From Psammoneis japonica (Eukaryota): a stretch of DNA of 64,000 nucleotides. The notes under the pieces were generated by a model, which had not been told where the DNA came from, searched no databases, and saw only the letters and a program-made list of their open reading frames with translations. Positions within the stretch are counted from its first letter, which is position 1. Every line of letters starts with the position of its first letter. This document shows positions 1 to 64,000 of this stretch, one piece after another. A program made the position numbers and the translations under genes. The stretch covers positions 1-64,000 of the forward strand of contig QPGO01000166.1 in assembly GCA_008632985.1 (NCBI GenBank), given 5' to 3'.

Positions 1-1236
1 CGATGCAACCAATGAGAGGGTGCAGCGTCGTAAACGGATATGGTGCAATTGCTGGTGTTGCGCGAGACATGGCGGCAAGAAGGGAAGATTTCCCTGCATT
101 TGGAAAGCCTACAAGGCCGATATCCGCAATCAGTTTTAACTCAAGCTCTAGGAATGACACTTCACCTTCACCGGGTCTGGCGCGGCTGATGAGTTCTTCG
201 GCAGATGGAAAAGGACCTGACCGACTGGCAAATATGCAATTTCCTCTTCCACCTTTTCCACCCCTTGCTACCAACACGTGTGCCCCTGGTGTATCCAAGT
301 CGGCAAGAACAATTTTCTGTCTCCCAGCGGTTGCTTCAATATCTTCGCTTTCTGGTAGCCCGTCGTCTTCTTCTCCGATAACAGTTTTCTGTTTCCCAGC
401 GGTTGCTTCAATCTCTTCGCGTTCTGGTATCCCATCGTCTTCTCCGTATTCGACCTCTTCTTCTTTGTCGTGGAAATTAGAGGATAATGCGTATGCTGTT
501 CGGTCTCCGTATCAACGTCTTTCAGATACTGTGAGTTCATTTCGTTTTCGCTCCAGCTATGGTCTATCGGTATGTTGGACGGGTCGTGATTGTCATCGTC
601 TTCAGAATCTTCTGACACCCGAACTAAAATGTGATTGACAGGGTCCCAGACCTCATCACAATCCAAAACTCTTCGAACGACTACGCCACACGGCACACGC
701 AGAATTCGATGCTGTCCGTTCCGCCCGTGTTTCTGCTGACTCGACCCGTGCAAACCAGATTCAGCTGTCACATGTGGGTGCGTCCACCGCAACGTCTGCT
801 CATTAGGATCCGCAACAATAATCACATCACCACCACGTCCACCGTGTCCGCCATCAGGGCGTCTTCTATGCTTCCTTCCCAGCTGATTCATTGATAAGGA
901 TCCCTTGCCGCCTGACCCGCCGGCGACCTTGACGCGAGTACGGTCCACAAATCTGTAGCTCGATCTTCCGCTGGGACGCCGCTTATTCTTGTGTGACTGG
1001 CGAGAAGTTTTGTTTTGGCTTCGAGAACTTTTGACGGGGATGTGCAGGCTTCGACAAGATCCACCACGAGCAATCGGGAGCGCCCTCGGATTTCGTTCAA
1101 CTCGCTGGCACCGGTCGCACGACGTAAGCCCGACAAAATTCGATGAATGCTTTTGCGCCACCCAAACGACGGAACTGACATTGCGATTCTGCAAATTTAG
1201 ACATCGTGTGGCTGATAACCGACAAGCCATTTCCAT
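1..1236 (-). CDS. obg: Obg-family GTPase (organellar), 3' end runs off the window; apparent 1-nt frameshift near 490-510
   Basis: Gly-rich Obg fold [17 protein letters not shown]...[12 protein letters not shown]...LRVPCGVVV in ORF 268..1239. A shifted frame continues with GGKGGRGN...[23 protein letters not shown]...[10 protein letters not shown] (G1/G2 motifs). Confidence 0.9.
314..450. repeat. Two-copy 72-bp (24-codon) tandem duplication inside the Obg acidic insertion
   Basis: tttctgtYtcccagcggttgcttcaat... at 314 and 386; encodes EDDGxPExExIEATAGxQK twice. Confidence 0.85.
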
Positions 1237-1542
1237 CAATAATCAATAGTCTTTACCCACTCCTTTTCCATATAGTTGTTTATTGGTGCAAGCTGCATTC
1301 CTTCAGTCACCGGTCTCAAGGTGGAACGAAGGGGAAAGGGGGCGGGTGTACTGTAATTTGAAATTGGGTAATGAGTTCATATGAGGGACCTACTCTCTAC
1401 TCTAGAGCTAGAGAGCATGAAAGTAGCTACTACAGGTTGTTCACTTTGCTACTACCAAATCTCAAATCTAGGCCCTAATACCCACTCAACCCTGTATGGG
1501 GAGCTACACTGCAAGAGAAACTATCGCTGTAGCTAGCTAGCG

Positions 1543-2390
1543 CTAAGCAGCAACACTAACCATAGCTGCGCGAATGAGTTTATCGTCAAGGATGTAGCCC
1601 TTTGCTAGTTCCTCGCAGACAATGCCTTCCTCGTAATCTTCGGATGGTCTTTGCATCACGGCCTGATGAACTTCGTAATCAAACTCTACTCCCACTGTCT
1701 CGACTTCTTTAACGCCGAGCGATTCAAAAGTGTCAAGGATCATTTTGTATGTATTCTTATAAGATGCCTCAATTTCCTTCTCGGCATCTGATTCAGCAGT
1801 GACAGCTCCAAAAGCACGATCATAATTGTCTAATAACTCAAGAAACTTTCGGGCTACAAGAATGGTGGCATCTGTGTCACCTGTTTTGCTCTTTTCTTTC
1901 ATCCGATTCGACATGTTTTCGTACTAACAAATATCGAAAAGCAATGGCTTGAGAAAAGAATCTTTTCACGCAGAAGAGAGCCATCACATAGCTTACAGCA
2001 TAAGACAATCAAACGCACCTCTTTTTCAAGAGCCAGTAATTGCGGCGCCCATTCAGCCTCTCCTTCCGCCACCCGCTCATTAGCCTCTTTCAGCTCTCCT
2101 TCTGCTTCAGCAATGTCAGACTTTAACACATCCACTTTGCGTTTCAGAAATGCAGGGGAATTCAAAATATCACTATGGTTCTCATCGGGAAGCTGCTTCT
2201 TTTCGCTATCCTCCTCCTTCTCAGCAGTACTCTCCTCGGCCTCGTCGGCAAAGAGACACGTGGAGGTGCGAAGATGCTGCTGAACGCAAATGCCGCGACC
2301 TACAAAAGACGGCCTTCCAGTTGAAAAGCCTTCAACGGAGACTCCCAGGAAGACAATTGAAACTGCTAGGACCAGATCGTGAATGATCAT
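1543..2390 (-). CDS. grpE: GrpE nucleotide exchange factor, probably plastid-targeted; intron 1924-2018
   Basis: FLELLDNYDRA, GVEFDYEVHQAV, EELAKGYILDDKLIRAAMVSV. Signal peptide ending VEG-F followed by a transit-like segment. The GT..AG intron keeps the frame. Confidence 0.92.
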
Positions 2391-2774
2391 GGTGGAAAGG
2401 ACACACCAATCGGATGATTTCTGATGGAATAGAGGAATGGATGGCAAATGGCAAAACCGACAACGACTTCGAAGATTTTCGATCAATCCGACGACAGACG
2501 ATGATTCAATGATGATGTTCAGAAACAGGGAGGATATTTCTGCAAGATTCCTAATTCTGGTTACGGATTACGACTCTAACTACTTGTTTCCACGAAAGGT
2601 GCGGAATCTGGATTGAGAGAAATAGCTTGCTTTCATATCTTACGTCACCGGACGAGGGGCGCGGACGAGGGACGAGCCAAGGATCAAATTACCTGCCCAT
2701 TCCTGATGTAGACTAGGTTTGTACCTCAAGCCGACCAATACCGAGACTGCTGATCCGATAGACACCACAACGGC

Positions 2775-3787
2775 TCAGAAAGGAATAGCTTTTCCGGCCC
2801 AGTCATACAAACCTCCAGAGTGATGCTCTTCCATTGCGTCAAGTACATCAAGAAGTTTTTCAACAGTGAAAGTCACAGGAAACAGTCGTCCCTCTGAACG
2901 TTTCGTTGAAACGGTTTGCTCAAATCGGTATCCGTTGTACCTGGATGCAGAGCAATTACCCATGTACCTTGTCTTTTCAATTCGTGCGACATTGTTCGTG
3001 TTGCCTGATTCAGAGCCGCCTTTGAAACACGATAGGAATACCAGCCGCCAAGCTCATTATCTGACACCGAACCGACACGCGCACTTAGATTCGCAACAAT
3101 CGATTCTGGTCGTTCGACGACTGATTCTTTGGATCTTCTTCTTACTTTGGTTTTCATCAAAGGTGCGAGCTCCTTACAGAGCATCATTGGTCCAATTACG
3201 TTGACTGACATAGTTTTTTCGAGCCAATCTCGTTCTATGCGAGAAATACTTCTTTCGGGCCCTGGAGTTGTCTCTGCATCTCCAAGGATCCCTGCCACAT
3301 TCAAAAGAATATCTATTCGGTCGACCATATTTTTGATTGATTCTGACGCCTCTTCGATCGATGACTGGTCTTCAACATCTAGTTTTACCGTTCGAACTCG
3401 ACTAGTAGACTCGGCAACTTCCTTTAGCTCGATTGCAGAATCTGGTGAGCGACAACATGCCACGATGGTTCCCTTGGTCCTGTCAACAAGACTCTTAACC
3501 ATCTGAAGACCAATTCCCCTCGAAGCTCCAGTAACCACAAAAACAGCTTCTTCGTCATTATTTCGGACGAAAGATTTTGAAGATGATTCATTGACATTAT
3601 CAAAAAAATTAATGTCGGAAAACACTGCTATTCCTTTTGAGGTGGGTGGTTCTGGCGGGGTAAAGGACGCCTCGGTAGAGGCAAACAACACCGGCGATGT
3701 TGATATGGTGCGGCAAGATAAACTTCCGAAACCATAGCATGTCGGAACTTTCGCTTTCTGTCGACAGTTCTTCAAGGCGAAAGCCAT
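2775..3787 (-). CDS. Short-chain dehydrogenase/reductase (C-factor/CsgA-like); apparent 1-nt frameshift near 2897
   Basis: VTGASRGIG, NLSARVGS, YSYRVSKAALNQ, LHPGTTDTDLSKPF. The C-terminus (EGRLF...GGLYDWAGKAIPF) is in the adjacent frame. Confidence 0.88.
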
Positions 3788-4328
3788 GCATGTCTTTCTC
3801 GTGAAGCCAACGACCAATTTCATCTGTGATCTGTGCTATCGAACGGTACCTGTATGGCAAACAATCTAGGGTCTTACGCCTGAATTGTGCTACTGATCGC
3901 GGCTACCCATACATAGATGTTACAACGACAACATGATACGCTGACTCCAGTGGGGCGACATGGTCGCCATTACGCTGAGTGCGTCAGTGAGTGAATCATC
4001 ATTCGCGCCGCGATACTAGCTAGTCTCTAGTATGCGAATGTCGGAGGGAGATTTGGGATTTCAAATTTGGACCTCCTGGCACGGGTGACGATCAGACAGG
4101 CTCACACAAAACGCAACGAGCGAACAAGCAACACACAAACGAAAAACGAACCAAAACAACAAACAACCTCATCAAACACCGAAACGAAGCAGCGAAGGAT
4201 TATAGGAACAGGCCAAAGAGTAGGCAGAGCACCGAAAGGCAACGGGGTAGCACCGGAATTTCGTCGGATCGAAGAGTTAGTGGAAAAGCCAGCGTTAGTG
4301 AGTGCCTCAGTTCTGTCGCCATTTCGTC

Positions 4329-6673
4329 ATGCCATACCCGGTGGAAGTTGCCACGAACAAGCATGATCTTGTGGGTCCCAGTCGCGCTCCTGATGGTGGG
4401 CCTGCCTCGGATGAAAAACTCGCTCCGGTGTTAACATCTCTAGACACTCTCTTTGAAGAGCTTGAGAGAGGCGGACACGCTCCTGGCTCGAAAATTGCCG
4501 CCGTATATACATATGCCGACGGTCCGAGAGTACCCGGACCTCTGAGCCGTGCGCTTTTCATCATTGGATTCGCTCAATCGTCGATGAGGTAACAGCTTTT
4601 TGGGCTTGCTGTTTGATCTGTTTCACCTGAATGTTCACAAAAGGGTGACGACTGTTTTTTTTTTCCGATCTCTCTAGGGTTGTAACGGATCTTAGAAACG
4701 GTGAAGGCGAACTTTCGTCCCAACTACACAAGTGTACGGTGGCTGTGAAACTTGCTGACAATGCGCATGTGTCACGACTGGCAGATCGAGATGTAAGCAA
4801 TTCCATGAAGTTTGCTGAATTGATGCGGCAGATGAGAAAGGAGGACGAGGTGGCTATCATTGGATGCGACAAACATGGGCGATTTGGGATATTGTGTCCG
4901 ATGGAGCATCAAGAACCTACCACTGACGAGTATGCTGCCGAAGATTTTGCTGCTGACTGCTATGTTGGAAATTTGAAAGAGACAAAGGAATATCTCGCTA
5001 ACGAGACTAATTCAAACGCAGCTTCAACGGAGGAATCAAGCAATCTGTGGCAGCCTCCCGGAACAAACGTGGAAGACGAAGCTGGTTTTGGGGTGCAGGA
5101 TTCTGCTACTAGCGGTCTGTGGCAACCTCCGGGGACTGATGAGTCAGCAGAGTCTAGTGCGTTCGGTTCTGAGGGGGTTGGTACAAGCATGTGGCAACCC
5201 CCGTCGCAAGAACCAACTGCGGGAGAGAAACGAATGAGGTCGAGCTCCGCCGATGAAGGAGTCGCAAACGAGGACTTCCACACCGACTCAGGAGCTGCAG
5301 CAGCAGATCGATTCTACTCTGGCCTTACGAGGGATCTTGGAACTCGAGCTGACTCACGCCTTTATCACATGCGTTCCTTTAACGGATGGGTAAAAGCCAC
5401 GCAAATACAGGAGCTGAGACCAAAAACTCAGCAATCGGGCAAACAAAGACCAGGACCACTTCGGGTTCTAGATTTGGCCTGTGGAAAAGGTGGCGATTTA
5501 GGTAAATGGGTCTTACATATTAGAGGAGTGGAAAACTACGTCGGAGTGGATGTCGCCCGTGGTTCGCTCCGCGATGCGGCAATTCGGGTACGACGAATGC
5601 GGAATAAGTTGAAGCGCTGTACCTTCACTTGCGCGGATCTAGGTTCTGATGTGCCGGGAAGACCAAGGTCGGCCCGTCACAAGACGTTACAGAAACTTCT
5701 GTCTTGGTCTCTTCAATCAGAGCCAGAGTTTGAAACTCGTGATCCGGAGTTCAGCATGGTCGCGGGTGGTGGCATTTCTCTCGACGACAAATTTGACGTG
5801 GTTTCGATTCAGTTCGCAATCCATTATATGATGTCTACTCGTACTCGTGCTCGGCGATTCTTCCAGACTGTCAGCCAACTCCTTGAAATCGGTGGGAATC
5901 TTATCGCAACGACGATTGATGCTAGGGTAGTTTTGGAACATTTGATGAACTTGAATTTGGATTTACATTTTCACGAAAGAAACGACGAAGTAGGGAATGA
6001 CGGTGCTGAAGAAGGAGCAACAATCAAAGTCGGCAATGGCGCCTGTCGAATTCACTTCGAGAGAGAGATTGTTCGAAGAATATTCCAATCTTGTAATGAT
6101 GACGACGCTGGCGCGCCGTTCGGCTTGCAGTACACGTTTACACTCGTCGAAGGCTCGGATCATGCTGCTGGGGTCGGTGATGCTGTTAATTTGCCAGAAT
6201 GGCTCACTCCGATTCCAGTGCTTACATCCCTTGCAGCCGAGGCCGGATTGGAACTGGAGTATGCTCAAAACTTTCACGAGTTCTATTCAGCTAGGTGTGA
6301 CTCATCCTCACACCCGGAAGCGCACTCTGCCTTGTATAATATGAAGGTATTGGACAGACATGGCTCAATCTCGAAGGAAGAATGGGAAGTGAGCAGACTG
6401 TACGCTGCATTAAAGTTCCGCAAAGTTCGTGAATCTACAATTACTCTTGACGCCGAAAGCGAGGAAGAAGAGACTCAGCAGGAAGAAAAAGGAGAGTCGG
6501 ATGCAACGGAAGCTACGCGTGTATCGCACGATTCAGCCATTGCGAAGAAAATGTTTCCGGTCGCGATGATGAAGGCTAAGAAAGATGTGGGAGAAGCTCT
6601 GTGGCAATCCCTGTCGAGCGAGGAAAAGAACCATCTGACACAGCAGAAACTGGACGAGCTGTTGCAATCATAA
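4329..6673 (+). CDS. RNMT: mRNA cap guanine-N7 methyltransferase with N-terminal extension; intron 4589-4677
   Basis: MRSFNGWVKA, VLDLACGKGGDLGKW, FDVVSIQFAIHY, FGLQYTFTL, AVNLPEWL, EWEVSRLY. The intron joins exon 1 in frame (SMR/VVTDL). Confidence 0.92.
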
Positions 6674-6932
6674 TACACTATGCCCAGGATGTGATTTGTG
6701 TTTGATACTGCGTCCGCAACAAGCCTCACAAAAACCGTTCTTTTGATGGATGGCGTAAGGGAGTCTAGTAAACTACCTCGGCGTCGTTTTCTGGAATGCA
6801 CTGTATGACAGAGACAATCTGGTTCAATGATCGAAGATGTAACGTATCGCTTTTGCTTTCAAATATGTGTCGTAGGAGCAGACTAAAATAATAGAATACA
6901 CATTTCAAAGCATGTTGGGGAAGGACAAAATT

Positions 6933-7005
6933 TACGGCCAGCAAGATTTGAACTCGCGACCTTTCGCATCGGAAACGAATGCGCTGCCAGCTGCGCCATG
7001 GCCGC
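6933..7005 (-). tRNA. tRNA-Arg(CCG)
   Basis: Reverse complement folds as a cloverleaf: GCGGCCA/TGGCCGT acceptor stem, GCGC D-stem, TTCGT-TT CCG AT-GCGAA anticodon arm, GCGAG-TTCAAAT-CTTGC T-arm. TTTT Pol III terminator follows. Confidence 0.92.
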
Positions 7006-7469
7006 TTGTCTGTTTGGCAGACTACTGATTGAAGCGCGATAAGTGGTATTTATACTCTGAAATCACAAAATTGCTCAACCAGACAGGACCAAGCCAAAAC
7101 TAAACATTGGCACTAACAGTACAGTACAGTGTCCACTCGAGTCGGATAATGCTGAGGTAACCCCTTACGCAATCGATTGCAATTCTCTATGTAGTCCGGC
7201 CACAGGTTTTCCTGACAATCTGTTCGCGCTTATTCTGGACCGCATGGCAGTTCTGTCTCTGGCGTTGAACGTTGTTTTTCTTGCTGCTGGCAGTGTCACA
7301 GCGCAGGAAATACAGCACTGTAGTACATAGCAGCAATCACTTGACAGCTTTCTACACACTTGCTTTTACTTAAGTAACAAAAAATTCGATACCAGCTTAA
7401 TGGAGGAAACAAAAGAAAAGTGCTGTATGGAAGAACCAAGCTATTTCATTACATAAGATCACAGTATGA

Positions 7470-8048
7470 TTAGATCTTGAAACCACGAGAAGACCGACGT
7501 CCACGAGCTCTCTCGAACTTGCGTCCCTTGGAGCGAACATAAGGCTTGACTCCATCATGGGTGTGGGGGTTAGCAACCGAGGTGCTGTGTCCAAAGTGAG
7601 CAAGGGCCTGGCGACTTCTGGGTCCGCGAAGAAGAACAGTGTTTGTTCCTTTAGGGGCGCGAAGGGCGAGCTGATCAAAGGTGAGGCACTCCCCGCCGGC
7701 CGCAAGAATACGCTTCCGGGCATTCTCCGTGAAAGCAAGAGCACAGACCGACATCTTTGGGCATTCCATCATGCGCACGTCATCGGTGACTTTGCCGACA
7801 ATCACAGCAGTCTTTCCCTCCTTGTTGGTCATGTACTTGGCCAAACGATGGAGACCGATCGGTGGTTGGTTGACCTTGCTCATGTGGAGTCGCTTAAGAA
7901 CAGTTTCGCAAAACTTGGAGTCCGTTCGGCGTGAGAGGAACTTATACAGCTTGATCAAGAGCTTGTTGTAGGGGTTCTCAGTCTTGACCAATTTGGTTGA
8001 CCTTTTGTGCCCAACGCGGCGGCCTCCGGCTTTCAGATCGATACCCAT
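7470..8048 (-). CDS. RPL18: 60S ribosomal protein L18 (eL18)
   Basis: MGIDL...[16 protein letters not shown]...[12 protein letters not shown]...[24 protein letters not shown]. Confidence 0.97.
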
Positions 8049-8555
8049 GATTCAGTATGTAAGTGAACCTAATAGTCGCAACAGAAAAATAGATTGTAAG
8101 AGGAGATCAGTACAAATTCTTGATTTGACACTATTTGCGTGTGAAAGAGGTGAAAATCTGTCTGTCTGCCGGCGCCACCATGAGAGATCATCGTCGCAAA
8201 CAGGGCAAGGACTACGTCTTCTTCCATTCGTTCAACACCAAGATCAGATGACATGTTAATACAAACATAGGTTGCAAGAAGGACGAAAGGGTTCAATCGC
8301 TTTCATTCAGCGCAGCGTTACATGTACATGCTCATCGTACCTTACCGTCAATTGTCTTCACTTACTCTCCCAGCATGTTGGCCGATCCGCGCCGCCAGGT
8401 GATCTCACGTAGAAAATGTACTGACACTGTACTTGAGTGAGAAGTAAGCGGTACACGGTAAAAATGAATCTGACGTACGACGTACATACAGTACCCACCA
8501 TGCGACGTCAAAATCCCAAAAAAGCGACAGTTCCAAGACCGACCAACGACCAACC

Positions 8556-9447
8556 ATGATGACACTACTACATCGGCGTTGATCTATGTGGCATGCATCC
8601 ATCAAGCAACCTCTTTGGGAGTCGTGACACGAAAAGACATTCGATTGCGATATGTTTCGTCGTTTTCGAGCAATACCAGATGCAGAATCTGGAGACCAAA
8701 CTGTGGAATCATCAGAACAACATCGCGGTTTGCCGCCAACGACGAAAATGATTCTAAAGAAAACGATGACTTAAACACAGAAAACGTCAAAGAGGATGTG
8801 AAGGTTTCGAGAGAGCTGAGGTGCTTGGATATCGTTCAGCGCTGATTGCTACTTCGTTGGGGTTTGGAGTCGCATCCGCAGCGTCAATGTTGTCATCTGG
8901 TACCGGACTGGCTCCCGAAACAGTTGAAACACTTCAAAAGTATTCAAGCATTGCGATTGGTTGGGGATCATGCTTTACAGCACTGTTGGCTCCACCATAT
9001 CATGATGCGGCCACCGACTCTAAAAATGATGATTCGTTGAACGCGTTCCTCCTTTTTCTGAATGAGGCACTACCTACTCTTGGCGCTTTTGCTATTGTCG
9101 TTGAACTTGTAAATGCCATTCAGTGGAATATCTCCACAGAGCACATTCCGCTCACATTGTTCTCTCTTGCTCCCTCGGAAAATCTAGAAAAAGCTGCTGG
9201 ATTGTTTATGGCAGCAATATCTTTGCGAGAAATTCTGTTTTACGGCGTTGCCTACAAGGTTGAAGCCGTATTCGCTATCGCCTTTATCCTTATCCAGCCT
9301 TTGAATCTAGGGATATCACCACATCTATCTTCTACTGGACTGGCATTGTCACTTTTGATTCTCTCGTTTGGTAAGGTTTTCGAGCCTGTACGTTCCGATT
9401 TGAATCCAGACCAAAGTGCTTTCTTCCTGAACGGGCAACAGAGATGA
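8556..9447 (+). CDS. Integral membrane protein, DUF2301-like, probably plastid-targeted; apparent frameshift near 8815, start uncertain
   Basis: Multiple hydrophobic segments. The C-terminus KVFEPVRSDLNPDQSAF resembles the DUF2301 tail as I recall it. A transit-like N-terminus lies in an overlapping frame (ORF 8579..8845). Confidence 0.5.
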
Positions 9448-9700
9448 ATTTTAGTAGAGAACTTTCACAATGATGACTACAAGGCGAAAGTGGGGAGCCT
9501 TGGCAAATTGGGTAGGCAGAAGGCGTGATCCAACGGTTCTTACGGGGCGACTTCTTCGTTTCTGGCTACATCTAAGACATGTATTGGGAACGCGATGCCG
9601 TGCGCTTTGACGGCTACCGTCACTTGTTCTACTTCAGTAAAACATGAGAGATGGACGCACAATAGACAGTTTCTTAGGTATTATCTTCCTACACACGTAT

Positions 9701-10882
9701 TCAGTCTAGAAATTTGGTCTGGCTCACAAACCACATGGTGGCAAACTGAGACGCTGCAAAAGCACACACCATCACCTCGCGCTTCGGTCCGGTCGCCGAC
9801 GTGACAATTGGGATGTTGTTGGCCATTGTTTTCAGCATGAAGAATGACGCTGCTGATGCTGTCCATGCAAAGGTAATGTAGAAACCTCGGTGTCCGTAGC
9901 CAAGGTGGCCCAGGGCTATGCCCACCAGCATGTTGATACACAGTCCCAAGTACTTGTATCCGGTGTAACTAAACAAATCAAGAAAGGCAACCGGAGCTTG
10001 CATAACATACATTCCAAAGCGAATACCAAGAACTTCAACCACTTGAGTGATGAAACACTTTGAAGTGACATCCGGCAAAACCTCAGGGTTGAACTCGCCT
10101 GCCGTTCCATAGCACAAAGCACAGAGAAGAACGTACGTAATCAACGACATGCAGGGAATGTATAGGTCTGGAGCATTCTCATCTGAGTTGGGAAGCGCGT
10201 ATTCAACCTTGTCAAAGTCTGGACCAGTGGATTCCACTTGCTGTAAAAAGATAAAAGGAACGTAAGAGAGCCGCGGTACCGCGAAACAATCCGTGATGAG
10301 AAATCGTTGCAAAAAGCGGCATGGCTCGAAACAGAGCAAAGATCATTACATAGAACCTACCGTCCGCCTCCAATTCTTGGAGAGAAAAGGAAAGAGGACC
10401 TTTTGCATTTTCCGCTTTACGTATCTATTGTCGACGGCAAAGTACAGCCGCAGCATCCCCATGGCGCTCTCGAGTCCCGGAACCATGCGAGCCGACGACG
10501 ACTTCCAAATGTTCTGGCCCATACGAAGCATAGCATCCTCACTTAGACCTCCTCCTGCAGCAACGGATCCAGCCATTGACATCATGGTAGCAGCAGCGTT
10601 TGGATTAAACAAGTTCGGTTGGGGTGCTTGTTGCTGCTGCTGATTCGTGGCGGTCGCTCCCATACCGGGCTGCGTTGACTGCGGCTGCTGTCCCTGCCAC
10701 TGTTGCGTGGGCTGCGAACCATAACCGACAAAGGACGACTGATTATCCTGATATTGTTGGGATTCCTGCTGCTGTTGCTGCGGTGCTTGACCGTAGCCGT
10801 TGCCACCGTAAAAGCTTCCGGTATCATTGCCACCGCTCTGCTGCTGCTGACTCGGATAGCCAGAGCTGTAGTAATTCGACAT
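9701..10882 (-). CDS. YIF1: YIF1 ER-Golgi trafficking protein; intron 10241-10360
   Basis: YFAVDNRYVKRKMQKVLFPF, DENAPDLYIPCMSLITYVL, LDLFSYTGYKY; Gln-rich N-terminus. Confidence 0.92.
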
Positions 10883-11142
10883 GGCGCTATTCTTTTCTCT
10901 ACTCAGACACGAGTCGCTAACAATATGAATCAGCCTCGACTTGTGCTAATGTCAGAGCACCTATATCTAGCCGTTTGATCTGCGTTTGTTTCGACTTTCG
11001 ACTTCACAATGCGCCGCTCCACCATCGCAAAATGACTTTGCGAACTTGCGTGCTTCCTTCCGACTTTTGCTTTGGCTTCTGTCCATCGTCCGTGACGGCG
11101 GCGCGGCGGCACACCAACAATTCGTTCTCAAAAACAACAACA

Positions 11143-12681
11143 ATGGCGACAGACGACGGCTTAGACAGCACAAATCAAGAGAGTACAAATTGTAGTGAAG
11201 CTGAGATCTCTTTAGATATTAGTTCGTCCAGCGATGAAAATGAAACTGACGGAGAAATCATGAATGACACGCACCTGCATGGTTCGTCCATTGGAGGTGC
11301 TGTTTTCAATTTCACCAACTGCATTGTTGGTGCAGGAGCAATCGGGTTGGGAGGAGCAATTGCAATGTCGGGAGGGATCGTATCCATTGCGGCCATTTTG
11401 TTCTTTGCACTCTTGACGAAATTGTCTCTTGACATGGTGGTTCAACTCTCTGTGCAAACAGAAGGCGCGCACAATTCTTATGAAGACCTTGGATATGTTG
11501 CCTTTGGCTCATTGGGGAGGGCAGCTGTTATGGTTTCAAAGGCACTCTATTCATTTGGATGTCTTGTTGCTTATATTGTTGTAGTCAAAGACAATTTCGC
11601 TTCAGCGCTTCGACACTTGCTTTATGGAGACATGACGCATCATTCACCCAGCAGGTTTCAACAAGTTCTTCTGAACGACAGACTTGTTGCGTTCTTCTTG
11701 AGTGCGACGGTAATTTTACCTCTTTGTTTAATGAGAGATATGACTCCGTTGTCCAAAGTCTCGGCAGTCAGTGTTTTCTCTATGGTTGCAATCGTGGCCA
11801 TTGTTATTTATCTATTTTTCTCGAATCCTGACGGCTCAATACGAGAACACGGTGGGACACCTTATGAGAATTGGTTCGAAATACGAGCGGGGATATTGGA
11901 AAGTTTGGGGACTTTTGTTTTTACCTTTGTATCTCAGCACACTGTACATTTAGCTTACGAATCGCTGAGAGACGACATTCGCTGCGTGAAGACTTGGAGA
12001 CGGGTTTCGACACTTTCCATCGTGATATCAACTTCGGTCTCGCTTTCAGTTGGACTTTTCGTATACGCGACCTTTTGGGAAACAACGCAAAGTGATTTGT
12101 TCAACATGTATCCTTCATTGGCATTGATTGATATCGCCAAGATCCTACTATGCGTGACAATGCTTCTGACGTTCCCGCTGCCGTTCTTCACGGCAAGAGA
12201 AATGATTGTTTTGGCAATATCATATATGCACCGCAGTAGCAGCGACCTTGACTTTTCTAATCCAGACCTGCAAGAACCTTTATTGCCAGAAGGAGGTGAT
12301 GCTCATGAAGAAACAGAGTCGACGGACCACATCCCTGGTGATTCGGAATTGGTAATTAGCCACAACAGCGAGCGGTGGTGGTTACTTCCTGGAGAGGAGA
12401 AGCAGCTTCGCCAAACTTATCATATCGCTCTCACGGTGATACTTTGGAGTCTTACCACGTGTCTCGCAATAGTTGCTCCGTCGCTTGGTGATGTCTTGGA
12501 TTTGGTTGGGTGTGCAACTGGAACCGTCATCGCGTTTATTCTTCCAGCTGCCTTTTCTTTCAAGCTATGCGGCTACTCCCACCTAGCATGTATAATTTTG
12601 GTGGTTGGGGGCGCCGTGGGATCTGTGGGCACTTTCTTCAGCACGAAAAAGATCTTGGCAGACACCCGGTTCATGCTATAG
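11143..12681 (+). CDS. Amino acid transporter (Aa_trans, SLC38/AVT-like)
   Basis: AVFNFTNCIVGAGAIGL, SYEDLG..AFG, multiple TM helices, LVGCATGTVIAFILPA. Confidence 0.9.
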   Translation: MATDDGLDSTNQESTNCSEAEISLDISSSSDENETDGEIMNDTHLHGSSIGGAVFNFTNCIVGAGAIGLGGAIAMSGGIVSIAAILFFALLTKLSLDMVVQLSVQTEGAHNSYEDLGYVAFGSLGRAAVMVSKALYSFGCLVAYIVVVKDNFASALRHLLYGDMTHHSPSRFQQVLLNDRLVAFFLSATVILPLCLMRDMTPLSKVSAVSVFSMVAIVAIVIYLFFSNPDGSIREHGGTPYENWFEIRAGILESLGTFVFTFVSQHTVHLAYESLRDDIRCVKTWRRVSTLSIVISTSVSLSVGLFVYATFWETTQSDLFNMYPSLALIDIAKILLCVTMLLTFPLPFFTAREMIVLAISYMHRSSSDLDFSNPDLQEPLLPEGGDAHEETESTDHIPGDSELVISHNSERWWLLPGEEKQLRQTYHIALTVILWSLTTCLAIVAPSLGDVLDLVGCATGTVIAFILPAAFSFKLCGYSHLACIILVVGGAVGSVGTFFSTKKILADTRFML

Positions 12682-12757
12682 GTTGAAGACCACGGACAAA
12701 TCTCCACGACCAAATTCTTTTCGGTGCGAAATATAAAGTGGCACAAATTCAGTAGAT

Positions 12758-14665
12758 TTAGATGAACTTAAAATCTGTGCTCTTAAACTCCTTTCCGAAA
12801 ATATTGCCGGAAACAGGCGTTGCAGCATCTTTGTCCTTAACCTGCCTGGCGTCATCGCGATTGACATAGTTGATTCCATCTTGTGCCGCTTTTTCACCCT
12901 CCTCAGCCGGACTCCACCCCATATCATCAGCAGGCGCATCAGGACCCTTGTCAAGGACCAAGCCATCCAAGAGTTCCTCAAGGCGGACTCCCTGATCATC
13001 CTCGTCGTCTTGCATTTCTGCGTCGGGGTTCGCTGCTTTCGACGGAATTTCGCTCTTGTAAACGTTCATATTGATTCTCATTTCTTTGTCTGCCTCTACC
13101 TCCCTCAGAAAGTCTTCTTCGTCCATATCATCGTTGTCGATATCTTTCTTAGACGATCGAGCTCGCATAGTCTCGGCAACATCCACATCGAGACGTTCGA
13201 GTCTCCAAATTCTCATTTTGGCTGCATTGGCTTCTCCGGTGGCCACCCCTCCATAGAGTTTCCGGACGATAATGACATCTGGGAGCTTGCCGGCAACTCT
13301 CATATCTTCAGCATCGTCATCGACTAGCTGTGTCTCGGTTAAGTCATAGCCGAGACAGACATCACCTGCCTTTAGGAGATAGCCCACATGGGAACGTTCT
13401 TCAAACTGAGTGTCGTTTACACCAAGGTCGTCTTCCTTGGCTACTGTAACACTGGCTAGGCGGCTTCGTTGCTTCCTTGTCGCCTTTTTCTTGGAAACGT
13501 TACGTTCCAACACGATGGGCTCCTTTCCAAGTACAACGTATCGGGTCAGTCGAGAACGCGCCGCAGTGATTATTGGTCGAATTGGATCTCTCCAGAATGT
13601 TTCTGGTGACATGGTTGCAGTCTGACCCGACAAGGGGTCGATGAGATGGATCACACTTGAAATGTTCTTCACGAGAACAGTACGGCTGATATTCCCGTGG
13701 TTGCGCGCCGTCTTTGCAGGAAGATACAGGAGATCGTCTTTACAAAGCGGGCAGATCTCAACCAAGTTTGTATACTTGAAGTTAGAAACGTTCGACTTGT
13801 CATCGGTGCCAATTAGTTTTTTCGACGATTTCACCTGTTACGTGTCGCAAAATATTGGAAGTGAGGACTCCATCAAAATGCAAACTAATGAAAGAGGTCA
13901 ATCTAAATCAACACCACACAAATCGTCTATCGACGAACGACATCGTACCTTTACGGGGACGACATTTTCAAGAAACGAAATGAATCTTGCTGCCTTTCCT
14001 TTGTCTGGAAAGTAAAAGTCCATTCCATCTCGGAAGGTTTCAATGCTCAAGCAACCACGATGAGCTCCGTGCTTTAGAATAAGTTGTTCCAAGTACAGAA
14101 ATGTACGTTTGTGGCCGACTCGCTGTCTGACTTGTACCAACGATTTCCAAGATCCCTGACGAAACTCAGCTTGACACTCAATGCACTGCTGGTTCCTTAC
14201 AACAAAGACAACTGTAAAAGACTGCTGAAGAATCGTTCCAGACTGAACTTCTCTTTGAACAGTAAGGCGAACCTTGAGACGCATGGAATGTGGCTCGGTC
14301 CAAATCCATCCTGCATCTACCAGTCGCACCTTTTCTGTGTTTTTCCCCGACTTGAGGCCGCTTACGTTGGACAAACAGAGAGCCATGAGTTCTCGACTCT
14401 CGAGATCACACGCGATCCACTTTCCTGCTTCCTTATGCCAGCGCTGACATCCACGGCACTGGTGCAACGTTGCCTCGGTAGATATGCCTCGAGTCACGTC
14501 AGCCTTCGTCGCCAAACAGGATGCGCAAGTGTTGGATGGATTTGGCGGTATACTGGCGCCACATAAGCAGCACAAAATGTTCACCGCAGTTCCGGATTCT
14601 GGTAGCGCTTCAGGTGCTTCCATCATTACTGACTTTCTTATTGAAGCGGAAGCCAGTGGTTGCAT
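12758..14665 (-). CDS. NMD3: 60S ribosomal export protein NMD3; intron 13835-13948; start may be at 14626
   Basis: CCLCG..IPPNPSNTCASC, LESRELMALCL, RLVDAGWIWTEPHSMRLKV, VQVRQRVGHKRTFLYLEQLILKH, VEICPLCKDDL. Confidence 0.95.
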
Positions 14666-15054
14666 AGACTGCAGTTTGGAGTTGTCAGCTTGGTGTGAGC
14701 TTTTTTCGCATGAACATGCTTCCAAAAAAAGAAGAAGCGCGGGAACGAACAGTGGATGAAGAATGAATGGCTGGACGACGGCGGTGCCGGACGACTGACG
14801 AGCGCGAACCGAATGAGCTCAAGCCAAGGCAAGCAAAATTCAAATTCGCTAAACAAGGCATGCCTAGTAAAGTACTCTAAGGGATTAGATGAAGAGGCGT
14901 AGAGTGTAGAGTACAGAGTGCGTCAACACTTTAAAAGCAAAACCAAGCACGCTGCGCGAAAAGCAGCGAAAAGGAACACCTTACTTCTCCTCGACAGAGG
15001 TCTAATTGAGAATAGGTTCAGAGGCGTTGCTAACTCCTGCGTTTCCTCTAGATG

Positions 15055-15909
15055 CTAGCATTCACTATGTGCTTCTGATCTCATTTGCAACAAACGGATA
15101 CACTTGTTCAGATCTTCCAGATCTCCATCATTGGCTCCTTCGGCGCGCTCAGCATCAAGCATGGACTTTGAAAACTCCAGAGGTGTGGCATTAAAGCAGC
15201 GCACAGTCTTTCGTCTTTGAGTTTGCAATCGAAACCGACCAGAACCCTTTATTTCGGTTGATGCGCCCTGCGACAAAAGGTATTTCAAGACCAGTGGAAT
15301 TCCTCGTGCTGCTGCTACACAAAGTGGTGTCATGCTAGACTTTGCTGACTCGTTTGTGGATCCATTTACAGACGCCCCTTGCCGTTCCACAAGCTCTTGC
15401 ACACACCGCAAAATCGTTCGTTCTTTCACGTGCCGAGCTCGGCAGCATTCCACGAGAAACGTTCCTCCGGTGCTAGTCACATTACTGACCCGAAGGTGCG
15501 GTCCGTACTCGTCGATCAAGCCACAAAGGCGGGAATGACTCAAAGACTGCGTCGGTGATTGTGTCATCTCCCCCAAATAAAAGAATGCAATCTCGGTGTT
15601 GTCGCACAATAATCTATGAGCCTCTTGTACTCGTTGCGGACTAGAGCGCTTTAGTCGTTTGGACGAACGCCTGGTGGATTTGTCATCATCTAAGTGTGTA
15701 ACACCATAGTCTTCCTTCAAAATGGCGTCCCACAAGGATGCACTCAGTTTGTCTTCGAGAATCGCCTTGCATGAGTCTCTCGATAGCAACGCAATTTGAT
15801 GGCAGAGAACGTGTGCGCGATGGGTTGGTCCAGCAGCAAACGTGACAATTTTGTGGACAAGAACTTCTGGTAGCTTCCATAATTCAAACGCGAAATCTGT
15901 GTCTCGCAT
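15055..15909 (-). CDS. Ankyrin-repeat-containing protein
   Basis: TPLCVAAARGIPLVLKYLLSQGAS ankyrin consensus; 284-aa ORF with normal composition. Confidence 0.7.
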   Translation of the reverse strand: MRDTDFAFELWKLPEVLVHKIVTFAAGPTHRAHVLCHQIALLSRDSCKAILEDKLSASLWDAILKEDYGVTHLDDDKSTRRSSKRLKRSSPQRVQEAHRLLCDNTEIAFFYLGEMTQSPTQSLSHSRLCGLIDEYGPHLRVSNVTSTGGTFLVECCRARHVKERTILRCVQELVERQGASVNGSTNESAKSSMTPLCVAAARGIPLVLKYLLSQGASTEIKGSGRFRLQTQRRKTVRCFNATPLEFSKSMLDAERAEGANDGDLEDLNKCIRLLQMRSEAHSEC

Positions 15910-16214
15910 GATGTCGATTTTTTCGATTCACAAGAGAGAATAGGGCATGTAGCCTACGCTTTCGGGGACCAGGTCAGAAGTCAGAAGTAGTCGGTCAGAA
16001 GCAGGAAGCAGCACAGTTTTCAGTTACTACTTCGTAGTTGTTATTTGTTATCTATCCCAATCCACTCAATCGCATCAATGGTCCAGTCGACAGTCGATCA
16101 GAGCTAGGTAGTCACTCTCTACTAGTAGACGCGATTAGATGATTCTTCGCGCACATTCAACAAGCGAGCATGTTCGATGTCGTCGCACGAGGATTGGACG
16201 CGCCAAGACGCGGT

Positions 16215-19200
16215 TAGCTGGACGGTGTGTCTCTCTCATTGTCTTCACAACCATCATGCCACCGTGCAAAAGAAGTCCAGAACAACTTTCCTGCCTCTAG
16301 AATTTGCACCAGGAAAGCAAAGAAAGCCCGGAATGACATGTTTTTCTGGATGTTCCTGGTGCTGACTCCACACCAGATTCTGCGCATTTTGGCAAATTCC
16401 CATTGTTCCAGGAGTTTGTTGACCCCCGGTGCTGACTGTGAGCTGGTTTCTGTGCAGTTTGACATTCCAGACTTGTGATCACATGAAGCAATTTGTGTTC
16501 AGCCCCATGGCCTTCAAAATTCATTAGACACTGCTTTGCACACAAACACCGCTTTTGCGGTTTCAGCAATTTTTAAAGTGGCCAGCCCCAAACCCCAACC
16601 TTGTCTCACCAATCTCTGTCTCCAGTCTGGGTGAGAGCAGGGCAAGGCAGAGGGGGAAATGCAGACAGATGCATGCATGCAGTGCAGCACTTCAGAGTCA
16701 AGCAAGCTTGCAAGGATCAAGCAATGTGGCAGCTGCCAGGCGCAAGGGCAGGCAGCAGGCCGTGCTGCACAGCAGAAGCAGGCGCAGCACCAAATCTTAC
16801 ACTCTCACTGCTGCTGGCACTCATGAGATGGAAGTGGTGCACAAATGTCTTCTTGTCAGCAGTTGTCACTGCATCTGCTGAGAGTGGGATGGCAACTTTG
16901 CCAGCACTCTCTGCGGGTGCTTTCTCATGGGCCCAAAGCTCTGTGGGGTGGTGACAGGGCTGTCACAGAGGCCAGGAGAAGTGTGGGAGCAAGCCAAGCT
17001 GTGCCCTGAGACAGCAGCTGTTGCAGGCATGATTGGCTAAACAAAAATTGAGAACACAAACATTGAAAAACAGCAGAGATGAACAAAGCAGTTTTAGATC
17101 CATGTGGCAGGTTCAATGCTCACAAGCGGCCCAACAAGAGGCAAAACAATGGGCTTTCTTGATGTGCATGTGCTGCTTGACAAGGACAGACCTGCACTGT
17201 GAGAGGTGAAAGATGTTCTCCTTTTTGCATTTTTGTGTCTCTTGCAGAGCAGTGCCAACCATGATTTTGCGTGCACCTGCACACCTTCCCATGTGGTGCC
17301 AAGAGATTTCATGTCCCTGGCCCAGCACAAATGATGCACAATGCACCAACAATGTGGCACAAGAGAAGATGATGATTGCAAGTGTCCCAGAAGGGAAAAA
17401 AAGAGCATGAAGAACAGTCTGTGCAGATGGCATTTGTGGCACCAGACAACAGTGCAAAATGACATGCTGAGTTGACAGGTGCCAGATTCAGAGAGAGGAC
17501 ATGTTCATTGTCTTGACTTTGAAAGAGCTGCAGGAGAGCAAGCCTTTGCCTTAAGAGCACAGTGTCAATCACCAACATTTGTGCTGAAGGAGCTGGTGGT
17601 GAAAGGGAGTTGTCTCTTCACAAAGCACATGCCAGCATGTGTCAAAAACAAGTCTCTTGCTTTCTGGGTGGTTGTGGTTCTTTGTTCTTTCTCCAAAAAT
17701 GGGAGGCAACCTGATGTGCTGTTGAGTTTGCATGCTTTGTCTAATGCCAAAGCATCATGAAAAAAGGTGTGCCAAAAGCTCTGCCACTGTCAGTGGTGCT
17801 GCCAACAGCAGCACAGAATCATGTGCCAAGGACAAAATGTTGCAAAGGGTGGCTCTCCAACAAATGGTGCACAGCATGACATGGAACAAATGCACTGAAG
17901 TTTTCCATGGCACAGGTTGTCACCCACAAAGTTGATGCAATCAGAAGTGTCATGAACAAGGGGCCAGTTTTTTAGATTGCAGCAGAGCACTTGGCTCACG
18001 GTGCAATGCAGCAAGAAGACCCTGACAGCATGCACAAACTTGATTTGTTAGAAGGGTGAAAAGCTCTTGGCAAAAGTGCCTGAAATGAGAAGATGCAAAA
18101 AAGATGGCGGCACCATGTCACACACAGATTGTCGCCACAAGAATGCACAAAAACACTCTGCTGGAGAGGTGTGCCCAGGTTTTCTCTCATGTCAAGAGGG
18201 TGTGTTGTGAGCCAATGAAGCATGCTGTCCTGAGTGGGTCCCACAGACAAAAAAGCACAGTTGCCCAACATGACAGGGCGGCACACTCCCTGGTGGCCCA
18301 GTTGACTCCATCATCAGACCCAACAGAGCAGCCATTTGCTGACACACTGGTGCTGCTCAGCACATCAGCAAATGACTGTCAACAGGGCCAAACATGTTGG
18401 GATCTACAGGCACACATCTTGTGCACCAAAAGCTCTGGAAGATGCCACTCTGCTGCTGGCCTCTCAAGAAAAATTGCCCCAAACAACTGCACGGCCATGT
18501 TGAAAGCAATGGTGCACAAATTGAAAATGGGTGCAAAGCTGTGCCTGAGTGGCTGACAGGCATTTGAGAAAAATGCAAAATTCAAAGGAACATTGCCAAA
18601 AGAGTGGCGCCAGCACAGCATCAATCAAACAAAGGCTGGGTGAAATCATGTGAGAGAACACACTGCATTGAGCCAGAAACTGGGGGGAGCAGGCAGCCAC
18701 TGGCATTTTGGCAGACCAGCCAACAACCAGACAGTGCTGCCAATGTGCAACAAGTCAAGCCACAAATCCCAGCACCACTTTTTTCACCCCTGATGACTGC
18801 CTGCACTGCCACCCTGCAGCAACCTCTGTGTTTCTGCTCTCATGCAGGCTGGCACTTGGCAGGATGTGAAACAAGAAGGAAGTGGGTGCAGCATCTTGAT
18901 GGGACATGGATCATCAGGCAAAAAAAGCACCACAGTTGCAGAGCTGGCACTGTGTTGTCAATCTTGACATGACAGGTGCTGTCCCACCATGCTGGTGGCT
19001 GATGGGGTGTTGGGTTGGATGGACTGTGTTGGGCACCCTGGAGTGGGGTGGCTTTAAGACTGGGGGCTTGTGTGGCTTGGGACAAGGTGAAGTCAGCAGA
19101 AATCACTTGAAAACACTGGTTTCTCATTTTTCTGTTGGACACTGTTGCACCTTGCTTCTTGTGTCTTCTGTTGCTTCAAAGCCCTGTTTGGCACATCCTG

Positions 19201-19420
19201 GTCTGCAACTGTGCCTCCTCTCTCTGTGGCAGTGCAACATTGGTGGCCCCTTCACAGTCTTCCTCCTCTGTGGAAGCTCCCAGCTTTCCTCATTTGCTTG
19301 GTCACCTTCACAACTCAGTCTCTCTCTCTCTCTCCTCCATTGTGGCATTTCTTTCTCCCTCTGGGTGTCGTGGCTCGAGGTCTGGTTTCTCGTGGCTCAT
19401 TGCACTGTCAACCAGAGAGA
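16215..19420. mobile_element. TpA/CpG-depleted block 1: degenerate repeat or transposon-derived DNA
   Basis: Only about 12 TA dinucleotides in about 3.2 kb by manual scan; TG/CA enriched; ORFs Tyr-free; abrupt return to normal composition at both ends. No TE family could be recognised. Confidence 0.6.
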
Positions 19421-19770
19421 GTACATCACTCCCATACGAGAGAGTCGAGAGCAACAGGCACAATCTACTGCGTGGTAAACGCAAAAAAGACTCTGTCGAA
19501 TTGGTCGCAGCTCTGAATCGTCGCCTCAAACAATGTCAAAGACAAAAAAAAATTGGTCGAGCAGCGCAGGAGAAAGACTACCGTAGTGTTAGACTATTCA
19601 GAAATAAGGATAACCAGTTCTTAACGCATTAATGCTTCATTCTGCAGTGTCTGTATCCTGGATAAACTCAACACCAACCGGCACTAATAGCGCAAGATCG
19701 TCGTACAACCAAAATCACCACTGCTGGTTCGTCTTGTTCAGACGCTTCTCAATATTGACGCATCTACCCA

Positions 19771-20662
19771 TCAGAACAGACCGGATTTTTTCGAACTAGC
19801 CTCGTTCTGGTCCCTCTGTTTCAAACACTTTTCGACCTTCCACCTGAACATCGGGTTCGACTCTTTCCTTTTCATCATCGCGTTGAATTCATCTGAATGC
19901 AATCCGTGCTTCTTAATGATTTCTTCCGCTTGAAGCGGAAATGCCTCTACGACAGCTCTTACCTTCGGGCTAAGTAATGGCAAAACAGCAGGATCGCTGA
20001 TTTTGACATCTTCTGGAAGCCGGTCAACCTGCAACGCCTTGTTCAGTTTCTTGATCTGTTTAGAACGCAACTCTTCGATCTCAGATACTGACTCGCAAAA
20101 ACTGTCGAGTTTCTGTTTCTTCAACATATTCTTTGACGCAGGATCTTCGATGAGTGGCACCCGATCCATGTTAAGCGTTGATGCCATTCGGTATAAGTAA
20201 GCTTGCTCCAGAACCTGAGGAAGTAAGTGTTGGTGGCGTCATTAGTTGTGAATACTGTAACACAAAAGTAAAAGAAACACAAGGTGTTTTTCAATCTGAG
20301 TTGTGTACCTTTTCTTTCAGTTCTCTGTCTTTGCTGATTTGTTTACCAAGTTGATTGAATTGGTTCACAGACATGCCCAGCGCCTTCAGAACTTCTCCAG
20401 ACCTAGTAACAAATTGCGCATTCACACGCCTCGCCTCGGCACCCTCTTCTGCTAATGCTTTGTCACGCATGCGCCTCAACCCTTCAGTTGCGGCCCAGCA
20501 GGCTGCATATCGATCGTATTGTGCATCCTCTGCAGAAAATAGGCTCGGCATACGTTCAATGTTACCAGCTGCATCCAATCGAGGTGGTGTCGCCGCTATC
20601 GAGACTGCTGGCAGCAGCAAAGACAAGGCGACAACAAAATAATGTGCTGTGCGCGGCACCAT
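19771..20662 (-). CDS. Signal-peptide protein with DUF4168-like helical repeats; intron 20215-20308
   Basis: MVPRTAHYFVVALSLLLPAVSIA signal peptide; VLKALGMSVNQFNQL and EIIKKHGLHSDEFNAM repeats; in-frame splice EK/VLEQAY. Confidence 0.65.
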
Positions 20663-21300
20663 TTTATCCGCCACTTTTAATTACTGAAGAAAGGAAACGA
20701 AGAGATCTGTAGCAATTCTGCGCCTACTAGTAGAGAGTGTAGATTTCAGAAAGAAGAGACGCAATGCTCAATCATGACAATTTATCGCTCCATCCGTCTC
20801 CTCTCCATCGCTCGTATCATATCGCGATCGTCCTCTACAGTATCTTCAACGCGCCGTCTGGCGTCTCTGGCAGTCCGCATTCCGTCGACGGAAAGGCAGC
20901 GCGGCGGGATGACACGATCGATTAGGGGGCCAGCTATACCGTACTCTAGCCCTAGAGCCTCTCTACTCTAGCTCTACCGGTATGAGAGACGCTCTCCGCA
21001 CCCTTCTAAATGACGGAAGCTCGACCACAGCAACTGCTCTACCTGATCTCGCGTGGAAAATGTTGAAATGCCTATGTAGGGCCTAGATTTGTCGAGTAGT
21101 AAGCTACTCCTAGAGTGGGCTAAGTCTCGCGGTCAATGGTGAACTTGCACTCGTGAACTTTAGTTGATCTCATGAATCCCATCAAAGAAGAGACCAAGGC
21201 CCTGGCTATACATACATAACTCTTGCTTAACTTCTAGTAGGCAATGTCAGCTGACCTATGGCGAAACCACCAATCAGTGCACAAACGTGACCGTCACTTT

Positions 21301-22326
21301 TCAAATTGCTTGTTCCTTCATCCGTTGAAAAAAGGCGCAGTCTACCCGGAGCAACTCCTGCGCATACTGATACAATTTCAAGTCAATGGCGTTTAAGGCC
21401 CTGTAAGTTTGTTCGTTGTAGAACGCAGTGTAATTCGCGGTTTTTGTCTTTTTCTCGTGAGGTAATTTTGAGCGGGACATTCCCATAAACTCTAGCATGG
21501 CTGCAAGGCATTCTTCTGACATCTCATCACCACCCACATCAACAATATAATCAAAACGACTCAGCATATCTTTCGCCAAAGGCAAATGTTCGTTCTTAAC
21601 TTGGAACTTCGTGGGATTATCTGATATTCCACTGACTAAGCTCCACGTTATATAGTTGTTTTGGATGATATTGAGGCGTTTTGTTTTTGCTGTGGTGCTG
21701 CCAGAGCCAGCAAACAGATCAAGATACACGGTCGTCTGGCTCATCGCTCGGGTAACGGGTTCCCTAATGGTGATAGAATACGTCATGTCGTCACAAAATA
21801 GAGACTCGTCGTGATCTAGCCACCTTTCATTCCCGACAAACTGAATCCTGCTATTGACAACCGATTCACAGGACATGGGCCGTGGATGCGCATGATCGCA
21901 GCACCAATACGGCCCCAATTCGACTGGATTACAATTGGCTGGAGGAACTTTGAAGTTGCTACGACGCGCAAGGAGACAGAGTGACGACCCAGCTGTCTTG
22001 GGAATATGGAGATTATATTGCTGCTTTAGACCAATGCGACTCTTATTGAACACCCTGGCAAACAAAGGAAACAAAGTGTTCTCAAAACACATTGGATACT
22101 TGAGAGCCACAGCGCGACGTAGCTGATTGAATTCCCACGGGTGTTGAAGATGTGTTATGTTCTGAACTAATTCTCTGCACCGAATATCCAGTGAATCTGG
22201 TGGATCACGTGTGGATACTTGAAGAATCATTCTGCCCGTGTTGAATACCAAACCTGCAATGTAGAAGAAGACGAACCATACCCGAATGGGAACGGTTTTA
22301 TTTCTACCGCAAAGAAGCAACGCCAT
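21301..22326 (-). CDS. Golgi-type sulfotransferase family protein
   Basis: N-terminal TM anchor; 5'-PAPS motif LHIPKTAGSS; 3'-PB motif IREPVTRAMS; LNAIDLKLYQYA. Confidence 0.78.
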   Translation of the reverse strand: MALLLCGRNKTVPIRVWFVFFYIAGLVFNTGRMILQVSTRDPPDSLDIRCRELVQNITHLQHPWEFNQLRRAVALKYPMCFENTLFPLFARVFNKSRIGLKQQYNLHIPKTAGSSLCLLARRSNFKVPPANCNPVELGPYWCCDHAHPRPMSCESVVNSRIQFVGNERWLDHDESLFCDDMTYSITIREPVTRAMSQTTVYLDLFAGSGSTTAKTKRLNIIQNNYITWSLVSGISDNPTKFQVKNEHLPLAKDMLSRFDYIVDVGGDEMSEECLAAMLEFMGMSRSKLPHEKKTKTANYTAFYNEQTYRALNAIDLKLYQYAQELLRVDCAFFQRMKEQAI

Positions 22327-25300
22327 GAGGGGAGAATGTCGTTTCAAGGCTCGTGAAATGTTCTCCACTGAACTGACTTGACAGTAGCGATGCTGCTATC
22401 CAAAACTATTCTTTGCGACTTCAGACACAGCTCTCTTCTCTAGCGACGTACCGATAGAGAAAAGCAGCCGCAAGGGCAGTAAGCAGTACCAAGGCGTGAT
22501 GTGAAGTGTTGCTCAGAGCAAGGAGCAAGGACCGAGGACCGACAGCAAGGAGGGGAGGCGAGGAGGGAGGAGGAGCGAGAGTCGTCGTCCTTGATCGTCG
22601 TTCACATGGCTGGAAGTCATCAAAGACACATCAAAATTTCAAAAGCTGTCTGTAGAAGGCTGTAGTAGAGGGTCATTCGCGGTCATTCGACAATTTGGAC
22701 ACGAGTTTTTTGTCGACCGCACATCTGTACAGTACGTACGTACTGTACGTACGGTACGTATGATACGTACAATCGTCAACTTTTCCGTTGAGAGATCCGT
22801 TGAGATAACGGTTTCCTTTGAAAAATCGTGACAATCCTCCTCGGAAACACGCAACAACACGCCCGCGATTTGTGTGACAGCGCTTTACATGTCCGCGGCC
22901 AAGGACAATGCAAGGCCAACATTGCCTGCAAACAGCACACTGATGGGCTTTTCCTTTTCTCAGCCTTTGTTCAGGGCCTGTGTGCTGCGGCGGTGTGCGC
23001 TGCTGGAACAAACACCAAACAACACTTGTGGGTGCCAAGCACAAGGAGGAGCTTGGCTCCCTCCACCTTGAATTGGCTGCAATTGGCCAACCAAAGAAGA
23101 GTCCATTCATTGAACCATGCATGTTGGCAGGTGACTCTGGCATGGAGCAAACAGCTGTGTTGGTGGGTGGTGGTGGGTGGAGCCGTGCTGGGCACACCAG
23201 CAATGGCGGCGCGGGCCACCGTGCCCACCAGAGCTTGCTTCTCAGCCAAAAGAAAATGCAACCCTGTGGTCTTGAGAAAGTGAATTTGTTGGCTGAGTGT
23301 CATCTCAACACTCCTCAACACTGTGCTCAAGGTTGCAAGTGCAGCAGGGGAGAACCGCCCACACCGGCTCAAGCTTGAACAAAGCTGCTTTGGCGCTGTG
23401 ACCACAGAGCATCAAAGAAAAAGACCGCTGTCATGGAAGGCAAGACAGCAGAAAAAGCAAAAAAGCTGTGCCCAGAAACTAAGCTGAAAGTTGCTTGTGG
23501 CACTGACTTGCTGTGCACGCTTTTTGACAAGCTGGGTGGGCAGCAGAAAAAAGGAAGGCAGCACTTCTGCAAGGGCGGCATTGGGAACTGACTCCACAAT
23601 GGCCGTGCAAAGAAGAAGGGTCATCAGATCTCATGGTGTTCTGCAGCATTGCTGCTTGACAAAGAGGAGCCCAAAGTGGCAATGAGCAACAGGCTTGACA
23701 TCAACCTCAGCTCAAAAGGCACACAGCAACGCCACTTTTGTGCGCCAAAACATTGCTCATTGTCAACCCCAAAAATCTGCACAACAACCACACAAAAACC
23801 AAATGAAAACAACACTTCAATGAGGTTTGCTTGACAGCAGCAGCTGAGCAAGTGGTGCCAGCATGCTTGCCATCAATGACCAAGTTTCCACTGCACAGCC
23901 AGTGGCAGGTGTTTCAGTTGGGCAATGATTTGTCACAAGGTGCGCAGAAAACAATGGTGCCCACTCAACCAAGAGAGCAAAGTGCAAGAGCTTGACATGC
24001 CATTTGAGCCTGTCCTTGCTTGCAGTGGAAAGAAGCTAATTTCCTCCCATGTGAAGTCAGAGGATGCTGCAGCTGTGGCAAAACACTTGGTGGCTTCTCA
24101 AGGCAATGACCCTGTGGAAACTCCTGCGACAGTTGTGAGAAAGATGCGCACAATTTGCTGAGAACAAGTGACAGAACTGAGGTGCTCCTGTCCACATGCT
24201 GGGCTGAAAACAGGCAGCATTGTTCCCTTGTTGTGTTTCCCAAATCTGCACCTTCAGACATGACCATGAAAAAAAAACAAGAAGAGGCTGGCGCTGCACA
24301 TGTGCTCTGAGATGTCCTGCAATGAAACATGCAGTGGAATCTTGACATTCCTCATGAGTCAAGCCACTTGGCAACTTGGCTTTGTTTGGTTGAAGATGGT
24401 GCTTGCACTGTGCAACCTGCCATTCATTGCCTCGCAAACAAGCTGATGGCAATGGATGATGACAACAAGCTCCATGGACCATTGTCAGTGCACCAGACTG
24501 GCAGCTGGCAGCCATGATGGCATTTGCAAGAACTGCAAGCATCAAAGCTGCACCTTTCATTTGATGACGCAAGGTTTTGCAAGAAACCAGGTTGCTGCCA
24601 AAAGACAGAGTCTGTGATGGACTGAAATGCTTTGCAGGAGGAGAGCCATTTTGGATTTGATCAAGAGCTGGCAGTCTTGTGGACAAACAATGCAGAGTCT
24701 GAGGAGGGGCTCAACTTGTCTTGCAACCTTTTGCTGGAGCTCATTTGTGACAAGAAGGAGACAAAAAGGTGCCTTGACTTGTGCTTTGCTGGTGACTTGA
24801 CTGCATTTCTCATTGACAAGGTGTGGAGAGCAGGCGACTTTTGCTTGCCATTTTCACATGGACACAACATCCTGTGACAACTGACTGCCAAAGAATGATG
24901 GCAAAGCAAAAGGAGGTGGTGTGCTGGCACCATTCAATGGGTCCCAAACCAAAACACAGCATGGCAAAGTCAGCCAAAGTGATGACCAAAGTTGTGGACA
25001 TGCAAGCAACATTTGAAGAGCAGTGAGCAGCAACAATGGCAGTGCACTCAGTGCTTGTGTCAAGATTGACCCCAGTCTGTTGCTTCTGTGTTGTGATGTT
25101 GCTCAGTGCTGTGGCAACAAAGATTTGAAATGCACAGCTGGGTGAATCAAACACACTTGCATGAGACGGCCTTCCTCCCCATGAGCTGACAAACCATTTT
25201 GCATCAAGCTTGTCTCCCACTCAGATCTTTGCTTTGAACCAAGTGGAGTTTCTCAAGCACACAACACCACAATTTGATTGAACTCAAGTTGTTGCAGTCA

Positions 25301-26667
25301 TGGAGTGAAGCAGCAAACTCTGCCTGATTTGCTCCTGCAGAAGATGTCACAGGCAGCATGGTTTTGAGTTTTTTGTTGATTGCCCCCATGTGTCTTCAAA
25401 GTTTGAGGGGTGCACTGCCAACCCCAGATGACGTCATTCTTGTGCACTGGCACAAGCCTTGTCATGCAACACATTTGACCAGAAAGCATCAGACAGTGTG
25501 TGTTTGACAATCTGGTCCAGAATGAGTCCCCCGGGGCTTTTGCAGGAGGCAGCACTGCACAGAGTTTTGCACAGATTTGAAAGTTGGCCAGCACATGATG
25601 GACCATGGGAGAGAGTTCTTTGAGTCAGCACTTCTGACCAATCTCTCAAAGAAGCTTTGCTCTGGCATCAAGTGGGCCAGGCATGACTTTGGATCCAAAA
25701 GGACAGCTGCTGTCGGCAACAGACCTGCAGCACAAAACCATTGTGACATTGTCTCAACAACTGCAATGGATCTCTGAAATTGTGAATGGATGACAGTGCT
25801 GCACATGCATTGCAGCTTTTAGAGCAATCCCAGGAGGAGACAAAATCTTTCCTTTGTGCTTTGATGGCGCCCTGAGTGAGATGGGTTCAATGGGCACAAA
25901 TGCCACAAAGTCTTGTCCAGAGAGCAATCCTCAAACAAAAAATTGACCTTGATGAGCAAAGAAGAGGATGATGAGGCACTCAACTCTTGTTGCTCCAACT
26001 TGTCAATGTGCATGCCTTGTTGAAGCCTGTCCTTTTGCAGTGTGGCTGATGGAGGCCATTTTTCATTGGAGGGCTTGCAAACTTCTTAGAGAGTCATGCA
26101 CAGAGGCCATGGCAAACCAGAACAATGCTGGGGAGTGTGTTGTTGGCATTCAGTTGTTTCTGGCAAGTGACAAATTCCAGGGGGTTGCCAGGCTAGAATC
26201 AGGTTCAAGTGGCAATTGCACTGCCTGCAAGAAGAGAGCTGCAAGAAAAATGCCAAAATGAGACACAAGATTGTTGCTCTGAGCAATGGATCATCCTGTG
26301 TGTTCTGTGTGGTCTGTGTGCAAAAGTCACATCTGTTGGTGGAAAGTTGAAGTGTCGACATTGAGCAGCTCAGCTGCCTGCTCCTGGCAGCACACCACCT
26401 GCACTCCAAATGCCACCAACTCCAATGATGACTCAAGTGCTGCCTGCTCACCCTGGTGCACACACCCCCGCCACCACCACCCTCTTTGATCTTTGCAAAA
26501 TGAGCTTTGCCCAGATCCACAGTTGGCATCTGTTCATCCTCAGCTTGAACATTCAGTGAGTGCTTTTGCTGCACTTTTGTTTTCTTTGACACATGCCACA
26601 AACTCCAACAACTCAAACAGGAAAGGCCAGCATCACGCACACTCTTGAGTCTGCTGGAAAGAACAAA

Positions 26668-27254
26668 AATTGTGCTGCAAGCAGTCAGCAGCAAGCAGTG
26701 TCTCAATGACAGCAAAATGATGCAAGGCAGGTTCAGCCCACTCTTGGATTTCATCTTGCCTCTCTTTTCAACACACACAACAATGCACAAACCATGAATG
26801 ACAACATGGCAAGATGTGCCTTTGGCACTTCACATTTGTGTTAGACACAGCATCCATTGCGTGGAGCCATTTCAAACAAATTTTGCACTGCATTTTGTGC
26901 TGACATGTGTCCATGAAAAGAGAAGCAAGATGAAATCCAAGAATGTTGTGCTGCAAGCAGTCAGCAGCAAGAAGTGTCTCAATGACAGCAAAATGATGCA
27001 AGGCAGGTTTGGCCCATTCTTGGATTTCATCTTGCCTCAAAAATTGTGCTGCAAGCAGTCAGCAGCAAGCAGCGTCTCAATGACAGCCAAATGATCTTGC
27101 CTCTCTTTTCATGGACACATGTCAGCACAAAATGCAGTGCAAAATTTGTTTGAAATAGCTCAACACAATGGATGCTGTGTCCAACACAAATGTGAAGTGC
27201 CAAAGGCATCTTGCCATGTTGTCATTTGTGGTTTGTGCATTGTTGTGTGTGTTG
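26668..27254. repeat. Composite repeat: three direct copies of a gtgctgcaagcagtcagcagcaag... unit plus an approximately 160-bp inverted repeat (26769-26931 / 27094-27254)
   Basis: Direct alignment by eye; the ORF track shows PLALHICV..HSIHCVE.FQTNFALHFVLTCVHEKR on both strands. Confidence 0.9.
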
Positions 27255-30200
27255 TGCATGTGTGCTGCTGAAACCACTTGTGAGTTTTCCCTTTTTTTGG
27301 AGTCACATGCCTCCTGGCACTTGTCAATGCAGACTCCACTTGGGCTGATTGCCCCATGTGCCAATTTGTGTTTTGCGTCTGCCACATGGACAACAATTTG
27401 ACACAAAAACCATTGATGGATGAGTGCAGGCAATGTGGCAAAACACGGTCTCTCTCTCTCTCTCTCTCTCCTTCAAACGTCTTGCCAAGTTTTAAGTTTG
27501 AGACTTGCAAGTTCTAAAAGTGCCTTTTGTGCATTGAAAACAAGTTTCTGATGTGCGCGAATGTGCCAGAGCCTTTCAACAAAAACAAAAACACAGATCA
27601 CATGGTGGGCATGTGCAGCAATGCATGATGTGCACACACACACAAAGGCACTTGCACATGTCTGTGCATTTCCTGTTTTTGTCAGTGTTTGAGGCAGCAG
27701 TCAGAGAGGGGCCTCACTGACCAGTCATGTGCAGCAGGCATTGCTTGCTCTTTGTTGCCTCCTCTGGATCCTCTGAGGAACAGGAGGGGTGCACCACCAC
27801 AGAAGCAAAGGTCCAATGTGTTCCAGCCTCCTCACATGAGTGCACACACAAAAAAAGACATTTCCACAATTTTTGCACGGTTGCCAACTCACGATTGCTT
27901 TGTTGGGTGGAAAACAATGTCTTCGCTCATTTGCAAAAACCAACAAAACCCACCAAAGTGCACCAAAACAAGCAGTTGCTCTTCATTTCCCACTTTCATT
28001 GTGCCAAGAATTGTGTCACAACACAAGCATTGTTTGTCTCAGGAGCGAAGTTCTGTTTGTCCTTGTGAGCACTCAAGTCAACAAAGTCTTCCAGTCATTC
28101 ACACAGTTGTCCTCTGAGGACCTTCAATGCAACAAATCAGACAGTGAATTTTTTGTGTTGCACAAAAAGTGCTTTTGAACTGGGGACAAAAGTTCTCGTG
28201 CAGTGAGACATGTGGAAACAACTTTGCCGTGCATGGAATTCTCTGTGGGTTGCCACCTGTTTTTTGCACAAGTTGTCGCATTGGTGTGTGGTTGTTTTTG
28301 ACCACTTTCTGTGACTTTGCAGCTGCGCAAGCAGCCCCAACAACCAATTTGAAGTGGGCGCGGTGTGTGTCATGAAGGAAATGGTGAGCTGTGCACTGTG
28401 TGCCAAAATGGACCTGTTGCATTTAAAGGATTTTGAAGGTCTCAATGAACCACCCAAAAGTTGATGCACAAGGTCATCAAAAACAGATCTGTGTGACATG
28501 CAAACAACCACATGATGCAATTTGGATGCAGAGGATTCAATGGTGGCATTTGCATGCACTGAGTGCTTTTGTGATGGGGGTTGGAATGGCCCAAGAAGAG
28601 GGTGCAAAAACTTTGCACTTGAAAGTCACTGAGATCTCCTCAAGTCTGCAGCCATTGCAACAACAAACAAAAGAGAAATGGCACCTGCAGACCAAGTGAA
28701 ATGTGAAAGCTCCAATGGTGTCATTTTTGTTGCCACAAGGCAGGTGGAACAAAGAAAGCAGCCACTGTCATGTGTGCAGCCATGTCATCACTGTGTTGAG
28801 CAACGCTTCAGGAGTTTGAAGAAAATGAATGTTCCCCTGGAGTGTGAACAAGGCATGTTTGATTTTTTCAATGCTGGAGTTCAAGACAATTGTGCCCAAA
28901 AATGTGATTGTCAAACAAATCCATGAACCCATTGTTTTGCATGTCACCAAGCACTGGAGCATGTTGCCAGGCACAGATGCACGTGTTGCACAAGCCTGGT
29001 GCATGCTTGTGCTCATTTTGCAGCTGAGCAGATGTGCAAGTGGCTGTGGTTGTGTGCCAGCCATGCTGCAAAGCCAAAGCCTGCAACACCCCTCTCCCAA
29101 AGCTGTGCTGCCAAGTTGACAAAAGTTGTGAATGCAAAGCTGTGCATTTTGCAGCATTTGCCACCAAGCACTGCAACAAACTTGGGGCAAAACTTTAGAT
29201 TTGACAGTGAAGAAGTTTGCGCACCACATGTGAGCAAGCACACAACATTCACACCAACAGGCACTTCTCCTCAAAATGTGACCAGCTCAGGGTGTGTGTG
29301 AGTCACAGGGAATCATTTGGCACTTTGACCTGGTGAGGGCACACTCAGGTGTGTTGTGTTGGCCCACCTCTGTTGAGGTGCATGCTCTCTTGTCAGCATT
29401 TCTTTTTTTTTCATTTGTTCTCACCTTTGTCATTTGGGTTTCACGTGGATGTTGTCCCATGACCAAATCTTTTGATGTTTTGGATCTTGACTCAAGCGCA
29501 ACAATGGCTGCAACTGTGTGGCATTGTTTTGTTTAAATCCATGATGCAGCTGTGTTTGATTGTCACCAAAGACATTTCCGTTGAGGAATTTTTCAAAAAT
29601 GTCAACAAAAATTTTGCATTTGATGTGTTTTCACATTGGATGTTGACATGCTCAGTTGTCAGGGCAACAAATCCAACTGGTCTGTTGTGTGAAGTGACTT
29701 GCACCGCAATTTGTTTGTCCCTTCTGTGACACTTTCCCGTGCAAATTTTCTTCCTCTCAAGTTTTTCTTGCTTTTGCAAAGTCCAGGCAATGTCAACAGG
29801 AGGATGGGTTCCCACAAATCCACTTGGTCTGTTGCATCAAGCAACTTCCACCACAATTTTTTGTCCTTTCTGCAAGACTTCCACATGAATTTTACCCTGT
29901 GAACTTTTGCTTTCTTTGTTTTGACCAGGGTGAGATTTGTGTGCCCAACAGGCAGGCAAAGAACAGATGCACATGTTGTGGAAAAATCTCTCAAGCACCA
30001 TGATGACTCCCTTTTCACTTGACTCAGTCAGCTCAAAAATGGCAGCACAGAGGAACAAGCATTGTGCCCCTCTTCCAGTGATTCTGAAGAATCCACTGGT
30101 GATGAAAAAAGAGGCCCTTTCTTCCGACCAGTCACAGTGCAGGGAACACAGAAATGCCTCTGGTGGTGACTCTCTTTGCAGACCATGCACATGAGGCAGA

Positions 30201-33200
30201 AAAGACACTTGCATTTCTGTCACTCACACCTGCAGCCACAAACAATTGAAATGTTTTTGAAACTTGGGGGCACAATGGTGCAAAGCAGCGTGACCACAGC
30301 AAGTGCAGGCAAACACACAATGCAAAAACAACAAGGAGTCAGGGCAACTTTGGCTCAGAGACAGATCAATCCAAGTGAGCAGATGGCCAATGATGAAAAG
30401 GTTGGCAGAGACATCAAGGTGAGAGATCATGTCAAAGAAAAGGTGTTTGTGAGCACTGCACTCATGTTTGGCACAAAGCAATTGGACAAAACAGGGCGCT
30501 GCACAAAGACAAGTTTTGCTGCAAGTGTTGGCCTCGCTGGGGCATTGATGTTCAGCAAGATGCAAATCTGACACCAGCAGCTTTGCACCGTTTCCAATTG
30601 TGTGTGGGCATGAAAAGATGAAAGGGCAACTCTCAGCTCTCACAGGTGTTGTGAACCAGCTTGAGAACATTGCCAACAAATGGCTCATGGCAAAGAAGGT
30701 TGTTGCAAAGAAGTGAAAGTGTGCAAGATGACTCAAGTGCTGTGTGGCAAGCAACCAAAGCCCAGCAAAGATGTGTGCAGGAGATGATGCAAGATGCCAA
30801 GGAAAATGGCAGAGGATGGTCACCAAGAGCCAACAAGTTCTCCAAGGAGCCGGTTGTGGAGGTCAAATGAGATGTCAAAAGTGAGTGGCTTTTGTGCAGA
30901 ACAGTTGCAGCCAGCCATGGAAAGCAAGTGGGGGAAAGACTTGACAACTTGGATGATGCGGAAGACCACATGGCAAGCTGCACCAAGATCTGCAAGCTGG
31001 AGTTGACAGTGGTTTGGGAGATGATGACCCATGAGCAGAGATGCTTTCATTGTTCAACATGAAATTCCAAGGCAACTCTGCACCACAGAAGCTGTGCGCC
31101 AGATGGCAACTGTCAAATTGATCATTTTGTGTGTGCACAAACTCAACGAGTTTGGCCATGCTGGCTGGGTTGACAAGTTCTTGATTTGTGCCCATGGAGA
31201 TGTTTGCTGGAAGAAAAGGACACTCACTTGTTTTCAAAACACCCCAATTTGTCACAAATGGGGTGAATTCATGAGGAATCTGACTGATCTGTCAACAAAT
31301 GAATTTGCATGTGTGCACTCACACATGTTTTGTGCAGTCAGTCTGGTCATCTGCGGGTTGGAGGATTCTTAGATTTGGGTCCCTGTGACCCAGAAACAGC
31401 CTTGCGGTTGTCATCAATGACAATCTTTGCAGCTGCCTTTGCTGCTCATTGTTGAACTCAGCACACAAAGCACAGCAACAATGCTCCATCTGCTCAGGAA
31501 CCTGGGCAATGGTCAGCACACAGCAGCAGCCTTGTCAAAAAGCACCACTGTTGCTGCAGCAACAAAGCAGAGGGCTGCTCTCTGTGTTTGCCACTTCAGC
31601 ACCCTGAGAAAAAGGAGCTGTGCAGAAGAAAAGGTCAGCACCAGATGCACAAGCCATGCAACTCTTGCACTGATGAAAATGGTCCCCAACAACATGCAAG
31701 CTGAGTGTGCTGCACATCAGTGCTGGAGTGCATGAAGTGCAGCTGCTCTTCTTGAAAAAAAAACTCCAACAAAGTGTTGCTGCTGGACCAAAGAAAAACA
31801 TGTTCCCCTGTTTGTGTGCAGGCTGTTGGAGGGCAATGCCCCAACTGCACTCAAAGACAAGCTGCAAGACTTGGCCACCAAAGCAAATCAGATCTTCATG
31901 CAGTGTGCAGATGCCATGACAAAACAAAGCAAAGTCTTTCCCAGGAGGGCAGTGCTGCCACACAAGTGCTGCTCAAGGTGTTTTGCACAAAAGCCTGTGA
32001 AAATGAAGACTTGGTGGGAATGTGTCACAAGAGAGCCATTGAGCTGAGCAGCTGTTTGAAGAATTCTCCACCCTTGGTTGAAGATGGGGGTGGCCTGCAA
32101 GATGTGAGGACATGTTGGCAAGCTTGTTTGAGTTTGGTCTGCTGTGAGAAGCCAGCAGCACTGCACGGCTCCACAGGACTTTGACCCACTTGCTCACACA
32201 ACCTTCAACAAGTTTGTCTTATTTTGCAAATGAGTCAAGCCCCGCCAAAGGCAGGCTGCAAAAGGCGCCCAAGGACAAGAAGGCCTCCCTCTCTTCAGGG
32301 CACCTTGGGCTGTCAAAATTGTCCATGAGCTCAAACCCCACAAATTGTGGGGCTGGACAATCATGGAGCAGCATGCTCTCAGTGGTCATGTTTGCTGTGT
32401 GAGCCACAGCATGCCCTGCTGCTTGGGTGCTGTGCAGTGCACCACCCACCATGCTGGCCTGGGTGGGTTCACACTCTGGACACAAAGCAGAAAAAGCTTG
32501 TCTGCACATCAAGAAAAAGAGTTCTGAGTGCAGAGAGTGCCAGCACACAACAGGGCAGCTGATGCTTGTCAAACAGGAGCAAAAAACAAAATGTGGGGCT
32601 GGCTGTCTTGTGTGGGCCCTGCCAAAGGAGTTGCATGCACAAGGGAGACCAGCAGCATGCTGTGCACACAAGATGGTGTGCACTGATGGACACAATGTGC
32701 AGTGCACTGCAGATGGCAACCCATCATCAGCAAGATGCATCTGGCCTGCTTTGCAGCCCTTGTGTCCTGGGTGTCCTGGGGGGGGGGCACCACCATGCAA
32801 GGCACACACAGCACTGGCAACTGGCAGATGCTAGCATGACATGGCCTGTGTGAGATGCAACCTTCTTCACAAAGGTGAGTGTCAGGCACAGACACACCTG
32901 TGCTGCCCAAGCTTGTGCAGCTTGTGAGTGCACATTGGCATGGTTGCTTGCCAGCTGTGAGCAAACCCACATCACTGGATTGTGCACTCAGCTGCTGCCC
33001 CAAAAAGCTCTGCTGAGGGAATGAAGCTTTTCAGTTGTGAGTGGAGAAGCTTGCTCAAATGTGCATGATGTGGCTGCACACAGCTTGTGTGGCTGAAGAA
33101 TGTGTTTCAGCAAAACATGTTTTCTCAGAAGCAGTCTTTTGACTCTGTCATTGGCACTGATCTTCACAGCTGCCTTTTAGGCTCATTGCCAAATTTGGCA

Positions 33201-34153
33201 CATGATGAGGAAATGGCTGCTGCAAAGCAAGCTGGACACAGGCAGTTTTTGAGCACATTGCATTTTTTGTTCATTTCTTCCATCATTGCTTGTTTTAGTG
33301 GAAACAGGCGCTGCTCTGCATTTTGAGATGCTCTGGCAAAAAGAGATGTGAAGTCCTGGTGCACAAGAACTTTCCAAAGATGCACCACAAAAGATGTTTC
33401 AAAAGCCCAGCTTGCTGCAATTTTGTGCACACTCCTCCCTCTGCACCTTGTCCCCTCTCTTGCCACCACCCCAGTGTGGTGCAGTGGGTCAACAGACACA
33501 AAGCTTGCCTTGTTGCTTCAAACATTCAAGCTTCTGAGTTGCTTGCCAGAGAGAAAACAAAGCTTTTTCCTCAATGTTCCACAACAACACAAGGAGGCCA
33601 AGGGCTGTCTAATGTGTGGTTGACAGATCTGACACAGCAGCAGCAGCAGCAGCAGCCTTGTGAAGATCTGGCATTTCAGCTGGTTTCAGCACAAGGTGCT
33701 GATTGTGAGATGTGCTGTGCTTGTCAGATGGGGCAGCAAACTTGCCCCCCCATGGTGCACACCACATGTGGCAAAATCCTGCTTGTTGTTTCATGAAACC
33801 TTTCTCTGCATTTTGAGTGCAATGTTTTTTGTGGTGGGGTGTTGCCTGATGGCAAGCTGCAAGGGAAAAAATGGCAAGACTCAGCAAACTTCTTCTGAGA
33901 ACCACACTTCCAAAAAGTTGCCTTCACCCAGCCACTCTCTCACTGGGTCATGTTCTGGAGCATGAGGCATCATGTGCACTTTTGAGTGTGCCACATTGGA
34001 AAAGCAGCTTTGCAAGTCTTGAGAAGCCACCAACACCTTCCCATGGGCCACCCAAGAGAGAGAGAGAGAGAGAGAGTTTGCCAATTTTGTTTGTTTGGGG
34101 TCACGGTTGAAGGGAATCAAGCCCGCCAGCAACAGATCAACCAAAGAGGACAA

Positions 34154-35030
34154 ATTTAGCGCTGAAATGACTCAGTGGAAAAAAACATTTTTGACACACA
34201 CAAAATGTGTGTCCACACAAAAACATCATGCACAAGCACCCGGATGCACATTTTTGAAAGTGTCACAACCCAGAGGCCATGTGGGATCACACCAGCGACA
34301 CACATGTGACAAAAAACCCGGATGCACATTTTGTCAAATGTGTGGGACATTTTGAAAAATGTGCACCCTGGCAAAATTTTGCACATGTAGAATTTGCACT
34401 GGAAGTCTCGCAGATGAGGACTGGCCAAACGCACTTGTCAAGTCCAGGTTTTGCACCCCAAAATGTGCTGAAACTGGCTGTGTGTTTGCCAGGCAGATGC
34501 AGCACTGATCTGTGACATGACAGCCTCCCTCCAACACTGCGCACCGTCTTCACACTGACACAAGCTTCAACAACTGTGCCGCACAAATCCAATGCCCACA
34601 GCCAGATCCTGTGCTGCGCTCTTGAGATCCTCCTGTGTGAGTGACTAGACAGCATGCACACTGTCACTTGCTTGAGCAGGTGACAGCTGCAAATGCATGC
34701 AACAGTGAGCCAAATGGCTGTCACTTGTTTCCAGTTGCTTCTGTGCAGTTGCTGGCTCATCATGAGTGCATTGCAACATTTTGGTGTGATGCCACACAGA
34801 ATTTCCTGGTGCATTTCTACACAACACTGGTGCACTTTTGTGCATTCAGTGCAAAATGAGCTCCAAAAACTGAAAAATGCCCCCCATGCATTCAGCCAGT
34901 CCTTGCTTGCAGACATGTTTTACACACCCGGATGCACATTTTGAAAGCTGTGTCACACATAAAAAGTTGTGTTGCAAGGTGTGCAAAAAATGCGCGAGCT
35001 CACCACATGGAAAAAATGCACATGTGGCTG
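34154..35030. repeat. MITE-like or subterminal repeat region with recurring cccggatgcacatttt motif
   Basis: Motif at about 34239, 34317 and 34927, with tgtcaca/aaaatgtg submotifs; ends not defined. Confidence 0.5.
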
Positions 35031-38000
35031 CACAGCTGGCAGTGCAATGGTTGCAGGGGCTTGAGTCACAGGAGCTTGTGTCCCTTCCCATGCCTGGCTT
35101 TTCCTGCAGAGCTGCAAGACAAAGATCACCTTCCCAGCTGCTGTGTGGCTGTGTGTGCCAACAGAGGAAACAACATGTGCAGCTGAGCACAGCCACAAAG
35201 GCAAGCCACAGTTGGAAAATGCAAACAAGAGTTGATGTTGCTGGCTGAATTTTGGGCTTGTGTCAAAACTGCATGAGAAGAGACTTGGAGTGCCAAGATC
35301 TCTGGGGCAGAGTCTCAAACCTTTTGTTGCTCAGTGCAGCAGCACATGCCTGCAGTGCTGCCAAAAGCACCACAGAGTGCTGGGGCTGTCAAGGCCAAGC
35401 AAAAAACTGCAAGAGACAACACACATGTCATGTGGGGGCAGAGGGTGGCAGAGGCAATCTGAGAAGGGAAAAAGGGCTGCTGAGGGGAGCAACCAAGAAT
35501 CTTGCTGTGTGTTGCAATCACCAGGTTGAGGGCAAATGAAGATCACAGGGCTTGGCAGGCCTTTTTGTGGCTGGCATCACAACAGGCTGGCAAGTTTGTG
35601 TGCTGTGAGCAGGTTGTGTTGCAGTTCTCAGCACTTTTTTTACTTTTCTCATGCTTGATCTGATGTGTCTGCCAACATGGGCTCTCTGTGAGCCATTGGA
35701 GGGTGTGGGATGCAAGAGGTGGGCAAAACAGGCAGTGCCAGCTGAGCTTGTTTGCCTCAGAAGTTTTTGCTTTTCTCAAGCTGCAGATCAACCTGAGCTC
35801 CTGTTTGGGTGCTTTTTGAAATTGCCAAACACACTCAGGAGATGCTGAGCCCAGCAGAAGTGCCGCTGGCAAGAAAGGAGGCCTGCAGCAAGAAGAAGGT
35901 TGTGTCGCACCATGCCATCTCTTTTGACTTCTGCCAAATTGTTTCCACATGGCAGCTCTGATGTTCCAGTTGGTTTGCATTGTTGAGTGATTTGTGTCAA
36001 AAAATCTGATGTGCTGGCAGCACAGGAAAAAGAAGACAAGCCCACCAGCCACTTGTCAAGATTTTTGTCTGTGGGCTGTGTGCGAAAGTGTGCCCCCCCC
36101 CCCCCCTCTGAGCAAAGGCAATTTGCAAAAAGAAGGTGAAAACCAGCAAGAACAGTGAAGCTTCAAGAAAAAAAGCTCTGCATCAAAAATCTGGGGCAGA
36201 AACAACAGAGCATTTTGACCAGTGTGCACAACTTGTTGTGCATTGAGAAAAGTGCCACGCATCTCTTTCCTCTGCCCTTGCTCCACAACCCAGGCAGGCA
36301 AAACAAGCACTGGCTTCAACAAGAGACAAGTGGCTGGCTGGGCGACACTTTCATTCACAAGGCCCAAAGGCTCTCTAAAAGCCACAATCTGTGAGAACAC
36401 CTGCAACTTTGTCAGATGATGTGAGCTGCAACACATGACTTGCCTTGAGTTGCTGAAAATGCCCAGAGTTTGGGCAATTCATGAAAGCAAAAAAAAACTG
36501 TGGGACATCTCCAATGAGCACCAGCCATTGTGCTTGACAGCACTTTGGGTGGGGGGGGTGGGCTGCCACATCCAACTGAAAGATGGGGCTGAGCTGTGTC
36601 ATGGCTGTTTGGCCCCACAAGGTTCTCAGGGTTTGTGTGCAGACCCTGAAAAATGAGGCCCAATGGGCATGCAATGTGGGCACTGTCAAATGGGCAAATT
36701 GATTGGAGTGGGCAGCTCTTTTGTTTGTCACTCCCAAAAAGGACCAGACAGCACAGCTCCTTTGTTTGTCATTTCCAAAAAGGGCCAGACAGCACAGCTT
36801 GTCAATGGTTTTTACAAGCTGAGCAAAGTGATGAAGTGAGTGCCAAGTGTCGTCTGACCCCACATTTGCAGCACAATTTTGTCTTGGAAAAAGCACAAGG
36901 TGTGGTTGTTGCTGATGGGCTCATGTGTGCATGTCTCAGGAGGAAACATTGGGTCCATTCCAGGATTTTGTGTGTGTGCTCATGTGCAGGCAAACAGACA
37001 ACCTTCAAATTTTGATTGGGTGCACACAAAATGCAAAAAACTCAATGCTGTTGAGCACTTGCACATCTGCGTTTTGACAAACCATTTGAGGAGGAGCATG
37101 ACATCACACCCAAATGGCAACTTTGAGCAGCAATGTTGTGGGGCAGTTGACACTGGCATCCTTTTGCAACAGCAAAAAGCTTGGCATTGCCCAGCCAAGT
37201 TGCACAATGATGGAAACAGAATTGCCAGCCATTGTGGAGGCACTGAAGGAGCTCAGGTTCACTCATCTTGGGCAGCAGACAGTTGTGGATTCTTGTCATG
37301 AAAACCTCACACACAAAGCACCCAACACCACCAAACTTGTCATGTGTGCTGGTGGCTGACATGTGCAAAAGTGTGTGGGCCCAAATCATGACATGTCAAT
37401 CAAAGATGACCATCACAATTTGGTTGCTGATGCACCAAGTTGCCTCAATCTCAGTTTGTGCTGGAAACAGCAAATGATCCAAAGGCCCTGGAAATGCCAG
37501 AGAAGTGCACCCTCTGCATGAAGGTTTCCTGGCAGAAGTGAGAAAGATGCGTCAACAACCCCCACCAGCTGTGAGAAAATTCAAGCCAAACAGCAAAGGG
37601 CAAGTGCCTGCCACAAAAGCCTGCTGCATGGGCTTTTCATGAGGTGGCTCACTGAAAAAAAGCAGGCAAAAGACAAAGTCATTGTCCCAGCATTGCCACA
37701 AAAGAAGCAGATGGCTGGCCTGGCTGGCATCATTTTCAGTGGTGCCATCCTGGAGATGCTTGCACAGAAACATCTGTTGCCCCCAACATCTCCACTGGTG
37801 CAGTGTGTGAGCTGCAGCAAGATCTGTGTGCTCCAAGCAAAAAGCACTCCAGAAGAGCCAAAAGACAAAATCTCAAATGGAGGGAGTTGGCAGCAAAGAG
37901 GCAGCTCTGAAGTTGTCCTGTGGGAGAGACCCAGTGCATGGGCATGACACCAGGGGGGCACACCATCCAGCAAAAAGAAAAAGAAACCACTGCATTTGTG

Positions 38001-39559
38001 GGTGGTCAGGATGGTTGGTCTGGCAGCAACTGGGTGGCCAAAAACTGCCACAAAGTGTTGGTGCAAAAAGCACTGACATTGCTCATCTGATGTCATCAAG
38101 CAAGCCTGATCATGCAGGTGTCCATGGCTGAGAAAGGTTGTCTTCCACAGAAAATGGCTGTGGACTTAAAAAGAAACTGGGAGCACCAAATGTGCAACCC
38201 ACGCACAAGCTTCACAGTGGAGCATGCACACCAGATGGATTGGGAGTGTGCGAAGCAATCATTTTCAATCTGGTGTGTGGAGCTGGACAAGGACAAGAAC
38301 CCACAAAGCAACAGCATGCTCTGGTCATGTTTGCCATGCAGGCCATGGCCCACACTGCCACTGCTTGAGCAAGCCCAGCAAAGAGCTGGTGTTTGGCAAA
38401 GATGTCAGCATGTTCTTGAGTGTTGCCAGCTGTGCTGGCTGGAAGCACACACTCAGGAGAGAAGCAAAAGCTTGCTTGCACAAACAACAAGAGAGAGAAA
38501 ATTCCAAGCACAGAGAGGAAAGCCAATGTGCCACAGGGCACCAGCTGGCACTTGTCTGACAGGGACAAAGACAGAAAGTGGTGCTGAGTTTCTCATGCAG
38601 ACCCTGCCATTCATGTGCACACATGTGGTGGTGTGGCGGTGTGCTGATCGATGCATTGCACAATGACCCACAGCAGCAGATGGCACTGTGAGCCACACTC
38701 TTTGTCATGGGATGGAAAATTTGAGTCCCCCCCATGATGATGCCATGCATGTGGAAGAAATCCTGCTTGCTTCGCTGGATTTTTTTCATGATGGCAGGTC
38801 AAACACACCACAGAGTGGCATGTCTCTGTGCAGAGTGTGAGCAGCAACACATTTTGGGTGCCCACATTGGAGAGCCCAGCTCTTTGCCAAGACTGCCCTG
38901 GTGCTGTGTCCAAAAACAATCTCAGGGGAAGAGTCTCCAATCTTGTTGCAGCTGGCACAGCTGCACAAGTCAGCAGCACTGCCAAAGGTGCTGCACTGGG
39001 GCAGCCAGCTGTGCTGAGTGCCAAGCAAAATGCAAAAGACAGCACATGCATCATGCAGAGCCAGAGGCCAGTGGAGGCAATCTGAGAAGGGAAAAAGGGC
39101 TGCTGTTGGCAGCAACCAGGAGTCTTGCTTTTTGCTCCAATGTGGCAGGCCCACTTGCAGTTGGTGTGATGGCAGGTCATGAACAAATCTGCAAGCCAAG
39201 TGTTGGTCAAACTGCAACTCTTCTCAACCCTCTTTTCTTCCAGGAGAGGAGAACAAGAGAGGCAAGTTGGCTTGGTGTCATGCTTGTCACTCTCTGAAAG
39301 CCGCAATCCATGAGAACACCTGGGACTTTGTCAGATGTGAACCACAGCTGCAGCAGCTGGGAAACAGGCCAATCGTCCTTCGGCCAGGCCCACAGCAGGC
39401 CCACAGCACAGGCCCACCTGTTGGGGGGTGGGGTGTCACGTGTCACACACACTCTCTGCTCTCTAGAGTGGCCAGAGCTGGCTGGAGTAGAGAGTCTGCC
39501 GCACACACTGCACATGTGGCCCCAAACTGTTGACTGTTTCTAATTGCTCTACCTCACAG

Positions 39560-41669
39560 AGGGAGTTGCACTCTCAAGCGTTGTTGTCACCCACTGCTGC
39601 AGCTGCAACGGCAGGCTCAGCAGCCCCTCCATCGGCACCCACACCAGACTGGTGACACTCCTCCAGCTGAGCATCAATCCTGGCTTGAAACTTGGCTGTT
39701 TCCTTGCGACATTGCTCCAACTCCTCACTGCTCATGTCATTGAGATCAGCATCTGCATCTTCAACAAAGACAGGTGAGGAGGGGACAAAGAAGCCCAGGC
39801 AGTTCACAACACATTTTGCTGGACCCTCAATCCCTTCAGTGCCCTTGGTCGTCTTTGTGTTTGGGATGGGACCATGCTGCTCCATCCATGCATGTGGAGA
39901 CTTGTGCCCTCTGGCGGCATTTTCCAGAGGCCCATGAAGAAGGGGTGGCAAGCACAGTTGCTCAGGTCCATGACATGCAAGACACATGGGACATCAGATC
40001 TGTGTTTCAACATGCACTTGCAGCAATTGTGCGAAGAAAGATGCAGCTTGTTGTGGATGTCTGCAATGGACAAGGCATCCCAGCAGTGGTCACCCCTGTT
40101 TCGTCAAACAAGAATGAACACTGCACAAGTGGGAGATCAAATCAATGAGCTGGCGCAAAGCAATGGAGACTTGCTCGTCACACAGGAGGCACTTGCTCAA
40201 CTCAATCACAATGTCAGCAATCCAGACTTGTCGCTTGCAGCATTCCAAATTGGCCAAGTGCGTGGTCACAGATGCTTTGATGCGCTCGCACCTCGCCTCG
40301 ACACTTTCGAAAGCTTCTGTGGCCCGCTCCATTTCATCCCGGGCAGCGCACAGTGAGCACTCAACGTTGATCACCTCCTTGAAATTTTTGTCTCATGACT
40401 CCTCACTGTTCACTTTGACTGCTTCCCACCTGATCTTGTTGATCTCAAGGTTGTCGATGTTCTGCACCAGGTTGTTCCTTCCAATGCACATCAGTGCACT
40501 GGGGCAAGGGTCCTTGGCAATCTCCTTGACAAGGTCAGTGCAAATGGGAACCCGAGCCCCATCTTTCAGCATCAAGACCTTCTTGCACTCGTTGGATGCC
40601 TCGACCCTGCTCACGTCAAGATGGTCCCCTTTCTTCTGCAGATGCTTCAAAGCCAACTTGTCCTTGGTCATGCCAAGTGCTGACACGGCGGACGACACCA
40701 TGCCCCTTGTCACATCAGCAACAACAACTCTGTCCTCTGCACCATTGAGGCCTGTGGAGGAGCCACCTCCTGATGTTCTTTGTTCCAGCATTGGCGGATC
40801 CAGCGTGTTGGCGGCGGAATCAGGCACCGAAGCAACATCGGAGAATGAAAGCAACGCGGCTCCGTCAACAGAGGCGGCAAGTCATGACTGAGAAAGGAAG
40901 GATGAGGTGCCAACAGAAGTGCCGGCGCGTCATGACAGAAAGAGGAAGGATGAGGGGCTGAGCTGGTGGGTTGCTGCTGGTGAGCTCATGGCGTTGGTTT
41001 TTGTCCTTTTGGAGCACTCAACGTTGATCACCTCCTTGAAATTTTTGTCACATGACTCCTCACTGTTCGCTTTGACTGCTTCCCACCTGATCTTGTTGAT
41101 CTCAAGGTCGTCGATGTTCTGCACCAGGTTGTTCCTTCCAATGCACATCAGTGCACTGGGGCGAGGGTCCTTGGCAATCTCCTTGACAAGGTCAGTGCAA
41201 ATGGGGACCCGAGCCCCATCTTTCAGCATCAAGACCTTCTCGCACTCATTGGATGCCTCAATCCTGCTCACGTCAAGATGATCCCCTTTCTTCTGCAGAT
41301 GCTTCAAAGCCAACTTGTCCTTGGTCATGCCGAGTGCTGACACGGCGGGCGACACCGCGCCCCTTGTCACATCAGCAACAACAACTCTGTCCTCTGCACC
41401 ATTGAGGCCTGTGGAGGAGCCACCTCCTGATGTTCTTTGTTCCAGCATTGGCGGATCCAGCGTGTTGGCGGTGGAATCAGGCACCGAAGCGACATCGGAG
41501 AATGAAAGCGACGCGGCTCCGTCAACAGAGGCGGCAAGTCGTGGCTGAGAAAGGAAGGATGAGGCACCAACAGAAGTGCCGGCGCATCATGACAGAAAGA
41601 GGAAGGATGAGGGGCTGAGCTGGTGGGTTGCTGCTGGTGAGCTCATGGCGTTGGTTTTTGTCCTTTTGT
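39560..41669 (-). pseudogene. TpA-edited gene relic of unknown function with its 5' part tandemly duplicated
   Basis: ORFs 40930..41484, 40393..40854, 40090..40374 and 39574..39987 read as a natural globular/coiled-coil protein but have no Tyr, with His/Cys at plausible Tyr sites (LKHLQKKGDHLD, VPICTDL, EESCDKNF). Confidence 0.6.
40355..41669. repeat. Tandem duplication, 2 x 657 bp
   Basis: gagcactcaacgttgatc at 40355 and 41012; copies differ at about 22 positions. Confidence 0.95.
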
Positions 41670-41797
41670 TGGAGCACATGGTGGCAGTGTGCAGTGTTTG
41701 TATTCAGTGATCGGCGGCATCGCTCGAGGAGAAAATGAGCCGCGCGAGAATTTTGGGAGAGACATGATGCCATGGTGTGACGGCCCGCCGTCGTACA

Positions 41798-42112
41798 GTA
41801 GAAGGCTCGTAGGCACATACCCGTGGGCACATACATGGTGGGCACTGCCCACCGTCGTACTCGTAGAAGGCTCGTAGGCACATACCATGGTGGCCAGCGC
41901 CCACCGGTGTAGAAGGCTCGTAGGCACATACCACGGTGGGCCAGGGCCCACCGTCGTAGAAGGCTCGTAGGAACATACCATGGTGAGCCAGCGCCCACAA
42001 TCATGAAATGTCCTGCCCACCGACGTAGCACCTCCGTACGGGTGTACTGAAAAGAGCGTCTGCCCACCAAAGCGTCCACCCCTGCCCACCAAAGCGTCCA
42101 CCCCTGCCCACG
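41798..42112. repeat. Four 24-bp repeats (gtagaaggctcgtaggcacatacc) separated by hairpin-forming spacers, followed by 22-bp tandem repeats
   Basis: Cores at 41798, 41863, 41909 and 41956; tgcccaccaaagcgtccacccc twice from 42061. Confidence 0.9.
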
Positions 42113-42365
42113 CCCCGGCCCACCGTGACGTAAGCGTCGCGCATAAACCATGGCCCAAGGCAGAGCCTTGTACCGGTACCCATGTACTGTAGAAGTAGGG
42201 CCCTCTCTCTAGAGTACCGTAAACGTCAAACGTATCGCAAGCCATGACGACCGTCTCACACACGCGACATGAGAACCAAAGAACGAACCAGAACTCATAA
42301 ACGAAGTTCTTGCACGAAGCAAAACAACCATTGTACCATCGCTGTAAAAACTGCTTCCGACAGTG

Positions 42366-42872
42366 ATGCCACTTTCTCGATCTGCCGGAGAGGATTCTGA
42401 GCAAAATCTAAGTCAGATCGATTCAGATGAAACTTCAACAGCACTTCGGTCTCAACGTGGTGGCTCAACGGCTCTAGAGCGTGAACTGCCTAACGACTTT
42501 GTTGTGAACCAAAATGAAGAAGCAAAGGAAGATGACGATATAACAATAATTGGTCTCGATTCAGATGGTGATCGGCACGGGGAACCAAACGCTGCAACAT
42601 TAGCTTGGATTCAGGAAAATGGCCCAGCGATGCAGGAACGTCGGCGAATGATGTTACATCGTGAACTCCAGCGAGTGCAGAAGGCAAGCTTTGTGCATTT
42701 TGTCTTGCTCTGTCTTATACCGACAACACTTCTTTTGGTAATGGTAGCGTCGGTTCTAGGCGATAAAGAGGATTGTTCCTCAGAATTTACCCATTGTGCC
42801 GAGGAAACTAGAACATTTATCAACGCATTCACGACCAAATGTATCTGCGAAGCTATCGACGTTGAGGACTAA
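42366..42872 (+). CDS. Small single-pass membrane protein of unknown function
   Basis: Acidic N-terminus, TM segment FVHFVLLCLIPTTLLLVMVASVL, Cys-containing C-terminus. Confidence 0.7.
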   Translation: MPLSRSAGEDSEQNLSQIDSDETSTALRSQRGGSTALERELPNDFVVNQNEEAKEDDDITIIGLDSDGDRHGEPNAATLAWIQENGPAMQERRRMMLHRELQRVQKASFVHFVLLCLIPTTLLLVMVASVLGDKEDCSSEFTHCAEETRTFINAFTTKCICEAIDVED

Positions 42873-42985
42873 GTTGTATGACTAAAGTGACTGTGTTTTT
42901 TCTTTCGTGAGATTAGTGGAGAAATAATGCTACCAGGTTCCCCAAGTGTAAAGGAGATGCGAACTTTTTTGATACTTCTATAGAT

Positions 42986-44312
42986 TTACTCAAAACTAAA
43001 AAAATTACCTCGGCAAATTACAATATGCTCCTCGCAGCGTCTCAGCTTCGCCAGTGTCACCTGCATTATTTGTTCATCCAAGTCTCTTTAAAATTGCCTT
43101 GACGCTGACGTTGTCCTGCAGTAATCGGGCTCAACTCACCACAAGTTCAATGTTCATCACAGGTACGTCGTTGTTCAATGTTTGCAATGTTTCAAAACAA
43201 AGAGAGATGCCGATACCGCTCTCTCCGTATACTGTAGAAGTAAACAGATCAACGGATGCTATTGGTTGAGGTGGGAATGCGTTTACCTGCACACTGATAG
43301 TTTGGAGAATAAAAGTTACGGATTCAGCACACTAGCTATGACCGGGACAAGAGGATGAGAAACAACGCAACGGTTGCACTTACCAGCGTGCTTCCTTGAC
43401 ATCCATGGGTTGTTGCAAAATCTTTCCATCCTGCCAAGTCTTTGAATCATTGCATTTGTCCTCCTCGTCATCAAAAGAGGACAACTTGACATGCACCCAT
43501 GCATCGCCGACGATGCCTGCGCCGGTTCCATGTTTATGCGCTCCGTGGACACACCTCTCAATTTGCACTTGACAAGTGCGCGCCGATTTAGTGGTTCTGC
43601 CATTGAGAATGTCGATGGCTGATAACTCTACAATTGCAGAAACGTTGATTTTCATTGGAAGTTCATTCGAATACGGTTTGTTGCCGGGGAGGTCGTGGCT
43701 CACCGAATCTCCAACAGACACGTCGAACGCAAGGATTGGCAACGTCCACGGCGATAAACGAAGGGAGCGAGATGACTTATCATCGTGCTTTTCTTCGTTA
43801 CTCAAGTTGCTCGAGTCCTCTGTAGTCACTGACTCTAGGGTCGCACGAAGTTCTGAGTCCAGAATTTCCCTCGAAGAATGATCAAAAGCCTCCTCAATAG
43901 TGTCGAGGTATGATTCTGCACGAAGTTGGGACACAGAGACCCTCCAAGGAGCAATCGTGAAGCCTTTCATATGTCCTGATCCCAAGTTCTCGAGTAGAGT
44001 TTTGCTTTCCTTCAACATCGACGAAAAGTCTGAACATAGAGAGAACTGACAGGCTTTCACTACACTGGAATTGCTTGAGAGTCGCAAAGACTCTTCGACT
44101 CGGTTCTGAAGTGCGGCAGCTCGATTTGATATGCTCTTGAGCGAGGCACTCAAAGCGATTCTACACACGTCGATATCGCTCATAGGAAGCACGCCAAAAA
44201 CTTTCAGAGACTTTCCTAAGGAAATTTCTTCCTTTGGACAACCGGAAGTTGGTACGTTGTTGTCCACCATCATGTCGGCAGAGGCAGTCTCGCCGTCTTT
44301 TCTTGGACTCAT
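42986..44312 (-). CDS. Hypothetical protein with two predicted 3' introns (about 43295-43383 and 43061-43139)
   Basis: 310-aa ORF ends at a GTAAGT donor; in-frame continuation RCVQVNAFPPQPIASVDL. Confidence 0.55.
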
Positions 44313-44879
44313 GTTTCTTGCTATTTCTTCCCTCAGGATTGAGACTGAGCTCGTAGCACTCTGTGGATACGGTAGCTCTTACCGGTGTTCGGCAAGCCGT
44401 TCACCTTGAACGATTGATTGCGACTTGTTGTGAGACCGCCGAAGGCGAAAGGTGGCGAAAAGTGAAAAGTTCTTTCCAAGAGCGAAGCAATCAGCTGTGT
44501 GGTGGCGGATTTGTTCGCCTGCGTCATCGAACCAAGAGTGAAGATGCTGTAGGATTTAGTAGGGTATACCTTTTATCAAATAGTTAAGTTATGAATAAAG
44601 GTTAAAATGCCAAATTGCCCGGATCTAGTCGTGCGTGATGCTGAAACACGACCCAACGCATATTTCTTTTCGCGCGCCGCGTGGAAAAACACCACGGGAT
44701 CTGACCTCTAAATAAAGCGCACGCCAGATGGACATGCCGTGCCCAGATGGATGGAACTGCGCGACAAGCGAACAATCAAGACCACGTACATGAGAGATGA
44801 ATGATGACACAGACGTCACAAGAAGATTGCCCATTATTGCTTGTCACGAGAGATAACGATACCAAAGAAGTCGGAAAGA

Positions 44880-45191
44880 ATGAAGGCTATTACGAAGAGT
44901 TTCTCGATCCTGATTGCCGCCTCGTTCTTGGTGAACATGGCGACGTTTGCCTTTGTCCCGAATCTCCCGACGTCGCGTCAAGCTGCATTCTCGAAGACGC
45001 GCGTAAACATTTTCGGGGAAGACCCAGATCCACCCAAGAAATTGACCCGTGATAACGAGCCCGAGGAATATTTCTCCACCAACATGGACAAGATGACTGA
45101 TCAGGAAAAGCTACCTGTTGCCATCGCGGGGCTTGCATTTATTTCACTTCCGTTCATTTTGGGTCTGATCGCACTGTACTCTGCCAAGTAG
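44880..45191 (+). CDS. Small plastid-targeted single-TM protein
   Basis: Signal peptide with TFA-FVP (ASAFAP-like) cleavage motif; LTRDNEPEEYFSTN; C-terminal TM helix. Confidence 0.7.
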   Translation: MKAITKSFSILIAASFLVNMATFAFVPNLPTSRQAAFSKTRVNIFGEDPDPPKKLTRDNEPEEYFSTNMDKMTDQEKLPVAIAGLAFISLPFILGLIALYSAK

Positions 45192-45492
45192 ATACAAAGG
45201 GCGTTTGAAGGCAAAGCTTTGTCATTCATTTATTGTACGGATGTGCTATTAGAAAGGTTTTGTTGCCTACTGTACTGTACTACTTCGCGAGATTCGAAAA
45301 ACCGGGGTACTTCTAGGTTGATCATTCGTCTTTCACACATTTCCCGTCGAGCAAGTATAGCCGTCTTCACGAGATTGCTTATCGGACCTGGCTCTTTCTC
45401 GTGCATAGAATGGATCCTGTGGATTGACTCTGTAGATACGATCGTTCTCGCTTCTCGCCCCGCCCTGTTTGTACTCGACTACTCGAAACGCG

Positions 45493-45990
45493 CTATCTTT
45501 TCTCGTCTGCCAGTTCCAGTAGCTTTCGTTCAAAGTCAATGACATCTACGCATTCGCAATTATCACAATGATTTACACCTTCACCAGAAGCATCTTTCGT
45601 CAAGAATCCATAGATGGAGCTTGCAATTACCGAAAATCTCTGTTGACTGGATAATGAAACTTCGTCTTCAGGCGTGGCTACCTTTGCGCAGGTTGCCGCT
45701 TCACCAAGGATTTCGCCAATCCTTAGCGCCGCTGCAAATGCTTGCTTGTATCCATCTTCAAAGCCATCCTGTAACTTATGCTCCTTTGCATTTTCAAAAG
45801 CTTCAAGGTATCCAATGTTTCGAAATCGTTCTTGCGTCGCTCGTGCTTCAAAAAATGACAGGTCATTAACTGGTACTTGTTGATCTCGTCCTAAATCCAT
45901 TTCATTTTGTTTTTTCATACAACTTGAAGCTGCAAGTTCCTCGGATTTAACATCGATGTCATCCAGCCACTCGTCCTCGCCTTGGTCCAT
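45493..45990 (-). CDS. Yae1/LTO1-like protein (GX3 repeat motif)
   Basis: ERFRNIGYLEAFENAKEHKLQDGFEDGYKQA resembles Yae1_N. Confidence 0.62.
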   Translation of the reverse strand: MDQGEDEWLDDIDVKSEELAASSCMKKQNEMDLGRDQQVPVNDLSFFEARATQERFRNIGYLEAFENAKEHKLQDGFEDGYKQAFAAALRIGEILGEAATCAKVATPEDEVSLSSQQRFSVIASSIYGFLTKDASGEGVNHCDNCECVDVIDFERKLLELADEKR

Positions 45991-46269
45991 GATACTGGCA
46001 AAGACTTAACAACGCAGTCTATCTCGGCCTTCAATCCCATCGCCGCCGCCCGCCGCGCCGCCCGGTACCGGTAGGGAGCACAAACAATCACAGATAAGCA
46101 CGAGACACTGTCAAGGCGTCGGACTGACAGACGCGCATACATTCCGTTCAGCGTTCAGCGATGTGAAAGTAGAAGTGAGCGCTGTCGTTGCGTTTGTTCG
46201 TGTCGCTTGTGGGAAGAACGAAGGACTTTTAGTATAGCGATTGATGCTGGTGTATTTGTGGAAGAGAAA

Positions 46270-48084
46270 ATGGCTTCACTTTCACCAAAAGAAGCTTCAG
46301 AGACGTTACTGATTGAGAATCTATCTTCTGACGAGCCTTCTTGGTCCGCCCTTTTGTCTTGGGCACGTGATGCTCGGAAAAAGAATCTCGGTGAGGAGTC
46401 ATGCCAGGCATCACTTGAGGTAGTTAAAGAGAGAGTGTTTTGTCATTTCTCGGCTATTGGAGAACAGCTGGAAGCTTATTTGCGCAGTGTCTCAGAAAAA
46501 GAAATGGCAAACGAGGCGCACTCAGTAGTTGTGAAAGACACTCGTGCGGCTCTTCGATTCGGAGTGGCATGTTTGTCGATCGGGCAATCTTCGCAAAGCA
46601 ACGAGACTTTTGGTCGAGCTGCGCAAAATGAGATGGTTTTCGTAGCTGGATTACATGTCAAGGTCTCTCTAGTCTTATCGAAACCTGGTGGGGACTCCAG
46701 ATGTAGAATTTTGTCGGCACAGCTTCTGTGCAACATGGTCACGCGTAACAGTGATACAGCATTAGCAATTGCAAAAGAAATACAGCTCTCACCATCGGAA
46801 GAAATCGTCTCAACAAAAATCATGAACTCAATGAGTCATTCGGTTGAGAGAACGACTGAAACATCGACCAGCTGGGTAGAGATGATGTTGCATGCCGCGC
46901 AGGAAGGAAATCGCTCAGCACTGGAGGCCGTCGCTGCAGCCCTACATAACTGCGTAGCGTCGCTGGAAAACCTTTGGTTTTCAGATGATGACAACAATGA
47001 TACTCGGGATGTAGTTTGTAAATCAGCGTCCGAATTCGCCTCAAACATCGCGACTAACCATCTGTTGGTGAGCACGCTTCTCAGGAATATGCTCTCAGTC
47101 GACGTGATAAAGAGGGGTGTACAGAATGAGACAGAAAGCCTCGGAGACGGCACAACAGAGTGGATTGTTTTGATATTAAGAAGGCTTTGCTCTTTTGGCT
47201 TGTTACCTGAAATGTATCTCTCCGCCAGCGGCGTAATGAAACCGGATGATACCGTGGCATGTTTGGTCACACCGGAACAAGTCGTCTTGCTCCATTGCGT
47301 GGAAAGAGTTGTGGACGATTCGCTACATTCTTCTTCAAACAAATCAAGCCACCATCCACTGGGTCGGGACGGTGCAATTCTGTCTTCTCTTTTGTATCTT
47401 GCGAGTCAAGCATCATTCATTTCACGAAGCCTCTCGCGAGATTGTCAGAATCTCGATCCCTTCGCAGAAAAAAACGACATGGTTTATGAAGAATCTGCAT
47501 ACTCACCTATTCTCGAAATCCTGTCATCATCGCTTGGTGTGGAGGGGGTGGAGGAGGTGGATGAATGTCGGACTCGTCTTGGGATAGATACTCAGATCAT
47601 ACAAGATACTTCCCGTGACCTCGGGAGAATCGTTGATGACCTTTCAGTAAAGAACCGTGGAAAGAATGCCCGTGAACTCTCCATGTCAGATCGTGAGCAA
47701 CGTCTGATTACAGTACTAGTTCGACTGCTGGGAAACCTTTGCTTCCAAAATCGACAGAATCAGGATTTGATGCGATCTACAATTGTTCCCTTTTCTTCGG
47801 AATTGGCGCTTGAGCCAGAACCGATTGATAAGCCGGAACGCACAGCTCTTCATGTCCTTCTTTCTTGCACGTCTTTTTCCTATTGCTGCTTCACACTTCG
47901 CGAATGGTCTATTGTTGCGGTGAGGAACGCTTTAGATTCAAACGAGAAGAACCAGCAGTTGGTGGAACAGCTGGAAGTGCAGCAAGCTTTGAACACTCCC
48001 GAACTGCAACGAATGGGCGTAAAGGTTGAACTCGATCGACAAGGCAAGGTGGTGGTAGAAGACAAAAAGAAACCTTTCAAATAG
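46270..48084 (+). CDS. Ataxin-10 domain (ARM-like) protein
   Basis: LVRLLGNLCF.NRQNQD and LREWSIVAVRNALDSNEKNQQLVEQL...ELQRMGVKVELD. Confidence 0.8.
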   Translation: MASLSPKEASETLLIENLSSDEPSWSALLSWARDARKKNLGEESCQASLEVVKERVFCHFSAIGEQLEAYLRSVSEKEMANEAHSVVVKDTRAALRFGVACLSIGQSSQSNETFGRAAQNEMVFVAGLHVKVSLVLSKPGGDSRCRILSAQLLCNMVTRNSDTALAIAKEIQLSPSEEIVSTKIMNSMSHSVERTTETSTSWVEMMLHAAQEGNRSALEAVAAALHNCVASLENLWFSDDDNNDTRDVVCKSASEFASNIATNHLLVSTLLRNMLSVDVIKRGVQNETESLGDGTTEWIVLILRRLCSFGLLPEMYLSASGVMKPDDTVACLVTPEQVVLLHCVERVVDDSLHSSSNKSSHHPLGRDGAILSSLLYLASQASFISRSLSRDCQNLDPFAEKNDMVYEESAYSPILEILSSSLGVEGVEEVDECRTRLGIDTQIIQDTSRDLGRIVDDLSVKNRGKNARELSMSDREQRLITVLVRLLGNLCFQNRQNQDLMRSTIVPFSSELALEPEPIDKPERTALHVLLSCTSFSYCCFTLREWSIVAVRNALDSNEKNQQLVEQLEVQQALNTPELQRMGVKVELDRQGKVVVEDKKKPFK

Positions 48085-48150
48085 TTGCTCGTTTAATTTA
48101 GAGTGTTAAATACCAGGACAACTACAGAGCCTTCTTGCGACCCATCCTCT

Positions 48151-49326
48151 CTAGTTGTAGCCATTAGGATTCTTCTGCTGCCAACACCACAAGTCACGAC
48201 ACATTTCGTCCAAATCTCGCTTCGCCTCCCAGCCCATCTCGTTCTTGGCTAGACTGGCATCTGCGTAGCAGACAGCAATGTCGCCGGGTCGCCTATCTCC
48301 GATTTTGTATTTGATTTCATGACCACAAGCTTTTTCCATGGCCTTTACCATGTCAAGCACTGAGTAGCCGTTTCCGGTACCAAGGTTAAAGGTAAACATC
48401 CCTTTGCCATGCCTCTCCATGTAGTTAATCGCAGCCAGATGCCCTTCGGACAAGCACATTACGTGCAAATAGTCCCGGACGCCCGTGCCATCAGGCGTGT
48501 CATAGTCGTTGCCAAACACGGTGAGAAACTCACGCCTTCCAATAGCAACCTGGGAGACGTATGGCATCAAGTTATTGGGAATACCATTGGGATCTTCTCC
48601 AATCAAACCAGAAGGGTGAGAACCAACAGGATTGAAATAGCGGAGCACTGTGATTTTCCACGTGCTAGTTTTGCCATCCACTTCGGTGGACCTGAAAAAA
48701 TCGCCAAGAATCTCTTCAATAAAGTACTTGGTCCTGCCATAAGCGTTCGTGATACCAACACCAACTTCAGTAGACTCTGTAATTGGCATTGTATCTGCAG
48801 CCCCATACACAGTCGCCGAAGAGGAAAATACAATGGAGTGGCACTTGAACTCGTCCATCAGACGGAGCAAGACGAACGTTCCGGTCAAGTTATTATCATA
48901 GTACGCGAGCGGAATTCGAGCACTTTCACCGACCGCCTACAAAAGCAAGTATCGTTAGTGAGACATGCAACTCAGAAGTAAACTAGAAAGAACCTACACA
49001 CTAGGAATCACATTATACGGTACCTTGAGACCAGCAAAGTGGATGCAAGAGGAGAACGTGGGTGACTCGCTAAACACCTCTCGAAGCGCAGCCTCGTCAC
49101 ACAAATCAACCTCATAGAAAATTAGGCGTTTCTTCCTAGCTTCATCGTCGAGACCCGCAATCTCAGCCACACGATCCAACGAAACGGCGCTCGAGTTCGA
49201 GAGATTGTCCACGACAACAACGTTGTAATTCTGCTCGAGCAGGCATACAATTGTGTGCGAGCCAATGTAGCCGCATCCTCCCGTCACAAGAACGTACTTT
49301 CCGTCACCTCCTTTATCGGTGCTCAT
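48151..49326 (-). CDS. galE: UDP-glucose 4-epimerase; intron 48937-49023
   Basis: VLVTGGCGYIGSHT, IHFAGLK/AVGES, FSSSATVYG, YGRTK, LRYFNPVG, GEDPNGIPNNLMPY, GTGVRDYLHV. Confidence 0.96.
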
Positions 49327-49771
49327 TGTGTAATTTTATGGAAGTCTATGGAAGTGAGAGCAAGAAAAACGTTGGTATGCAGGGATGCGATGGAGTTGCG
49401 CTTTTGTTCTGAGATTTGACAGCGCAGCAGACCTGGATCTTGGATCATTGTGCGTGGGTCATCCATGACGGGTCATCGCTCATCGCGCGAGAATGTAGTC
49501 TCGTGTGCTCCAAAATAGGATGACGTGGTGCGGTGGGATGGACGGACGGTTACTCTTGTATTTTGATATTCGGGATCGGATATGATCGGATTTTTCATTT
49601 TATTTGTGATATTCATGAATGCAGCATTATGTATACATAAAGGTAGATGAACACAAAACGATACTGTACGACGACTCGCCGGAGATTATCAATGGTATTA
49701 GCCTCTGAATATATAAATAAAGTTACTTTTCGACAGTCCGAAATGCTTTGCGTCTCGCAAAATCAAACGCG

Positions 49772-52404
49772 ATGGAAATGAGCGACGGAACTGCCGCAGC
49801 TACGGCACAGCAGCGACAAGGACAGCTAGGCCATGGCGGAAATGGAGGTGGTGAAGGCGTGCAACGATTGCAGTCCCCAGGAGTCGCGGGCTTTCTTGAA
49901 CTAGAAGAGGAGCCACCACGTCCAGCGACGGATTGTACACCTCCACCACGCAAATCGCAAGATCAGGATCTGCTAGGGTTGGGTTATGAACCGGTTCAAA
50001 CTGCGTCGGGGCTCCTTCTAACACATCGAAAAACCCCACCCATTTCTAGAAAACATCAGGGCCTATCTTCAAATGTCGTCAGTAGTGAAAAGAGGCGGGA
50101 CTTTGCAAGGGTAGGCAGCGAGAGGCATGCCGCCGGCAACTCAACTTTTGAGGTGGACAGAGGATACGACAGTAGAGCAACAAGAAATTGGCAAGGCACA
50201 GCTAGCTCATATGGTCCAGGAGGAAATGGGCTTGGATTGATGAAAGCGACCCGTATTCTTTCGTTTGTTCGCCTCTGGGTTGTAGGTTTCTGCCTTTTGT
50301 TGGTTGTCGGAACGGGTGTTGCCGTACGCTCTATGCGTCGTGAAGGGATTGCCGGAGGTCAAAGACAGCAGCAAGGTGATATTGAAGGTAGTAGCATACA
50401 GACGGCCGATACTGGAGATTTTGTTGGCGAAGGCGAGGAGTCTGTCAATCAAGTGATTCTTTTGCCACTCAACAACATCTCCGAATTGTCGTCCTCTGCA
50501 AAGGAGGTGGAACAACAAGATGGAAGAACCAACCATCACGGAGTTCGACGAGCCCTGCATGATTTAAGGGAGGAGTTTGAAGAATGGTAAGGAAATCAAG
50601 AGATTCTAGCCGCCCTTTTGCCTAGCCTTGGTCTCAATCTCTAATTCACTTCACTTGATGCTTCGTTTAGGATTCGAGAACATAACAAATCGTACCATTC
50701 AGAGGAAGAAAAGGAAAAAAGGTTCTCCATCTGGTCTGATAACCACCATAGGTAAGCATCAAGTACAGTGTCGGATCACGATGGTGATAAATGATGCTTA
50801 TGACAAATCCGTTGACTGTCTCTTGACACACTCGCTTGTTCTGCTGTAAACGCTACCAGGACGATCGAGAAGAACAAACGACACGGCAATTGCAGGTTGA
50901 CGAAGCAACCGGTGTTTGGTTCGAATCAATTCAAGGATTTATCTACCGAAGAGTTCCAGTCTCAATACCTCACGGGGTACAGCGGCCCCACTACGGACAA
51001 GCTTGAGAAGGATCACCTGTTGCGGAAAGATGGAAGACCGAGCTGGCTTAACACACCGGCGGAACCGAGGACTTTGGGAGAGTTGCGCATGCGAAAGACA
51101 TCAAAAGGGTCTGGAATGGTAATGGGCTCCACAGATCCCTTGTCTGCGGTGGACCGCCATCCAGAAATTCAGAAGCGATTCAAAGAGTACTGGTGGCATC
51201 CAGACAACTTGGAGCAAGATGCTTATGTTGACCAATCATTCAACGCATCATTCAACGCATGCAGATGGTACGACGTCTCCTGTTGGCTTCGTTGGTTTTT
51301 CAATACTTATGGATTTGGAATTGGCGGCGTAATGACGCCAAACTATGACGGCGCCTATCCATCTGCGGTTGACTGGAGGGATATGGGTATAGTTACGGAT
51401 GTTCACTCGCAAGGCAACTGTGGCGCATGCTGGGCAATCACGGCTGTGGAGACTGTTGAATCCGCCTATGCTATGAAGGCTGGCACGGTAGTTGATCTGA
51501 GCGAGACAGAAGTTATCTTGTGCGATGACTCGTGTGAGATGTGTGAAGGTGGTTGGCCTCAGAACGCGTACGAGTACGTCATGGAGCACAATGGATTGCC
51601 TGCAGAGGAGTCGATTTCGTATGACGGCGATCTTCTCTTGTCCATCACCAGTTGTCTGGCAGGCGAAAGTGATGAATTAAGGTGAGCTCCTCATTTTGTA
51701 TTCGTTTTGATGCAATCCTCCGTGCATTGTCTAACTTTTCTTGCTGCTCAGCTCTGATGATATTCAATCATACATGTATGCAACGTGCCCAGCTGGAGGC
51801 GGCAGTCACTCGGGAGATGGTGGAGGTAACAGCTATCAACGCTATGCAAAAATTGGAGGCTATGGGTATGCAACAGAACGATGCGTGTGTTATACCGATG
51901 GTACCGGCTGCGACTGTGATGATCAAAATGAGCTTATGGCCGTCCGCAATCTTGCGACCTATGGACCAGCCACCGTGTGCTTGGACGCCTCGCTGTGGCA
52001 AGATTATGCCGGAGGTATTTTGACTTCGTCTTCGGGTTGTGGATCTTCTTTTCTTGACATGAATCATTGTGTACAAGCCGTAGGTACGTACTCTCTGTCG
52101 AAATCGATGAGTCTCGACGGGCCTTGCTTCGTTGCAGGTTTCTCAACCTTTTTTGCTTTCGTTCCCCGATCCAAATACAGGGTACGCTTTTGAAGACTTA
52201 GACGACGAAGAAGAGTTTGATGAACAACAACAGAGCCATAGTGGCAGTGGGAGTCGCGCAAGCCAGGACTCTGGAAATCGGGAAGGATACTGGATAATAC
52301 GAAATCAATGGTCAAACGGATGGGGCATGTCCGGCTATGTGTACGTTGCCATGGGCGAAAACACATGCGGAGTTCTTAATGACATGACTCAGGCGTACAT
52401 GTAG
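49772..52404 (+). CDS. Papain-family (C1A) cysteine protease with long N-terminal TM-anchored prodomain; about 4 introns
   Basis: VDWRD, QGNCGACWA (catalytic Cys), CEGGWP, MNHCVQAVG (His), YWIIRNQWSNGWG (Asn); I29-like FGSNQFKDLSTEEF. Confidence 0.9.
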
Positions 52405-52567
52405 CTGATTAAGGTTCTAGATATTCTTCTCGCAAAAGGTGAGAGAACTCAATCGTAGCTGAGAAACTAATGGAAATAATGAATTAAACCGTTTGTTAGA
52501 GATGTTCTCTGTGGAGAGTGATTTAGTTTAAAAACTTAAGTCGAAGTAACAGAAGCATTGCTATTTC

Positions 52568-53814
52568 CTATTTCTTCACGATCAATTCTACTACTCGACT
52601 AGCAGCGACGAATCCAAAGGTTCCTGTGACGAAACATGCCGTGCCATATGCGCCATCGCAAAGTCGCAGCGCAGATTCTCTACCTGCTCCATTTGGCGGC
52701 GCTTTGGTGGTCTCTGTAGAATATATTGCATTGATGCCCCACTTCTTTGGCTTCGTGCGATTCTTTTTTTGAACAGAAAGTGCCACCCCTTTCTCAAACC
52801 CGTATCTTTGTCGCAAGTTCTTTCTGACGGTACCCAAAAGACGATCCCCGCTCACTCGAGTCATGTCGTCCCAGACTACCTTTGTCGGATCTGTCCTACC
52901 AGCTGAACCTCCACAAACAACAATAGGGATATTCCGAGCAACGCATGCAGCGATGAGTGCCGTCTTTTCTTTGCTTCCGTCAATCGCATCAAGGCACATG
53001 GTTAGTTCAGGTACCAGACAATCCATAATCTCGTCTACATTGTCAGTGGTGACCTAAATTCGTCACAGCAAAATTAGAATACAGAGGAACGCAAGGGACG
53101 GAAACAAAATTTCGAAAGATAGTTTGTGCCAGGAAACAGCGGTCCGATCAGAAGTACTGGGGAGGTCAAAACTTACAAAGTCAAAAATAGTCGTCACGTT
53201 GCAATTCGGGTTGATGTCGATGAGCCTCCTTTCCATCGCTTCAGTTTTAAGCTGGCCTACAGTGGATGACTTTGCGTGCAGTTGACGATTTGTGTTTGAA
53301 ATACAAATGTCATCCATATCAATAAGTACGATATTTCCCACTCCTGACCGACAAAGTGCTTCCGCTGCCCAAGATCCCACTCCGCCGATCCCAACCACCG
53401 CCACCGTAGCACGAGTAAGTCGATCAATGACCGCGAGTTGATTATCGGTAACCACTGATTCTTGTTTCGCGGCACTGTCTTCTTGTGTATAAAGTCTAAA
53501 AAAAAGGGAACAGAATCATATGAATCTGAGGCCCAAAGCTTCAGCAGCACCCAACATGAAAACAAAAGATGTGTCGCTCACCTCCCGACACCCCCAAAAC
53601 GCAAGAACCGCTCGTCGACATCTACAATTGGCGGATCATCCAGGGGTAGACTTGCTGGATCAATATTATTCACATCAGAAGAAGAAACGAATAATACTGT
53701 GCTTCGTTCAAGATGTGAGTGCGTTTCTTTCGGGGATATCGAAGTCAGCGGTAGTGCAGGTGCTACGACTACAAGAGCCAGAAGCAGCGTCACCTTAGTA
53801 TTTTGTACATGCAT
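52568..53814 (-). CDS. tcdA: ThiF-family tRNA threonylcarbamoyladenosine dehydratase (TcdA/CsdL-like); introns 53495-53581 and 53054-53176
   Basis: RFGGVGRLY, VVGIGGVGSWAAEALCRSGVG, DMDDICISNTNRQLHA, GGSAGRTDPT, GTACFVTGTFGF. Confidence 0.88.
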
Positions 53815-54199
53815 TCTTCTTCTTTTGAGATCCACAGTTGCAAAAACGCGAGGAGTCTCTGTTGCGACATTCACCTGGGGAACGTTGAACGAATAATGTA
53901 CCGGTATCATAGGGTCTTTTTTTTCTTTTTGAAGGTCAAATGGCTTGAACAAAGCTTTGACAAAGAAACTTGGCAGTTATATTATTACTCTCTACTTAGA
54001 GTTTGCGTTGGCCTGCACCAGAGATGTATAACATCTATATATTAACATATGTGGTACAAAGTAACTTGGGTTCAAAACTGCAATTTTGAACCCAAGCAGT
54101 GTTTCCCGAATGTGCATTTTGGTCGGACCAAATTGGCATTTTGGTCGAACCAAAACACTTTTGTCGACCAAATTGCCAGACCGACCAAATCGGTCTGAG

Positions 54200-55102
54200 A
54201 CGCTTTCTGGAATGACATGTCTCCGACCCGAGGTGAAGCGACACTGACGCACGCAACTGGAGCGGGAATCGAGGTGTCGCCATTGAGCAGCTCAGCCGCA
54301 ACTTCCATGGCAAATGAGTTGCCAATGCTCCTCCCAGCGAATGTCCCGAACAATGCAGCTTGTGAGTCTTGAATCTGTCATCCTGCTGGAAGAGCTCCTT
54401 GACATGGGTGGGGATTTCGTCGCACTTGTTTTCGCTCCCTCGGAGGCGCCTCTTGAGAAGATGCTCGTCAAACCCATGATGCAACCCCATCTTGCTGTCC
54501 TGTCCCTTGACATCCTTCAAAGGATTGTCCCGCTTGCCAAAGGAGATGGAAGCATCACAGACAAAGTCTGCCGGTGTGACTGAACCTCGGAAACAAACTG
54601 CAACTCGTTTGCGTGCTGGATCGACTCCAACCACGTGCACAAGTTCCTCATCTGGATCATCATCGCCACATTTTGCAATGTGCGCTGGCTCAAGGTTCTT
54701 CTCCTTCCATGGGTTTGACCACTTTTGTGAAGAAGAATGACGTTGGTGTCTTTCTTGGATTGCTTTCAGAGCACTCATTGCCATTTCGTGGTCTGAATCC
54801 CCCAGAGCTTTCTCAATTTCCTCCAAATTGTCATGAATCACCGCCAAGGCTGTTTCGAGCGTGAGTGGCAGCTCCAAGATCTGCTCAGGGTCCTTGTTGA
54901 GTTTGGTGTCCTCTTGTTTGCATGTGCTTCTCAAGTCTGCAATGGCGCAAATCAACAGAGCCGCGCCAAGCATCTCGTCCGCCTCTTCATGCAAGTTTGG
55001 ACAAGCACACGAGTCCCAGTTGAAGGACGCCTTGGCCTGCCCCGATGTGTTGTCTTTGGCATTGCCAACCCCGCACAGCTTCACGAAGGAGTCCAACACC
55101 AT
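54200..55102 (-). pseudogene. Class 3 lipase pseudogene, TpA-edited, frameshifted and 3'-truncated
   Basis: VAVCFRGSVT, GHSLGGALAT, SVASPRVGD motifs; zero Tyr; frameshift near 54315; ends abruptly at the subterminal repeats. Confidence 0.88.
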
Positions 55103-55849
55103 GGTGAGAACGAGTTCCAGAACTGCGGCGGCTGGAAAAAACTGCGCCTGCGCTGGGCAGAGAGCGAAAAAAGCCAAACGAACAAGAAGATTTGGCGACC
55201 TCGTGCGTCGAGACCTCGAACTGTCAAACGGCTTTCTTTTCATGCAGACAGGCAGACATGCAAGGAATGCGGAATTGCCGTACATTCTTGATGATGATGC
55301 GTCATGCGGGCGGCGTTCATTGCAACACAAGACGTGGGGCTGCGTGCTGGGAAAGATTTTCCTCTCTCTAGATTTTCCCGGCGATGGTGGATGGCGGCAC
55401 ACTGTGCTGGCACAATGATGAAGACACTTCCTGCCAGAGAAGCACCACGCTGCACTGGCACAGACACCTCCTCAATGACTCCTCGGGAGGATGCGGCCAA
55501 CCCCGCTGGGCTCTTGGCGATGAACCCAGAGAGACAGCCCTGCCGCTGCCTCGTGGTTCTCTTGATGTGCAATTGGCGTGATGTCTCTCCAAGCTTCCCC
55601 CTGCATCATGTGCGATTGTGAAGGACTTGGGAGGCAAACAAGATTCTCTTCATGTTGTGCAATGGACTCGAAGCTGTCAAAAGAGAGAAAGCATCAAGCT
55701 TGCAGCACCAATGCTCATGTGCACCATGCTGACAAGACACATCTTTGTTTCTGCCCAGCCCGCATCAACTTTGAGATGAGCACCAAATGTGGGGTTCAAT
55801 GGGGAAAGCCTCCCACGCTGTCTCTTTCAAGCTCAGTGCACTCTTTTGA

Positions 55850-56830
55850 TGCCGCAAAAGAGCCCAGCACCATGCTGGTGGTAAAACACAATTTCAGTGT
55901 CATGAGAAGGCAGTGTCAATGCTGCCAGTTTTCCAAATTTGTCAGGATGTGAGTTGGAGGAGGAAGGCTTGAACACGAGCTCAACAAGAGCTGAGTTTGC
56001 AGAGCAAGAAATGGCGGCACTCTCAGTCATGCCAGACACAGCAGTGGCCATTTCCTGCTTGCAGGTGGGGAGGCTTTCCGCAATGGCTTGCTCAGTGGCT
56101 TCGTTGGTGGCGGCAGGAAAAACATGGATTTCCTCAACACGGGTCTGGATGACAAAACGAGCAAGATTCTGAGCGCAACATTTGAGCCAAGGCTCTGTCG
56201 ACTTGTTGAAGAAGACAGCATTGCCACTGGAGTGTGGAACAATCAAAAGAACCTCTTGAACAGTCAGGGTCAGATCAAGTTGAAATGTGCCGACTTGTTC
56301 ATTGTCGAAAAGCTTCTTCGAAATCGACTTCAAAGCAACAAAAGCCGAGAATGCGGCGGTGTCAACATTGCTGCCGATTGAAGCAATGCCACAGGCAAGG
56401 ATGGCAGCAAAGAGAACAACAAAGATCATGAAGGAGATCGACATGGTTGATGCTTGATGCCAACAACAAAAGACGAGTTGTCCGTTTTGTGAGATGGAGT
56501 GCGAAAGCGGAAAGCGTGGAGCCAAGATTCGCGTGCTGGCGGCTGCGTGGTTTCTGTGCAGTTCCGACCAGAGATCACAAATAAACTGGGACACGTTTTT
56601 CTTCTGTTGTCAAAACCTGACCAAAACACCGTTTGGCGTTCCTCGGCGCCAATCTCAATGTCGTTTCGGAGACTCATGACGTGATCAACTGTTGCGATGC
56701 CGACAGGTGATGATTTGAACTGCTGCCACAACAACTCAGTCCAAACGTTCTCGGTGTCATTGCCCAACAAATAGCCAGCAAAAGACTCTTTCATCAAACT
56801 TTTCATTATGTTCCTGTTTGTTTTGCTTAA
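55850..56830 (-). pseudogene. Gene relic(s) of unknown function in the TpA-depleted zone
   Basis: Protein-like ORFs 55833..56594 (signal-like MSISFMIFVVLFAAILA) and 56426..56836, nearly Tyr-free; coding strand uncertain. Confidence 0.35.
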
Positions 56831-57121
56831 AAGCACGAAAGCCAGAGCTTAAGCCAAGTTCCTGCTTGACAACATTCGTGCGGGATAGGAGCTAGGAGCG
56901 AACGGTCTACGACTCATGTGATACCTCATTAAGTGGACAAATGAAAAGCTATTGGTTAGAACGTACTTCACATATTTCAGCTTGATTATTATATTTACAA
57001 CATTGTCAAGCTATTCTTTCTCTGAATATCATGGCAAGCACACCAACACACATACACATATACTTGGAGACAGATAGGTCCCCAGCTGAAAGTGGCGTTG
57101 AAAGTATACGCAAGCTGGACT

Positions 57122-57993
57122 CTATCTGTCCAACTCAGCCAAGTTGAGCTTGGAAGCTCCCTTTGGAAGAAGCTCGGTGCCCTGCGGGGCAGGCTCAACA
57201 TGCTCATCAAAGATCCACTCCTCGCGATCGTCCGTATCCGAACCCTGGGCCCTGAGGCGACGGCGGAGCGCTTTCTCGGCCTCCATGATCAAAAAGACGG
57301 AAACCGCCATCAAAATGGTAATACCCCACTGGGTTCCGTCCATACCGGACATGCCAAAGATGGTGTCGTTCAAACCGGGGGTGTAGGTTGTGAAGAGCTG
57401 GAGCACAATGACAATAATGGCGGAATACCACAGAGACATGTTGCCCTTGAAAATACGCGGTAATTCCGTTTCCAGTGAATACGCTTGTAGCTTGTAGCTG
57501 TGGTTGTTCTTGATAGTACTGAAAGAGATCCGCAATTCCGCAGCATGCTCGGGTATGTTGTATTCCGCCTCGAGTAAGGCATTCATCGACGACAGCACAT
57601 ACGGAAGGGATTGTACGTATCCGGTCAATTGTCTTGCCAAGTCGTCTGGAGTATTTTTAATCTCGTTTTTCATTGGTGACTGTTTCGGTGTATTCAACAG
57701 GTCGTCGTCATGAAAGGACCAATTGTCATTATCGTTGTTATGTTGTGTAGGGCCCTAGTCGCAGTATCGTTTTGTTTCTCAGAAGGTGTTGTAGGTTGAT
57801 AACTGCTGCTTCTGCTTTGATTGTTATTCTCGGTCAAGAGACTGTCGTCATCAAACGACCATGCATCGTCGTCGTCGTCGCCATTGTTGTCGTTATTGGT
57901 GGAAAGCAAGTCATCTACGTCATCGTCCCATCCGTCTTGGACGAGATCGTCTGTGGACGACGCCATGGTGTTTTTTGTGTTGTGTGTCGCCAT
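57122..57993 (-). pseudogene. Chimeric fragment: N-terminus of an acidic hypothetical protein fused to the C-terminal about 110 aa of a P-type cation ATPase
   Basis: IFKGNMSLWYSAIIVIVLQLFTTYTPGLNDTIFGMSGMDGTQW...IMEAEKALRR matches the Cation_ATPase_C tail; no phosphorylation or nucleotide-binding domains upstream; frameshift near 57740. Confidence 0.65.
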
Positions 57994-58025
57994 CCTCTCT
58001 GCAGCTCTCCACTCTCCAAGGCACA

Positions 58026-58170
58026 TAAATTTTGATAGTGCACTGTAGATCCCTACGGGCTTTCAACGGAGGTACTTAAATTTTGATAGTGCACTGTAGG
58101 TCCCTACGGGCTTTCTACAAAGGTACTTAAATTTTGATAGTGCCATGTAGCTCCCTACGGGCTTTCTACG
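58026..58170. repeat. Three 51-bp tandem repeats
   Basis: taaattttgatagtgc..tgtag.tccctacgggctttc at 58026, 58077 and 58128. Confidence 0.92.
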
Positions 58171-58619
58171 ACGCCCGTAGCGCTTCAGTAGAAATTTGGT
58201 AAAGAGGAGCTTTTTGTGCGGGGCCACACGATTTCTACGAGTACGTAGACAGTACGGGGCCGGCTACTTGATCATACCCATCCTCAAAAATGGATATATT
58301 TATGCATAATGACGCTACGGGGCTGGCCGAACAATTCTACTGCATGTCAACGGCAAGAATTTCTACTTTTTTTCAGTACCACAGATTCGCTACGTGCGGC
58401 CCCGTACTCATAACACGTGCTTTCCCTTCCCATGCAACGGCCAAAGTGGATTTGAAGTTGGGTTCAAAATTGCAGTTTTGAACCCGAAAAAGGGAGGCAC
58501 GCGCTTCTACAAGTACTCACGAGGCGGCAGGCGACCTGCCTAGCACATCTACCTATTTCCCATCATATCAGCTTGCCTCTTCAATTCTGATCACAGAACA
58601 GCACTTTGATGTATCCAAC

Positions 58620-59493
58620 ATGGCCAGTGCCACCGACGACGACTTAGCCTACCGGTAGGGACTGCATCAACGATAACGCATTCGATCGATCAGAGTGCTG
58701 GTGACTTCAGCATCTCGCCAATACTTGTATTATTTGAACCTCCCTTGAGTGATCAGCCAAAAAAAGCGAATGAAAATCTGCTTGTCGCAACATGGACAGG
58801 CTCAACGTAGATGTTGCGCTTGCCTTCCTGCCAGAATGGTGCTCTGCCTATGCATCGGCTCATCTTGATGCAATACCCAAGTTGATAAACAATCTGCTTG
58901 TTGTGATGGCCGTTTGCAATTTTTTCTTTCTCTTTGGATCTGTAAGAATTACGATGCTACCGGCAATGGGTACCAACGTGATGGTAGCGTCCTTAATGTT
59001 GTGCGTTCAGAATGCCGTGCTGTGGAGCGTCCTAAACAACAATGGTGCCGCGTCTTCGAGATGGCGCGTCATGTCTCCTACGGAGTTTATGATTGGATTG
59101 TCGCTTGGGATCACCATCGGGGCTTCTATCCTTACGTTCATTCTTTCCGTATACTTTCATCGCGTGTCAAAGTGCGATGAAACAGTAGAATTTGTTTCTG
59201 AATTTGCATGCCGACGTAATAGGGTGGCCGTTGCTCTTTGGTTTTGGGGTTCAATGTTGTTCTGGATTAATACCGCAGTAGCGGTGCTTATTGCTGTTGG
59301 CAAGGACGACCTAGTACATCATTCTCATTATGAAGACATTGGGCTCCCGATGGACGAGTACGACGACCACTTCAGGCGCTACAATGCACAGTATCATGAA
59401 ACACAACGACAGCAACATGTACATTCAGGTGAAATCTATGAAGATGTTGGGGACGCTCCATCTCCAACACAGCAAATGCCAGTTACACCGTAG
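58620..59493 (+). CDS. Multi-pass membrane protein of unknown function; 5' exon structure uncertain
   Basis: ORF 58792..59493 has about 4 TM segments; upstream MASATDDDLAYR exon ends at a GTAGG donor. Confidence 0.6.
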
Positions 59494-60187
59494 TAGGTTT
59501 TTCGGTTCGTTCTCATCCCTGTGAAGGGACGAATCGAGACTCAAGTCACACTCTGCTACATTTGGCTGGCGTCAAAAAAACTATAACACAGCTTCCTTGG
59601 CATAGGCCGTGCTTTATAACAGTGCATAAAAGACCAAAAACAGCGGCTGGTCTCGAGATTCCATAATTATATCAGGACAGCAACAGAATTAGACACCCTT
59701 CTATTTGTACCGGTATGTCTTTTCTTAAAGTGGAAGACCATATCTCTATAGGGAGTTGAGTGTCCAATGGCCCAAGAATTCCTAATATTGGAGCCAACTA
59801 CGGTAACTAACAGAAGAAGATGATGAGTTTGCCGCGTGGCGTTCTGCCAATTCGACCAGTCACGAATCCGAATCCCGTTTACTAGCTAAAGATGGGAAGA
59901 GGAAACATGAAAGATCGTTCAAAGAAGGCAATGTTAATCAAAACTAAAGATTGCAACCTAGCAGTATTGCAGTCTGCTGTAGACTAGTTGATTTCATGCT
60001 TTGTCGTTCACAACCCCAGAGAACTTTTACGGTACGAGTAGAGGGAGGAAGTCTCGCGAGTTTTTAATCGAGTCAATCGTGGCTGTCTACGTAGAATCCA
60101 CGGTCTCACCATACTGTACTGTACCATACCCAAGCGCGACCCAACGCTCGAGGAGCGAGCAGAGAAGAACATTCGCATCACGGCACG

Positions 60188-61615
60188 ATGATGAAGCTAA
60201 CAAAAAATACCGGTAGCGTAGGAGTCATGATAGTTCTGGTGTGCCTGCTCTTGTCATTGACGTCGGTAGCCTCCAACGACTCGGCTGAAGTGGACTGGCC
60301 TTGGGACGGAAAGAACAAGACCAAACCTGACAACAAGAATCGTACGTCGGCCTGTACCGTTCACAAGACCTGCACTGAATGCACGAATTCGTCGCTCTCC
60401 TGTCACTGGTGTGCTCACGATCAAGCGTGTCATGCTAAGGGATCGATGTTTGGTTGCTTGGAAGGCGTCACTTGTGGCGAAACGCCGCATAAAAAGAATC
60501 ACACAGACAATTCATGCAGCTCTCACAAGAATTGCTCTGAATGCGCTCTCTCCTCGTCTGTTTGTCACTGGTGTGCGCATGATCAAGCCTGTCACCCAGT
60601 CGGATCGATCCACGGGTGTCTTACTGGCGTCGACTGCTTCTCCAGTGACAGGTGCATGCGTAAGGAACCTGAGCCGATCTCCGAGTTTGTTTTCAATGAC
60701 ATCGGTATTCGTCCCATGCTCATCCTGTTGGCACTCTGCTCCATTTGCATGTGCTGCGCAACGTTTGCGTTTTGTATGGCTGGAGGAGTGAAGGGGGCGT
60801 ATGATGATCTTGCTGTCATTGCTGCTACCTCTGGAACCGTCGACGTTCAGGATCCCACACAAGCAGAAACTTCAGACATGATTCAGAACGAGAACGCCCC
60901 AGCAACCGAACAAGACGAAGAAGAAGCCGAAAACGGTGGACCCGATGATAACTACAATCTCATGGAAGACGACCCAGAAGAAGAGATTCGTCCCCTCGTC
61001 TCCACCACCACTTCTGGGAAGACGCAGGGATCAAGACACATGCGCTGCCTCTACAACACTTGCACAGTGTGCTACGCTTTCACGGTTGCTTTCATCGTGG
61101 TCTTTGCCATTGGCAGCATTCGTTACTTCCCAAAGAGACCGGAATATAATGTCTGCTCTGACGAAGTGGCTTGGAAAAGTATTGTAGACAGCATGGCATC
61201 CATGAGTGCCAAAGCAGAATTTGAGATCTTACTATCGGTGAAGAATCCCAATCATCTTGACGTCGCTCTTGACTTGGGCAGGGGAAGCTTCAAGCATAAA
61301 GATGTCTTGGTAGGAACGTTTGTAATTCCTCCAGTTGTTGTGAAGGGCATGTCCATTTCAGACTTGATGATAATTGCCACCTTATCACCAGACAAATGGG
61401 AGGCCCTCTCCCTTTCCAGGGAGTACTACCGAGGACGACTAGTCTTGGACGTCGCTACGGAATTGTCTATCCGAGTTCCCAGCTTGTTCAATTACACTTT
61501 CGAGGGATCTTTTGACAATATTGAGGTAAACGTGAACGAACAAGATTCTCGGGAGTTCTGCCACTGTCCAGATTGGAATGAAGCGAAGAACAAGACACCC
61601 CATCTCTTCAACTAG
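60188..61615 (+). CDS. Membrane protein with two PSI-like Cys-rich repeats and a LEA_2-like C-terminal domain
   Basis: Signal peptide; HKxCxEC..SS..CHWCAHDQACH..GS..GCL.GVxC twice; two TM segments; LSVKNPNHLDV motif. Confidence 0.72.
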   Translation: MMKLTKNTGSVGVMIVLVCLLLSLTSVASNDSAEVDWPWDGKNKTKPDNKNRTSACTVHKTCTECTNSSLSCHWCAHDQACHAKGSMFGCLEGVTCGETPHKKNHTDNSCSSHKNCSECALSSSVCHWCAHDQACHPVGSIHGCLTGVDCFSSDRCMRKEPEPISEFVFNDIGIRPMLILLALCSICMCCATFAFCMAGGVKGAYDDLAVIAATSGTVDVQDPTQAETSDMIQNENAPATEQDEEEAENGGPDDNYNLMEDDPEEEIRPLVSTTTSGKTQGSRHMRCLYNTCTVCYAFTVAFIVVFAIGSIRYFPKRPEYNVCSDEVAWKSIVDSMASMSAKAEFEILLSVKNPNHLDVALDLGRGSFKHKDVLVGTFVIPPVVVKGMSISDLMIIATLSPDKWEALSLSREYYRGRLVLDVATELSIRVPSLFNYTFEGSFDNIEVNVNEQDSREFCHCPDWNEAKNKTPHLFN

Positions 61616-61816
61616 AGCAGCTTCATGTAAGTGCAGTTTTCGACGCACAAATTGTATATACTGTAGTTCATATTTATCATTACAATCTTGTCCCTTCTTG
61701 TATCGTAATGCATCTCCCATCCAGAAAGTCCGGCATAGTATCTTTACGAGAACGCATCATGCACGTACACATCTGACGGTCGTCGATTTCCAAGCTACCG
61801 TAATTGAGTCTTCGAA

Positions 61817-63360
61817 TCAGACTCTAGCAACACTGTTCGTCGCACCAAAGTAGGGTGGTTGAATAGTACTTTGTGGGCTTAGGTGGTCCATCGAAGCACG
61901 TCGACTATGCACTTCTCGAAGCATTTTCCCGCTGACATAAGCAGGAATTGACGTGCACGACAAACACCATCCGGACTTCTCGCACACTAGCTTTCCTGTC
62001 TGCAGGGATGGCATGATCAAATGACATCTATTGCACATCTCTCCATCCGCCTTTGCCTCTCGAAACGGACCAAAACTGTATCCATACGCTTGGGCGCTAC
62101 TGGATGCTGCGTTCTCGTAGCTGACCAAAAGAGGCAGCACATGTCGTACCTGGCAATCCTTTTCTTCCTCGATCTGTTGCTCACCCGAAGGAGCGGCGGA
62201 ACTTTGGGAGTGAAAACTCAGAGACCGGTCTTTTTCTAACTTCCGCATTAGGTGGTGGAAACGGTTCTTAATACTGCTGTCCGTTCTTCCGTCAAAGATT
62301 TTGGACATTGTTGCCCATTTGCTGCCAATGGATCTGTGCATTTCAAAGATGAGAGCATCTTCTACTGGAGTCCATTCTTCCACTTTTAGTTTTGGCTTTA
62401 GGTGGTTCAGGTACCTTTCGCGACATTGCTTCCCTGTCCTTCCCGGGATACTCTGTGCCACGACGGGCCACTTAACTCGTTCTTCGCATTTGTCAAGAAT
62501 CTGAAGCAGCTGATCATCTTCCTGTTGACGGAGAATCAGGGTGGGGGAGGATAGAAGTTATCAGAAAACAATCAAGTTGCGACCTCTCGCATTAGGCGCT
62601 TTGGTATTGACTTACCGCTGCGGACCACATTCGTGGAACGGCCTTCCGAAATGCACGGTCGTCACCACGATGTGCTCCCGACAATGTATAGTTGTTGGCG
62701 TTTGTCTCAAAAGTAATATGACCGTGAGACAAACAAGACGGGTTTGCTGGTGAATCGCCCGGTATGCGATGCTCTATCAATGAAATGATCCCTTGAGATT
62801 CGTTGTTCGCGGAAACGCCATCCTATTAAAAGTTCGGGTGCGGGTAAAACCGATGACGAGTGAGAAATGGAGACGAAAACGGCGAGGTGTAAGTGTAGAC
62901 CTTGAATCTTACCGATTGATTACCATTCTGGTATTGAACATCTCCTTCGTTCTGTCCTGGATTCTGCTGAAAGAAGGCGGCAATGTACGCTGCCGTTGGC
63001 TTGGAATCTACGGTCAACCACTCTGTGCTTGTGTCAAGGAATTCTATTCGGTGCTTAGAGGCCAGTGGGTCGTACTCTTTCACTTCTCCAACGTGCCATT
63101 GACCAAGAAGAGGACGGAAGACTGGGACATCGTATCCCGATAGACATTCCTCGCAAAGATTCTTTGGTCCACCCGGTCCGTGCTGATTTGGGAAGGAGTA
63201 ACTGTTCATTTGACATACGGTACCATCGTTAGCAATGGGATATTTCATTCTCGCAAAAAGGATTGTTCTCGTAGACGTACCATGTATCATACTGCGCTGG
63301 GTCAGAAGAGTATACCTCAACTAACTTCACTTCTGTTGCGTGGCATCTCGAACACTTCAT
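61817..63360 (-). CDS. R2R3-type Myb transcription factor, probably with N-terminal Cys cluster and Tudor-like exon; exon structure approximate
   Basis: WPVVAQSIPGRTGKQCRERYLNHL...WTPVEDALI...GSKWATMSKIFDGRTDSSIKNRFH; upstream MKCSRCH...LCEEC and GQWHVGEVKEYDPLASKHRIEF. Confidence 0.8.
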
Positions 63361-64000
63361 CGTTTGCCTCTAGACGTCGTACCGGAATCAGATTACTAAT
63401 GATGTAGAGAGTGATAAGAAATTGAAACTAAGAAGTCTACGCGGACCGTCGTGAGTACAGATGATCTGGACGCTGAATTTCGACAGACTCGTTAGGACAG
63501 ATGACGATTACGGATTCAGTTTCAGATGATTATACGTGTAACCACAACCAGATCACAACAATTGAAAAACTAGACCAACACCGTAGACCTAGATGTTGAT
63601 GTGGGACAACGCCAATGCTTGGACCAAACGATGATGATGGACGGACAGGAGCAGATGTGACTGTCTATTCTGCGTCTGGCCGTTTGTGCGTGTGTGCGTG
63701 GTGTACCTTTGAACCTGGTGAGAAAACAAACCGGCGCTTTCGACCATGAGAGTAGGTAAGGTACTTCTAGGTTACTGTAACAACACACAACCGCCGCGCG
63801 ATGGAACCAACTCGATGTGCAATGTGGAGTGAACTGCGACGTTTGTGACAATGTCTCTGAACGAGAGGAAAAAGTCTTCGACAGTGCCAAAGGAGTTACC
63901 AAACCCGCCTGATGGTTGGACACGATGTCATGCGTATTTGAGTCAGAAGCGTCGCTTTTGTCGCCAAACTGTGGTGCCGACCGAGGAAAACACTGATGGG

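Follow-up and report, generated by a model that had tools for sequence, protein, structure and literature searches.

Flanking bases predict which TpA steps survive in TA-erased blocks of a Psammoneis japonica contig

Several blocks within the window analysed here (64,000 nt of Psammoneis japonica contig QPGO01000166.1) have lost nearly all of their TA dinucleotides while gaining TG and CA, and the few TAs that survive stand mostly between flanking bases that are poor targets on both strands. We consider it likely that these blocks are repeat-derived or duplicated DNA that went through an A:T-to-G:C process confined to TpA, with a two-base 3' context and with the two strands affected independently.

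Results

TA-erased blocks

We analysed blocks 1 and 2a (19,879 nt together; Table 1) against a flank reference of 1554 TA in 38,072 nt, which is mostly genes and serves as an ancestral proxy for blocks that are probably transposon-derived. The two blocks hold 45 TAs where about 811 were expected (about 5% left). Density falls from 40.8 per kb in the flanks to 2.3 per kb in the blocks, with sharp borders, and TG and CA each increase, from about 72 per kb to about 118. The 45 survivors are dispersed across the full length of both blocks, and the genes in the flanks are normal.

CG is also scarce in blocks 1 and 2a, with 129 left in the 19,879 nt (about 6.5 per kb vs 57 per kb in the flanks). Part of the TG and CA gain in these two blocks is due to this CpG decay. 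Blocks 2b and 3 have lost TA and largely retained CG. The tandem copies within block 2b both lack TA, differing mostly by CG versus TG or CA, and the arms of the inverted repeat in block 2a show about nine differences, including TA/TG at 26842 and TA/CA at 27156.

No Pfam hit was found for block 1 ORFs of at least 75 aa. Pfam matches among the block ORFs did not extend beyond a sub-threshold RT_RNaseH piece, the sole (and weak) protein trace of block 2a, which reappears in a read-through frame (E=0.0056).

Table 1. Coordinates of the TA-erased blocks, the features inside them and the surviving TYTARA sites (positions in the window)
Feature	Position	Strand	Remarks
Block 1, TA- and CG-erased DNA	16216..19420		12 TA and 22 CG in 3205 nt; TG/CA doubled
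Block 2a, TA- and CG-erased DNA	22887..39560		33 TA in 16,674 nt
Inverted repeat pair inside block 2a	26769..27254		arms about 163 nt, 94-96% alike
Retroelement remnant, RT_RNaseH fragment	37102..37356	+	PF17917 E=9.8e-5, 22.9 bits, below curated cut-off of 24.8
Block 2b	39561..41700		0 TA in 2140 nt; CG partly kept
Tandem duplication inside block 2b	40355..41677		about 660 nt x 2, 96% alike
Block 3, TA-erased multi-copy DNA	54063..56771		4 TA in 2709 nt; CG nearly normal
Class-3 lipase ORF, open but damaged	54035..55402	-	455 aa, 2 Tyr; Lipase_3 E=7.6e-6
Surviving TYTARA, TCTAGA	16296..16301		block 1
Surviving TYTARA, TTTAAA	16572..16577		block 1
Surviving TYTARA, TTTAGA	17093..17098		block 1
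Surviving TYTARA, TTTAGA	17971..17976		block 1
Surviving TYTARA, TTTAGA	25818..25823		block 2a
Surviving TYTARA, TCTAAA	27513..27518		block 2a
Surviving TYTARA, TTTAAA	28422..28427		block 2a
Surviving TYTARA, TTTAGA	29194..29199		block 2a
Surviving TYTARA, TTTAAA	29532..29537		block 2a
Surviving TYTARA, TCTAAA	36374..36379		block 2a
Surviving TYTARA, TCTAGA	39462..39467		block 2a
Surviving TYTARA, TCTAGA	55367..55372		block 3

Neighbouring bases of the surviving TAs

An earlier note on this DNA had put the survivors at about 10 YTAR and 2 YTAC in block 1, and at about 23 YTAR and about 10 mixed contexts in block 2. Our recount agrees closely: the 12 TAs of block 1 are 10 YTAR and 2 YTAC, and the 33 between 22887 and 39560 divide into 22 YTAR, 7 YTAY (6 YTAC and 1 TTAT) and 4 RTAR. 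GTAC, ATAT, GTAT and ATAC, said to be absent, each have a count of 0 in blocks 1 and 2a, and the lone GTAC that the note placed in block 3 is present, with its T at 55281.

Pooled, the 45 survivors comprise 32 YTAR, 9 YTAY, 4 RTAR and 0 RTAY, compared to 18, 26, 26 and 30 per cent in the flanks. The YTAR bias is confirmed, and the survivors are not proportional to background (χ2 = 89.7, P = 2.6e-19 vs the flank NTAN distribution). They also differ from the contexts of in-block TG and CA, the pool from which new TAs would come (P = 1.3e-15). The probability of finding no RTAY among 45 is 8e-8. When counts are scaled to the purine/pyrimidine skeleton, a pattern that transitions leave intact, survival is 24.5% for YTAR, 4.7% for YTAY, 1.7% for RTAR and 0% for RTAY.

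A model of independent strands

The note had also proposed that each strand is targeted independently with a preference for TAY and/or RTA, which are one base pair read from opposite strands. This is supported by a Poisson model in which the two strands are hit independently and the rate of each hit depends on whether a purine or a pyrimidine follows the target A on its 3' side. It fits the 16 NTAN tetramer counts (deviance 19.1, 14 df, P = 0.16), improves strongly on a model without context (LRT 70.9, P = 3.7e-17) and predicts 0.9 RTAY survivors where 0 were observed. The fitted rates are kR = 0.69 and kY = 2.93, so TAY is lost about 4.2 times as fast as TAR (95% CI 3.1-6.0). By individual +1 base, the loss rates are 3.5 for T, 2.5 for C, 0.9 for G and 0.6 for A.

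The rule is wider than this +1 preference. A stands at +2 in 55 of the 90 survivor half-sites, compared to 26% in the background (P = 3e-12), an effect found post hoc and in the 64-kb window only; positions +3 and +4 had no effect in the survivor half-sites. Adding a +2 term improves the model further (LRT 36.8, P = 1e-8), with rates of 0.05 for RA, 1.39 for Rb, 2.12 for YA and 3.21 for Yb. TARA half-sites are nearly immune. TAG half-sites are among the best survivors (36/90, with TAGA alone contributing 25), and in block 3, which lies outside the fit, four of the eight survivor half-sites are TARA. Where both half-sites are of this kind there is no depletion at all: of the TYYRRA sites, 11 of 69 (16%) read TYTARA in the blocks, as do 28 of 215 (13%) in the flanks (Fisher P = 0.55). 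TYCGRA goes from 30 in the flanks to 0 in the blocks.

Which base pair mutates

Composition and product counts, rather than traced events, suggest that the mutated pair is the one adjoining the deciding neighbour (T[A>G]Y, equivalent to R[T>C]A); the support is indirect. In the blocks that lost only TA, YTGY and RCAR make up 269 of the 462 products in all four classes (0.582). Simulations on flank DNA gave 0.599±0.019 if the adjacent pair mutates, 0.536±0.020 without context (1.1% reach 0.582) and 0.473±0.020 if the distal pair mutates (0/2000 reach 0.582). The share of TG before an R-A half-site shows no rise (0.313±0.027 in the flanks; 0.303, 0.326 and 0.333 in blocks 1, 2a and 3), while the share of CA before such a half-site goes from 0.320 in the flanks to 0.62, 0.63 and 0.47 in the same blocks.

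Several observations weaken this reading or the flank rule itself. TG before R-A does rise in block 2b (0.405, n = 111), and in blocks 1 and 2a CpG decay acts in the same direction as the product asymmetry and confounds it. Traced events are too few to confirm which pair mutates: of the eight TA differences from the other copy of block 3 that are informative, four fall at the predicted-faster half-site and four at the slower. Among Tyr codons after a pyrimidine, two became Cys and one His. One GTAC, a member of the fastest class, persists in block 3. The inverted-repeat arm that lacks the TA of 26842 carries TG there, in a TAGA half-site predicted to be nearly immune.

A damaged lipase copy in block 3

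Block 3 is the TA-erased duplicate of a lipase gene, of which another copy retains its TAs. Contig depth over the block ranges from 100 to 1000, where the baseline is about 60, and high-depth repeats lie on its flanks. The other copy, recovered from sequencing-run contigs, has full single-copy depth and ordinary TAs. Compared with 15 diatom homologues, the lipase ORF in the window has five Cys and six His at the 11 columns in which Tyr occurs in 7 or more of them.

Between 54156 and 54527, 12 of 17 listed differences are TA in the other copy and TG (seven) or CA (five) in the window, and two more such differences lie at 56776 and 56779. Over 54156-56779, this makes 14 of 21 listed differences (seven to TG, seven to CA), with none in the reverse direction; the listing covered 40 of 320 differences in all. 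The changes are on both strands (A>G and T>C at TpA). The TA process is separable from CpG decay, since block 3 has lost 96% of its TA and little of its CG.

Discussion

Proposed mechanism and alternatives

In the explanation that we favour, DNA-level transitions would strike TpA only, turning TA into TG or CA, with CpG decay (CG to TG or CA) superimposed as a second process in blocks 1 and 2a. The strands would be hit separately, with odds set by the dinucleotide that follows the target A (equivalently, the one that precedes the target T on the other strand). TA followed by Y would be lost fastest, TAR followed by C, G or T more slowly, and TARA almost never. One half-site hit would suffice to destroy a TA step, so that near saturation only steps with two poor half-sites would remain: YTAR, and above all TYTARA.

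One alternative is that the blocks are old and saturated, and that most of the TAs now present arose anew by C>T at CA or TG and await removal. The flank rule would then be a filter through which new sites pass, and the preference must be stronger. An equilibrium model with in-block TG and CA contexts as sources also fits (rate ratio 14.9, CI 8-30), and the TA at 27156, an ATAG with a fast half-site that is CA in the other arm, may be a new C>T change and is most easily read that way. The likelihood of this model is slightly worse, by 2.2 log units, and 2.8 RTAY would be expected under it, whereas none was observed. TYTARA also stands at its flank proportion of TYYRRA sites, as untouched ancestral sites would give. 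We regard a steady state as unlikely for most survivors; it would still need flank-dependent removal, so the rule would remain and only its magnitude would change.

A second alternative places the flank rule in repair: lesions such as hypoxanthine or a modified thymine would form at all TpA, and a glycosylase or mismatch repair would work better in YTAR or TARA. Sequence alone cannot separate lesion formation from repair, nor A from its paired T as the chemical target. We think this quite unlikely: context acts sharply at -1 (where only T is accepted), +1 and +2 and not at all at +3 or +4, which resembles one small recognition surface, and a TadA-derived deaminase is described as showing a YAY>YAR order by itself.

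It is very unlikely that the survivors were made or kept in some other way, either by C>T changes creating TA in YCAR and YTGR or by selection or protein binding on TYTARA-like motifs. The one indirect point in its favour is that palindromes of the CTAG and TTAA type occur among the survivors. Against it, a Pfam search of ORFs detected no genes in the blocks, no transcript contigs were seen over 39000-42054, the region covered, and the survivors are evenly scattered. YCAR and YTGR make up 21% of in-block CA and TG, against 71% YTAR among the survivors, and the product asymmetries would go unexplained. A sequencing or assembly artefact, such as modified heterochromatin bases miscalled as G or C, is scarcely credible even though the window comes from one sample and the only runs found are of that sample and may be what the window was assembled from, given that contigs from run X1 agree within the blocks (for example, 0 differences over 39963-40243 and 1 over 39076-39456), the second copy of block 3 has ordinary TAs at full single-copy depth, and the lipase frame shows coherent Tyr-to-Cys and Tyr-to-His changes.

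Comparison with known systems

The closest parallel to the TpA process is in Bigelowiella natans, where integrated NCLDV and virophage DNA is hypermutated at TpA only (A>G/T>C). The process was seen in real time, with 231 new mutations recorded in cultures and only some of the lines affected. TpA-depleted genes there are enriched in reverse-transcriptase and DDE domains, and an ADAT2-like deaminase is proposed; the main text of the preprint, in which the words context, flanking, trinucleotide and tetranucleotide do not occur, gives no flank rule (Mettrop et al., bioRxiv 10.64898/2026.01.13.699255). Common to both are A>G/T>C changes only, at TpA only, on both strands and in discrete regions, with TpA falling as CpA and TpG rise. 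The B. natans regions are described as foreign or mobile in origin; here the RT_RNaseH trace is sub-threshold, block 3 exists in multiple copies and genes around the blocks are normal. The host there is a chlorarachniophyte, vs diatom-like here, and depletion there is partial (Rho TpA 0.45 in the NCLDV region) as against near-saturated here. CpG decay overlies TA loss in the older blocks here, unlike in the B. natans description. The signature of CpG methylation-deamination decay is matched in blocks 1 and 2a, where CG is lost to TG or CA, and the block 2b tandem copies differ likewise.

In Neurospora and other ascomycetes, RIP disables repeated DNA by dinucleotide-specific transitions whose signature is read from dinucleotide ratios, and neighbouring genes are spared, as here. 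We rejected RIP because its direction is opposite: C:G to T:A changes at CpA raise TpA, which is removed here. RIP creates stop codons, which the TpA process cannot, and mutates both copies of a duplication, whereas TA has persisted in the other copy of block 3. APOBEC3 is a deaminase with a short flanking preference and a context-biased footprint in mobile DNA, but it acts C to U on minus-strand cDNA only, in contrast to A:T to G:C at TpA on both strands here.

ADAR converts A to I (read as G) with a preferred 5' U and 3' G, 5'-UAG-3' (PMC11334849). The 5' T is matched here; we rejected an ADAR-type footprint because 3' purines are disfavoured and TAGA is nearly immune. ADAR also acts on double-stranded RNA, whereas both DNA strands are changed here, in a duplicated gene and retroelement remains.

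A four-base footprint (T, A, +1 and +2) would be the expected trace of a base-flipping nucleic-acid deaminase. The 3' hierarchy makes a TadA/ADAT-like enzyme acting on DNA the best candidate mutator by analogy. The TadA-8e A48E editor is described as preferring YAY over YAR, and ABE3.1 as preferring YAC (PMC12528748). The likeness is one of footprint only, namely T at -1 (by definition) and TAY faster than TAR. TadA-derived editors are engineered, Cas9-guided and act on single-stranded DNA, and natural TadA/ADAT2-type enzymes are described as editing tRNA position 34. Eukaryotic ADAT2/3 edits tRNA-Ser(AGA), where the site is U-A-G-A, the half-site that is immune here. The TadA link is no more than a hint.

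How blocks would be chosen for mutation is part of a broader proposal, which we consider possible but doubtful: that the footprint (T at -1, Y favoured at +1, TARA immune, nothing beyond +2) is the specificity of a natural TadA/ADAT-fold DNA adenine deaminase serving diatoms, and perhaps the unrelated alga Bigelowiella too, as a heterochromatin- or repeat-directed genome defence. Such a defence would disable genes by missense without ever creating stop codons, and TYTARA would be the TA class that mobile elements could keep.

Implications

To our knowledge, TpA-specific A:T-to-G:C hypermutation of mobile DNA has been described once so far, in a 2026 preprint, and its enzyme is not known. The window shows the TpA process in a second, distant lineage. 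There it outpaces CpG decay, and it has damaged one copy of a duplicated host gene and left the other intact. The flank rule (TAY > TARB >> TARA, strands independent) makes candidate deaminases scorable on four-base specificity and is a sequence fingerprint for finding the mutator. In genome scans, TYTARA retention could separate hypermutation from ordinary TpA avoidance.

Flanking bases of the surviving TAs

Four TA-poor stretches of the window are evident in a per-kilobase dinucleotide table, and in these blocks nearly every TA has become TG or CA. The flanks carry ordinary eukaryotic genes, including an mRNA cap methyltransferase, an amino-acid transporter, and genes with NMD3 and ataxin-10 domains. 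We searched the ORFs of the blocks against Pfam (thirty-eight of at least 120 aa and 118 of 75–119 aa), along with three read-through frames of 35500-39499. Apart from one sub-threshold RT_RNaseH piece, no Pfam match was found for B1 or B2 ORFs of at least 75 aa. Short tandem arrays with units of 9, 47, and 22 nt lie at the outer borders of block 2 (22725-22770, 41861-41998, and 42060-42111, respectively). Among the sequencing runs from one sample, run X2 (labelled ‘DNA?’) behaves like RNA, since the GT..AG introns of the flank genes are missing from its contigs; the skipped segments are 70–123 nt long, with GT..AG or CT..AC ends. X2 had no depth over 39000-42054.

Coordinates of the TA-erased blocks and other features of the window
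Feature	Position	Strand	Description
B1	16216-19420		TA nearly gone, CG almost gone too, TG and CA doubled
B2a	22887-39560		Pattern as B1: TA and CG nearly gone, TG and CA doubled
RT_RNaseH piece	37102-37356		Sub-threshold Pfam match, the sole one in blocks 1 and 2
B2b	39561-41700		TA = 0; CG kept in part
Introns of flank genes (X2 skips within 42055-53663)	43293-43384, 44250-44336, 48935-49023, 50585-50670, 50749-50858, 51679-51750, 52081-52179, 53051-53175, 53495-53582
Lipase ORF	54035-55402	minus	Open over 455 codons, 2 Tyr
B3	54063-56771		TA = 4; CG near normal

Our recount of the window agrees with the counts in the earlier note: B1 retains twelve TAs (ten YTAR and two YTAC) and B2a thirty-three (twenty-two YTAR, seven YTAY, and four RTAR). 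The reported absence of RTAY also holds, with none in B1 and none in B2a, and the GTAC described in block 3 is found at 55280-55283. These forty-five survivors are scattered along the full span of both B1 and B2a. Among the 1554 TAs in 38,072 nt of flanks, 18.0% are YTAR, 25.7% YTAY, 25.9% RTAR, and 30.4% RTAY. Survivor contexts differ from these (p = 2.6e-19) and from the contexts of TG and CA within the blocks (p = 1.3e-15), the possible sources of new TAs. The survivors are therefore proportional to neither background, the comparison that the earlier note had proposed as a challenge to its claim. Chance, composition, and new mutation alone are all ruled out as readings by the comparison with both backgrounds, and the bias towards YTAR is real.

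A two-strand model of TA loss

Transitions leave the purine/pyrimidine class of a base unchanged, so every flank class keeps its number of pyrimidine-purine steps, which serves as an exact denominator. The expected number of TAs per class was calculated as these steps multiplied by the share of TA in the same class in the flanks. On this basis, TA survival in B1 and B2a together was 24.5% for YTAR (32/130.7), 4.7% for YTAY, 1.7% for RTAR, and 0% for RTAY (0/292). We then fitted a Poisson model that allows a hit on either strand and lets its rate depend on whether the base 3′ of the A on the same strand is a purine or a pyrimidine. Fitting gave kR = 0.69 and kY = 2.93, so that TAY is hit 4.2 times as fast as TAR (95% CI 3.1–6.0). 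Across the sixteen tetramers this model was better than one with no context (LRT 70.9, p = 3.7e-17) and was not rejected (deviance 19.1, 14 df, p = 0.16); strand independence predicts 0.9 RTAY survivors, and 0 were observed. Rates by individual 3′ base were 3.5 for T, 2.5 for C, 0.9 for G, and 0.6 for A, though a model with four per-base rates at this position (+1) gave no significant gain over the two purine/pyrimidine rates (p = 0.12). Within the window, the fit supports the claim that each strand is targeted independently with a preference for TAY/RTA, and with it the interpretation of the flank rule first offered.

If the survivors instead represent a steady state, they would be a balance between new C>T changes and removal. 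This version fits slightly worse than simple decay, and it needs the same flank rule with a larger ratio (14.9, CI 8–30).

The GTAC of block 3 (T at 55281) belongs to the fastest-lost class and survives inside the lipase ORF. About 0.1 RTAY survivors are expected in block 3 by the model, and this one may reflect back-mutation or the transfer of a patch from the other copy, a second version of the lipase gene that keeps its TAs.

The second flanking position

Each survivor can be read as two half-sites, one per strand (ninety in total), comprising the TA and its 3′ bases. Fifty-five of the ninety have A at +2, compared with 26% in either background (p = 3e-12), and no effect was seen at +3 or +4. 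Adding an ‘A at +2’ term improves the model (LRT 36.8, p = 1e-8), giving rates of 0.05 for TA-R-A, 1.39 for TA-R-B, 2.12 for TA-Y-A, and 3.21 for TA-Y-B; this effect is post hoc and comes from one window only.

Neither mutation process can alter the four bases that flank the core in the frame T-Y-(core)-R-A, and these hexamers therefore keep a constant number. TA occupies the core in 28/215 cases in the flanks and 11/69 in B1 and B2a (Fisher p = 0.55); TYTARA has therefore escaped depletion altogether. The frame holds CG thirty times in the flanks and never in B1 and B2a. For TAs other than TYTARA, thirty-four are left in these two blocks against about 797 expected. In B3, which lay outside the fit, TARA makes up four of the eight survivor half-sites by a reading by eye of the tetramer contexts.

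Which base pair mutates

The neighbour that decides the rate could adjoin the mutated pair (T[A>G]Y, equivalent to R[T>C]A on the other strand) or sit on its far side. Survivor counts are blind to this distinction, but product counts can tell the two apart. In the blocks that lost TA only, YTGY and RCAR together number 269 against 193 for YCAY and RTGR, a share of 0.582. When flank segments were mutated in silico, the adjacent-pair rule yielded 0.599±0.019, context-free mutation 0.536±0.020 (0.582 was reached in 1.1% of runs), and the distal-pair rule 0.473±0.020 (reached in 0/2000 runs), all assuming a flank-like ancestry for the blocks. These product counts reject the distal-pair model. Before an R-A half-site the share of TG is flat (0.313±0.027 in flanks, 0.303 in B1, 0.326 in B2a, and 0.333 in B3, with B2b an exception at 0.405, n = 111) and that of CA rises from 0.320 in flanks to 0.62 in B1, 0.63 in B2a, and 0.47 in B3, under the same assumption and with CpG decay pushing the same way in B1 and B2a. 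A TA adjoining R-A is thus destroyed via its other strand.

Individually traced events do not settle whether the adjacent or the distal pair mutates. By hand tally, eight of the differences that separate B3 from the other copy are informative, four at the faster half-site and four at the slower. Tyr codons preceded by a pyrimidine became Cys twice and His once.

TA erasure and CpG decay

B3 has lost 96% of its TA and little CG, so TA erasure is separate from, and faster than, CpG decay. In B2b, TA is absent and CpG decay is ongoing. This block contains a 660-nt tandem pair with copies 96% alike; TA is absent from both and they differ mostly by CG versus TG/CA, which indicates that CpG decay continued after TA loss. 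TA erasure seems to be the faster and earlier event.

Repeats were also considered as internal ancestors, but events cannot be polarised from the one tandem pair and one small inverted/direct group, given their small number and high similarity. The arms of the inverted repeat in B2a differ at 26842 (TA versus TG; TGTTAGAC / TGTTGGAC) and 27156 (TA versus CA; GCTATT / GCCATT), so TA sites changed after the inverted-repeat duplication. Pure decay does not readily account for this repeat's ATAG survivor or for its TG at a TAGA half-site.

The 129 CpGs surviving in 16216-19420 and 22887-39560 follow their own context rule, unlike that of TA. By the base 5′ of C on both strands, survivors over flank half-sites were 33/1349 for TCG, 50/1129 for ACG, 65/866 for CCG, and 110/990 for GCG, or about 5, 8, 14, and 21% survival when scaled by length. 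GCGC is the best-surviving context (25 versus 122 in flanks), and depletion is strongest for YCGR (p = 2.6e-4).

An erased lipase duplicate in block 3

Contigs from one sample reach a depth of 100–1000 over B3, compared with a baseline near 60. In run X1, contig depths sum to 360–1000 at 53664-54274 and 56108-57300 and to about 60 elsewhere, so block 3 is bracketed by high-copy repeats. A second version is present at full single-copy depth over 54200-55117, with sixty-two differences in a 933-nt X2 contig. At twelve of the seventeen differences listed in 54156-54527, a TA of the other copy corresponds to TG (seven) or CA (five) in the window; two more at 56776 and 56779 bring the TA-type events to fourteen. 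The reverse change (TA in the window, TG or CA in the other copy) does not occur among the differences listed, and these tallies rest on 40 of 320 differences. B3 is therefore a duplicated gene from which TA has been erased; the other copy is intact and probably expressed. An exact 39-nt search for the other copy in metagenome contigs returned 0 matches. That one of two lipase copies was mutated suggests targeting by neighbourhood rather than duplication as such.

Homologues of the lipase are found in diatoms, among them Helicotheca, Nitzschia, and Pseudo-nitzschia. The ORF is 4.6% Cys and 4.6% His, and in the eleven columns where at least seven of fifteen homologues have Tyr it has five Cys and six His. 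No close paralogue was found by protein search (best 55% identity), which limits this Tyr test to distant homologues; its eleven sites are uninformative on the adjacent versus distal pair.

A change from TA to TG or CA cannot create an in-frame stop, because TGA arises only from TAA. The reading frame of a gene that is hit therefore remains long and uninterrupted even as Tyr, Ile (ATA), and comparable codons change, and dead TA-erased genes will be called intact by gene finders.

Comparison with known systems

RIP acts in the opposite direction to the TA erasure in the window. Our literature search found no diatom description, no A-to-G genome defence, and no flank rule. ADAR prefers 5′-UAG-3′ (PMC11334849), differing from the window, where this is one of the best-surviving contexts. 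TadA-derived editors prefer YAC (ABE3.1) or YAY>YAR (TadA-8e A48E) (PMC12528748), and the latter 3′ order is the same as in the window. The window blocks match a pattern reported in a Bigelowiella natans preprint (10.64898/2026.01.13.699255), the main text of which describes how integrated viral DNA is hypermutated by A>G/T>C changes at TpA only. That text does not mention context, flanks, or tri- or tetranucleotides, and the supplements may contain a flank rule. The TA-erasing process is of a kind described once before, to which the flank rule adds a new and testable property.

What the first reader, a model, noticed from the sequence alone, without database searches (positions are those of the whole stretch)
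22890..41700. Candidate repeat-targeted TpA to TpG/CpA hypermutation system (reverse-RIP-like)
Seen: over about 18.8 kb I count only about 33 TA dinucleotides, while flanking genes and intergenic DNA have TA every few tens of bases. TG/CA is greatly enriched, the edges are sharp, and the same state recurs at 16.2-19.4 kb and 54.1-56.8 kb, in repeat-like or relic DNA. Established: CpG loss is expected from deamination of 5mC, and diatoms methylate transposon CpG via DNMT5. That chemistry cannot remove TpA, and fungal RIP does the opposite (CpA to TpA). Inference: a region-targeted A to G process at TpA acts on both strands. Candidates are a DNA adenine deaminase (TadA-derived editors prefer TA) or Pol-eta-type error-prone resynthesis at WA motifs, as in somatic hypermutation. 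It would remove Tyr codons (catalytic Tyr of recombinases and HUH proteins, RT YxDD), TATA boxes, GTAAG donors, CTAAC branch points and TA insertion sites, so it could work as genome defence. I do not know of a description of this, but I cannot search the literature.
Basis: partly seen in the sequence, partly recalled or inferred. Interest (0 to 1): 0.95.

Follow-up and report, generated by a model that had tools for sequence, protein, structure and literature searches.

The report
TpA-erasing hypermutation blocks in diatom-like genome
Three sharply bounded stretches of dead DNA (a retroelement relic, a broken lipase gene copy and unidentifiable sequence) have had nearly every TA, and in the older parts every CG, turned into TG or CA; this kind of targeted DNA editing was reported in 2026 for one unrelated alga and now appears in a diatom-like genome.

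Summary
Block 22887-41700 holds 33 TA where 778 are expected, with 2194 TG and 2208 CA. The same state occurs at 16299-19421 and 54063-56771, and edges are sharp within 200 bp. The cause is mutation, not native composition. In a lipase pseudogene inside block 3, 0 of 9 conserved Tyr survive (4 became Cys TGY, 5 became His CAY), against 104 of 133 other conserved residues kept. Diverged repeat copies differ by adjacent TG/CA double changes. Contigs of a public run reproduce the sequence. TA loss comes before CpG loss: two sub-blocks have no or almost no TA but keep 59-81% of CG. Surviving TA are mostly YTAR, and the excess products are YTGY/RCAR, so the edited A lies in 5'-TAY-3'. AA is not depleted, which argues against Pol eta. 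The host is a stramenopile, probably a diatom. TpA>TpG/CpA hypermutation of integrated viral DNA is already described for Bigelowiella natans (bioRxiv 10.64898/2026.01.13.699255), so this is a new member of a known kind. The enzyme is inferred only.

The parts
16299..19421 (.). Block 1: nearly free of both TA and CG; content unidentified
   Evidence: TA 11 (129 expected) and CG 20 (178 expected). No credible Pfam family in 41 ORFs of 60 aa or more; two hits at E 0.02-0.03, far below cut-off.
22887..39463 (.). Block 2a: old state, nearly free of both TA and CG; repeat-rich relic DNA
   Evidence: TA 29 (686 expected), CG 106 (947 expected), TG 1972, CA 1974. Run X1 holds other copies 90-99% alike, with k-mer depth up to 199 against about 50.
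37102..37356 (+). Relic of a reverse-transcriptase RNase H domain (LTR retroelement)
   Evidence: Pfam RT_RNaseH, E 9.8e-5, below the gathering score. Found again when stops were read as X.
35298..35518 (+). Old diverged repeat copy A, paired with 38919-39141
   Evidence: 72% identity. 13 discordant TG/CA steps against 25 concordant ones in 223 columns.
38919..39141 (+). Old diverged repeat copy B
   Evidence: As for copy A.
39551..41700 (.). Block 2b: young state, no TA but 59% of CG kept
   Evidence: TA 0 (89 expected) and CG 72 (123 expected).
40355..41677 (+). Tandem duplication (40355-41017 and 41012-41677) inside block 2b
   Evidence: 96% identity. 22 substitutions, of which 21 are transitions, 14 CG-versus-TG/CA steps, 1 TG/CA double, and no TA in either copy. 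Its minus-strand ORF has no homologue among 1.84 billion representatives.
54063..56771 (.). Block 3: young state, nearly free of TA with 81% of CG kept
   Evidence: TA 4 (112 expected) and CG 125 (155 expected).
54038..55285 (-). Class-3 lipase pseudogene, truncated at its 3' end at the block edge and degraded after the GHSLGG motif
   Evidence: Pfam Lipase_3, E 8e-6. 30 homologues, up to 60% identity. Tyr 2 of 478 residues against 2.7-4.1% in 14 homologues. 0 of 9 conserved Tyr kept.

Best explanation
These are segments of dead DNA in a stramenopile, probably diatom, genome: a retroelement relic, a truncated copy of a lipase gene and sequence degraded beyond recognition. Two mutational processes, both confined to the segments, have rewritten them where they lie. 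The first is fast. It turns the A of a TpA step into G on either strand, so TA becomes TG or CA, and it runs to near saturation. It works best when the A is followed by a pyrimidine (5'-TAY-3' becomes TGY). The second is slower. It is the ordinary decay of methylated CpG to TpG/CpA. Shown here: the direction of change (TA was ancestral), that both strands are hit, the confinement, that copies were converted independently in place, the order (TA first, CG later) and the sequence context. Inferred: the first process is enzymatic deamination of adenine in DNA (A to hypoxanthine, read as G). The enzyme's preference recalls tRNA adenosine deaminases (TadA/ADAT2, natural context U33-A34-N35; recalled, not from a call). 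It would be directed to the same silenced chromatin that receives cytosine methylation, and would act as a genome defence. It is the same kind of process as the TpA hypermutation measured in Bigelowiella natans.
For: Depletion and mass balance: TA 33 of 778 expected, TG 2194 against CA 2208, pyrimidine-purine steps 245 against 241 per kb. Converting every TA and CG of the flanks in silico gives CA/TG o/e of 1.95, against 1.86/1.96 observed.

Polarity: in the lipase pseudogene, 0 of 9 conserved Tyr columns are kept (4 Cys TGY, 5 His CAY), against 104 of 133 other conserved columns (Fisher p 3e-6). 12 of the 38 changed columns can be explained by TA>TG/CA.

In-place, independent conversion: repeat pair 35298/38919 has 13 discordant TG/CA steps against 25 concordant. 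Of the 40 differences to other copies that displayed (440 more were not shown), 12 positions form six adjacent TG/CA doubles and 11 are CG-versus-TG/CA changes.

Order: blocks 2b and 3 keep 0-4% of TA but 59-81% of CG. The tandem duplication has no TA in either copy, and 14 of its 22 differences are at CpG.

Context: 32 of 48 surviving TA are YTAR, against 293 of 1631 in the flanks (p 4.5e-13). Survival is 0.003 for RTAY, 0.029 for mixed contexts and 0.174 for YTAR. A model that adds the two strands fits, with rate-times-time of 0.70, 2.41, 1.04 and 3.37 for a 3' neighbour of A, C, G and T (likelihood-ratio chi-square 69, 3 df). The excess products are YTGY/RCAR: the TG share of the excess is 0.85 in Y..Y and 0.27 in R..R, in the same direction in the young blocks (72 against 28). 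GTGC is enriched 3.3-fold.

Read support: X1 contigs cover 30 of 30 bins, and 135 of the 270 laid are at least 99% alike, among them exact pieces of 393-1059 nt.

Precedent: in B. natans, 231 of 302 new mutations fell in two viral insertions. Apart from one of the 211 in the giant-virus region, they were A>G/T>C, and all of these fell on TpA.
Against: No enzyme, methylation map or new-mutation data exist for this genome, and no whole genome is held, so targeting and mechanism are inferred.

The only run that holds the stretch may be the sample from which the window was assembled, and its library type is not on record, so read support is not independent.

The flanks are mostly coding DNA and are an imperfect stand-in for the ancestral sequence. 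The two-process model does not reproduce AT o/e 0.72, GC 1.39 or GA/TC 0.83 in the old blocks. Mass balance fails for some tetranucleotides, such as the TTGA class.

TG/CA doubles cannot tell an ancestral TA from an ancestral CG.

CpG-derived changes seem to share the YTGY/RCAR bias, which plain 5mC deamination does not predict.

The Tyr codons themselves do not settle the 3'-Y rule: only two are informative, and they point in opposite directions.

Block 3 is a host-type gene fragment, not obviously foreign or repeated.
Confidence: 0.75

Rival explanations
1. Assembly or base-calling artefact. Heavily modified DNA (5mC, perhaps modified A or T) is systematically misread as TG/CA in a long-read assembly, and the real sequence still has TA and CG.
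For: Both depleted dinucleotides are palindromic, like typical modification sites. The only run holding the stretch may be the source sample, and its library type is not on record.
Against: Logan unitigs of run X1 (k-mer depth about 35-60, longest 315 kb) reproduce the sequence exactly over pieces of 393-1059 nt and cover 30 of 30 bins, which error-prone reads would not give. The blocks also carry frameshifts, truncation and repeat divergence typical of real decay. Other copies in the run are TA-poor too, but resolved differently as TG or CA.
Confidence: 0.03
2. Native composition or selection. The blocks come from a foreign element or virus whose genome avoids TA and CG (for example to escape nucleases), or TA was removed by selection.
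For: The edges are sharp, like those of insertions. Most of the content has no homologue.
Against: Conserved Tyr of a lipase, including those beside the catalytic GHSLGG, were replaced 9 of 9 by Cys or His, so TA was ancestral and the change was not selected for function. Copies of one repeat resolve the same site as TG in one and CA in the other. Pyrimidine-purine steps are conserved at the flank level. In B. natans the loss is seen as new mutations.
Confidence: 0.03
3. RNA-level editing. ADAR-like A-to-I hyperediting of double-stranded retroelement RNA (which favours a 5' U), followed by reverse transcription, produces edited new copies.
For: A retroelement RNase H relic lies in block 2. The ADAR preference for a 5' U is cited in the preprint discussion.
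Against: One RNA strand would give only TA>TG on the sense strand. Instead Tyr>Cys (4) and Tyr>His (5) are mixed along one gene, and TG 2194 is about equal to CA 2208. A non-retroelement gene fragment with 1.5 kb of upstream DNA is affected up to a sharp edge. Copies lying in place diverged by TG/CA doubles.
Confidence: 0.05
4. Error-prone repair synthesis. Pol-eta-type WA>WG errors, or other repair tied to methylated chromatin, cause the change rather than a deaminase.
For: A>G at WA is the known Pol-eta signature (recalled knowledge). The blocks also show CpG decay, so repair of T:G mismatches is probably frequent there.
Against: AA/TT is not depleted: o/e is 1.10-1.30 in the blocks against 1.12 in the flanks, so the target is TA and not WA. 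Loss reaches 96-100% with a clear 3'-pyrimidine rule. Transversions are rare in young copies (1 of 22).
Confidence: 0.1

Closest known systems
TpA-specific hypermutation of integrated giant-virus and virophage DNA in Bigelowiella natans (Mettrop et al., bioRxiv 10.64898/2026.01.13.699255; I read the abstract, Results and Discussion, and searched the text)
   Same: A:T>G:C transitions are restricted to TpA and give TpG/CpA on both strands. They are confined to discrete regions of non-host or silenced DNA. The long-term footprint is windows depleted in TpA and enriched in CpA+TpG, and low-TpA CDS are enriched in RT and DDE domains. An adenine deaminase is proposed.
   Different: The host is a different supergroup lineage (a stramenopile, probably a diatom, against a rhizarian). 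Here the loss is saturated (TA o/e 0.00-0.06, against Rho 0.45 for their giant-virus region). It is coupled to near-total CpG loss, and the word CpG does not occur in the preprint. A host-type gene fragment is a target. No rate is measured here.
Repeat-induced point mutation (RIP) of fungi
   Same: It is a segment-confined, saturating transition hypermutation of duplicated or selfish DNA. It has sharp edges and a dinucleotide signature, and it destroys coding capacity.
   Different: The chemistry and direction are opposite: RIP turns C:G into T:A, mainly CpA>TpA, making DNA AT-rich and TpA-rich (abstract of PMC2621366 in the listing). Here TpA is destroyed and G+C is unchanged. Dependence on duplication and on a sexual stage is not shown here.
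Decay of methylated CpG in DNMT5-methylated transposons of diatoms
   Same: CpG becomes TpG/CpA in silenced repeats. Passages of PMC12344493 state that Phaeodactylum methylation is limited to transposons. Here 14 of the 22 differences between tandem copies are at CpG.
   Different: It explains only the CG half of the signature and cannot remove TpA. TA loss occurs first, and also where most CG survives.
TadA/ADAT2-type adenosine deaminases and the adenine base editors derived from them
   Same: The preferred context has a T (U) 5' of the edited A, with a pyrimidine favoured on the 3' side. This recalls U33-A34 of tRNA and the UAC of tRNA-Arg (recalled knowledge, not from a call). The preprint names an ADAT2-like candidate.
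   Different: No such gene could be examined, because no genome is held. Natural DNA adenine deamination by these enzymes is known from only a few reports cited in the preprint.

Membership tests
TpA-targeted hypermutation of silenced or foreign DNA (Bigelowiella type) | Changes are A:T>G:C transitions at TpA, giving TpG and CpA | tested here: met
   9 of 9 conserved Tyr became Cys (TGY) or His (CAY). TA 33 of 778 expected, with TG and CA doubled and pyrimidine-purine steps conserved.
TpA-targeted hypermutation of silenced or foreign DNA (Bigelowiella type) | Confined to discrete regions while the rest of the genome is normal | tested here: met
   Three blocks with edges sharp within 200 bp, separated by normal genes with TA o/e 0.44-0.86.
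TpA-targeted hypermutation of silenced or foreign DNA (Bigelowiella type) | Targets are of viral or transposon origin | tested here: inconclusive
   There is one RT RNase H relic. Block 3 is a host-type lipase fragment. The rest has no homologues.
TpA-targeted hypermutation of silenced or foreign DNA (Bigelowiella type) | Raised rate of new mutations measured in mutation-accumulation lines, active in only some lines | not testable with these tools
   No resequencing data are available. Only one study holds the stretch.
Fungal RIP | C:G>T:A transitions (CpA>TpA) that enrich TpA and A+T | tested here: not met
   TpA is erased and G+C is 0.49 against 0.476 in the flanks.
Fungal RIP | Triggered by sequence duplication | tested here: inconclusive
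   Block 2 has other copies in run X1 (88 contigs 90-95% alike and 47 contigs 95-99% alike). The truncated lipase copy suggests a duplicate, but the parent was not seen.
Methylated-CpG decay | CpG>TpG/CpA transitions confined to silenced DNA | tested here: met
   CG o/e is 0.10-0.11 in the old blocks against 1.01 in the flanks. There are 14 CG-versus-TG/CA steps among the 22 differences of the tandem duplication. Methylation itself was not testable.
ADAR-type RNA hyperediting fixed by reverse transcription | A>G on one strand only (the RNA strand) | tested here: not met
   4 Tyr>Cys and 5 Tyr>His are interleaved in one gene. TG 2194 against CA 2208.
Pol-eta WA>WG error-prone synthesis | Both AA and TA are targets | tested here: not met
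   AA/TT o/e is 1.10-1.30 in the blocks against 1.12 in the flanks.
TadA/ADAT2-like DNA adenine deaminase | A CDA-fold deaminase gene is present and required | not testable with these tools
   No genome is held. Only the TAY context fits.

The most novel reading that the evidence does not exclude
A TpA-directed DNA adenine-editing genome defence is ancient and widespread, at least across stramenopiles and rhizarians. A tRNA-adenosine-deaminase-like enzyme carries it out and is recruited to the same silenced chromatin as DNMT5 methylation. In diatoms it runs to saturation and hits any silenced segment, including duplicated host gene fragments. The shared YTGY/RCAR bias of the CG-derived changes leaves open that one deaminase acts on both A (in TAY) and C (in YCG).
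Probability: 0.4. Interest if true: 0.9.

Novelty: new member of a known kind. Interest (0 to 1): 0.72.

Why it matters
The only description I found of TpA>TpG/CpA hypermutation is a 2026 preprint on one chlorarachniophyte. Searches with diatom terms found no report of it in stramenopiles (text searches of two diatom papers).

A second, saturated instance in a diatom-like genome would show that the process is not a quirk of one species. It points to an old eukaryotic genome defence, based on A-to-G editing, that mirrors fungal RIP and APOBEC editing.

It also adds testable detail: the TAY context, the order (TA loss before CpG decay) and targets beyond viruses. Some diatoms can be transformed and have methylation mutants, so candidate deaminases and the targeting signal could be tested directly.

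In practice, such blocks mislead gene finders, because with only TGA left as a stop codon all six frames hold long open reading frames. They also hide degraded transposons from homology searches.

Tried and rejected
- The whole genome was requested and none is held, so no genome-wide scan or deaminase search was possible.
I replaced it with 143 of the 177 stop-to-stop ORFs of 70 aa or more (those of about 77 aa or more), which gave only RT_RNaseH and a weak DUF7633 hit. A shorter X read-through of 34501-39902 again gave only RT_RNaseH.
- Of 59 ORFs scanned for blocks 1 and 3 and the flanks, none within the blocks gave a credible family (three hits at E 0.02-0.03, far below cut-off); a flank ORF gave DUF4168.
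- ORF 55833-56609 (P0002) has no homologue. The tandem-repeat ORF 40933-41586 (minus strand) has 0 hits among 1.84 billion representatives.
- Earlier findings of this scan: nothing for this genome or for the search words.
- Sequencing runs: no RNA holder is listed, and only one study holds the stretch.
- I first asked whether the window might itself be Bigelowiella. That is rejected. The best named NMD3 relatives are Triparma (66%), Scytosiphon (60%) and Saprolegnia (56%), and the nearest atlas cluster is mostly Bacillariophyta.
- Tyr codons could not decide between the 5'-R and 3'-Y context models, because only 2 are informative and they disagree. The decision rests on tetranucleotide excess.
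- The simple two-process simulation does not explain the AT, GC and GA/TC shifts of the old blocks. A weaker A>G at ApC without a 5' T is hinted at by 3 of the 4 non-TpA A:T>G:C changes in the lipase, but the numbers are too small to claim it.
Full report
**Observation.** In 1-kb bins, TA falls from 28-60 per kb in the flanks to 0-6 per kb between 23 and 41 kb. CG falls to 1-15 per kb over most of that span, and TG and CA double.

| Block | Coordinates | TA observed / expected | CG observed / expected |
|---|---|---|---|
| 1 | 16299-19421 | 11 / 129 | 20 / 178 |
| 2 (whole) | 22887-41700 | 33 / 778 | 179 / 1075 |
| 2a | 22887-39463 | 29 / 686 | 106 / 947 |
| 2b | 39551-41700 | 0 / 89 | 72 / 123 |
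| 3 | 54063-56771 | 4 / 112 | 125 / 155 |

All counts are, and expectations use the flank densities (41.4 TA/kb, 57.1 CG/kb). The Poisson probability of 33 or fewer TA against 778 expected is about 4e-280. Block 2 holds 2194 TG and 2208 CA. In 200-bp bins the edges are single-step. G+C is unchanged (0.49 against 0.476). The summed density of the four pyrimidine-purine steps is the same inside and outside (245 against 241 per kb). That is what transitions within those steps predict. Converting every TA and CG of the flanks in silico gives CA/TG o/e of 1.95, against 1.86/1.96 observed. Two sub-regions, 2b and 3, have lost TA but keep 59% and 81% of the expected CG, so the two depletions are separable.

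**Host and content.** The flanks carry ordinary eukaryotic genes with few introns: OBG, SDR, mRNA cap methyltransferase, amino-acid transporter, NMD3, an ataxin-10 homologue and papain. The best named NMD3 relatives are Triparma (66%), Scytosiphon (60%) and Saprolegnia (56%). The nearest atlas cluster for the ataxin-10 homologue is mostly Bacillariophyta. The host is therefore an ochrophyte stramenopile, most likely a diatom, and not Bigelowiella.

Inside the blocks almost nothing is recognisable. Of 143 ORFs scanned in block 2, only a reverse-transcriptase RNase H fragment at 37102-37356 scores, apart from a weak DUF7633 hit. Block 1 gives no credible family. Block 3 holds a class-3 lipase pseudogene.

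**Polarity.** The lipase pseudogene (P0001) has 30 homologues at up to 60% identity. It contains 2 Tyr in 478 residues (0.4%), against 2.7-4.1% in 14 homologues. Its Cys (5.2%) and His (4.8%) are raised. There are 142 alignment columns in which at least 60% of at least 10 homologues agree. Of these, 104 are kept in the window. None of the 9 Tyr columns is kept: 4 are now Cys (TGT/TGC) and 5 are His (CAT/CAC). Of the other 133 columns, 104 are kept (Fisher p 3e-6). The changes include the two Tyr just before the catalytic GHSLGG (YKLY is now HKLH).

Two Thr>Ala changes across codon borders and one Ile>Met also fit TA>TG. In total, 12 of the 38 changes can be explained by TA>TG/CA and 2 by CG>TG/CA. 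TA was therefore ancestral, and both strands were hit within one gene, in interleaved order. The copy is cut off at the block edge and loses similarity after the active-site motif.

**Conversion in place.** The diverged repeat pair 35298-35518 / 38919-39141 (72% identity) shows 13 aligned steps that are TG in one copy and CA in the other, against 25 concordant ones. 26 of its 39 transitions lie in such doubles. This is close to what is expected if each copy resolved ancestral TA and CG independently.

Contigs of the public run X1 that are 90-99% like block 2 differ from it by 381 transitions and 99 transversions. Of the 40 differences displayed (440 more were not shown), 12 positions form six adjacent TG/CA doubles, 11 are CG-versus-TG/CA changes, and 3 positions give a TA in the other copy.

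By contrast, the young tandem duplication 40355-41017 / 41012-41677 has no TA in either copy and only one double. It has 22 substitutions, 21 of them transitions, with 14 CG-versus-TG/CA steps. There, TA loss came before the duplication and CpG decay continued after it. From the survival figures in blocks 2b and 3, the TA process is roughly ten times faster than CpG decay in the same DNA. This assumes both began together, which is an inference.

**Read support.** Only one study holds the stretch. Its contigs (k-mer depth about 35-60, longest 315 kb) cover 30 of 30 bins of 22300-42299. Of the 270 contigs laid, 135 are at least 99% alike, 47 are 95-99% alike and 88 are 90-95% alike. Exact pieces include 25635-26693. 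The run may be the assembly's own sample and its library type is not on record, so this argues against a long-read base-calling artefact but is not independent confirmation.

**Sequence context.** The 48 surviving TA are not random. 32 are YTAR, against 293 of 1631 in the flanks (p 4.5e-13). Survival is 0.003 for RTAY, 0.029 for YTAY/RTAR and 0.174 for YTAR. A model in which the two strands add, with a rate set by the base 3' of the edited A, fits well. The fitted rate-times-time values are A 0.70, C 2.41, G 1.04 and T 3.37 (likelihood-ratio chi-square 69, 3 df).

By symmetry, survival alone cannot separate a 3'-Y rule from a 5'-R rule. The direction of the products does separate them. The excess is YTGY and its complement RCAR: the TG share of the excess is 0.85 in Y..Y contexts and 0.27 in R..R contexts. 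The young blocks show the same direction, 72 against 28. NTGC is the most enriched class, with GTGC at 3.3-fold. So the edited A sits in 5'-TAY-3'. AA/TT is not depleted, which argues against a WA-type polymerase signature. A T on the 5' side with a pyrimidine favoured on the 3' side recalls the natural U33-A34-N35 context of tRNA adenosine deaminases. This comparison is recalled knowledge, not a tool result.

**Unexplained residue.** The old blocks also show AT o/e 0.72-0.74, GC 1.32-1.39 and GA/TC 0.83-0.88. The young blocks are near flank values for GA/TC (1.13-1.15) and intermediate for AT (0.85-0.91) and GC (1.09-1.17). The two-process simulation does not reproduce these shifts. CG-derived changes appear to share the YTGY/RCAR bias. 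Either a weaker, broader activity exists (for example A>G at ApC) or the ancestral composition differed. I could not decide between these.

**Literature.** A full-text search found a bioRxiv preprint, 10.64898/2026.01.13.699255. I read its abstract, Results and Discussion and searched its text. In Bigelowiella natans mutation-accumulation lines, 231 of 302 nuclear mutations fell in two integrated viral regions. Apart from one of the 211 in the giant-virus region, they were A>G/T>C, and all of these fell on TpA, and only in some lines. The authors also report 124 genomic clusters of windows poor in TpA and rich in CpA+TpG, low-TpA CDS enriched in RT and DDE domains, and an ADAT2-like candidate. 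The preprint does not contain the words CpG or diatom. The words 'context', 'trinucleotide' and 'flanking' do not occur in its main text.

Further searches found no report of TpA loss in diatoms or other stramenopiles. Text searches of Hoguin et al. 2023 and Maumus et al. 2009 also found nothing. Passages of PMC12344493 state that Phaeodactylum methylation is limited to transposons, which fits the CpG half of the signature.

**Verdict.** The phenomenon is a real, segment-confined TpA>TpG/CpA conversion running to saturation, together with CpG decay. It is no longer categorically new. It is a second, independent instance in a distant lineage of a process described in 2026. The details added here are saturation, the order relative to CpG loss, the TAY context, and a host-gene fragment as a target. 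The enzyme, the targeting signal and the defence role remain inferred.

Noticed in passing
window 54066-54095 and 58459-58486: The same 25-28 nt near-perfect hairpin (stem GGGTTCAAAA..TTTTGAACCC) occurs twice. One copy sits exactly at the left edge of block 3, the other 4.4 kb away in normal DNA. There are 4 matches on the two strands against 0 in 100 shuffles. It may be a terminator-like element or the end of a small mobile element.
   Followed up: partly
window 22727-22775 and 41861-41998: Both edges of block 2 abut TA- and CG-rich short repeats. On the left is a (GTAC/TACG)-like run. On the right is a 47-nt unit repeated 3 times, which gives repeated PWYVPTSLL-like peptides in flank ORFs. 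It is unknown whether these mark insertion borders.
   Followed up: no
window 16299-19421 and 22887-39463: The old blocks show further shifts that TA and CG conversion does not explain: AT o/e 0.72-0.74, GC 1.32-1.39 and GA/TC 0.83-0.88, against 0.92, 1.02 and 1.16 in the flanks. In the young blocks GA/TC is unshifted, and AT and GC are shifted less.
   Followed up: partly
window 6933-7005 (-): tRNA-Arg (anticodon CCG), the only Rfam or ARAGORN hit in the window.
   Followed up: no
window 12758-13837 and 13898-14818 (-): The NMD3 gene is split into two ORFs by a gap of about 60 nt, probably a short intron. The other flank genes are mostly single long ORFs, so the genome is compact and intron-poor.
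   Followed up: no
window 39464-39550: Four of the 33 surviving TA of block 2 cluster within 87 bp, in CTAG, GTAG, CTAA and CTAC contexts. The cluster lies at the junction between the CG-free and the CG-retaining parts and may mark a border between two elements.
   Followed up: no
window 58018-58171 and 36713-36799: Tandem repeats: a 51-nt unit repeated 3 times in normal DNA, and a 41-nt unit repeated 2.1 times inside block 2a.
   Followed up: no

What the first reader, a model, noticed from the sequence alone, without database searches (positions are those of the whole stretch)
54100..56770. TpA loss is decoupled from, and apparently faster than, CpG decay
Seen: block 3 has only about 4 TAs (near 55281, 55369, 55882 and 56582) but keeps abundant CpG (for example tcgtgcgtcg, ggcggcgttc) and readable frames. 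The 40.3-41.7 kb duplication also has zero TA with many CpGs, whereas blocks 1 and 2 have lost both. Inference: these are stages of one process in which TpA is removed first and almost completely, and CpG erodes later. That argues for an active, near-saturating mechanism rather than a by-product of slow methyl-CpG decay.
Basis: partly seen in the sequence, partly recalled or inferred. Interest (0 to 1): 0.85.

Follow-up and report, generated by a model that had tools for sequence, protein, structure and literature searches.

The report
TA erased long before CG decays
In this diatom DNA, a silent copy of a lipase gene has had every TA step rewritten to TG or CA while nearly all its CG steps are still intact, which shows that a fast, TA-specific mutation process strikes silenced DNA first and that the familiar slow decay of CG follows much later.

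Summary
Observation confirmed. Block 3 (54063-56581) has 3 TA where about 89 are expected, yet 113 CG (o/e 0.68). The block at 39551-41700 has 0 TA and CG o/e about 0.55. Blocks 1 and 2a lack both.

Contigs of a public run from the same organism hold a second, TA-bearing copy of the block-3 lipase segment, at the same depth as single-copy flank. Of the 27 listed differences in 452 bp:
- 21 are TA in the other copy against CA or TG in the window;
- 3 are CG lost in the window;
- 2 are CG present only in the window;
- 1 is another A-to-G change;
- none is a transversion.

So TA loss is complete (21 of 21) at essentially zero background divergence, with 21 of 24 CG kept.

In the 40.3-41.7 kb tandem duplication, 14 of 22 differences are CG against CA/TG and none involves TA. 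TA was therefore gone before the duplication, and CG decayed afterwards. An old LTR-like pair in block 2a has 16 transversions and has lost both dinucleotides.

The reading is supported, but as two co-located processes, not one. The scan had already found TA erasure elsewhere in this genome. In print I found only one 2026 preprint, on Bigelowiella natans.

The parts
54063..56581 (.). Block 3: TA-erased island that keeps its CG (3 TA, 113 CG, GC 51.5% against 47.7% in background)
54200..55117 (-). Truncated copy of a diatom class-3 lipase gene, with TA erased. This is the stretch on which the second, TA-bearing copy lies (a 933-nt contig with 62 differences). Homology to that copy stops at about 54200.
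   Evidence: Pfam Lipase_3 in two frames. Diatom relatives up to 55-58% identical. 7 of 7 conserved Tyr columns read Cys or His. Contigs and differences.
54231..54682 (.). The 452 bp with the typed before/after differences: 21 TA to CA/TG, 3 CG lost, 2 CG only in the window, 1 other A-to-G, 0 transversions
54317..54317 (.). Apparent frameshift of the lipase frame. All 3 contigs that cover it, including the run's version of the window's own copy, carry one more G, so this is probably an assembly indel and not a lesion.
   Evidence: table 4; frames
54097..54191 (.). Copy of a high-copy element (depth 1300-2000 against about 60) inside the left edge of block 3. At 54156 most other copies read T (giving TA) where the window has CA.
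   Evidence: tables 2, 3, 7
54065..54096 (.). 32-nt hairpin palindrome exactly at the left border of the TA-free block
   Evidence: I3
55836..56609 (-). Open frame of 258 aa in block 3 with no detectable relative
39551..41700 (.). Block 2b: 2150 bp without any TA. CG is kept at o/e 0.5-0.6 from 40000 onward.
40355..41017 (.). Tandem duplication, copy 1 (23 CG)
41012..41677 (.). Tandem duplication, copy 2 (29 CG). The 22 mismatches to copy 1 are 14 CG against CA/TG, 1 CA against TG, 5 other transitions and 1 transversion.
22887..39550 (.). Block 2a: old island that has lost both TA (o/e 0.03) and CG (o/e 0.11)
35298..35518 (+). Left member of an old direct-repeat (LTR-like) pair. Against 38919-39141 it has 46 mismatches: 9 CA-versus-TG doubles, 12 other transitions and 16 transversions.
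38919..39141 (+). Right member of that pair
37102..37356 (+). Weak RT_RNaseH relic between the pair (E 1e-4, below Pfam's cut-off)
16526..19421 (.). Block 1: island that has lost both TA (o/e 0.06) and CG (o/e 0.09)
53066..53976 (-). Untouched flanking gene (ThiF family, spliced), with normal TA and CG
   Evidence: spliced contigs table 5
57125..57754 (-). Untouched flanking gene end (cation ATPase C-terminus)

Best explanation
Two different mutation processes act on the same silent, repeat-derived DNA of this diatom, at very different speeds.

The first changes A:T to G:C almost only at TpA. It acts on either strand, so TA becomes TG or CA. It runs to near completion while ordinary divergence is still about zero.

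The second is the usual C:G to T:A decay at CpG, probably by way of 5-methylcytosine. By the point estimate it is about 25 times slower, and at least about 5 times slower.

This yields a time series. Young targets (block 3, block 2b) are TA-free but keep their CG. Old targets (blocks 1 and 2a) have lost both.

Block 3 is a truncated copy of an expressed lipase gene, together with multi-copy DNA. Only this copy is hit; the TA-bearing copy elsewhere is not.

Shown here: the direction, context, completeness, strand symmetry, sharp borders and order of events. Inferred: that the agent is an enzyme, most likely an adenine deaminase acting on DNA and guided by chromatin state or small RNA, and that the CpG decay reflects methylation.
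For: Direction and context. A second copy lies on 54200-55117 at depth 60-63, equal to the single-copy flank (60.9) and to the window's own version (59.4). Of 27 listed differences in 54231-54682, 21 are TA in that copy against CA (10) or TG (11) in the window. These are interleaved: 13 runs against 11.5 +/- 2.2 expected. No TA site became CG. The second copy's codons restore the residues conserved in 18 diatom lipases; 7 of 7 conserved Tyr columns are Cys or His in the window. A third, more distant contig shares the TA letter at 10 of these sites.

CG. The window has 23 CG in that stretch and the other copy 24. Three were lost in the window against 0 C:G to T:A changes elsewhere in the stretch.

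Order of events. The tandem copies in block 2b differ at 14 CG-type sites, 0 TA-type sites and 1 CA-versus-TG site. If erasure had come after the duplication, about 11 discordant sites would be expected (P 5e-6).

Old state. The LTR-like pair in block 2a has 16 transversions and 9 CA-versus-TG sites, and has neither TA nor CG left.

State space. No 500-bp window of the 128 is CG-poor with normal TA, while 6 are TA-poor with CG kept.

GC content. GC rises as the model predicts: block 3 is 51.5% against 47.7% in background.

Precedent. TpA-only A:T to G:C hypermutation at about 6e-7 per site per generation was measured in Bigelowiella natans (Results section read).
Against: Only 40 of 298 difference rows were shown. 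The typed spectrum covers 27 of the 62 differences of the main contig, and a few rows inside the 452 bp may be hidden. The run comes from the same sample as, or one close to, the assembly, so it is not independent of the window. The locus of the second copy was not seen. I call it a paralogue, not an allele, on the strength of depth alone. No methylation data exist here, so 'CG kept because the block is young' cannot be fully separated from 'CG kept because it is little methylated'. The ages of blocks 1 and 2a rest on one repeat pair. Two CG sites are present only in the window copy, and their direction is open. No enzyme was identified.
Confidence: 0.8

Rival explanations
1. The CG content of the TA-free blocks reflects methylation state and not age. 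On this view blocks 3 and 2b are simply unmethylated or weakly methylated targets, so the blocks are not stages in time.
For: Block 3 derives from a gene, and its CG level (23) is essentially that of the source copy (24). In diatoms, methylation is concentrated on transposons (PMC9998398, abstract and passages). No methylome is available for this window.
Against: Block 3 is young by an independent clock: 0 transversions in 452 bp. It already shows 3 CG losses against 0 other C:G to T:A changes. In block 2b, 14 of 22 differences since the duplication are at CG, so its CG is actively decaying. The one dated old pair has lost both dinucleotides.
Confidence: 0.15
2. One enzyme does both jobs: a deaminase that edits A in TpA and, less well, C in CpG, so that there is truly a single process.
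For: Both changes end in CA/TG and share the same territory: 41 of 47 TA-low windows are also CG-low. The Bigelowiella preprint cites ADAT2-type enzymes reported to deaminate both A and C in DNA.
Against: The edited base is the 3' base of TpA but the 5' base of CpG. Spontaneous decay of methyl-CpG is enough to explain the CG loss. The Bigelowiella experiment saw 230 of 231 hypermutations as A:T to G:C (210 of 211 in the giant-virus region, 20 of 20 in the virophage region), all of these at TpA, and no CpG component.
Confidence: 0.07
3. The TA-free sequence is not a mutation product. It would instead be native composition of foreign DNA, selection against TA, RNA editing followed by retro-copying, GC-biased gene conversion, or a base-calling artefact at a modified base.
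For: The assembly carries small indel errors (for example at 54317), so it was probably built from error-prone reads. ADAR-type editing prefers a U before the edited A (stated in the preprint's discussion).
Against: A TA-bearing copy and the TA-free copy both occur in the run's contigs at equal depth, and the run's own contigs reproduce the TA-free version with 1-2 differences. Conserved tyrosines are replaced 7 of 7 times. Both strands are hit equally and in an interleaved way, which does not fit editing of one RNA strand. 21 of 24 A:T to G:C changes fall on TpA, which makes up only about a fifth of the A/T bases, so this is not general GC-biased conversion.
Confidence: 0.03

Closest known systems
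TpA-restricted hypermutation of integrated giant-virus and virophage DNA in Bigelowiella natans (Mettrop et al., bioRxiv 10.64898/2026.01.13.699255; abstract, Results and some Discussion passages read)
   Same: Changes are almost only A to G or T to C. They fall on TpA and give TpG or CpA depending on the strand. They are confined to local blocks of silent non-host DNA, run orders of magnitude above baseline, and the enzyme is unknown.
   Different: There, TpA is only partly depleted (Rho 0.45 in the giant-virus region, and the virophage region is even TpA-rich). Here it is near zero (o/e 0.02). Here an endogenous gene copy and transposon relics are the targets. The organism is a diatom, not a chlorarachniophyte. 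The preprint never mentions CpG (0 occurrences), whereas here the relation to CpG decay is measured.
Repeat-induced point mutation (RIP) of Neurospora and other ascomycetes (properties recalled; mentioned in PMC9998398 and in the preprint's discussion)
   Same: Context-specific transitions act in place on duplicated DNA, run towards saturation and disable the copies.
   Different: RIP turns C to T, mainly at CpA, and so creates TpA. This process destroys TpA. RIP hits both copies of a duplication, whereas here the second copy keeps its TA.
Methyl-CpG decay in silenced transposons; diatom transposon methylation maintained by DNMT5a (PMC9998398, abstract and passages)
   Same: It explains the CG to TG/CA component: 14 of 22 differences between the tandem copies, and CG o/e about 0.1 in blocks 1 and 2a.
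   Different: It does not touch TpA, and it is several-fold to tens-of-fold slower than the TA erasure measured here.
Deaminase editing of retroelements by ADAR or APOBEC (PMC4866542 seen in a search listing only; properties recalled)
   Same: Directional transitions with a neighbour-base preference that disable mobile elements.
   Different: Those enzymes act on RNA or single-stranded DNA and leave strand-coordinated clusters. Here the hits on the two strands are equal (10 and 11) and interleaved, and they arose in place.

Membership tests
TpA-specific A:T to G:C hypermutation (Bigelowiella type) | Mutations are almost exclusively A to G or T to C | tested here: met
   24 of 27 listed differences are A:T to G:C in the window copy. 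The other 3 are CG losses, and there are no transversions.
TpA-specific A:T to G:C hypermutation (Bigelowiella type) | The mutated base lies in a TpA dinucleotide | tested here: met
   21 of the 24 A:T to G:C differences fall on TpA, and 21 of 21 TpA sites of the other copy are changed.
TpA-specific A:T to G:C hypermutation (Bigelowiella type) | Confined to bounded blocks while neighbouring host genes are spared | tested here: met
   TA density is normal up to 54062 and again from about 56800. Every TA-free gap longer than 200 bp lies in or beside the three blocks.
TpA-specific A:T to G:C hypermutation (Bigelowiella type) | New mutations arise at a measurable, elevated rate in culture, and episodically | not testable with these tools
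   This needs mutation-accumulation lines. Only a lower bound of about 2e-7 per TpA per generation was inferred, using a rate borrowed from another diatom.
Repeat-induced point mutation (RIP) | C to T at CpA, so that TpA rises | tested here: not met
   TpA falls to o/e 0.02-0.06 and CpA/TpG rise.
Repeat-induced point mutation (RIP) | Both copies of a duplication are mutated | tested here: not met
   The second lipase copy keeps TA at all 21 typed sites.
Methyl-CpG decay | Excess of CG to TG/CA transitions over other changes | tested here: met
   14 of 22 differences between the tandem copies. 3 CG losses against 0 other C:G to T:A changes in block 3. CG o/e 0.09-0.11 in blocks 1 and 2a.
Methyl-CpG decay | The cytosines are methylated | not testable with these tools
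   No methylation data were available.

The most novel reading that the evidence does not exclude
Diatoms and chlorarachniophytes share an old, enzyme-driven genome defence that rewrites TpA in silenced duplicated, mobile or foreign DNA. It destroys every tyrosine codon and every TA-containing signal within a time too short for ordinary mutations to appear. It acts on one copy of a duplication only, presumably the silent one. Methyl-CpG decay is a separate and much slower second layer. The TA-free/CG-rich, then TA-free/CG-poor series would then serve as a built-in clock for dating silencing events.
Probability: 0.4. Interest if true: 0.9.

Novelty: new variant of a known kind. Interest (0 to 1): 0.75.

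Why it matters
It measures the rate hierarchy within one locus. TA erasure is complete at about zero neutral divergence, while CG is 88% intact. This rules out TA loss as a side effect of CpG decay or of general drift, and points to a dedicated, targeted A:T to G:C mutator in a second eukaryotic lineage. It also supplies a before/after gene pair and a simple two-dinucleotide clock. With these the process becomes testable by mutation-accumulation lines, methylomes and knock-outs of candidate deaminases.

Tried and rejected
Three dated points within the window were used instead.
- The protein of the second lipase copy was not found in the protein collection. The best hits were 55-58% identical.
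- The block 2b frame 40930-41586 had no relative among 1.84 billion representatives. The block 3 frame 55836-56609 had none either.
- Pfam on 240 stop-to-stop frames, of which 98 of at least 130 aa came from the whole window and 142 of 75-129 aa from the blocks, gave inside the blocks only Lipase_3 (twice) and one sub-threshold RT_RNaseH hit.
- In the RNA-like run X2, only TA-bearing versions cover 54200-55117, and parts of block 3 have no cover. Absence of cover is not evidence of silence.
- I tried to tell from the hit strand whether the base two before or one after the edited A matters. The result was 5 against 5 in the informative contexts, so it is inconclusive.
- A terminal-inverted-repeat-like pair at the block 3 borders (54111-54127 and 56563-56579) is only 76% complementary, so I did not rely on it.
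- Look-ups in the scan's notes by place (near) and by sequence returned nothing.
- Five literature searches found no description of TA erasure in diatoms. The only hit was the Bigelowiella preprint.

Full report
**What is in the sequence.** The window is 48% GC. Its background TA o/e is 0.60 and its CG o/e is 1.00. Housekeeping genes of a eukaryote fill the background, and the lipase relatives are diatom proteins. Three blocks stand out.
- Block 1 (16526-19421): 10 TA (o/e 0.06), CG o/e 0.09.
- Block 2 (22887-41700): the first 17 kb (2a) have 33 TA (o/e 0.03) and CG o/e 0.11. The last part (2b, 39551-41700) has no TA at all, with CG o/e about 0.55 from 40000 onward.
- Block 3 (54063-56581): TA only at 55281, 55369 and 55882, that is 3 against 89 expected (P 3e-34), with 113 CG (o/e 0.68).

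CA and TG are enriched in all blocks. GC is raised where only TA is gone: 51.5% in block 3 and 53.3% in 40000-41700, against 47.7% in background.

Of 128 windows of 500 bp, 80 are normal for both dinucleotides, 41 are low in both, and 6 are TA-low with CG kept. None is CG-low with normal TA, and 1 has normal TA with middling CG.

**What block 3 is.** Its minus strand carries a class-3 lipase relative (Pfam Lipase_3 in two frames), with diatom homologues up to 55-58% identical. In an alignment with 18 of the 63 hits, all 7 columns where tyrosine is conserved read Cys (3) or His (4) in the window. All 7 conserved arginines are kept.

Homology stops at about 54200, so the last third of the enzyme is missing. 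The apparent frameshift at 54317 is probably an assembly indel, because all 3 contigs covering that place carry one more G (table 4).

The left edge holds a copy of a high-copy element (54097-54191, depth 1300-2000 against about 60). The right part (56.2-57.5 kb) is also multi-copy (table 2).

**The before/after pair.** One search for public runs found three runs of one sample. Laid on 53000-58000, their contigs show two versions of 54200 onward. One is the window's own (for example 54162-54453 with 2 differences, depth 59.4). The other is a second version (54200-54453 with 14 differences, depth 60.3; and a 933-nt contig on 54200-55117 with 62 differences, depth 63).

The single-copy flank has depth 60.9, so I read the second version as a paralogue and not an allele. 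This is an inference from depth alone. Run X2 also holds contigs that skip two intervals with GT..AG-type ends in the flanking ThiF gene, so it behaves like RNA. It carries the second version.

One search showed only 40 of 298 difference rows.
- 21 have TA in the second copy against CA (10) or TG (11) in the window;
- 3 have CG in the second copy against CA/TG in the window (54380, 54575, 54633);
- 2 have CG in the window only (54263, 54635; direction open);
- 1 is an A-to-G change at ApA (54604);
- none is a transversion.

The second copy's codons give back the residues conserved in the family, including five tyrosines. A third, more distant contig shares the TA letter at 10 of the sites. So TA is ancestral and the window copy is the derived one.

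The two outcomes are interleaved (13 runs against 11.5 +/- 2.2 expected), and no TA became CG. The window has 23 CG in this stretch and the other copy 24. The CG level of block 3 is therefore essentially the native level of the gene, and at least 21 of its 23 CG in this stretch are retained rather than newly made.

**Relative speed.** TA is lost at 21 of 21 sites and CG at 3 of 24 (Fisher p 7e-10). With 0 of 21 surviving, the 95% upper bound on TA survival is 13%. The CG loss has a 95% interval of 3-32%. Treating both as simple decay, TA erasure is at least about 5 times faster than CG decay. It is about 25 times faster by the point estimates, using 3 of about 89 TA surviving in the whole block.

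At most 3 changes lie outside the TpA and CpG sites of the other copy, among about 360 such positions. Borrowing the rate of Phaeodactylum tricornutum (4.77e-10 per site per generation; abstract and passages of PMC6604790), the copies are at most roughly 9 million generations apart. That gives at least about 2e-7 erasures per TpA per generation. This is an inference with a borrowed rate. It is of the same order as the 6-9e-7 measured in Bigelowiella natans.

**Order of events in block 2b.** The tandem copies (40355-41017 and 41012-41677, 96.2% identical) differ at 22 positions: 14 CG against CA/TG, 1 CA against TG, 5 other transitions and 1 transversion. None involves TA. In block 3, each TA goes to CA or TG about equally. 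If erasure had followed the duplication, about 11 of about 22 ancestral TA sites should now be discordant. At most 1 is (P 5e-6). So TA was gone before the duplication, and CG has been decaying since.

**The old state.** In block 2a a direct-repeat pair (35298-35518 and 38919-39141) flanks a weak RT_RNaseH relic. It has 16 transversions, 12 other transitions, 20 gap columns and 9 CA-versus-TG double differences, and it has lost both TA and CG. About 10 discordant sites are expected if all its TA and CG were resolved independently after insertion.

The three dated points therefore line up as follows:
- 0 transversions in 452 bp: TA gone, CG 88% kept.
- 1 transversion in 663 bp: TA gone, and each copy keeps 70% or 88% of the 33 CG sites seen in either copy.
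- 16 transversions in about 212 aligned columns: both dinucleotides gone.

**Interpretation.** TA loss is decoupled from CG decay and is much faster. It is a directional, context-specific process and not a by-product of CpG decay. I would rephrase 'one process' as two processes of different chemistry sharing one territory.

The main rival is that CG level reflects methylation state and not age. It cannot be fully excluded without a methylome. However, block 3 is young by an independent clock, and CG is already the only place where C:G to T:A changes are seen.

The other rivals do not fit the evidence. These are native composition, selection, retro-copying of edited RNA, GC-biased conversion and base-calling artefact. 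Against them stand the equal-depth pair of versions, the tyrosine replacements, the strand symmetry and the restriction to TpA.

**Comparison with what is known.** The closest match is the 2026 preprint on Bigelowiella natans, of which I read the abstract, the whole Results and some Discussion passages. It reports TpA-only A:T to G:C hypermutation of integrated viral DNA. The present case differs in four ways:
- it is saturated;
- it hits an endogenous gene copy and transposon relics;
- it is in a diatom;
- it is set against CpG decay, which that preprint does not mention.

It runs opposite to fungal RIP and fails two of RIP's defining features.

Five full-text searches found no description in diatoms.

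The scan's own earlier notes had already reported TA erasure many times on other pieces of this genome. These include notes that CG is 'mostly untouched' in a young MITE pair and that a 'separate, slower decay' affects CG. This report agrees with them and adds a measured pair from this window.

Noticed in passing
all three blocks (16526-19421, 22887-41700, 54063-56581): The few TA that survive are mostly in a pyrimidine-TA-purine context (CTAA/TTAG, TTAA, CTAG): 31 of 46, against 291 of 1611 background TA (Fisher p 8e-13). Only 22% of the blocks' CA/TG sit in that context. Purine-TA-pyrimidine sites are almost fully erased (1 survivor). This hints at a wider sequence preference of the mutator, and suggests that the survivors are not simply TA regenerated by later mutation.
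   Followed up: partly
54097-54191: A high-copy element (depth 20-35 times single-copy) built of TTGGTCGACCAA-like palindromic repeats. Many different flanks join it at 54097, 54154 and 54191 (table 7).
   Followed up: partly
54065-54096 and 58458-58485: A 32-nt perfect-stem hairpin sits exactly at the left border of block 3. A 28-nt identical copy lies in inverted orientation 4.4 kb away, in normal-composition DNA.
   Followed up: no
54317: The window lacks a G that all 3 contigs from the runs carry, and other 1-3 bp indels against the contigs are listed at 56432-57010. The assembly seems to contain small indel errors, so frameshifts in this genome should be checked before calling pseudogenes (table 4).
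   Followed up: partly
40355-41677: Four of the 5 non-CpG transitions between the tandem copies are GA against GG. Their direction is unknown.
   Followed up: no
26769-26931 and 27094-27254: A young inverted duplication (94.5% identical) inside old block 2a still shows 2 TA-versus-CA/TG differences. Either erasure continues in old blocks, or new TA arise there.
   Followed up: no
41798-41998: A TA- and CG-rich tandem repeat starts within about 100 bp of the right border of block 2, which itself lies 24 bp after the end of the tandem duplication.
   Followed up: no
55128-55219: One contig of the run skips 90 bp here and carries 16 other letters instead, so another copy has a different arrangement upstream of the lipase homology (tables 5 and 5c).
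   Followed up: no

Follow-up and report, generated by a model that had tools for sequence, protein, structure and literature searches.

A TA-free lipase fragment in the diatom Psammoneis japonica and its probable origin by local hypermutation at TpA

The locus and the lipase fragment

The window analysed here is the whole stretch of 64,000 nucleotides at positions 1 to 64,000 of contig QPGO01000166.1 of Psammoneis japonica. It is gene-dense, with few and short introns. For an ORF resembling UDP-glucose 4-epimerase (48151-48936), all of the best named relatives are diatoms, with Phaeodactylum (78%) and Cylindrotheca (77%) ahead of Leptocylindrus, Pseudo-nitzschia, Mayamaea, Cyclophora and Eucampia. 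The protein collection searched had no entry for ten of the window's full-length ORFs.

Positions 54200-55102 on the minus strand hold a fragment of a class 3 lipase that is read in two frames. Frame 1 (54326-55102, minus strand, 259 codons, free of Tyr and TA) runs from a Met at 55102 to the GHSLGG nucleophile motif, and frame 2 (54201-54317, minus strand, 39 codons) reads SFAMEVAAE...PVACVSVASPRVGDMSFQKA, which aligns with ...PVTCVSVASPRVG..FQ.AF of the homologues. Both frames match Pfam Lipase_3 (PF01764) above the cut-off of 22 bits, frame 1 with 26.3 bits (E 7.6e-6, profile 2-78 of 140) and frame 2 with 25.8 bits (E 1.1e-5, profile 66-115), which agrees with the family named in a preliminary description of this DNA. 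The nucleophile elbow G-x-S-x-G is kept, the GHSLGG of the fragment being aligned to the GHSLGG of the homologues. The domain is incomplete, as the window spans profile positions 2-115 of 140 and intact homologues span 2-138. The stretch ...DPVT.MP of the homologues presumably holds the catalytic Asp, by our reading of the family, and the homology of the fragment ends before it, at 54200. The part that by this reading holds the catalytic Asp and His is missing from the window fragment.

The preliminary description had reported a lipase of about 300 codons with neither TA nor Tyr. Both absences hold (0 TA in 903 bases and 0 Tyr in the 298 residues of the two homologous frames), but the window splits the reading into 55102-54326 and 54317-54201. 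The codons quoted there are all present, namely TGC of LLIC (54947-54949), CAC of ELVH (54635-54637), CAT of DEH (54461-54463), TGC of NKC (54422-54424), CAC of KTH (54362-54364) and CAT of KLH (54353-54355). The two frames contain 14 His and 11 Cys, compared with 9-12 Tyr, 6-9 His and 2-6 Cys in the same columns of the homologues.

The lack of TA extends well beyond the reading frames. The fragment sits in a TA-free run of 1219 bases, from 54062 to 55281; the background of the window has 0.0406 TA per base and a longest TA gap of 194 bases, and the chance of 1218 bases without TA at the background rate is approximately 3e-22. This run is part of a larger TA-poor block, here block C (54063-56582), which contains 3 TA where about 102 are expected (rho TA 0.02, CG 0.68, TG 1.57, CA 1.41). 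Its lower edge is sharp, with a TA every 5-10 bases up to 54062 and then none for 1219 bases, and its upper edge lies between 56582 and 56807. The three remaining TA (55281, 55369 and 55882) are all in the part upstream of the lipase (55103-56582), which has no recognisable gene and likewise has a diverged second copy in the sample. Open frames are long in block C because TAA and TAG are gone. One such frame, 55836-56444 on the minus strand, was considered as a gene and rejected, as it had no Pfam match and 0 hits among 1.84 billion representative sequences; it is probably not a gene.

Comparison with homologues and environmental relatives

A BLASTP search of a collection of 5.8 billion proteins gave 5 homologues near the length of the fragment and 9 longer ones. 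The closest was 54% identical, and no parent or sister-species protein of the lipase was found in these two length classes of the collection. The homologues carry PF01764 and are 37-56% identical to the window fragment in the alignment; their clusters supplied no names for them. Thirteen of them formed the outgroup alignment, from which three members of the 90% cluster of P0006 and the weakest hit, P0140, were left out.

In the columns where at least 50% of the 13 homologues have Tyr, the window has His in 6 and Cys in 5, so that 11 of 11 are replaced. Among columns conserved to at least 75%, the window retains 0 of 6 Tyr as against 110 of 125 other residues. An earlier alignment of eight rows, four of them from one cluster, had given the same picture (Tyr kept in 0 of 8 columns, other residues in 120 of 151; Fisher p = 7e-6). 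The other repeated loss is from Thr to Ala, in 4 of 8 Thr columns, which is expected where a TA spans two codons (NNT followed by ACN).

The claim that lipases commonly have Tyr at these positions is therefore supported column by column. The contrary pattern named in the preliminary description, orthologues that likewise carry His or Cys and are devoid of TA, was not what we found: the homologues have Tyr, and the DNA of 12 of 12 environmental relatives, located with a 6-row lipase alignment, contains 41-60 TA, or 4.5-7.0 per 100 bases, over the part that matches, compared with 0 in the window fragment.

A second copy of the lipase in the same sample

A second copy of the lipase, which does contain TA, is present in the same sample. 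It is known from contigs only, which come from three runs of one sample and were compared with positions 53000-57600 of the window, and it is approximately 93% identical to the window fragment. An X2 contig of 933 letters, which spans 54200-55117, shows 62 differences and 1 gap, and a contig from X1 covers 54200-54453 with 14 differences. Short contigs of the window's own locus agree with the window at 1-2 differences each. Diverged contigs also cover the DNA upstream of the lipase, with 21 differences in 632 positions, 18 in 249 and 30 in 369.

The kinds of difference were classified for 27 of the 62, all within 54263-54682. At 21 of these 27 sites the second copy has TA and the window has TG (11) or CA (10), so that both strands changed about equally. 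The other six consist of three CpG in the second copy that are CA or TG in the window, two of the reverse kind and one other. The excess of TA sites is significant (binomial p = 4e-11) under a generous null in which all differences are transitions placed at random. Outside TA sites the copies differ at only 6 of 420 positions (approximately 1.4%), while every TA has been lost in the window copy.

At six codons (54355, 54423, 54463, 54635-54637, 54669 and 54680-54682) the window's His or Cys corresponds to Tyr in the second copy. Further pairs, with the state of the second copy given first, are Ile/Met, Thr/Ala, Lys/Glu, Asn/Asp, Ser/Gly and Val/Ala. Where the homologues are conserved, their states are those of the second copy, and the window copy is therefore the derived one. 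The second copy is also transcribed. X2 contigs skip the two GT-AG introns of a neighbouring gene, so X2 is RNA-derived (its run is labelled 'DNA?'), and at all 27 listed sites X2 has the letters of the second copy only.

These data bear directly on the proposal made from the window alone, that TAY codons had become CAY or TGY by A to G changes at TpA on either strand of an ordinary host-type gene. A search for the intact parental lipase, with a tabulation of substitution contexts, had been suggested there; the sample contigs contain the copy of about 93% identity, with 21 of 27 listed differences at TA. The codon changes are borne out by the 13 outgroups and, independently, by the second copy, and the near-equality of TG and CA upholds the claim for both strands. 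As the lipase is host-type and has relatives among diatom-like sequences, its TA-free composition was acquired, as had been suggested, and both the TA-bearing second copy and the TA-normal relatives agree with this.

Truncation and the adjoining repeat

The break between the two frames probably has a simple cause. The window is without one G behind 54317, and the extra G is found in every short-read contig of the same sample that covers the site, at 119.7 of 119.7 depth in X1 (two contigs, one of which is the near-identical own-locus contig) and 63.3 of 63.3 in X2. With this G the frame is restored and reads on ...ALATSFAMEV. Since all contigs carry it, the own-locus one included, the frameshift of the window is probably an assembly error. 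Given this likely single-base error, other apparent frameshifts of the assembly may be artefacts as well.

The truncation at 54199/54200 is real. Homology to the second copy and to all homologues stops at this breakpoint; past 54200 the second copy continues ...QKAFRYL and the homologues AF..LE, and the window enters a palindromic repeat instead. In the contigs, X2 has a loose end of 12 letters before 54200, and two second-copy contigs begin at 54200. The term pseudogene, which the preliminary description had used, is thus justified by the truncation in a high-copy repeat, and its support from the frameshift is doubtful in view of the extra G. A continuation of the lipase beyond the repeat was also considered, as positions 53578-53952 on the minus strand read ...KKDPMIPV, and was rejected. 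Those positions belong to the 5' part of a gene resembling ThiF/TcdA (53024-53870, minus strand), which has its own signal-peptide-like start and two GT-AG introns, 53496-53581 (86 bases) and 53052-53174 (123 bases), both of them spliced out in X2 contigs.

The palindromic repeat (53945-54199) contains inverted repeats and is present at high copy number, with a summed contig depth of 1441-2391 compared with 60.9 in the single-copy flank. Its hairpin recurs in inverted orientation at 58458-58485, as an exact match of 28 bases, and the repeat is possibly a small, non-autonomous transposon. Block C reaches 137 bases into the repeat (54063-54199), and this portion is without TA. At 54156, within it, the window has C(A), and other copies of the repeat have T(A) at 850 of 1210 depth.

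On the other side of the lipase, positions 55926-57600 have a summed contig depth of 270-850 and are multi-copy DNA. The C-terminal domain of a P-type ATPase (57122-57754, minus strand) lies in a TA-normal stretch of multi-copy DNA, and a near-identical contig with a depth of 221 and one difference covers 57133-57431, where TA is normal. Several near-identical copies thus exist at 57133-57431 and TA is nevertheless retained, which indicates that repetition alone is not the trigger and that copy number and TA loss are uncoupled.

Other TA-free blocks in the window

Besides block C, the window contains three other blocks poor in TA. Block A (16525-19422, 2.9 kb) has rho values of 0.06 for TA, 0.09 for CpG, 1.89 for TG and 1.87 for CA. 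Block B1 (22887-39999, 17 kb) has rho values of 0.03 for TA and 0.11 for CpG (over 23000-39999), and block B2 (40000-41700) contains 0 TA and has kept half of its CpG (rho 0.55). In blocks A and B1 the rho of TG and CA is 1.86-1.96, compared with 1.12-1.20 in the background, where TA is at 0.56-0.67. TG and CA are about equally frequent in all four blocks. The sum of TA, CG, TG and CA per 500 bases is nearly constant (approximately 120 in the background, 123 in block B1 and 116 in block C), so the gain of TG and CA accounts for the losses of TA and CpG. AA and TT are not depleted.

A Pfam scan of the TA-free blocks covered 127 ORFs of at least 90 aa and 137 of the 166 ORFs of 55-89 aa; not among the 137 were the 28 short ORFs of block A and one that lies at the margin of block B. 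The scan gave two weak matches only, DUF7633 (E 0.005) and RT_RNaseH. The latter, at 37102-37356 on the plus strand, scores 22.9 bits against a cut-off of 24.8 and is the only protein signal of block B1. Blocks A and B1 have no internal repeats and, apart from the RT_RNaseH match, no protein family. Both probably consist of old mobile DNA in which editing is complete and methylation has led to decay.

Block B2 contains a tandem duplication (40355-41017 and 41012-41677) whose units are 96% identical. About 14 of their 22 substitutions set CpG against TpG or CpA, and there is 1 TG-versus-CA site where about 13 are expected. It follows that TA loss preceded the duplication and that CpG decay is ongoing there. 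Editing triggered by repeats was considered for this block and is not supported by the tandem duplication, given the same count of TG-versus-CA sites. Four residual TA lie within 90 bases (39464-39550), surrounded by TA-free DNA, at the junction of the CpG-free and CpG-bearing parts of block B; two elements that differ in age may adjoin there. Two short tandem arrays, both rich in TA and CG, lie just outside the two ends of the 18.8-kb TA-free block, one at 22725-22770 (a 9-base unit, five times) and the other at 41861-41998 (a 47-base unit, three times).

The blocks in the window share their adjacency to repeats, and the older ones also share the loss of CpG. These features would fit silent, modified chromatin. 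We regard the loss of CpG through cytosine methylation as a separate and slower process, which is finished in the older blocks and has barely begun in block C.

Base context of the changed sites

Each TA offers two candidate adenines, one per strand, and the polarised sites reveal which of them was edited. Where only one of the two lies 5' of C, the adenine before C was edited in 7 of 8 sites (p = 0.07); where only one lies 5' of T, the adenine before T was the edited one at 2 of 10. When blocks C and B2 are taken together, the excess over background is 56 for NTGC and 9 for NCAC. The 8 sites and the comparison of composition with background genes hint at a weak preference for an A followed by C (T-A-C). 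For a process directed at thymine, the same preference reads equally well as G-T-A. The natural site of TadA-type tRNA adenosine deaminases is U-A-C, and TadA/ADAT and ADAR enzymes prefer a 5' U or T.

Proposed explanation and alternatives

We consider it likely that the fragment represents a spare diatom lipase copy, truncated and, after copying, hypermutated at TpA in a bounded domain, with an unedited and transcribed copy elsewhere in the sample. The direction of change, its specificity for TpA, its strand symmetry, its saturation and the sharp edges of the domain are direct observations at this locus. The events may be reconstructed as follows. The duplicate would have comprised the gene from its start codon to a point some two thirds through the catalytic domain, together with 1.5 kb or more of the DNA upstream. 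A mutation process that stayed within the sharp limits of a 2.5-kb domain would then have turned essentially every TpA into TpG or CpA by an A-to-G change on one strand or the other, with one hit per TA. Tyr codons would thereby have become Cys or His, and Ile, Thr, Lys, Asn and Ser codons would have changed where a TA lay within or across codons. Because non-transcribed upstream DNA and both strands are affected, the process presumably acts on DNA. It would be the same kind of local hypermutation as has been measured in Bigelowiella natans, and is probably enzymatic and directed at marked DNA that is silenced and associated with repeats.

Adenine deamination by a TadA/ADAT-like enzyme, suggested by the requirement for a 5' T and the apparent preference for an A before C, is a serious candidate for the chemistry, if one somewhat short of probable. 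More tentatively still, diatoms could possess a guided base-editing system that marks a domain, converts every TpA within it with a preference for TAC and outpaces the decay of CpG. The mark would be a silencing state, rather than foreignness, and could spread from a repeat onto a host gene copy. Since the same signature occurs in a rhizarian alga, such a system might be an old and widespread defence of the stramenopile-alveolate-rhizarian (SAR) lineages, and a natural adenine editor of double-stranded DNA.

The strongest competing explanation dispenses with defence. Silent diatom chromatin may carry a modified base at TpA, such as 5-hydroxymethyluracil, whose mispairing would yield T-to-C changes as a by-product, in the way that CpG is lost under cytosine methylation. 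In double-stranded DNA, T to C at TpA is indistinguishable from A to G on the other strand, JBP-type thymine hydroxylases and dinoflagellate 5hmU favour TpA, and the TA-poor blocks lose CpG over time, as modified and silent DNA would. A very high rate would be required, however, to change every TA against approximately 1.4% of positions elsewhere (6 of 420), and the TAC preference, readable as GTA, favours neither chemistry. We regard this explanation as rather unlikely.

A different challenge concerns the status of the second copy. The TA-bearing lipase might be the other allele, one haplotype having been edited after the repeat inserted, as collinearity between the two versions holds from 54200 to 55117 or beyond and is seen again upstream, and the contigs are seen without their flanks. 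Alleles should each have half the depth of the flank, yet the depths are equal (60.9 in the flank, 59.4-70.2 for own-locus contigs of the window version and 60.3-62.7 for the second copy). Moreover, at 54355-54538 two contigs other than that of the window's own locus carry the TA state, which makes three copies or more. Separate loci in one genome fit the equal depths and the TA-state contigs better than two alleles do, which leaves the allelic reading improbable. The second copy could also come from another organism in the sample; the equal depth of the flank and both copies argues against this.

RNA adenosine deaminases prefer a 5' U (Mettrop et al., 10.64898/2026.01.13.699255), and a lipase transcript might thus have been hyper-edited from A to I and then reverse-transcribed into the genome as a processed pseudogene. 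A single cDNA would show changes on one strand only, which is not the case for 11 TG and 10 CA; on the upstream side the domain also goes approximately 1.5 kb beyond the start codon, it includes 137 bases of the repeat, and the block ends in the repeat and not in a poly(A) tail. This origin is very improbable. Hardly credible at all is the view that there was no burst of mutation and that the composition is intrinsic or selected (by codon bias, or by avoidance of TA-targeting transposons or nucleases) or an assembly artefact, for which the under-representation of TA in the background (rho 0.56-0.67) could be cited, since conserved Tyr, Thr, Lys and Ile have been lost in a truncated gene, independent short-read contigs repeat the window sequence with 1-2 differences, the relatives are TA-normal and AA and TT are undepleted.

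Relation to known systems

Hypermutation of a spare lipase copy at TpA, which we favour, has a close counterpart. In our full-text literature search, TpA hypermutation was reported for Bigelowiella natans only, in a 2026 preprint, and for no diatom; the accessible part of a diatom mutation-accumulation paper (PMC6604790) contains neither 'TpA' nor 'hotspot'. According to the preprint, 230 of 231 new mutations in two viral inserts of B. natans were A>G or T>C, every one of them at TpA, 324 coding sequences are nearly free of TpA, and 124 clusters of windows are poor in TpA and rich in CpA and TpG (Mettrop et al., 10.64898/2026.01.13.699255). It also describes an enrichment of transposon domains among the low-TpA coding sequences, along with some host-type domains, and proposes an ADAT2-like adenine deaminase as a candidate (10.64898/2026.01.13.699255).

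The two cases agree in having transitions only at TpA, TpG or CpA according to strand, delimited regions, and a loss of TpA with a gain of CpA and TpG. They differ in lineage, since ours is a diatom (a stramenopile) and B. natans is a chlorarachniophyte (a rhizarian). They also differ in target, which is a truncated host-gene copy beside a repeat here and a giant-virus or virophage insert in B. natans. Foreign DNA is not what was targeted at our locus, as the lipase is host-type and has an unedited transcribed copy. It does adjoin a high-copy repeat, and block B1 contains the sub-threshold RT_RNaseH match. The editing here is saturated (0 TA in 1.2 kb), whereas the giant-virus region of B. natans is described as keeping 3.3% TpA. 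Finally, the sister copy gives site-by-site polarity here, and the signature is historical, in contrast to the new mutations recorded in B. natans.

Fungal RIP is similar in its dinucleotide-specific transitions, its action on both strands, its delimited extent with slight overrun and its ruin of a duplicated gene. RIP mostly changes C to T at CpA and thereby creates TpA, whereas here TpA is destroyed and CpA and TpG are made, which is the opposite direction. In addition, only one copy was edited here and neighbouring near-identical multi-copy DNA was left untouched, so that a homology trigger is unsupported. Methylation-dependent CpG decay likewise turns a palindromic pyrimidine-purine step into TG or CA in silent DNA, and blocks A and B1 show it alongside the loss of TA. 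It concerns a different base, however, and is much slower here (CpG rho 0.68 in block C; loss of CpG from the window copy makes up 3 of the 27 listed differences).

TadA, ADAT and ADAR enzymes match in that A to I reads as A to G and in their preferences, which fit the TpA rule and the apparent preference for TAC. In their known roles they act on RNA, whereas both DNA strands and non-transcribed DNA were changed here. To what is known from B. natans, this locus adds a second major lineage, a host-gene target, saturation, sharp boundaries, the timing of editing with respect to CpG decay and an initial indication of a preference for the 3' base.

Significance

The finding has a practical side for annotation. 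In edited genes Tyr disappears, His and Cys increase, and open frames stay long owing to the loss of TAA and TAG, so that such blocks will be misread by gene finders and in homology searches. The lipase pair itself is a natural experiment, in which an unedited sister and many outgroups polarise each change together with its context. It shows that host DNA can be targeted, that editing goes to completion and that it outruns CpG decay; editing halts within approximately 100-200 bases of the boundary. With its signature found in this diatom, TpA hypermutation is extended to another major lineage and to organisms whose genetics are well developed.
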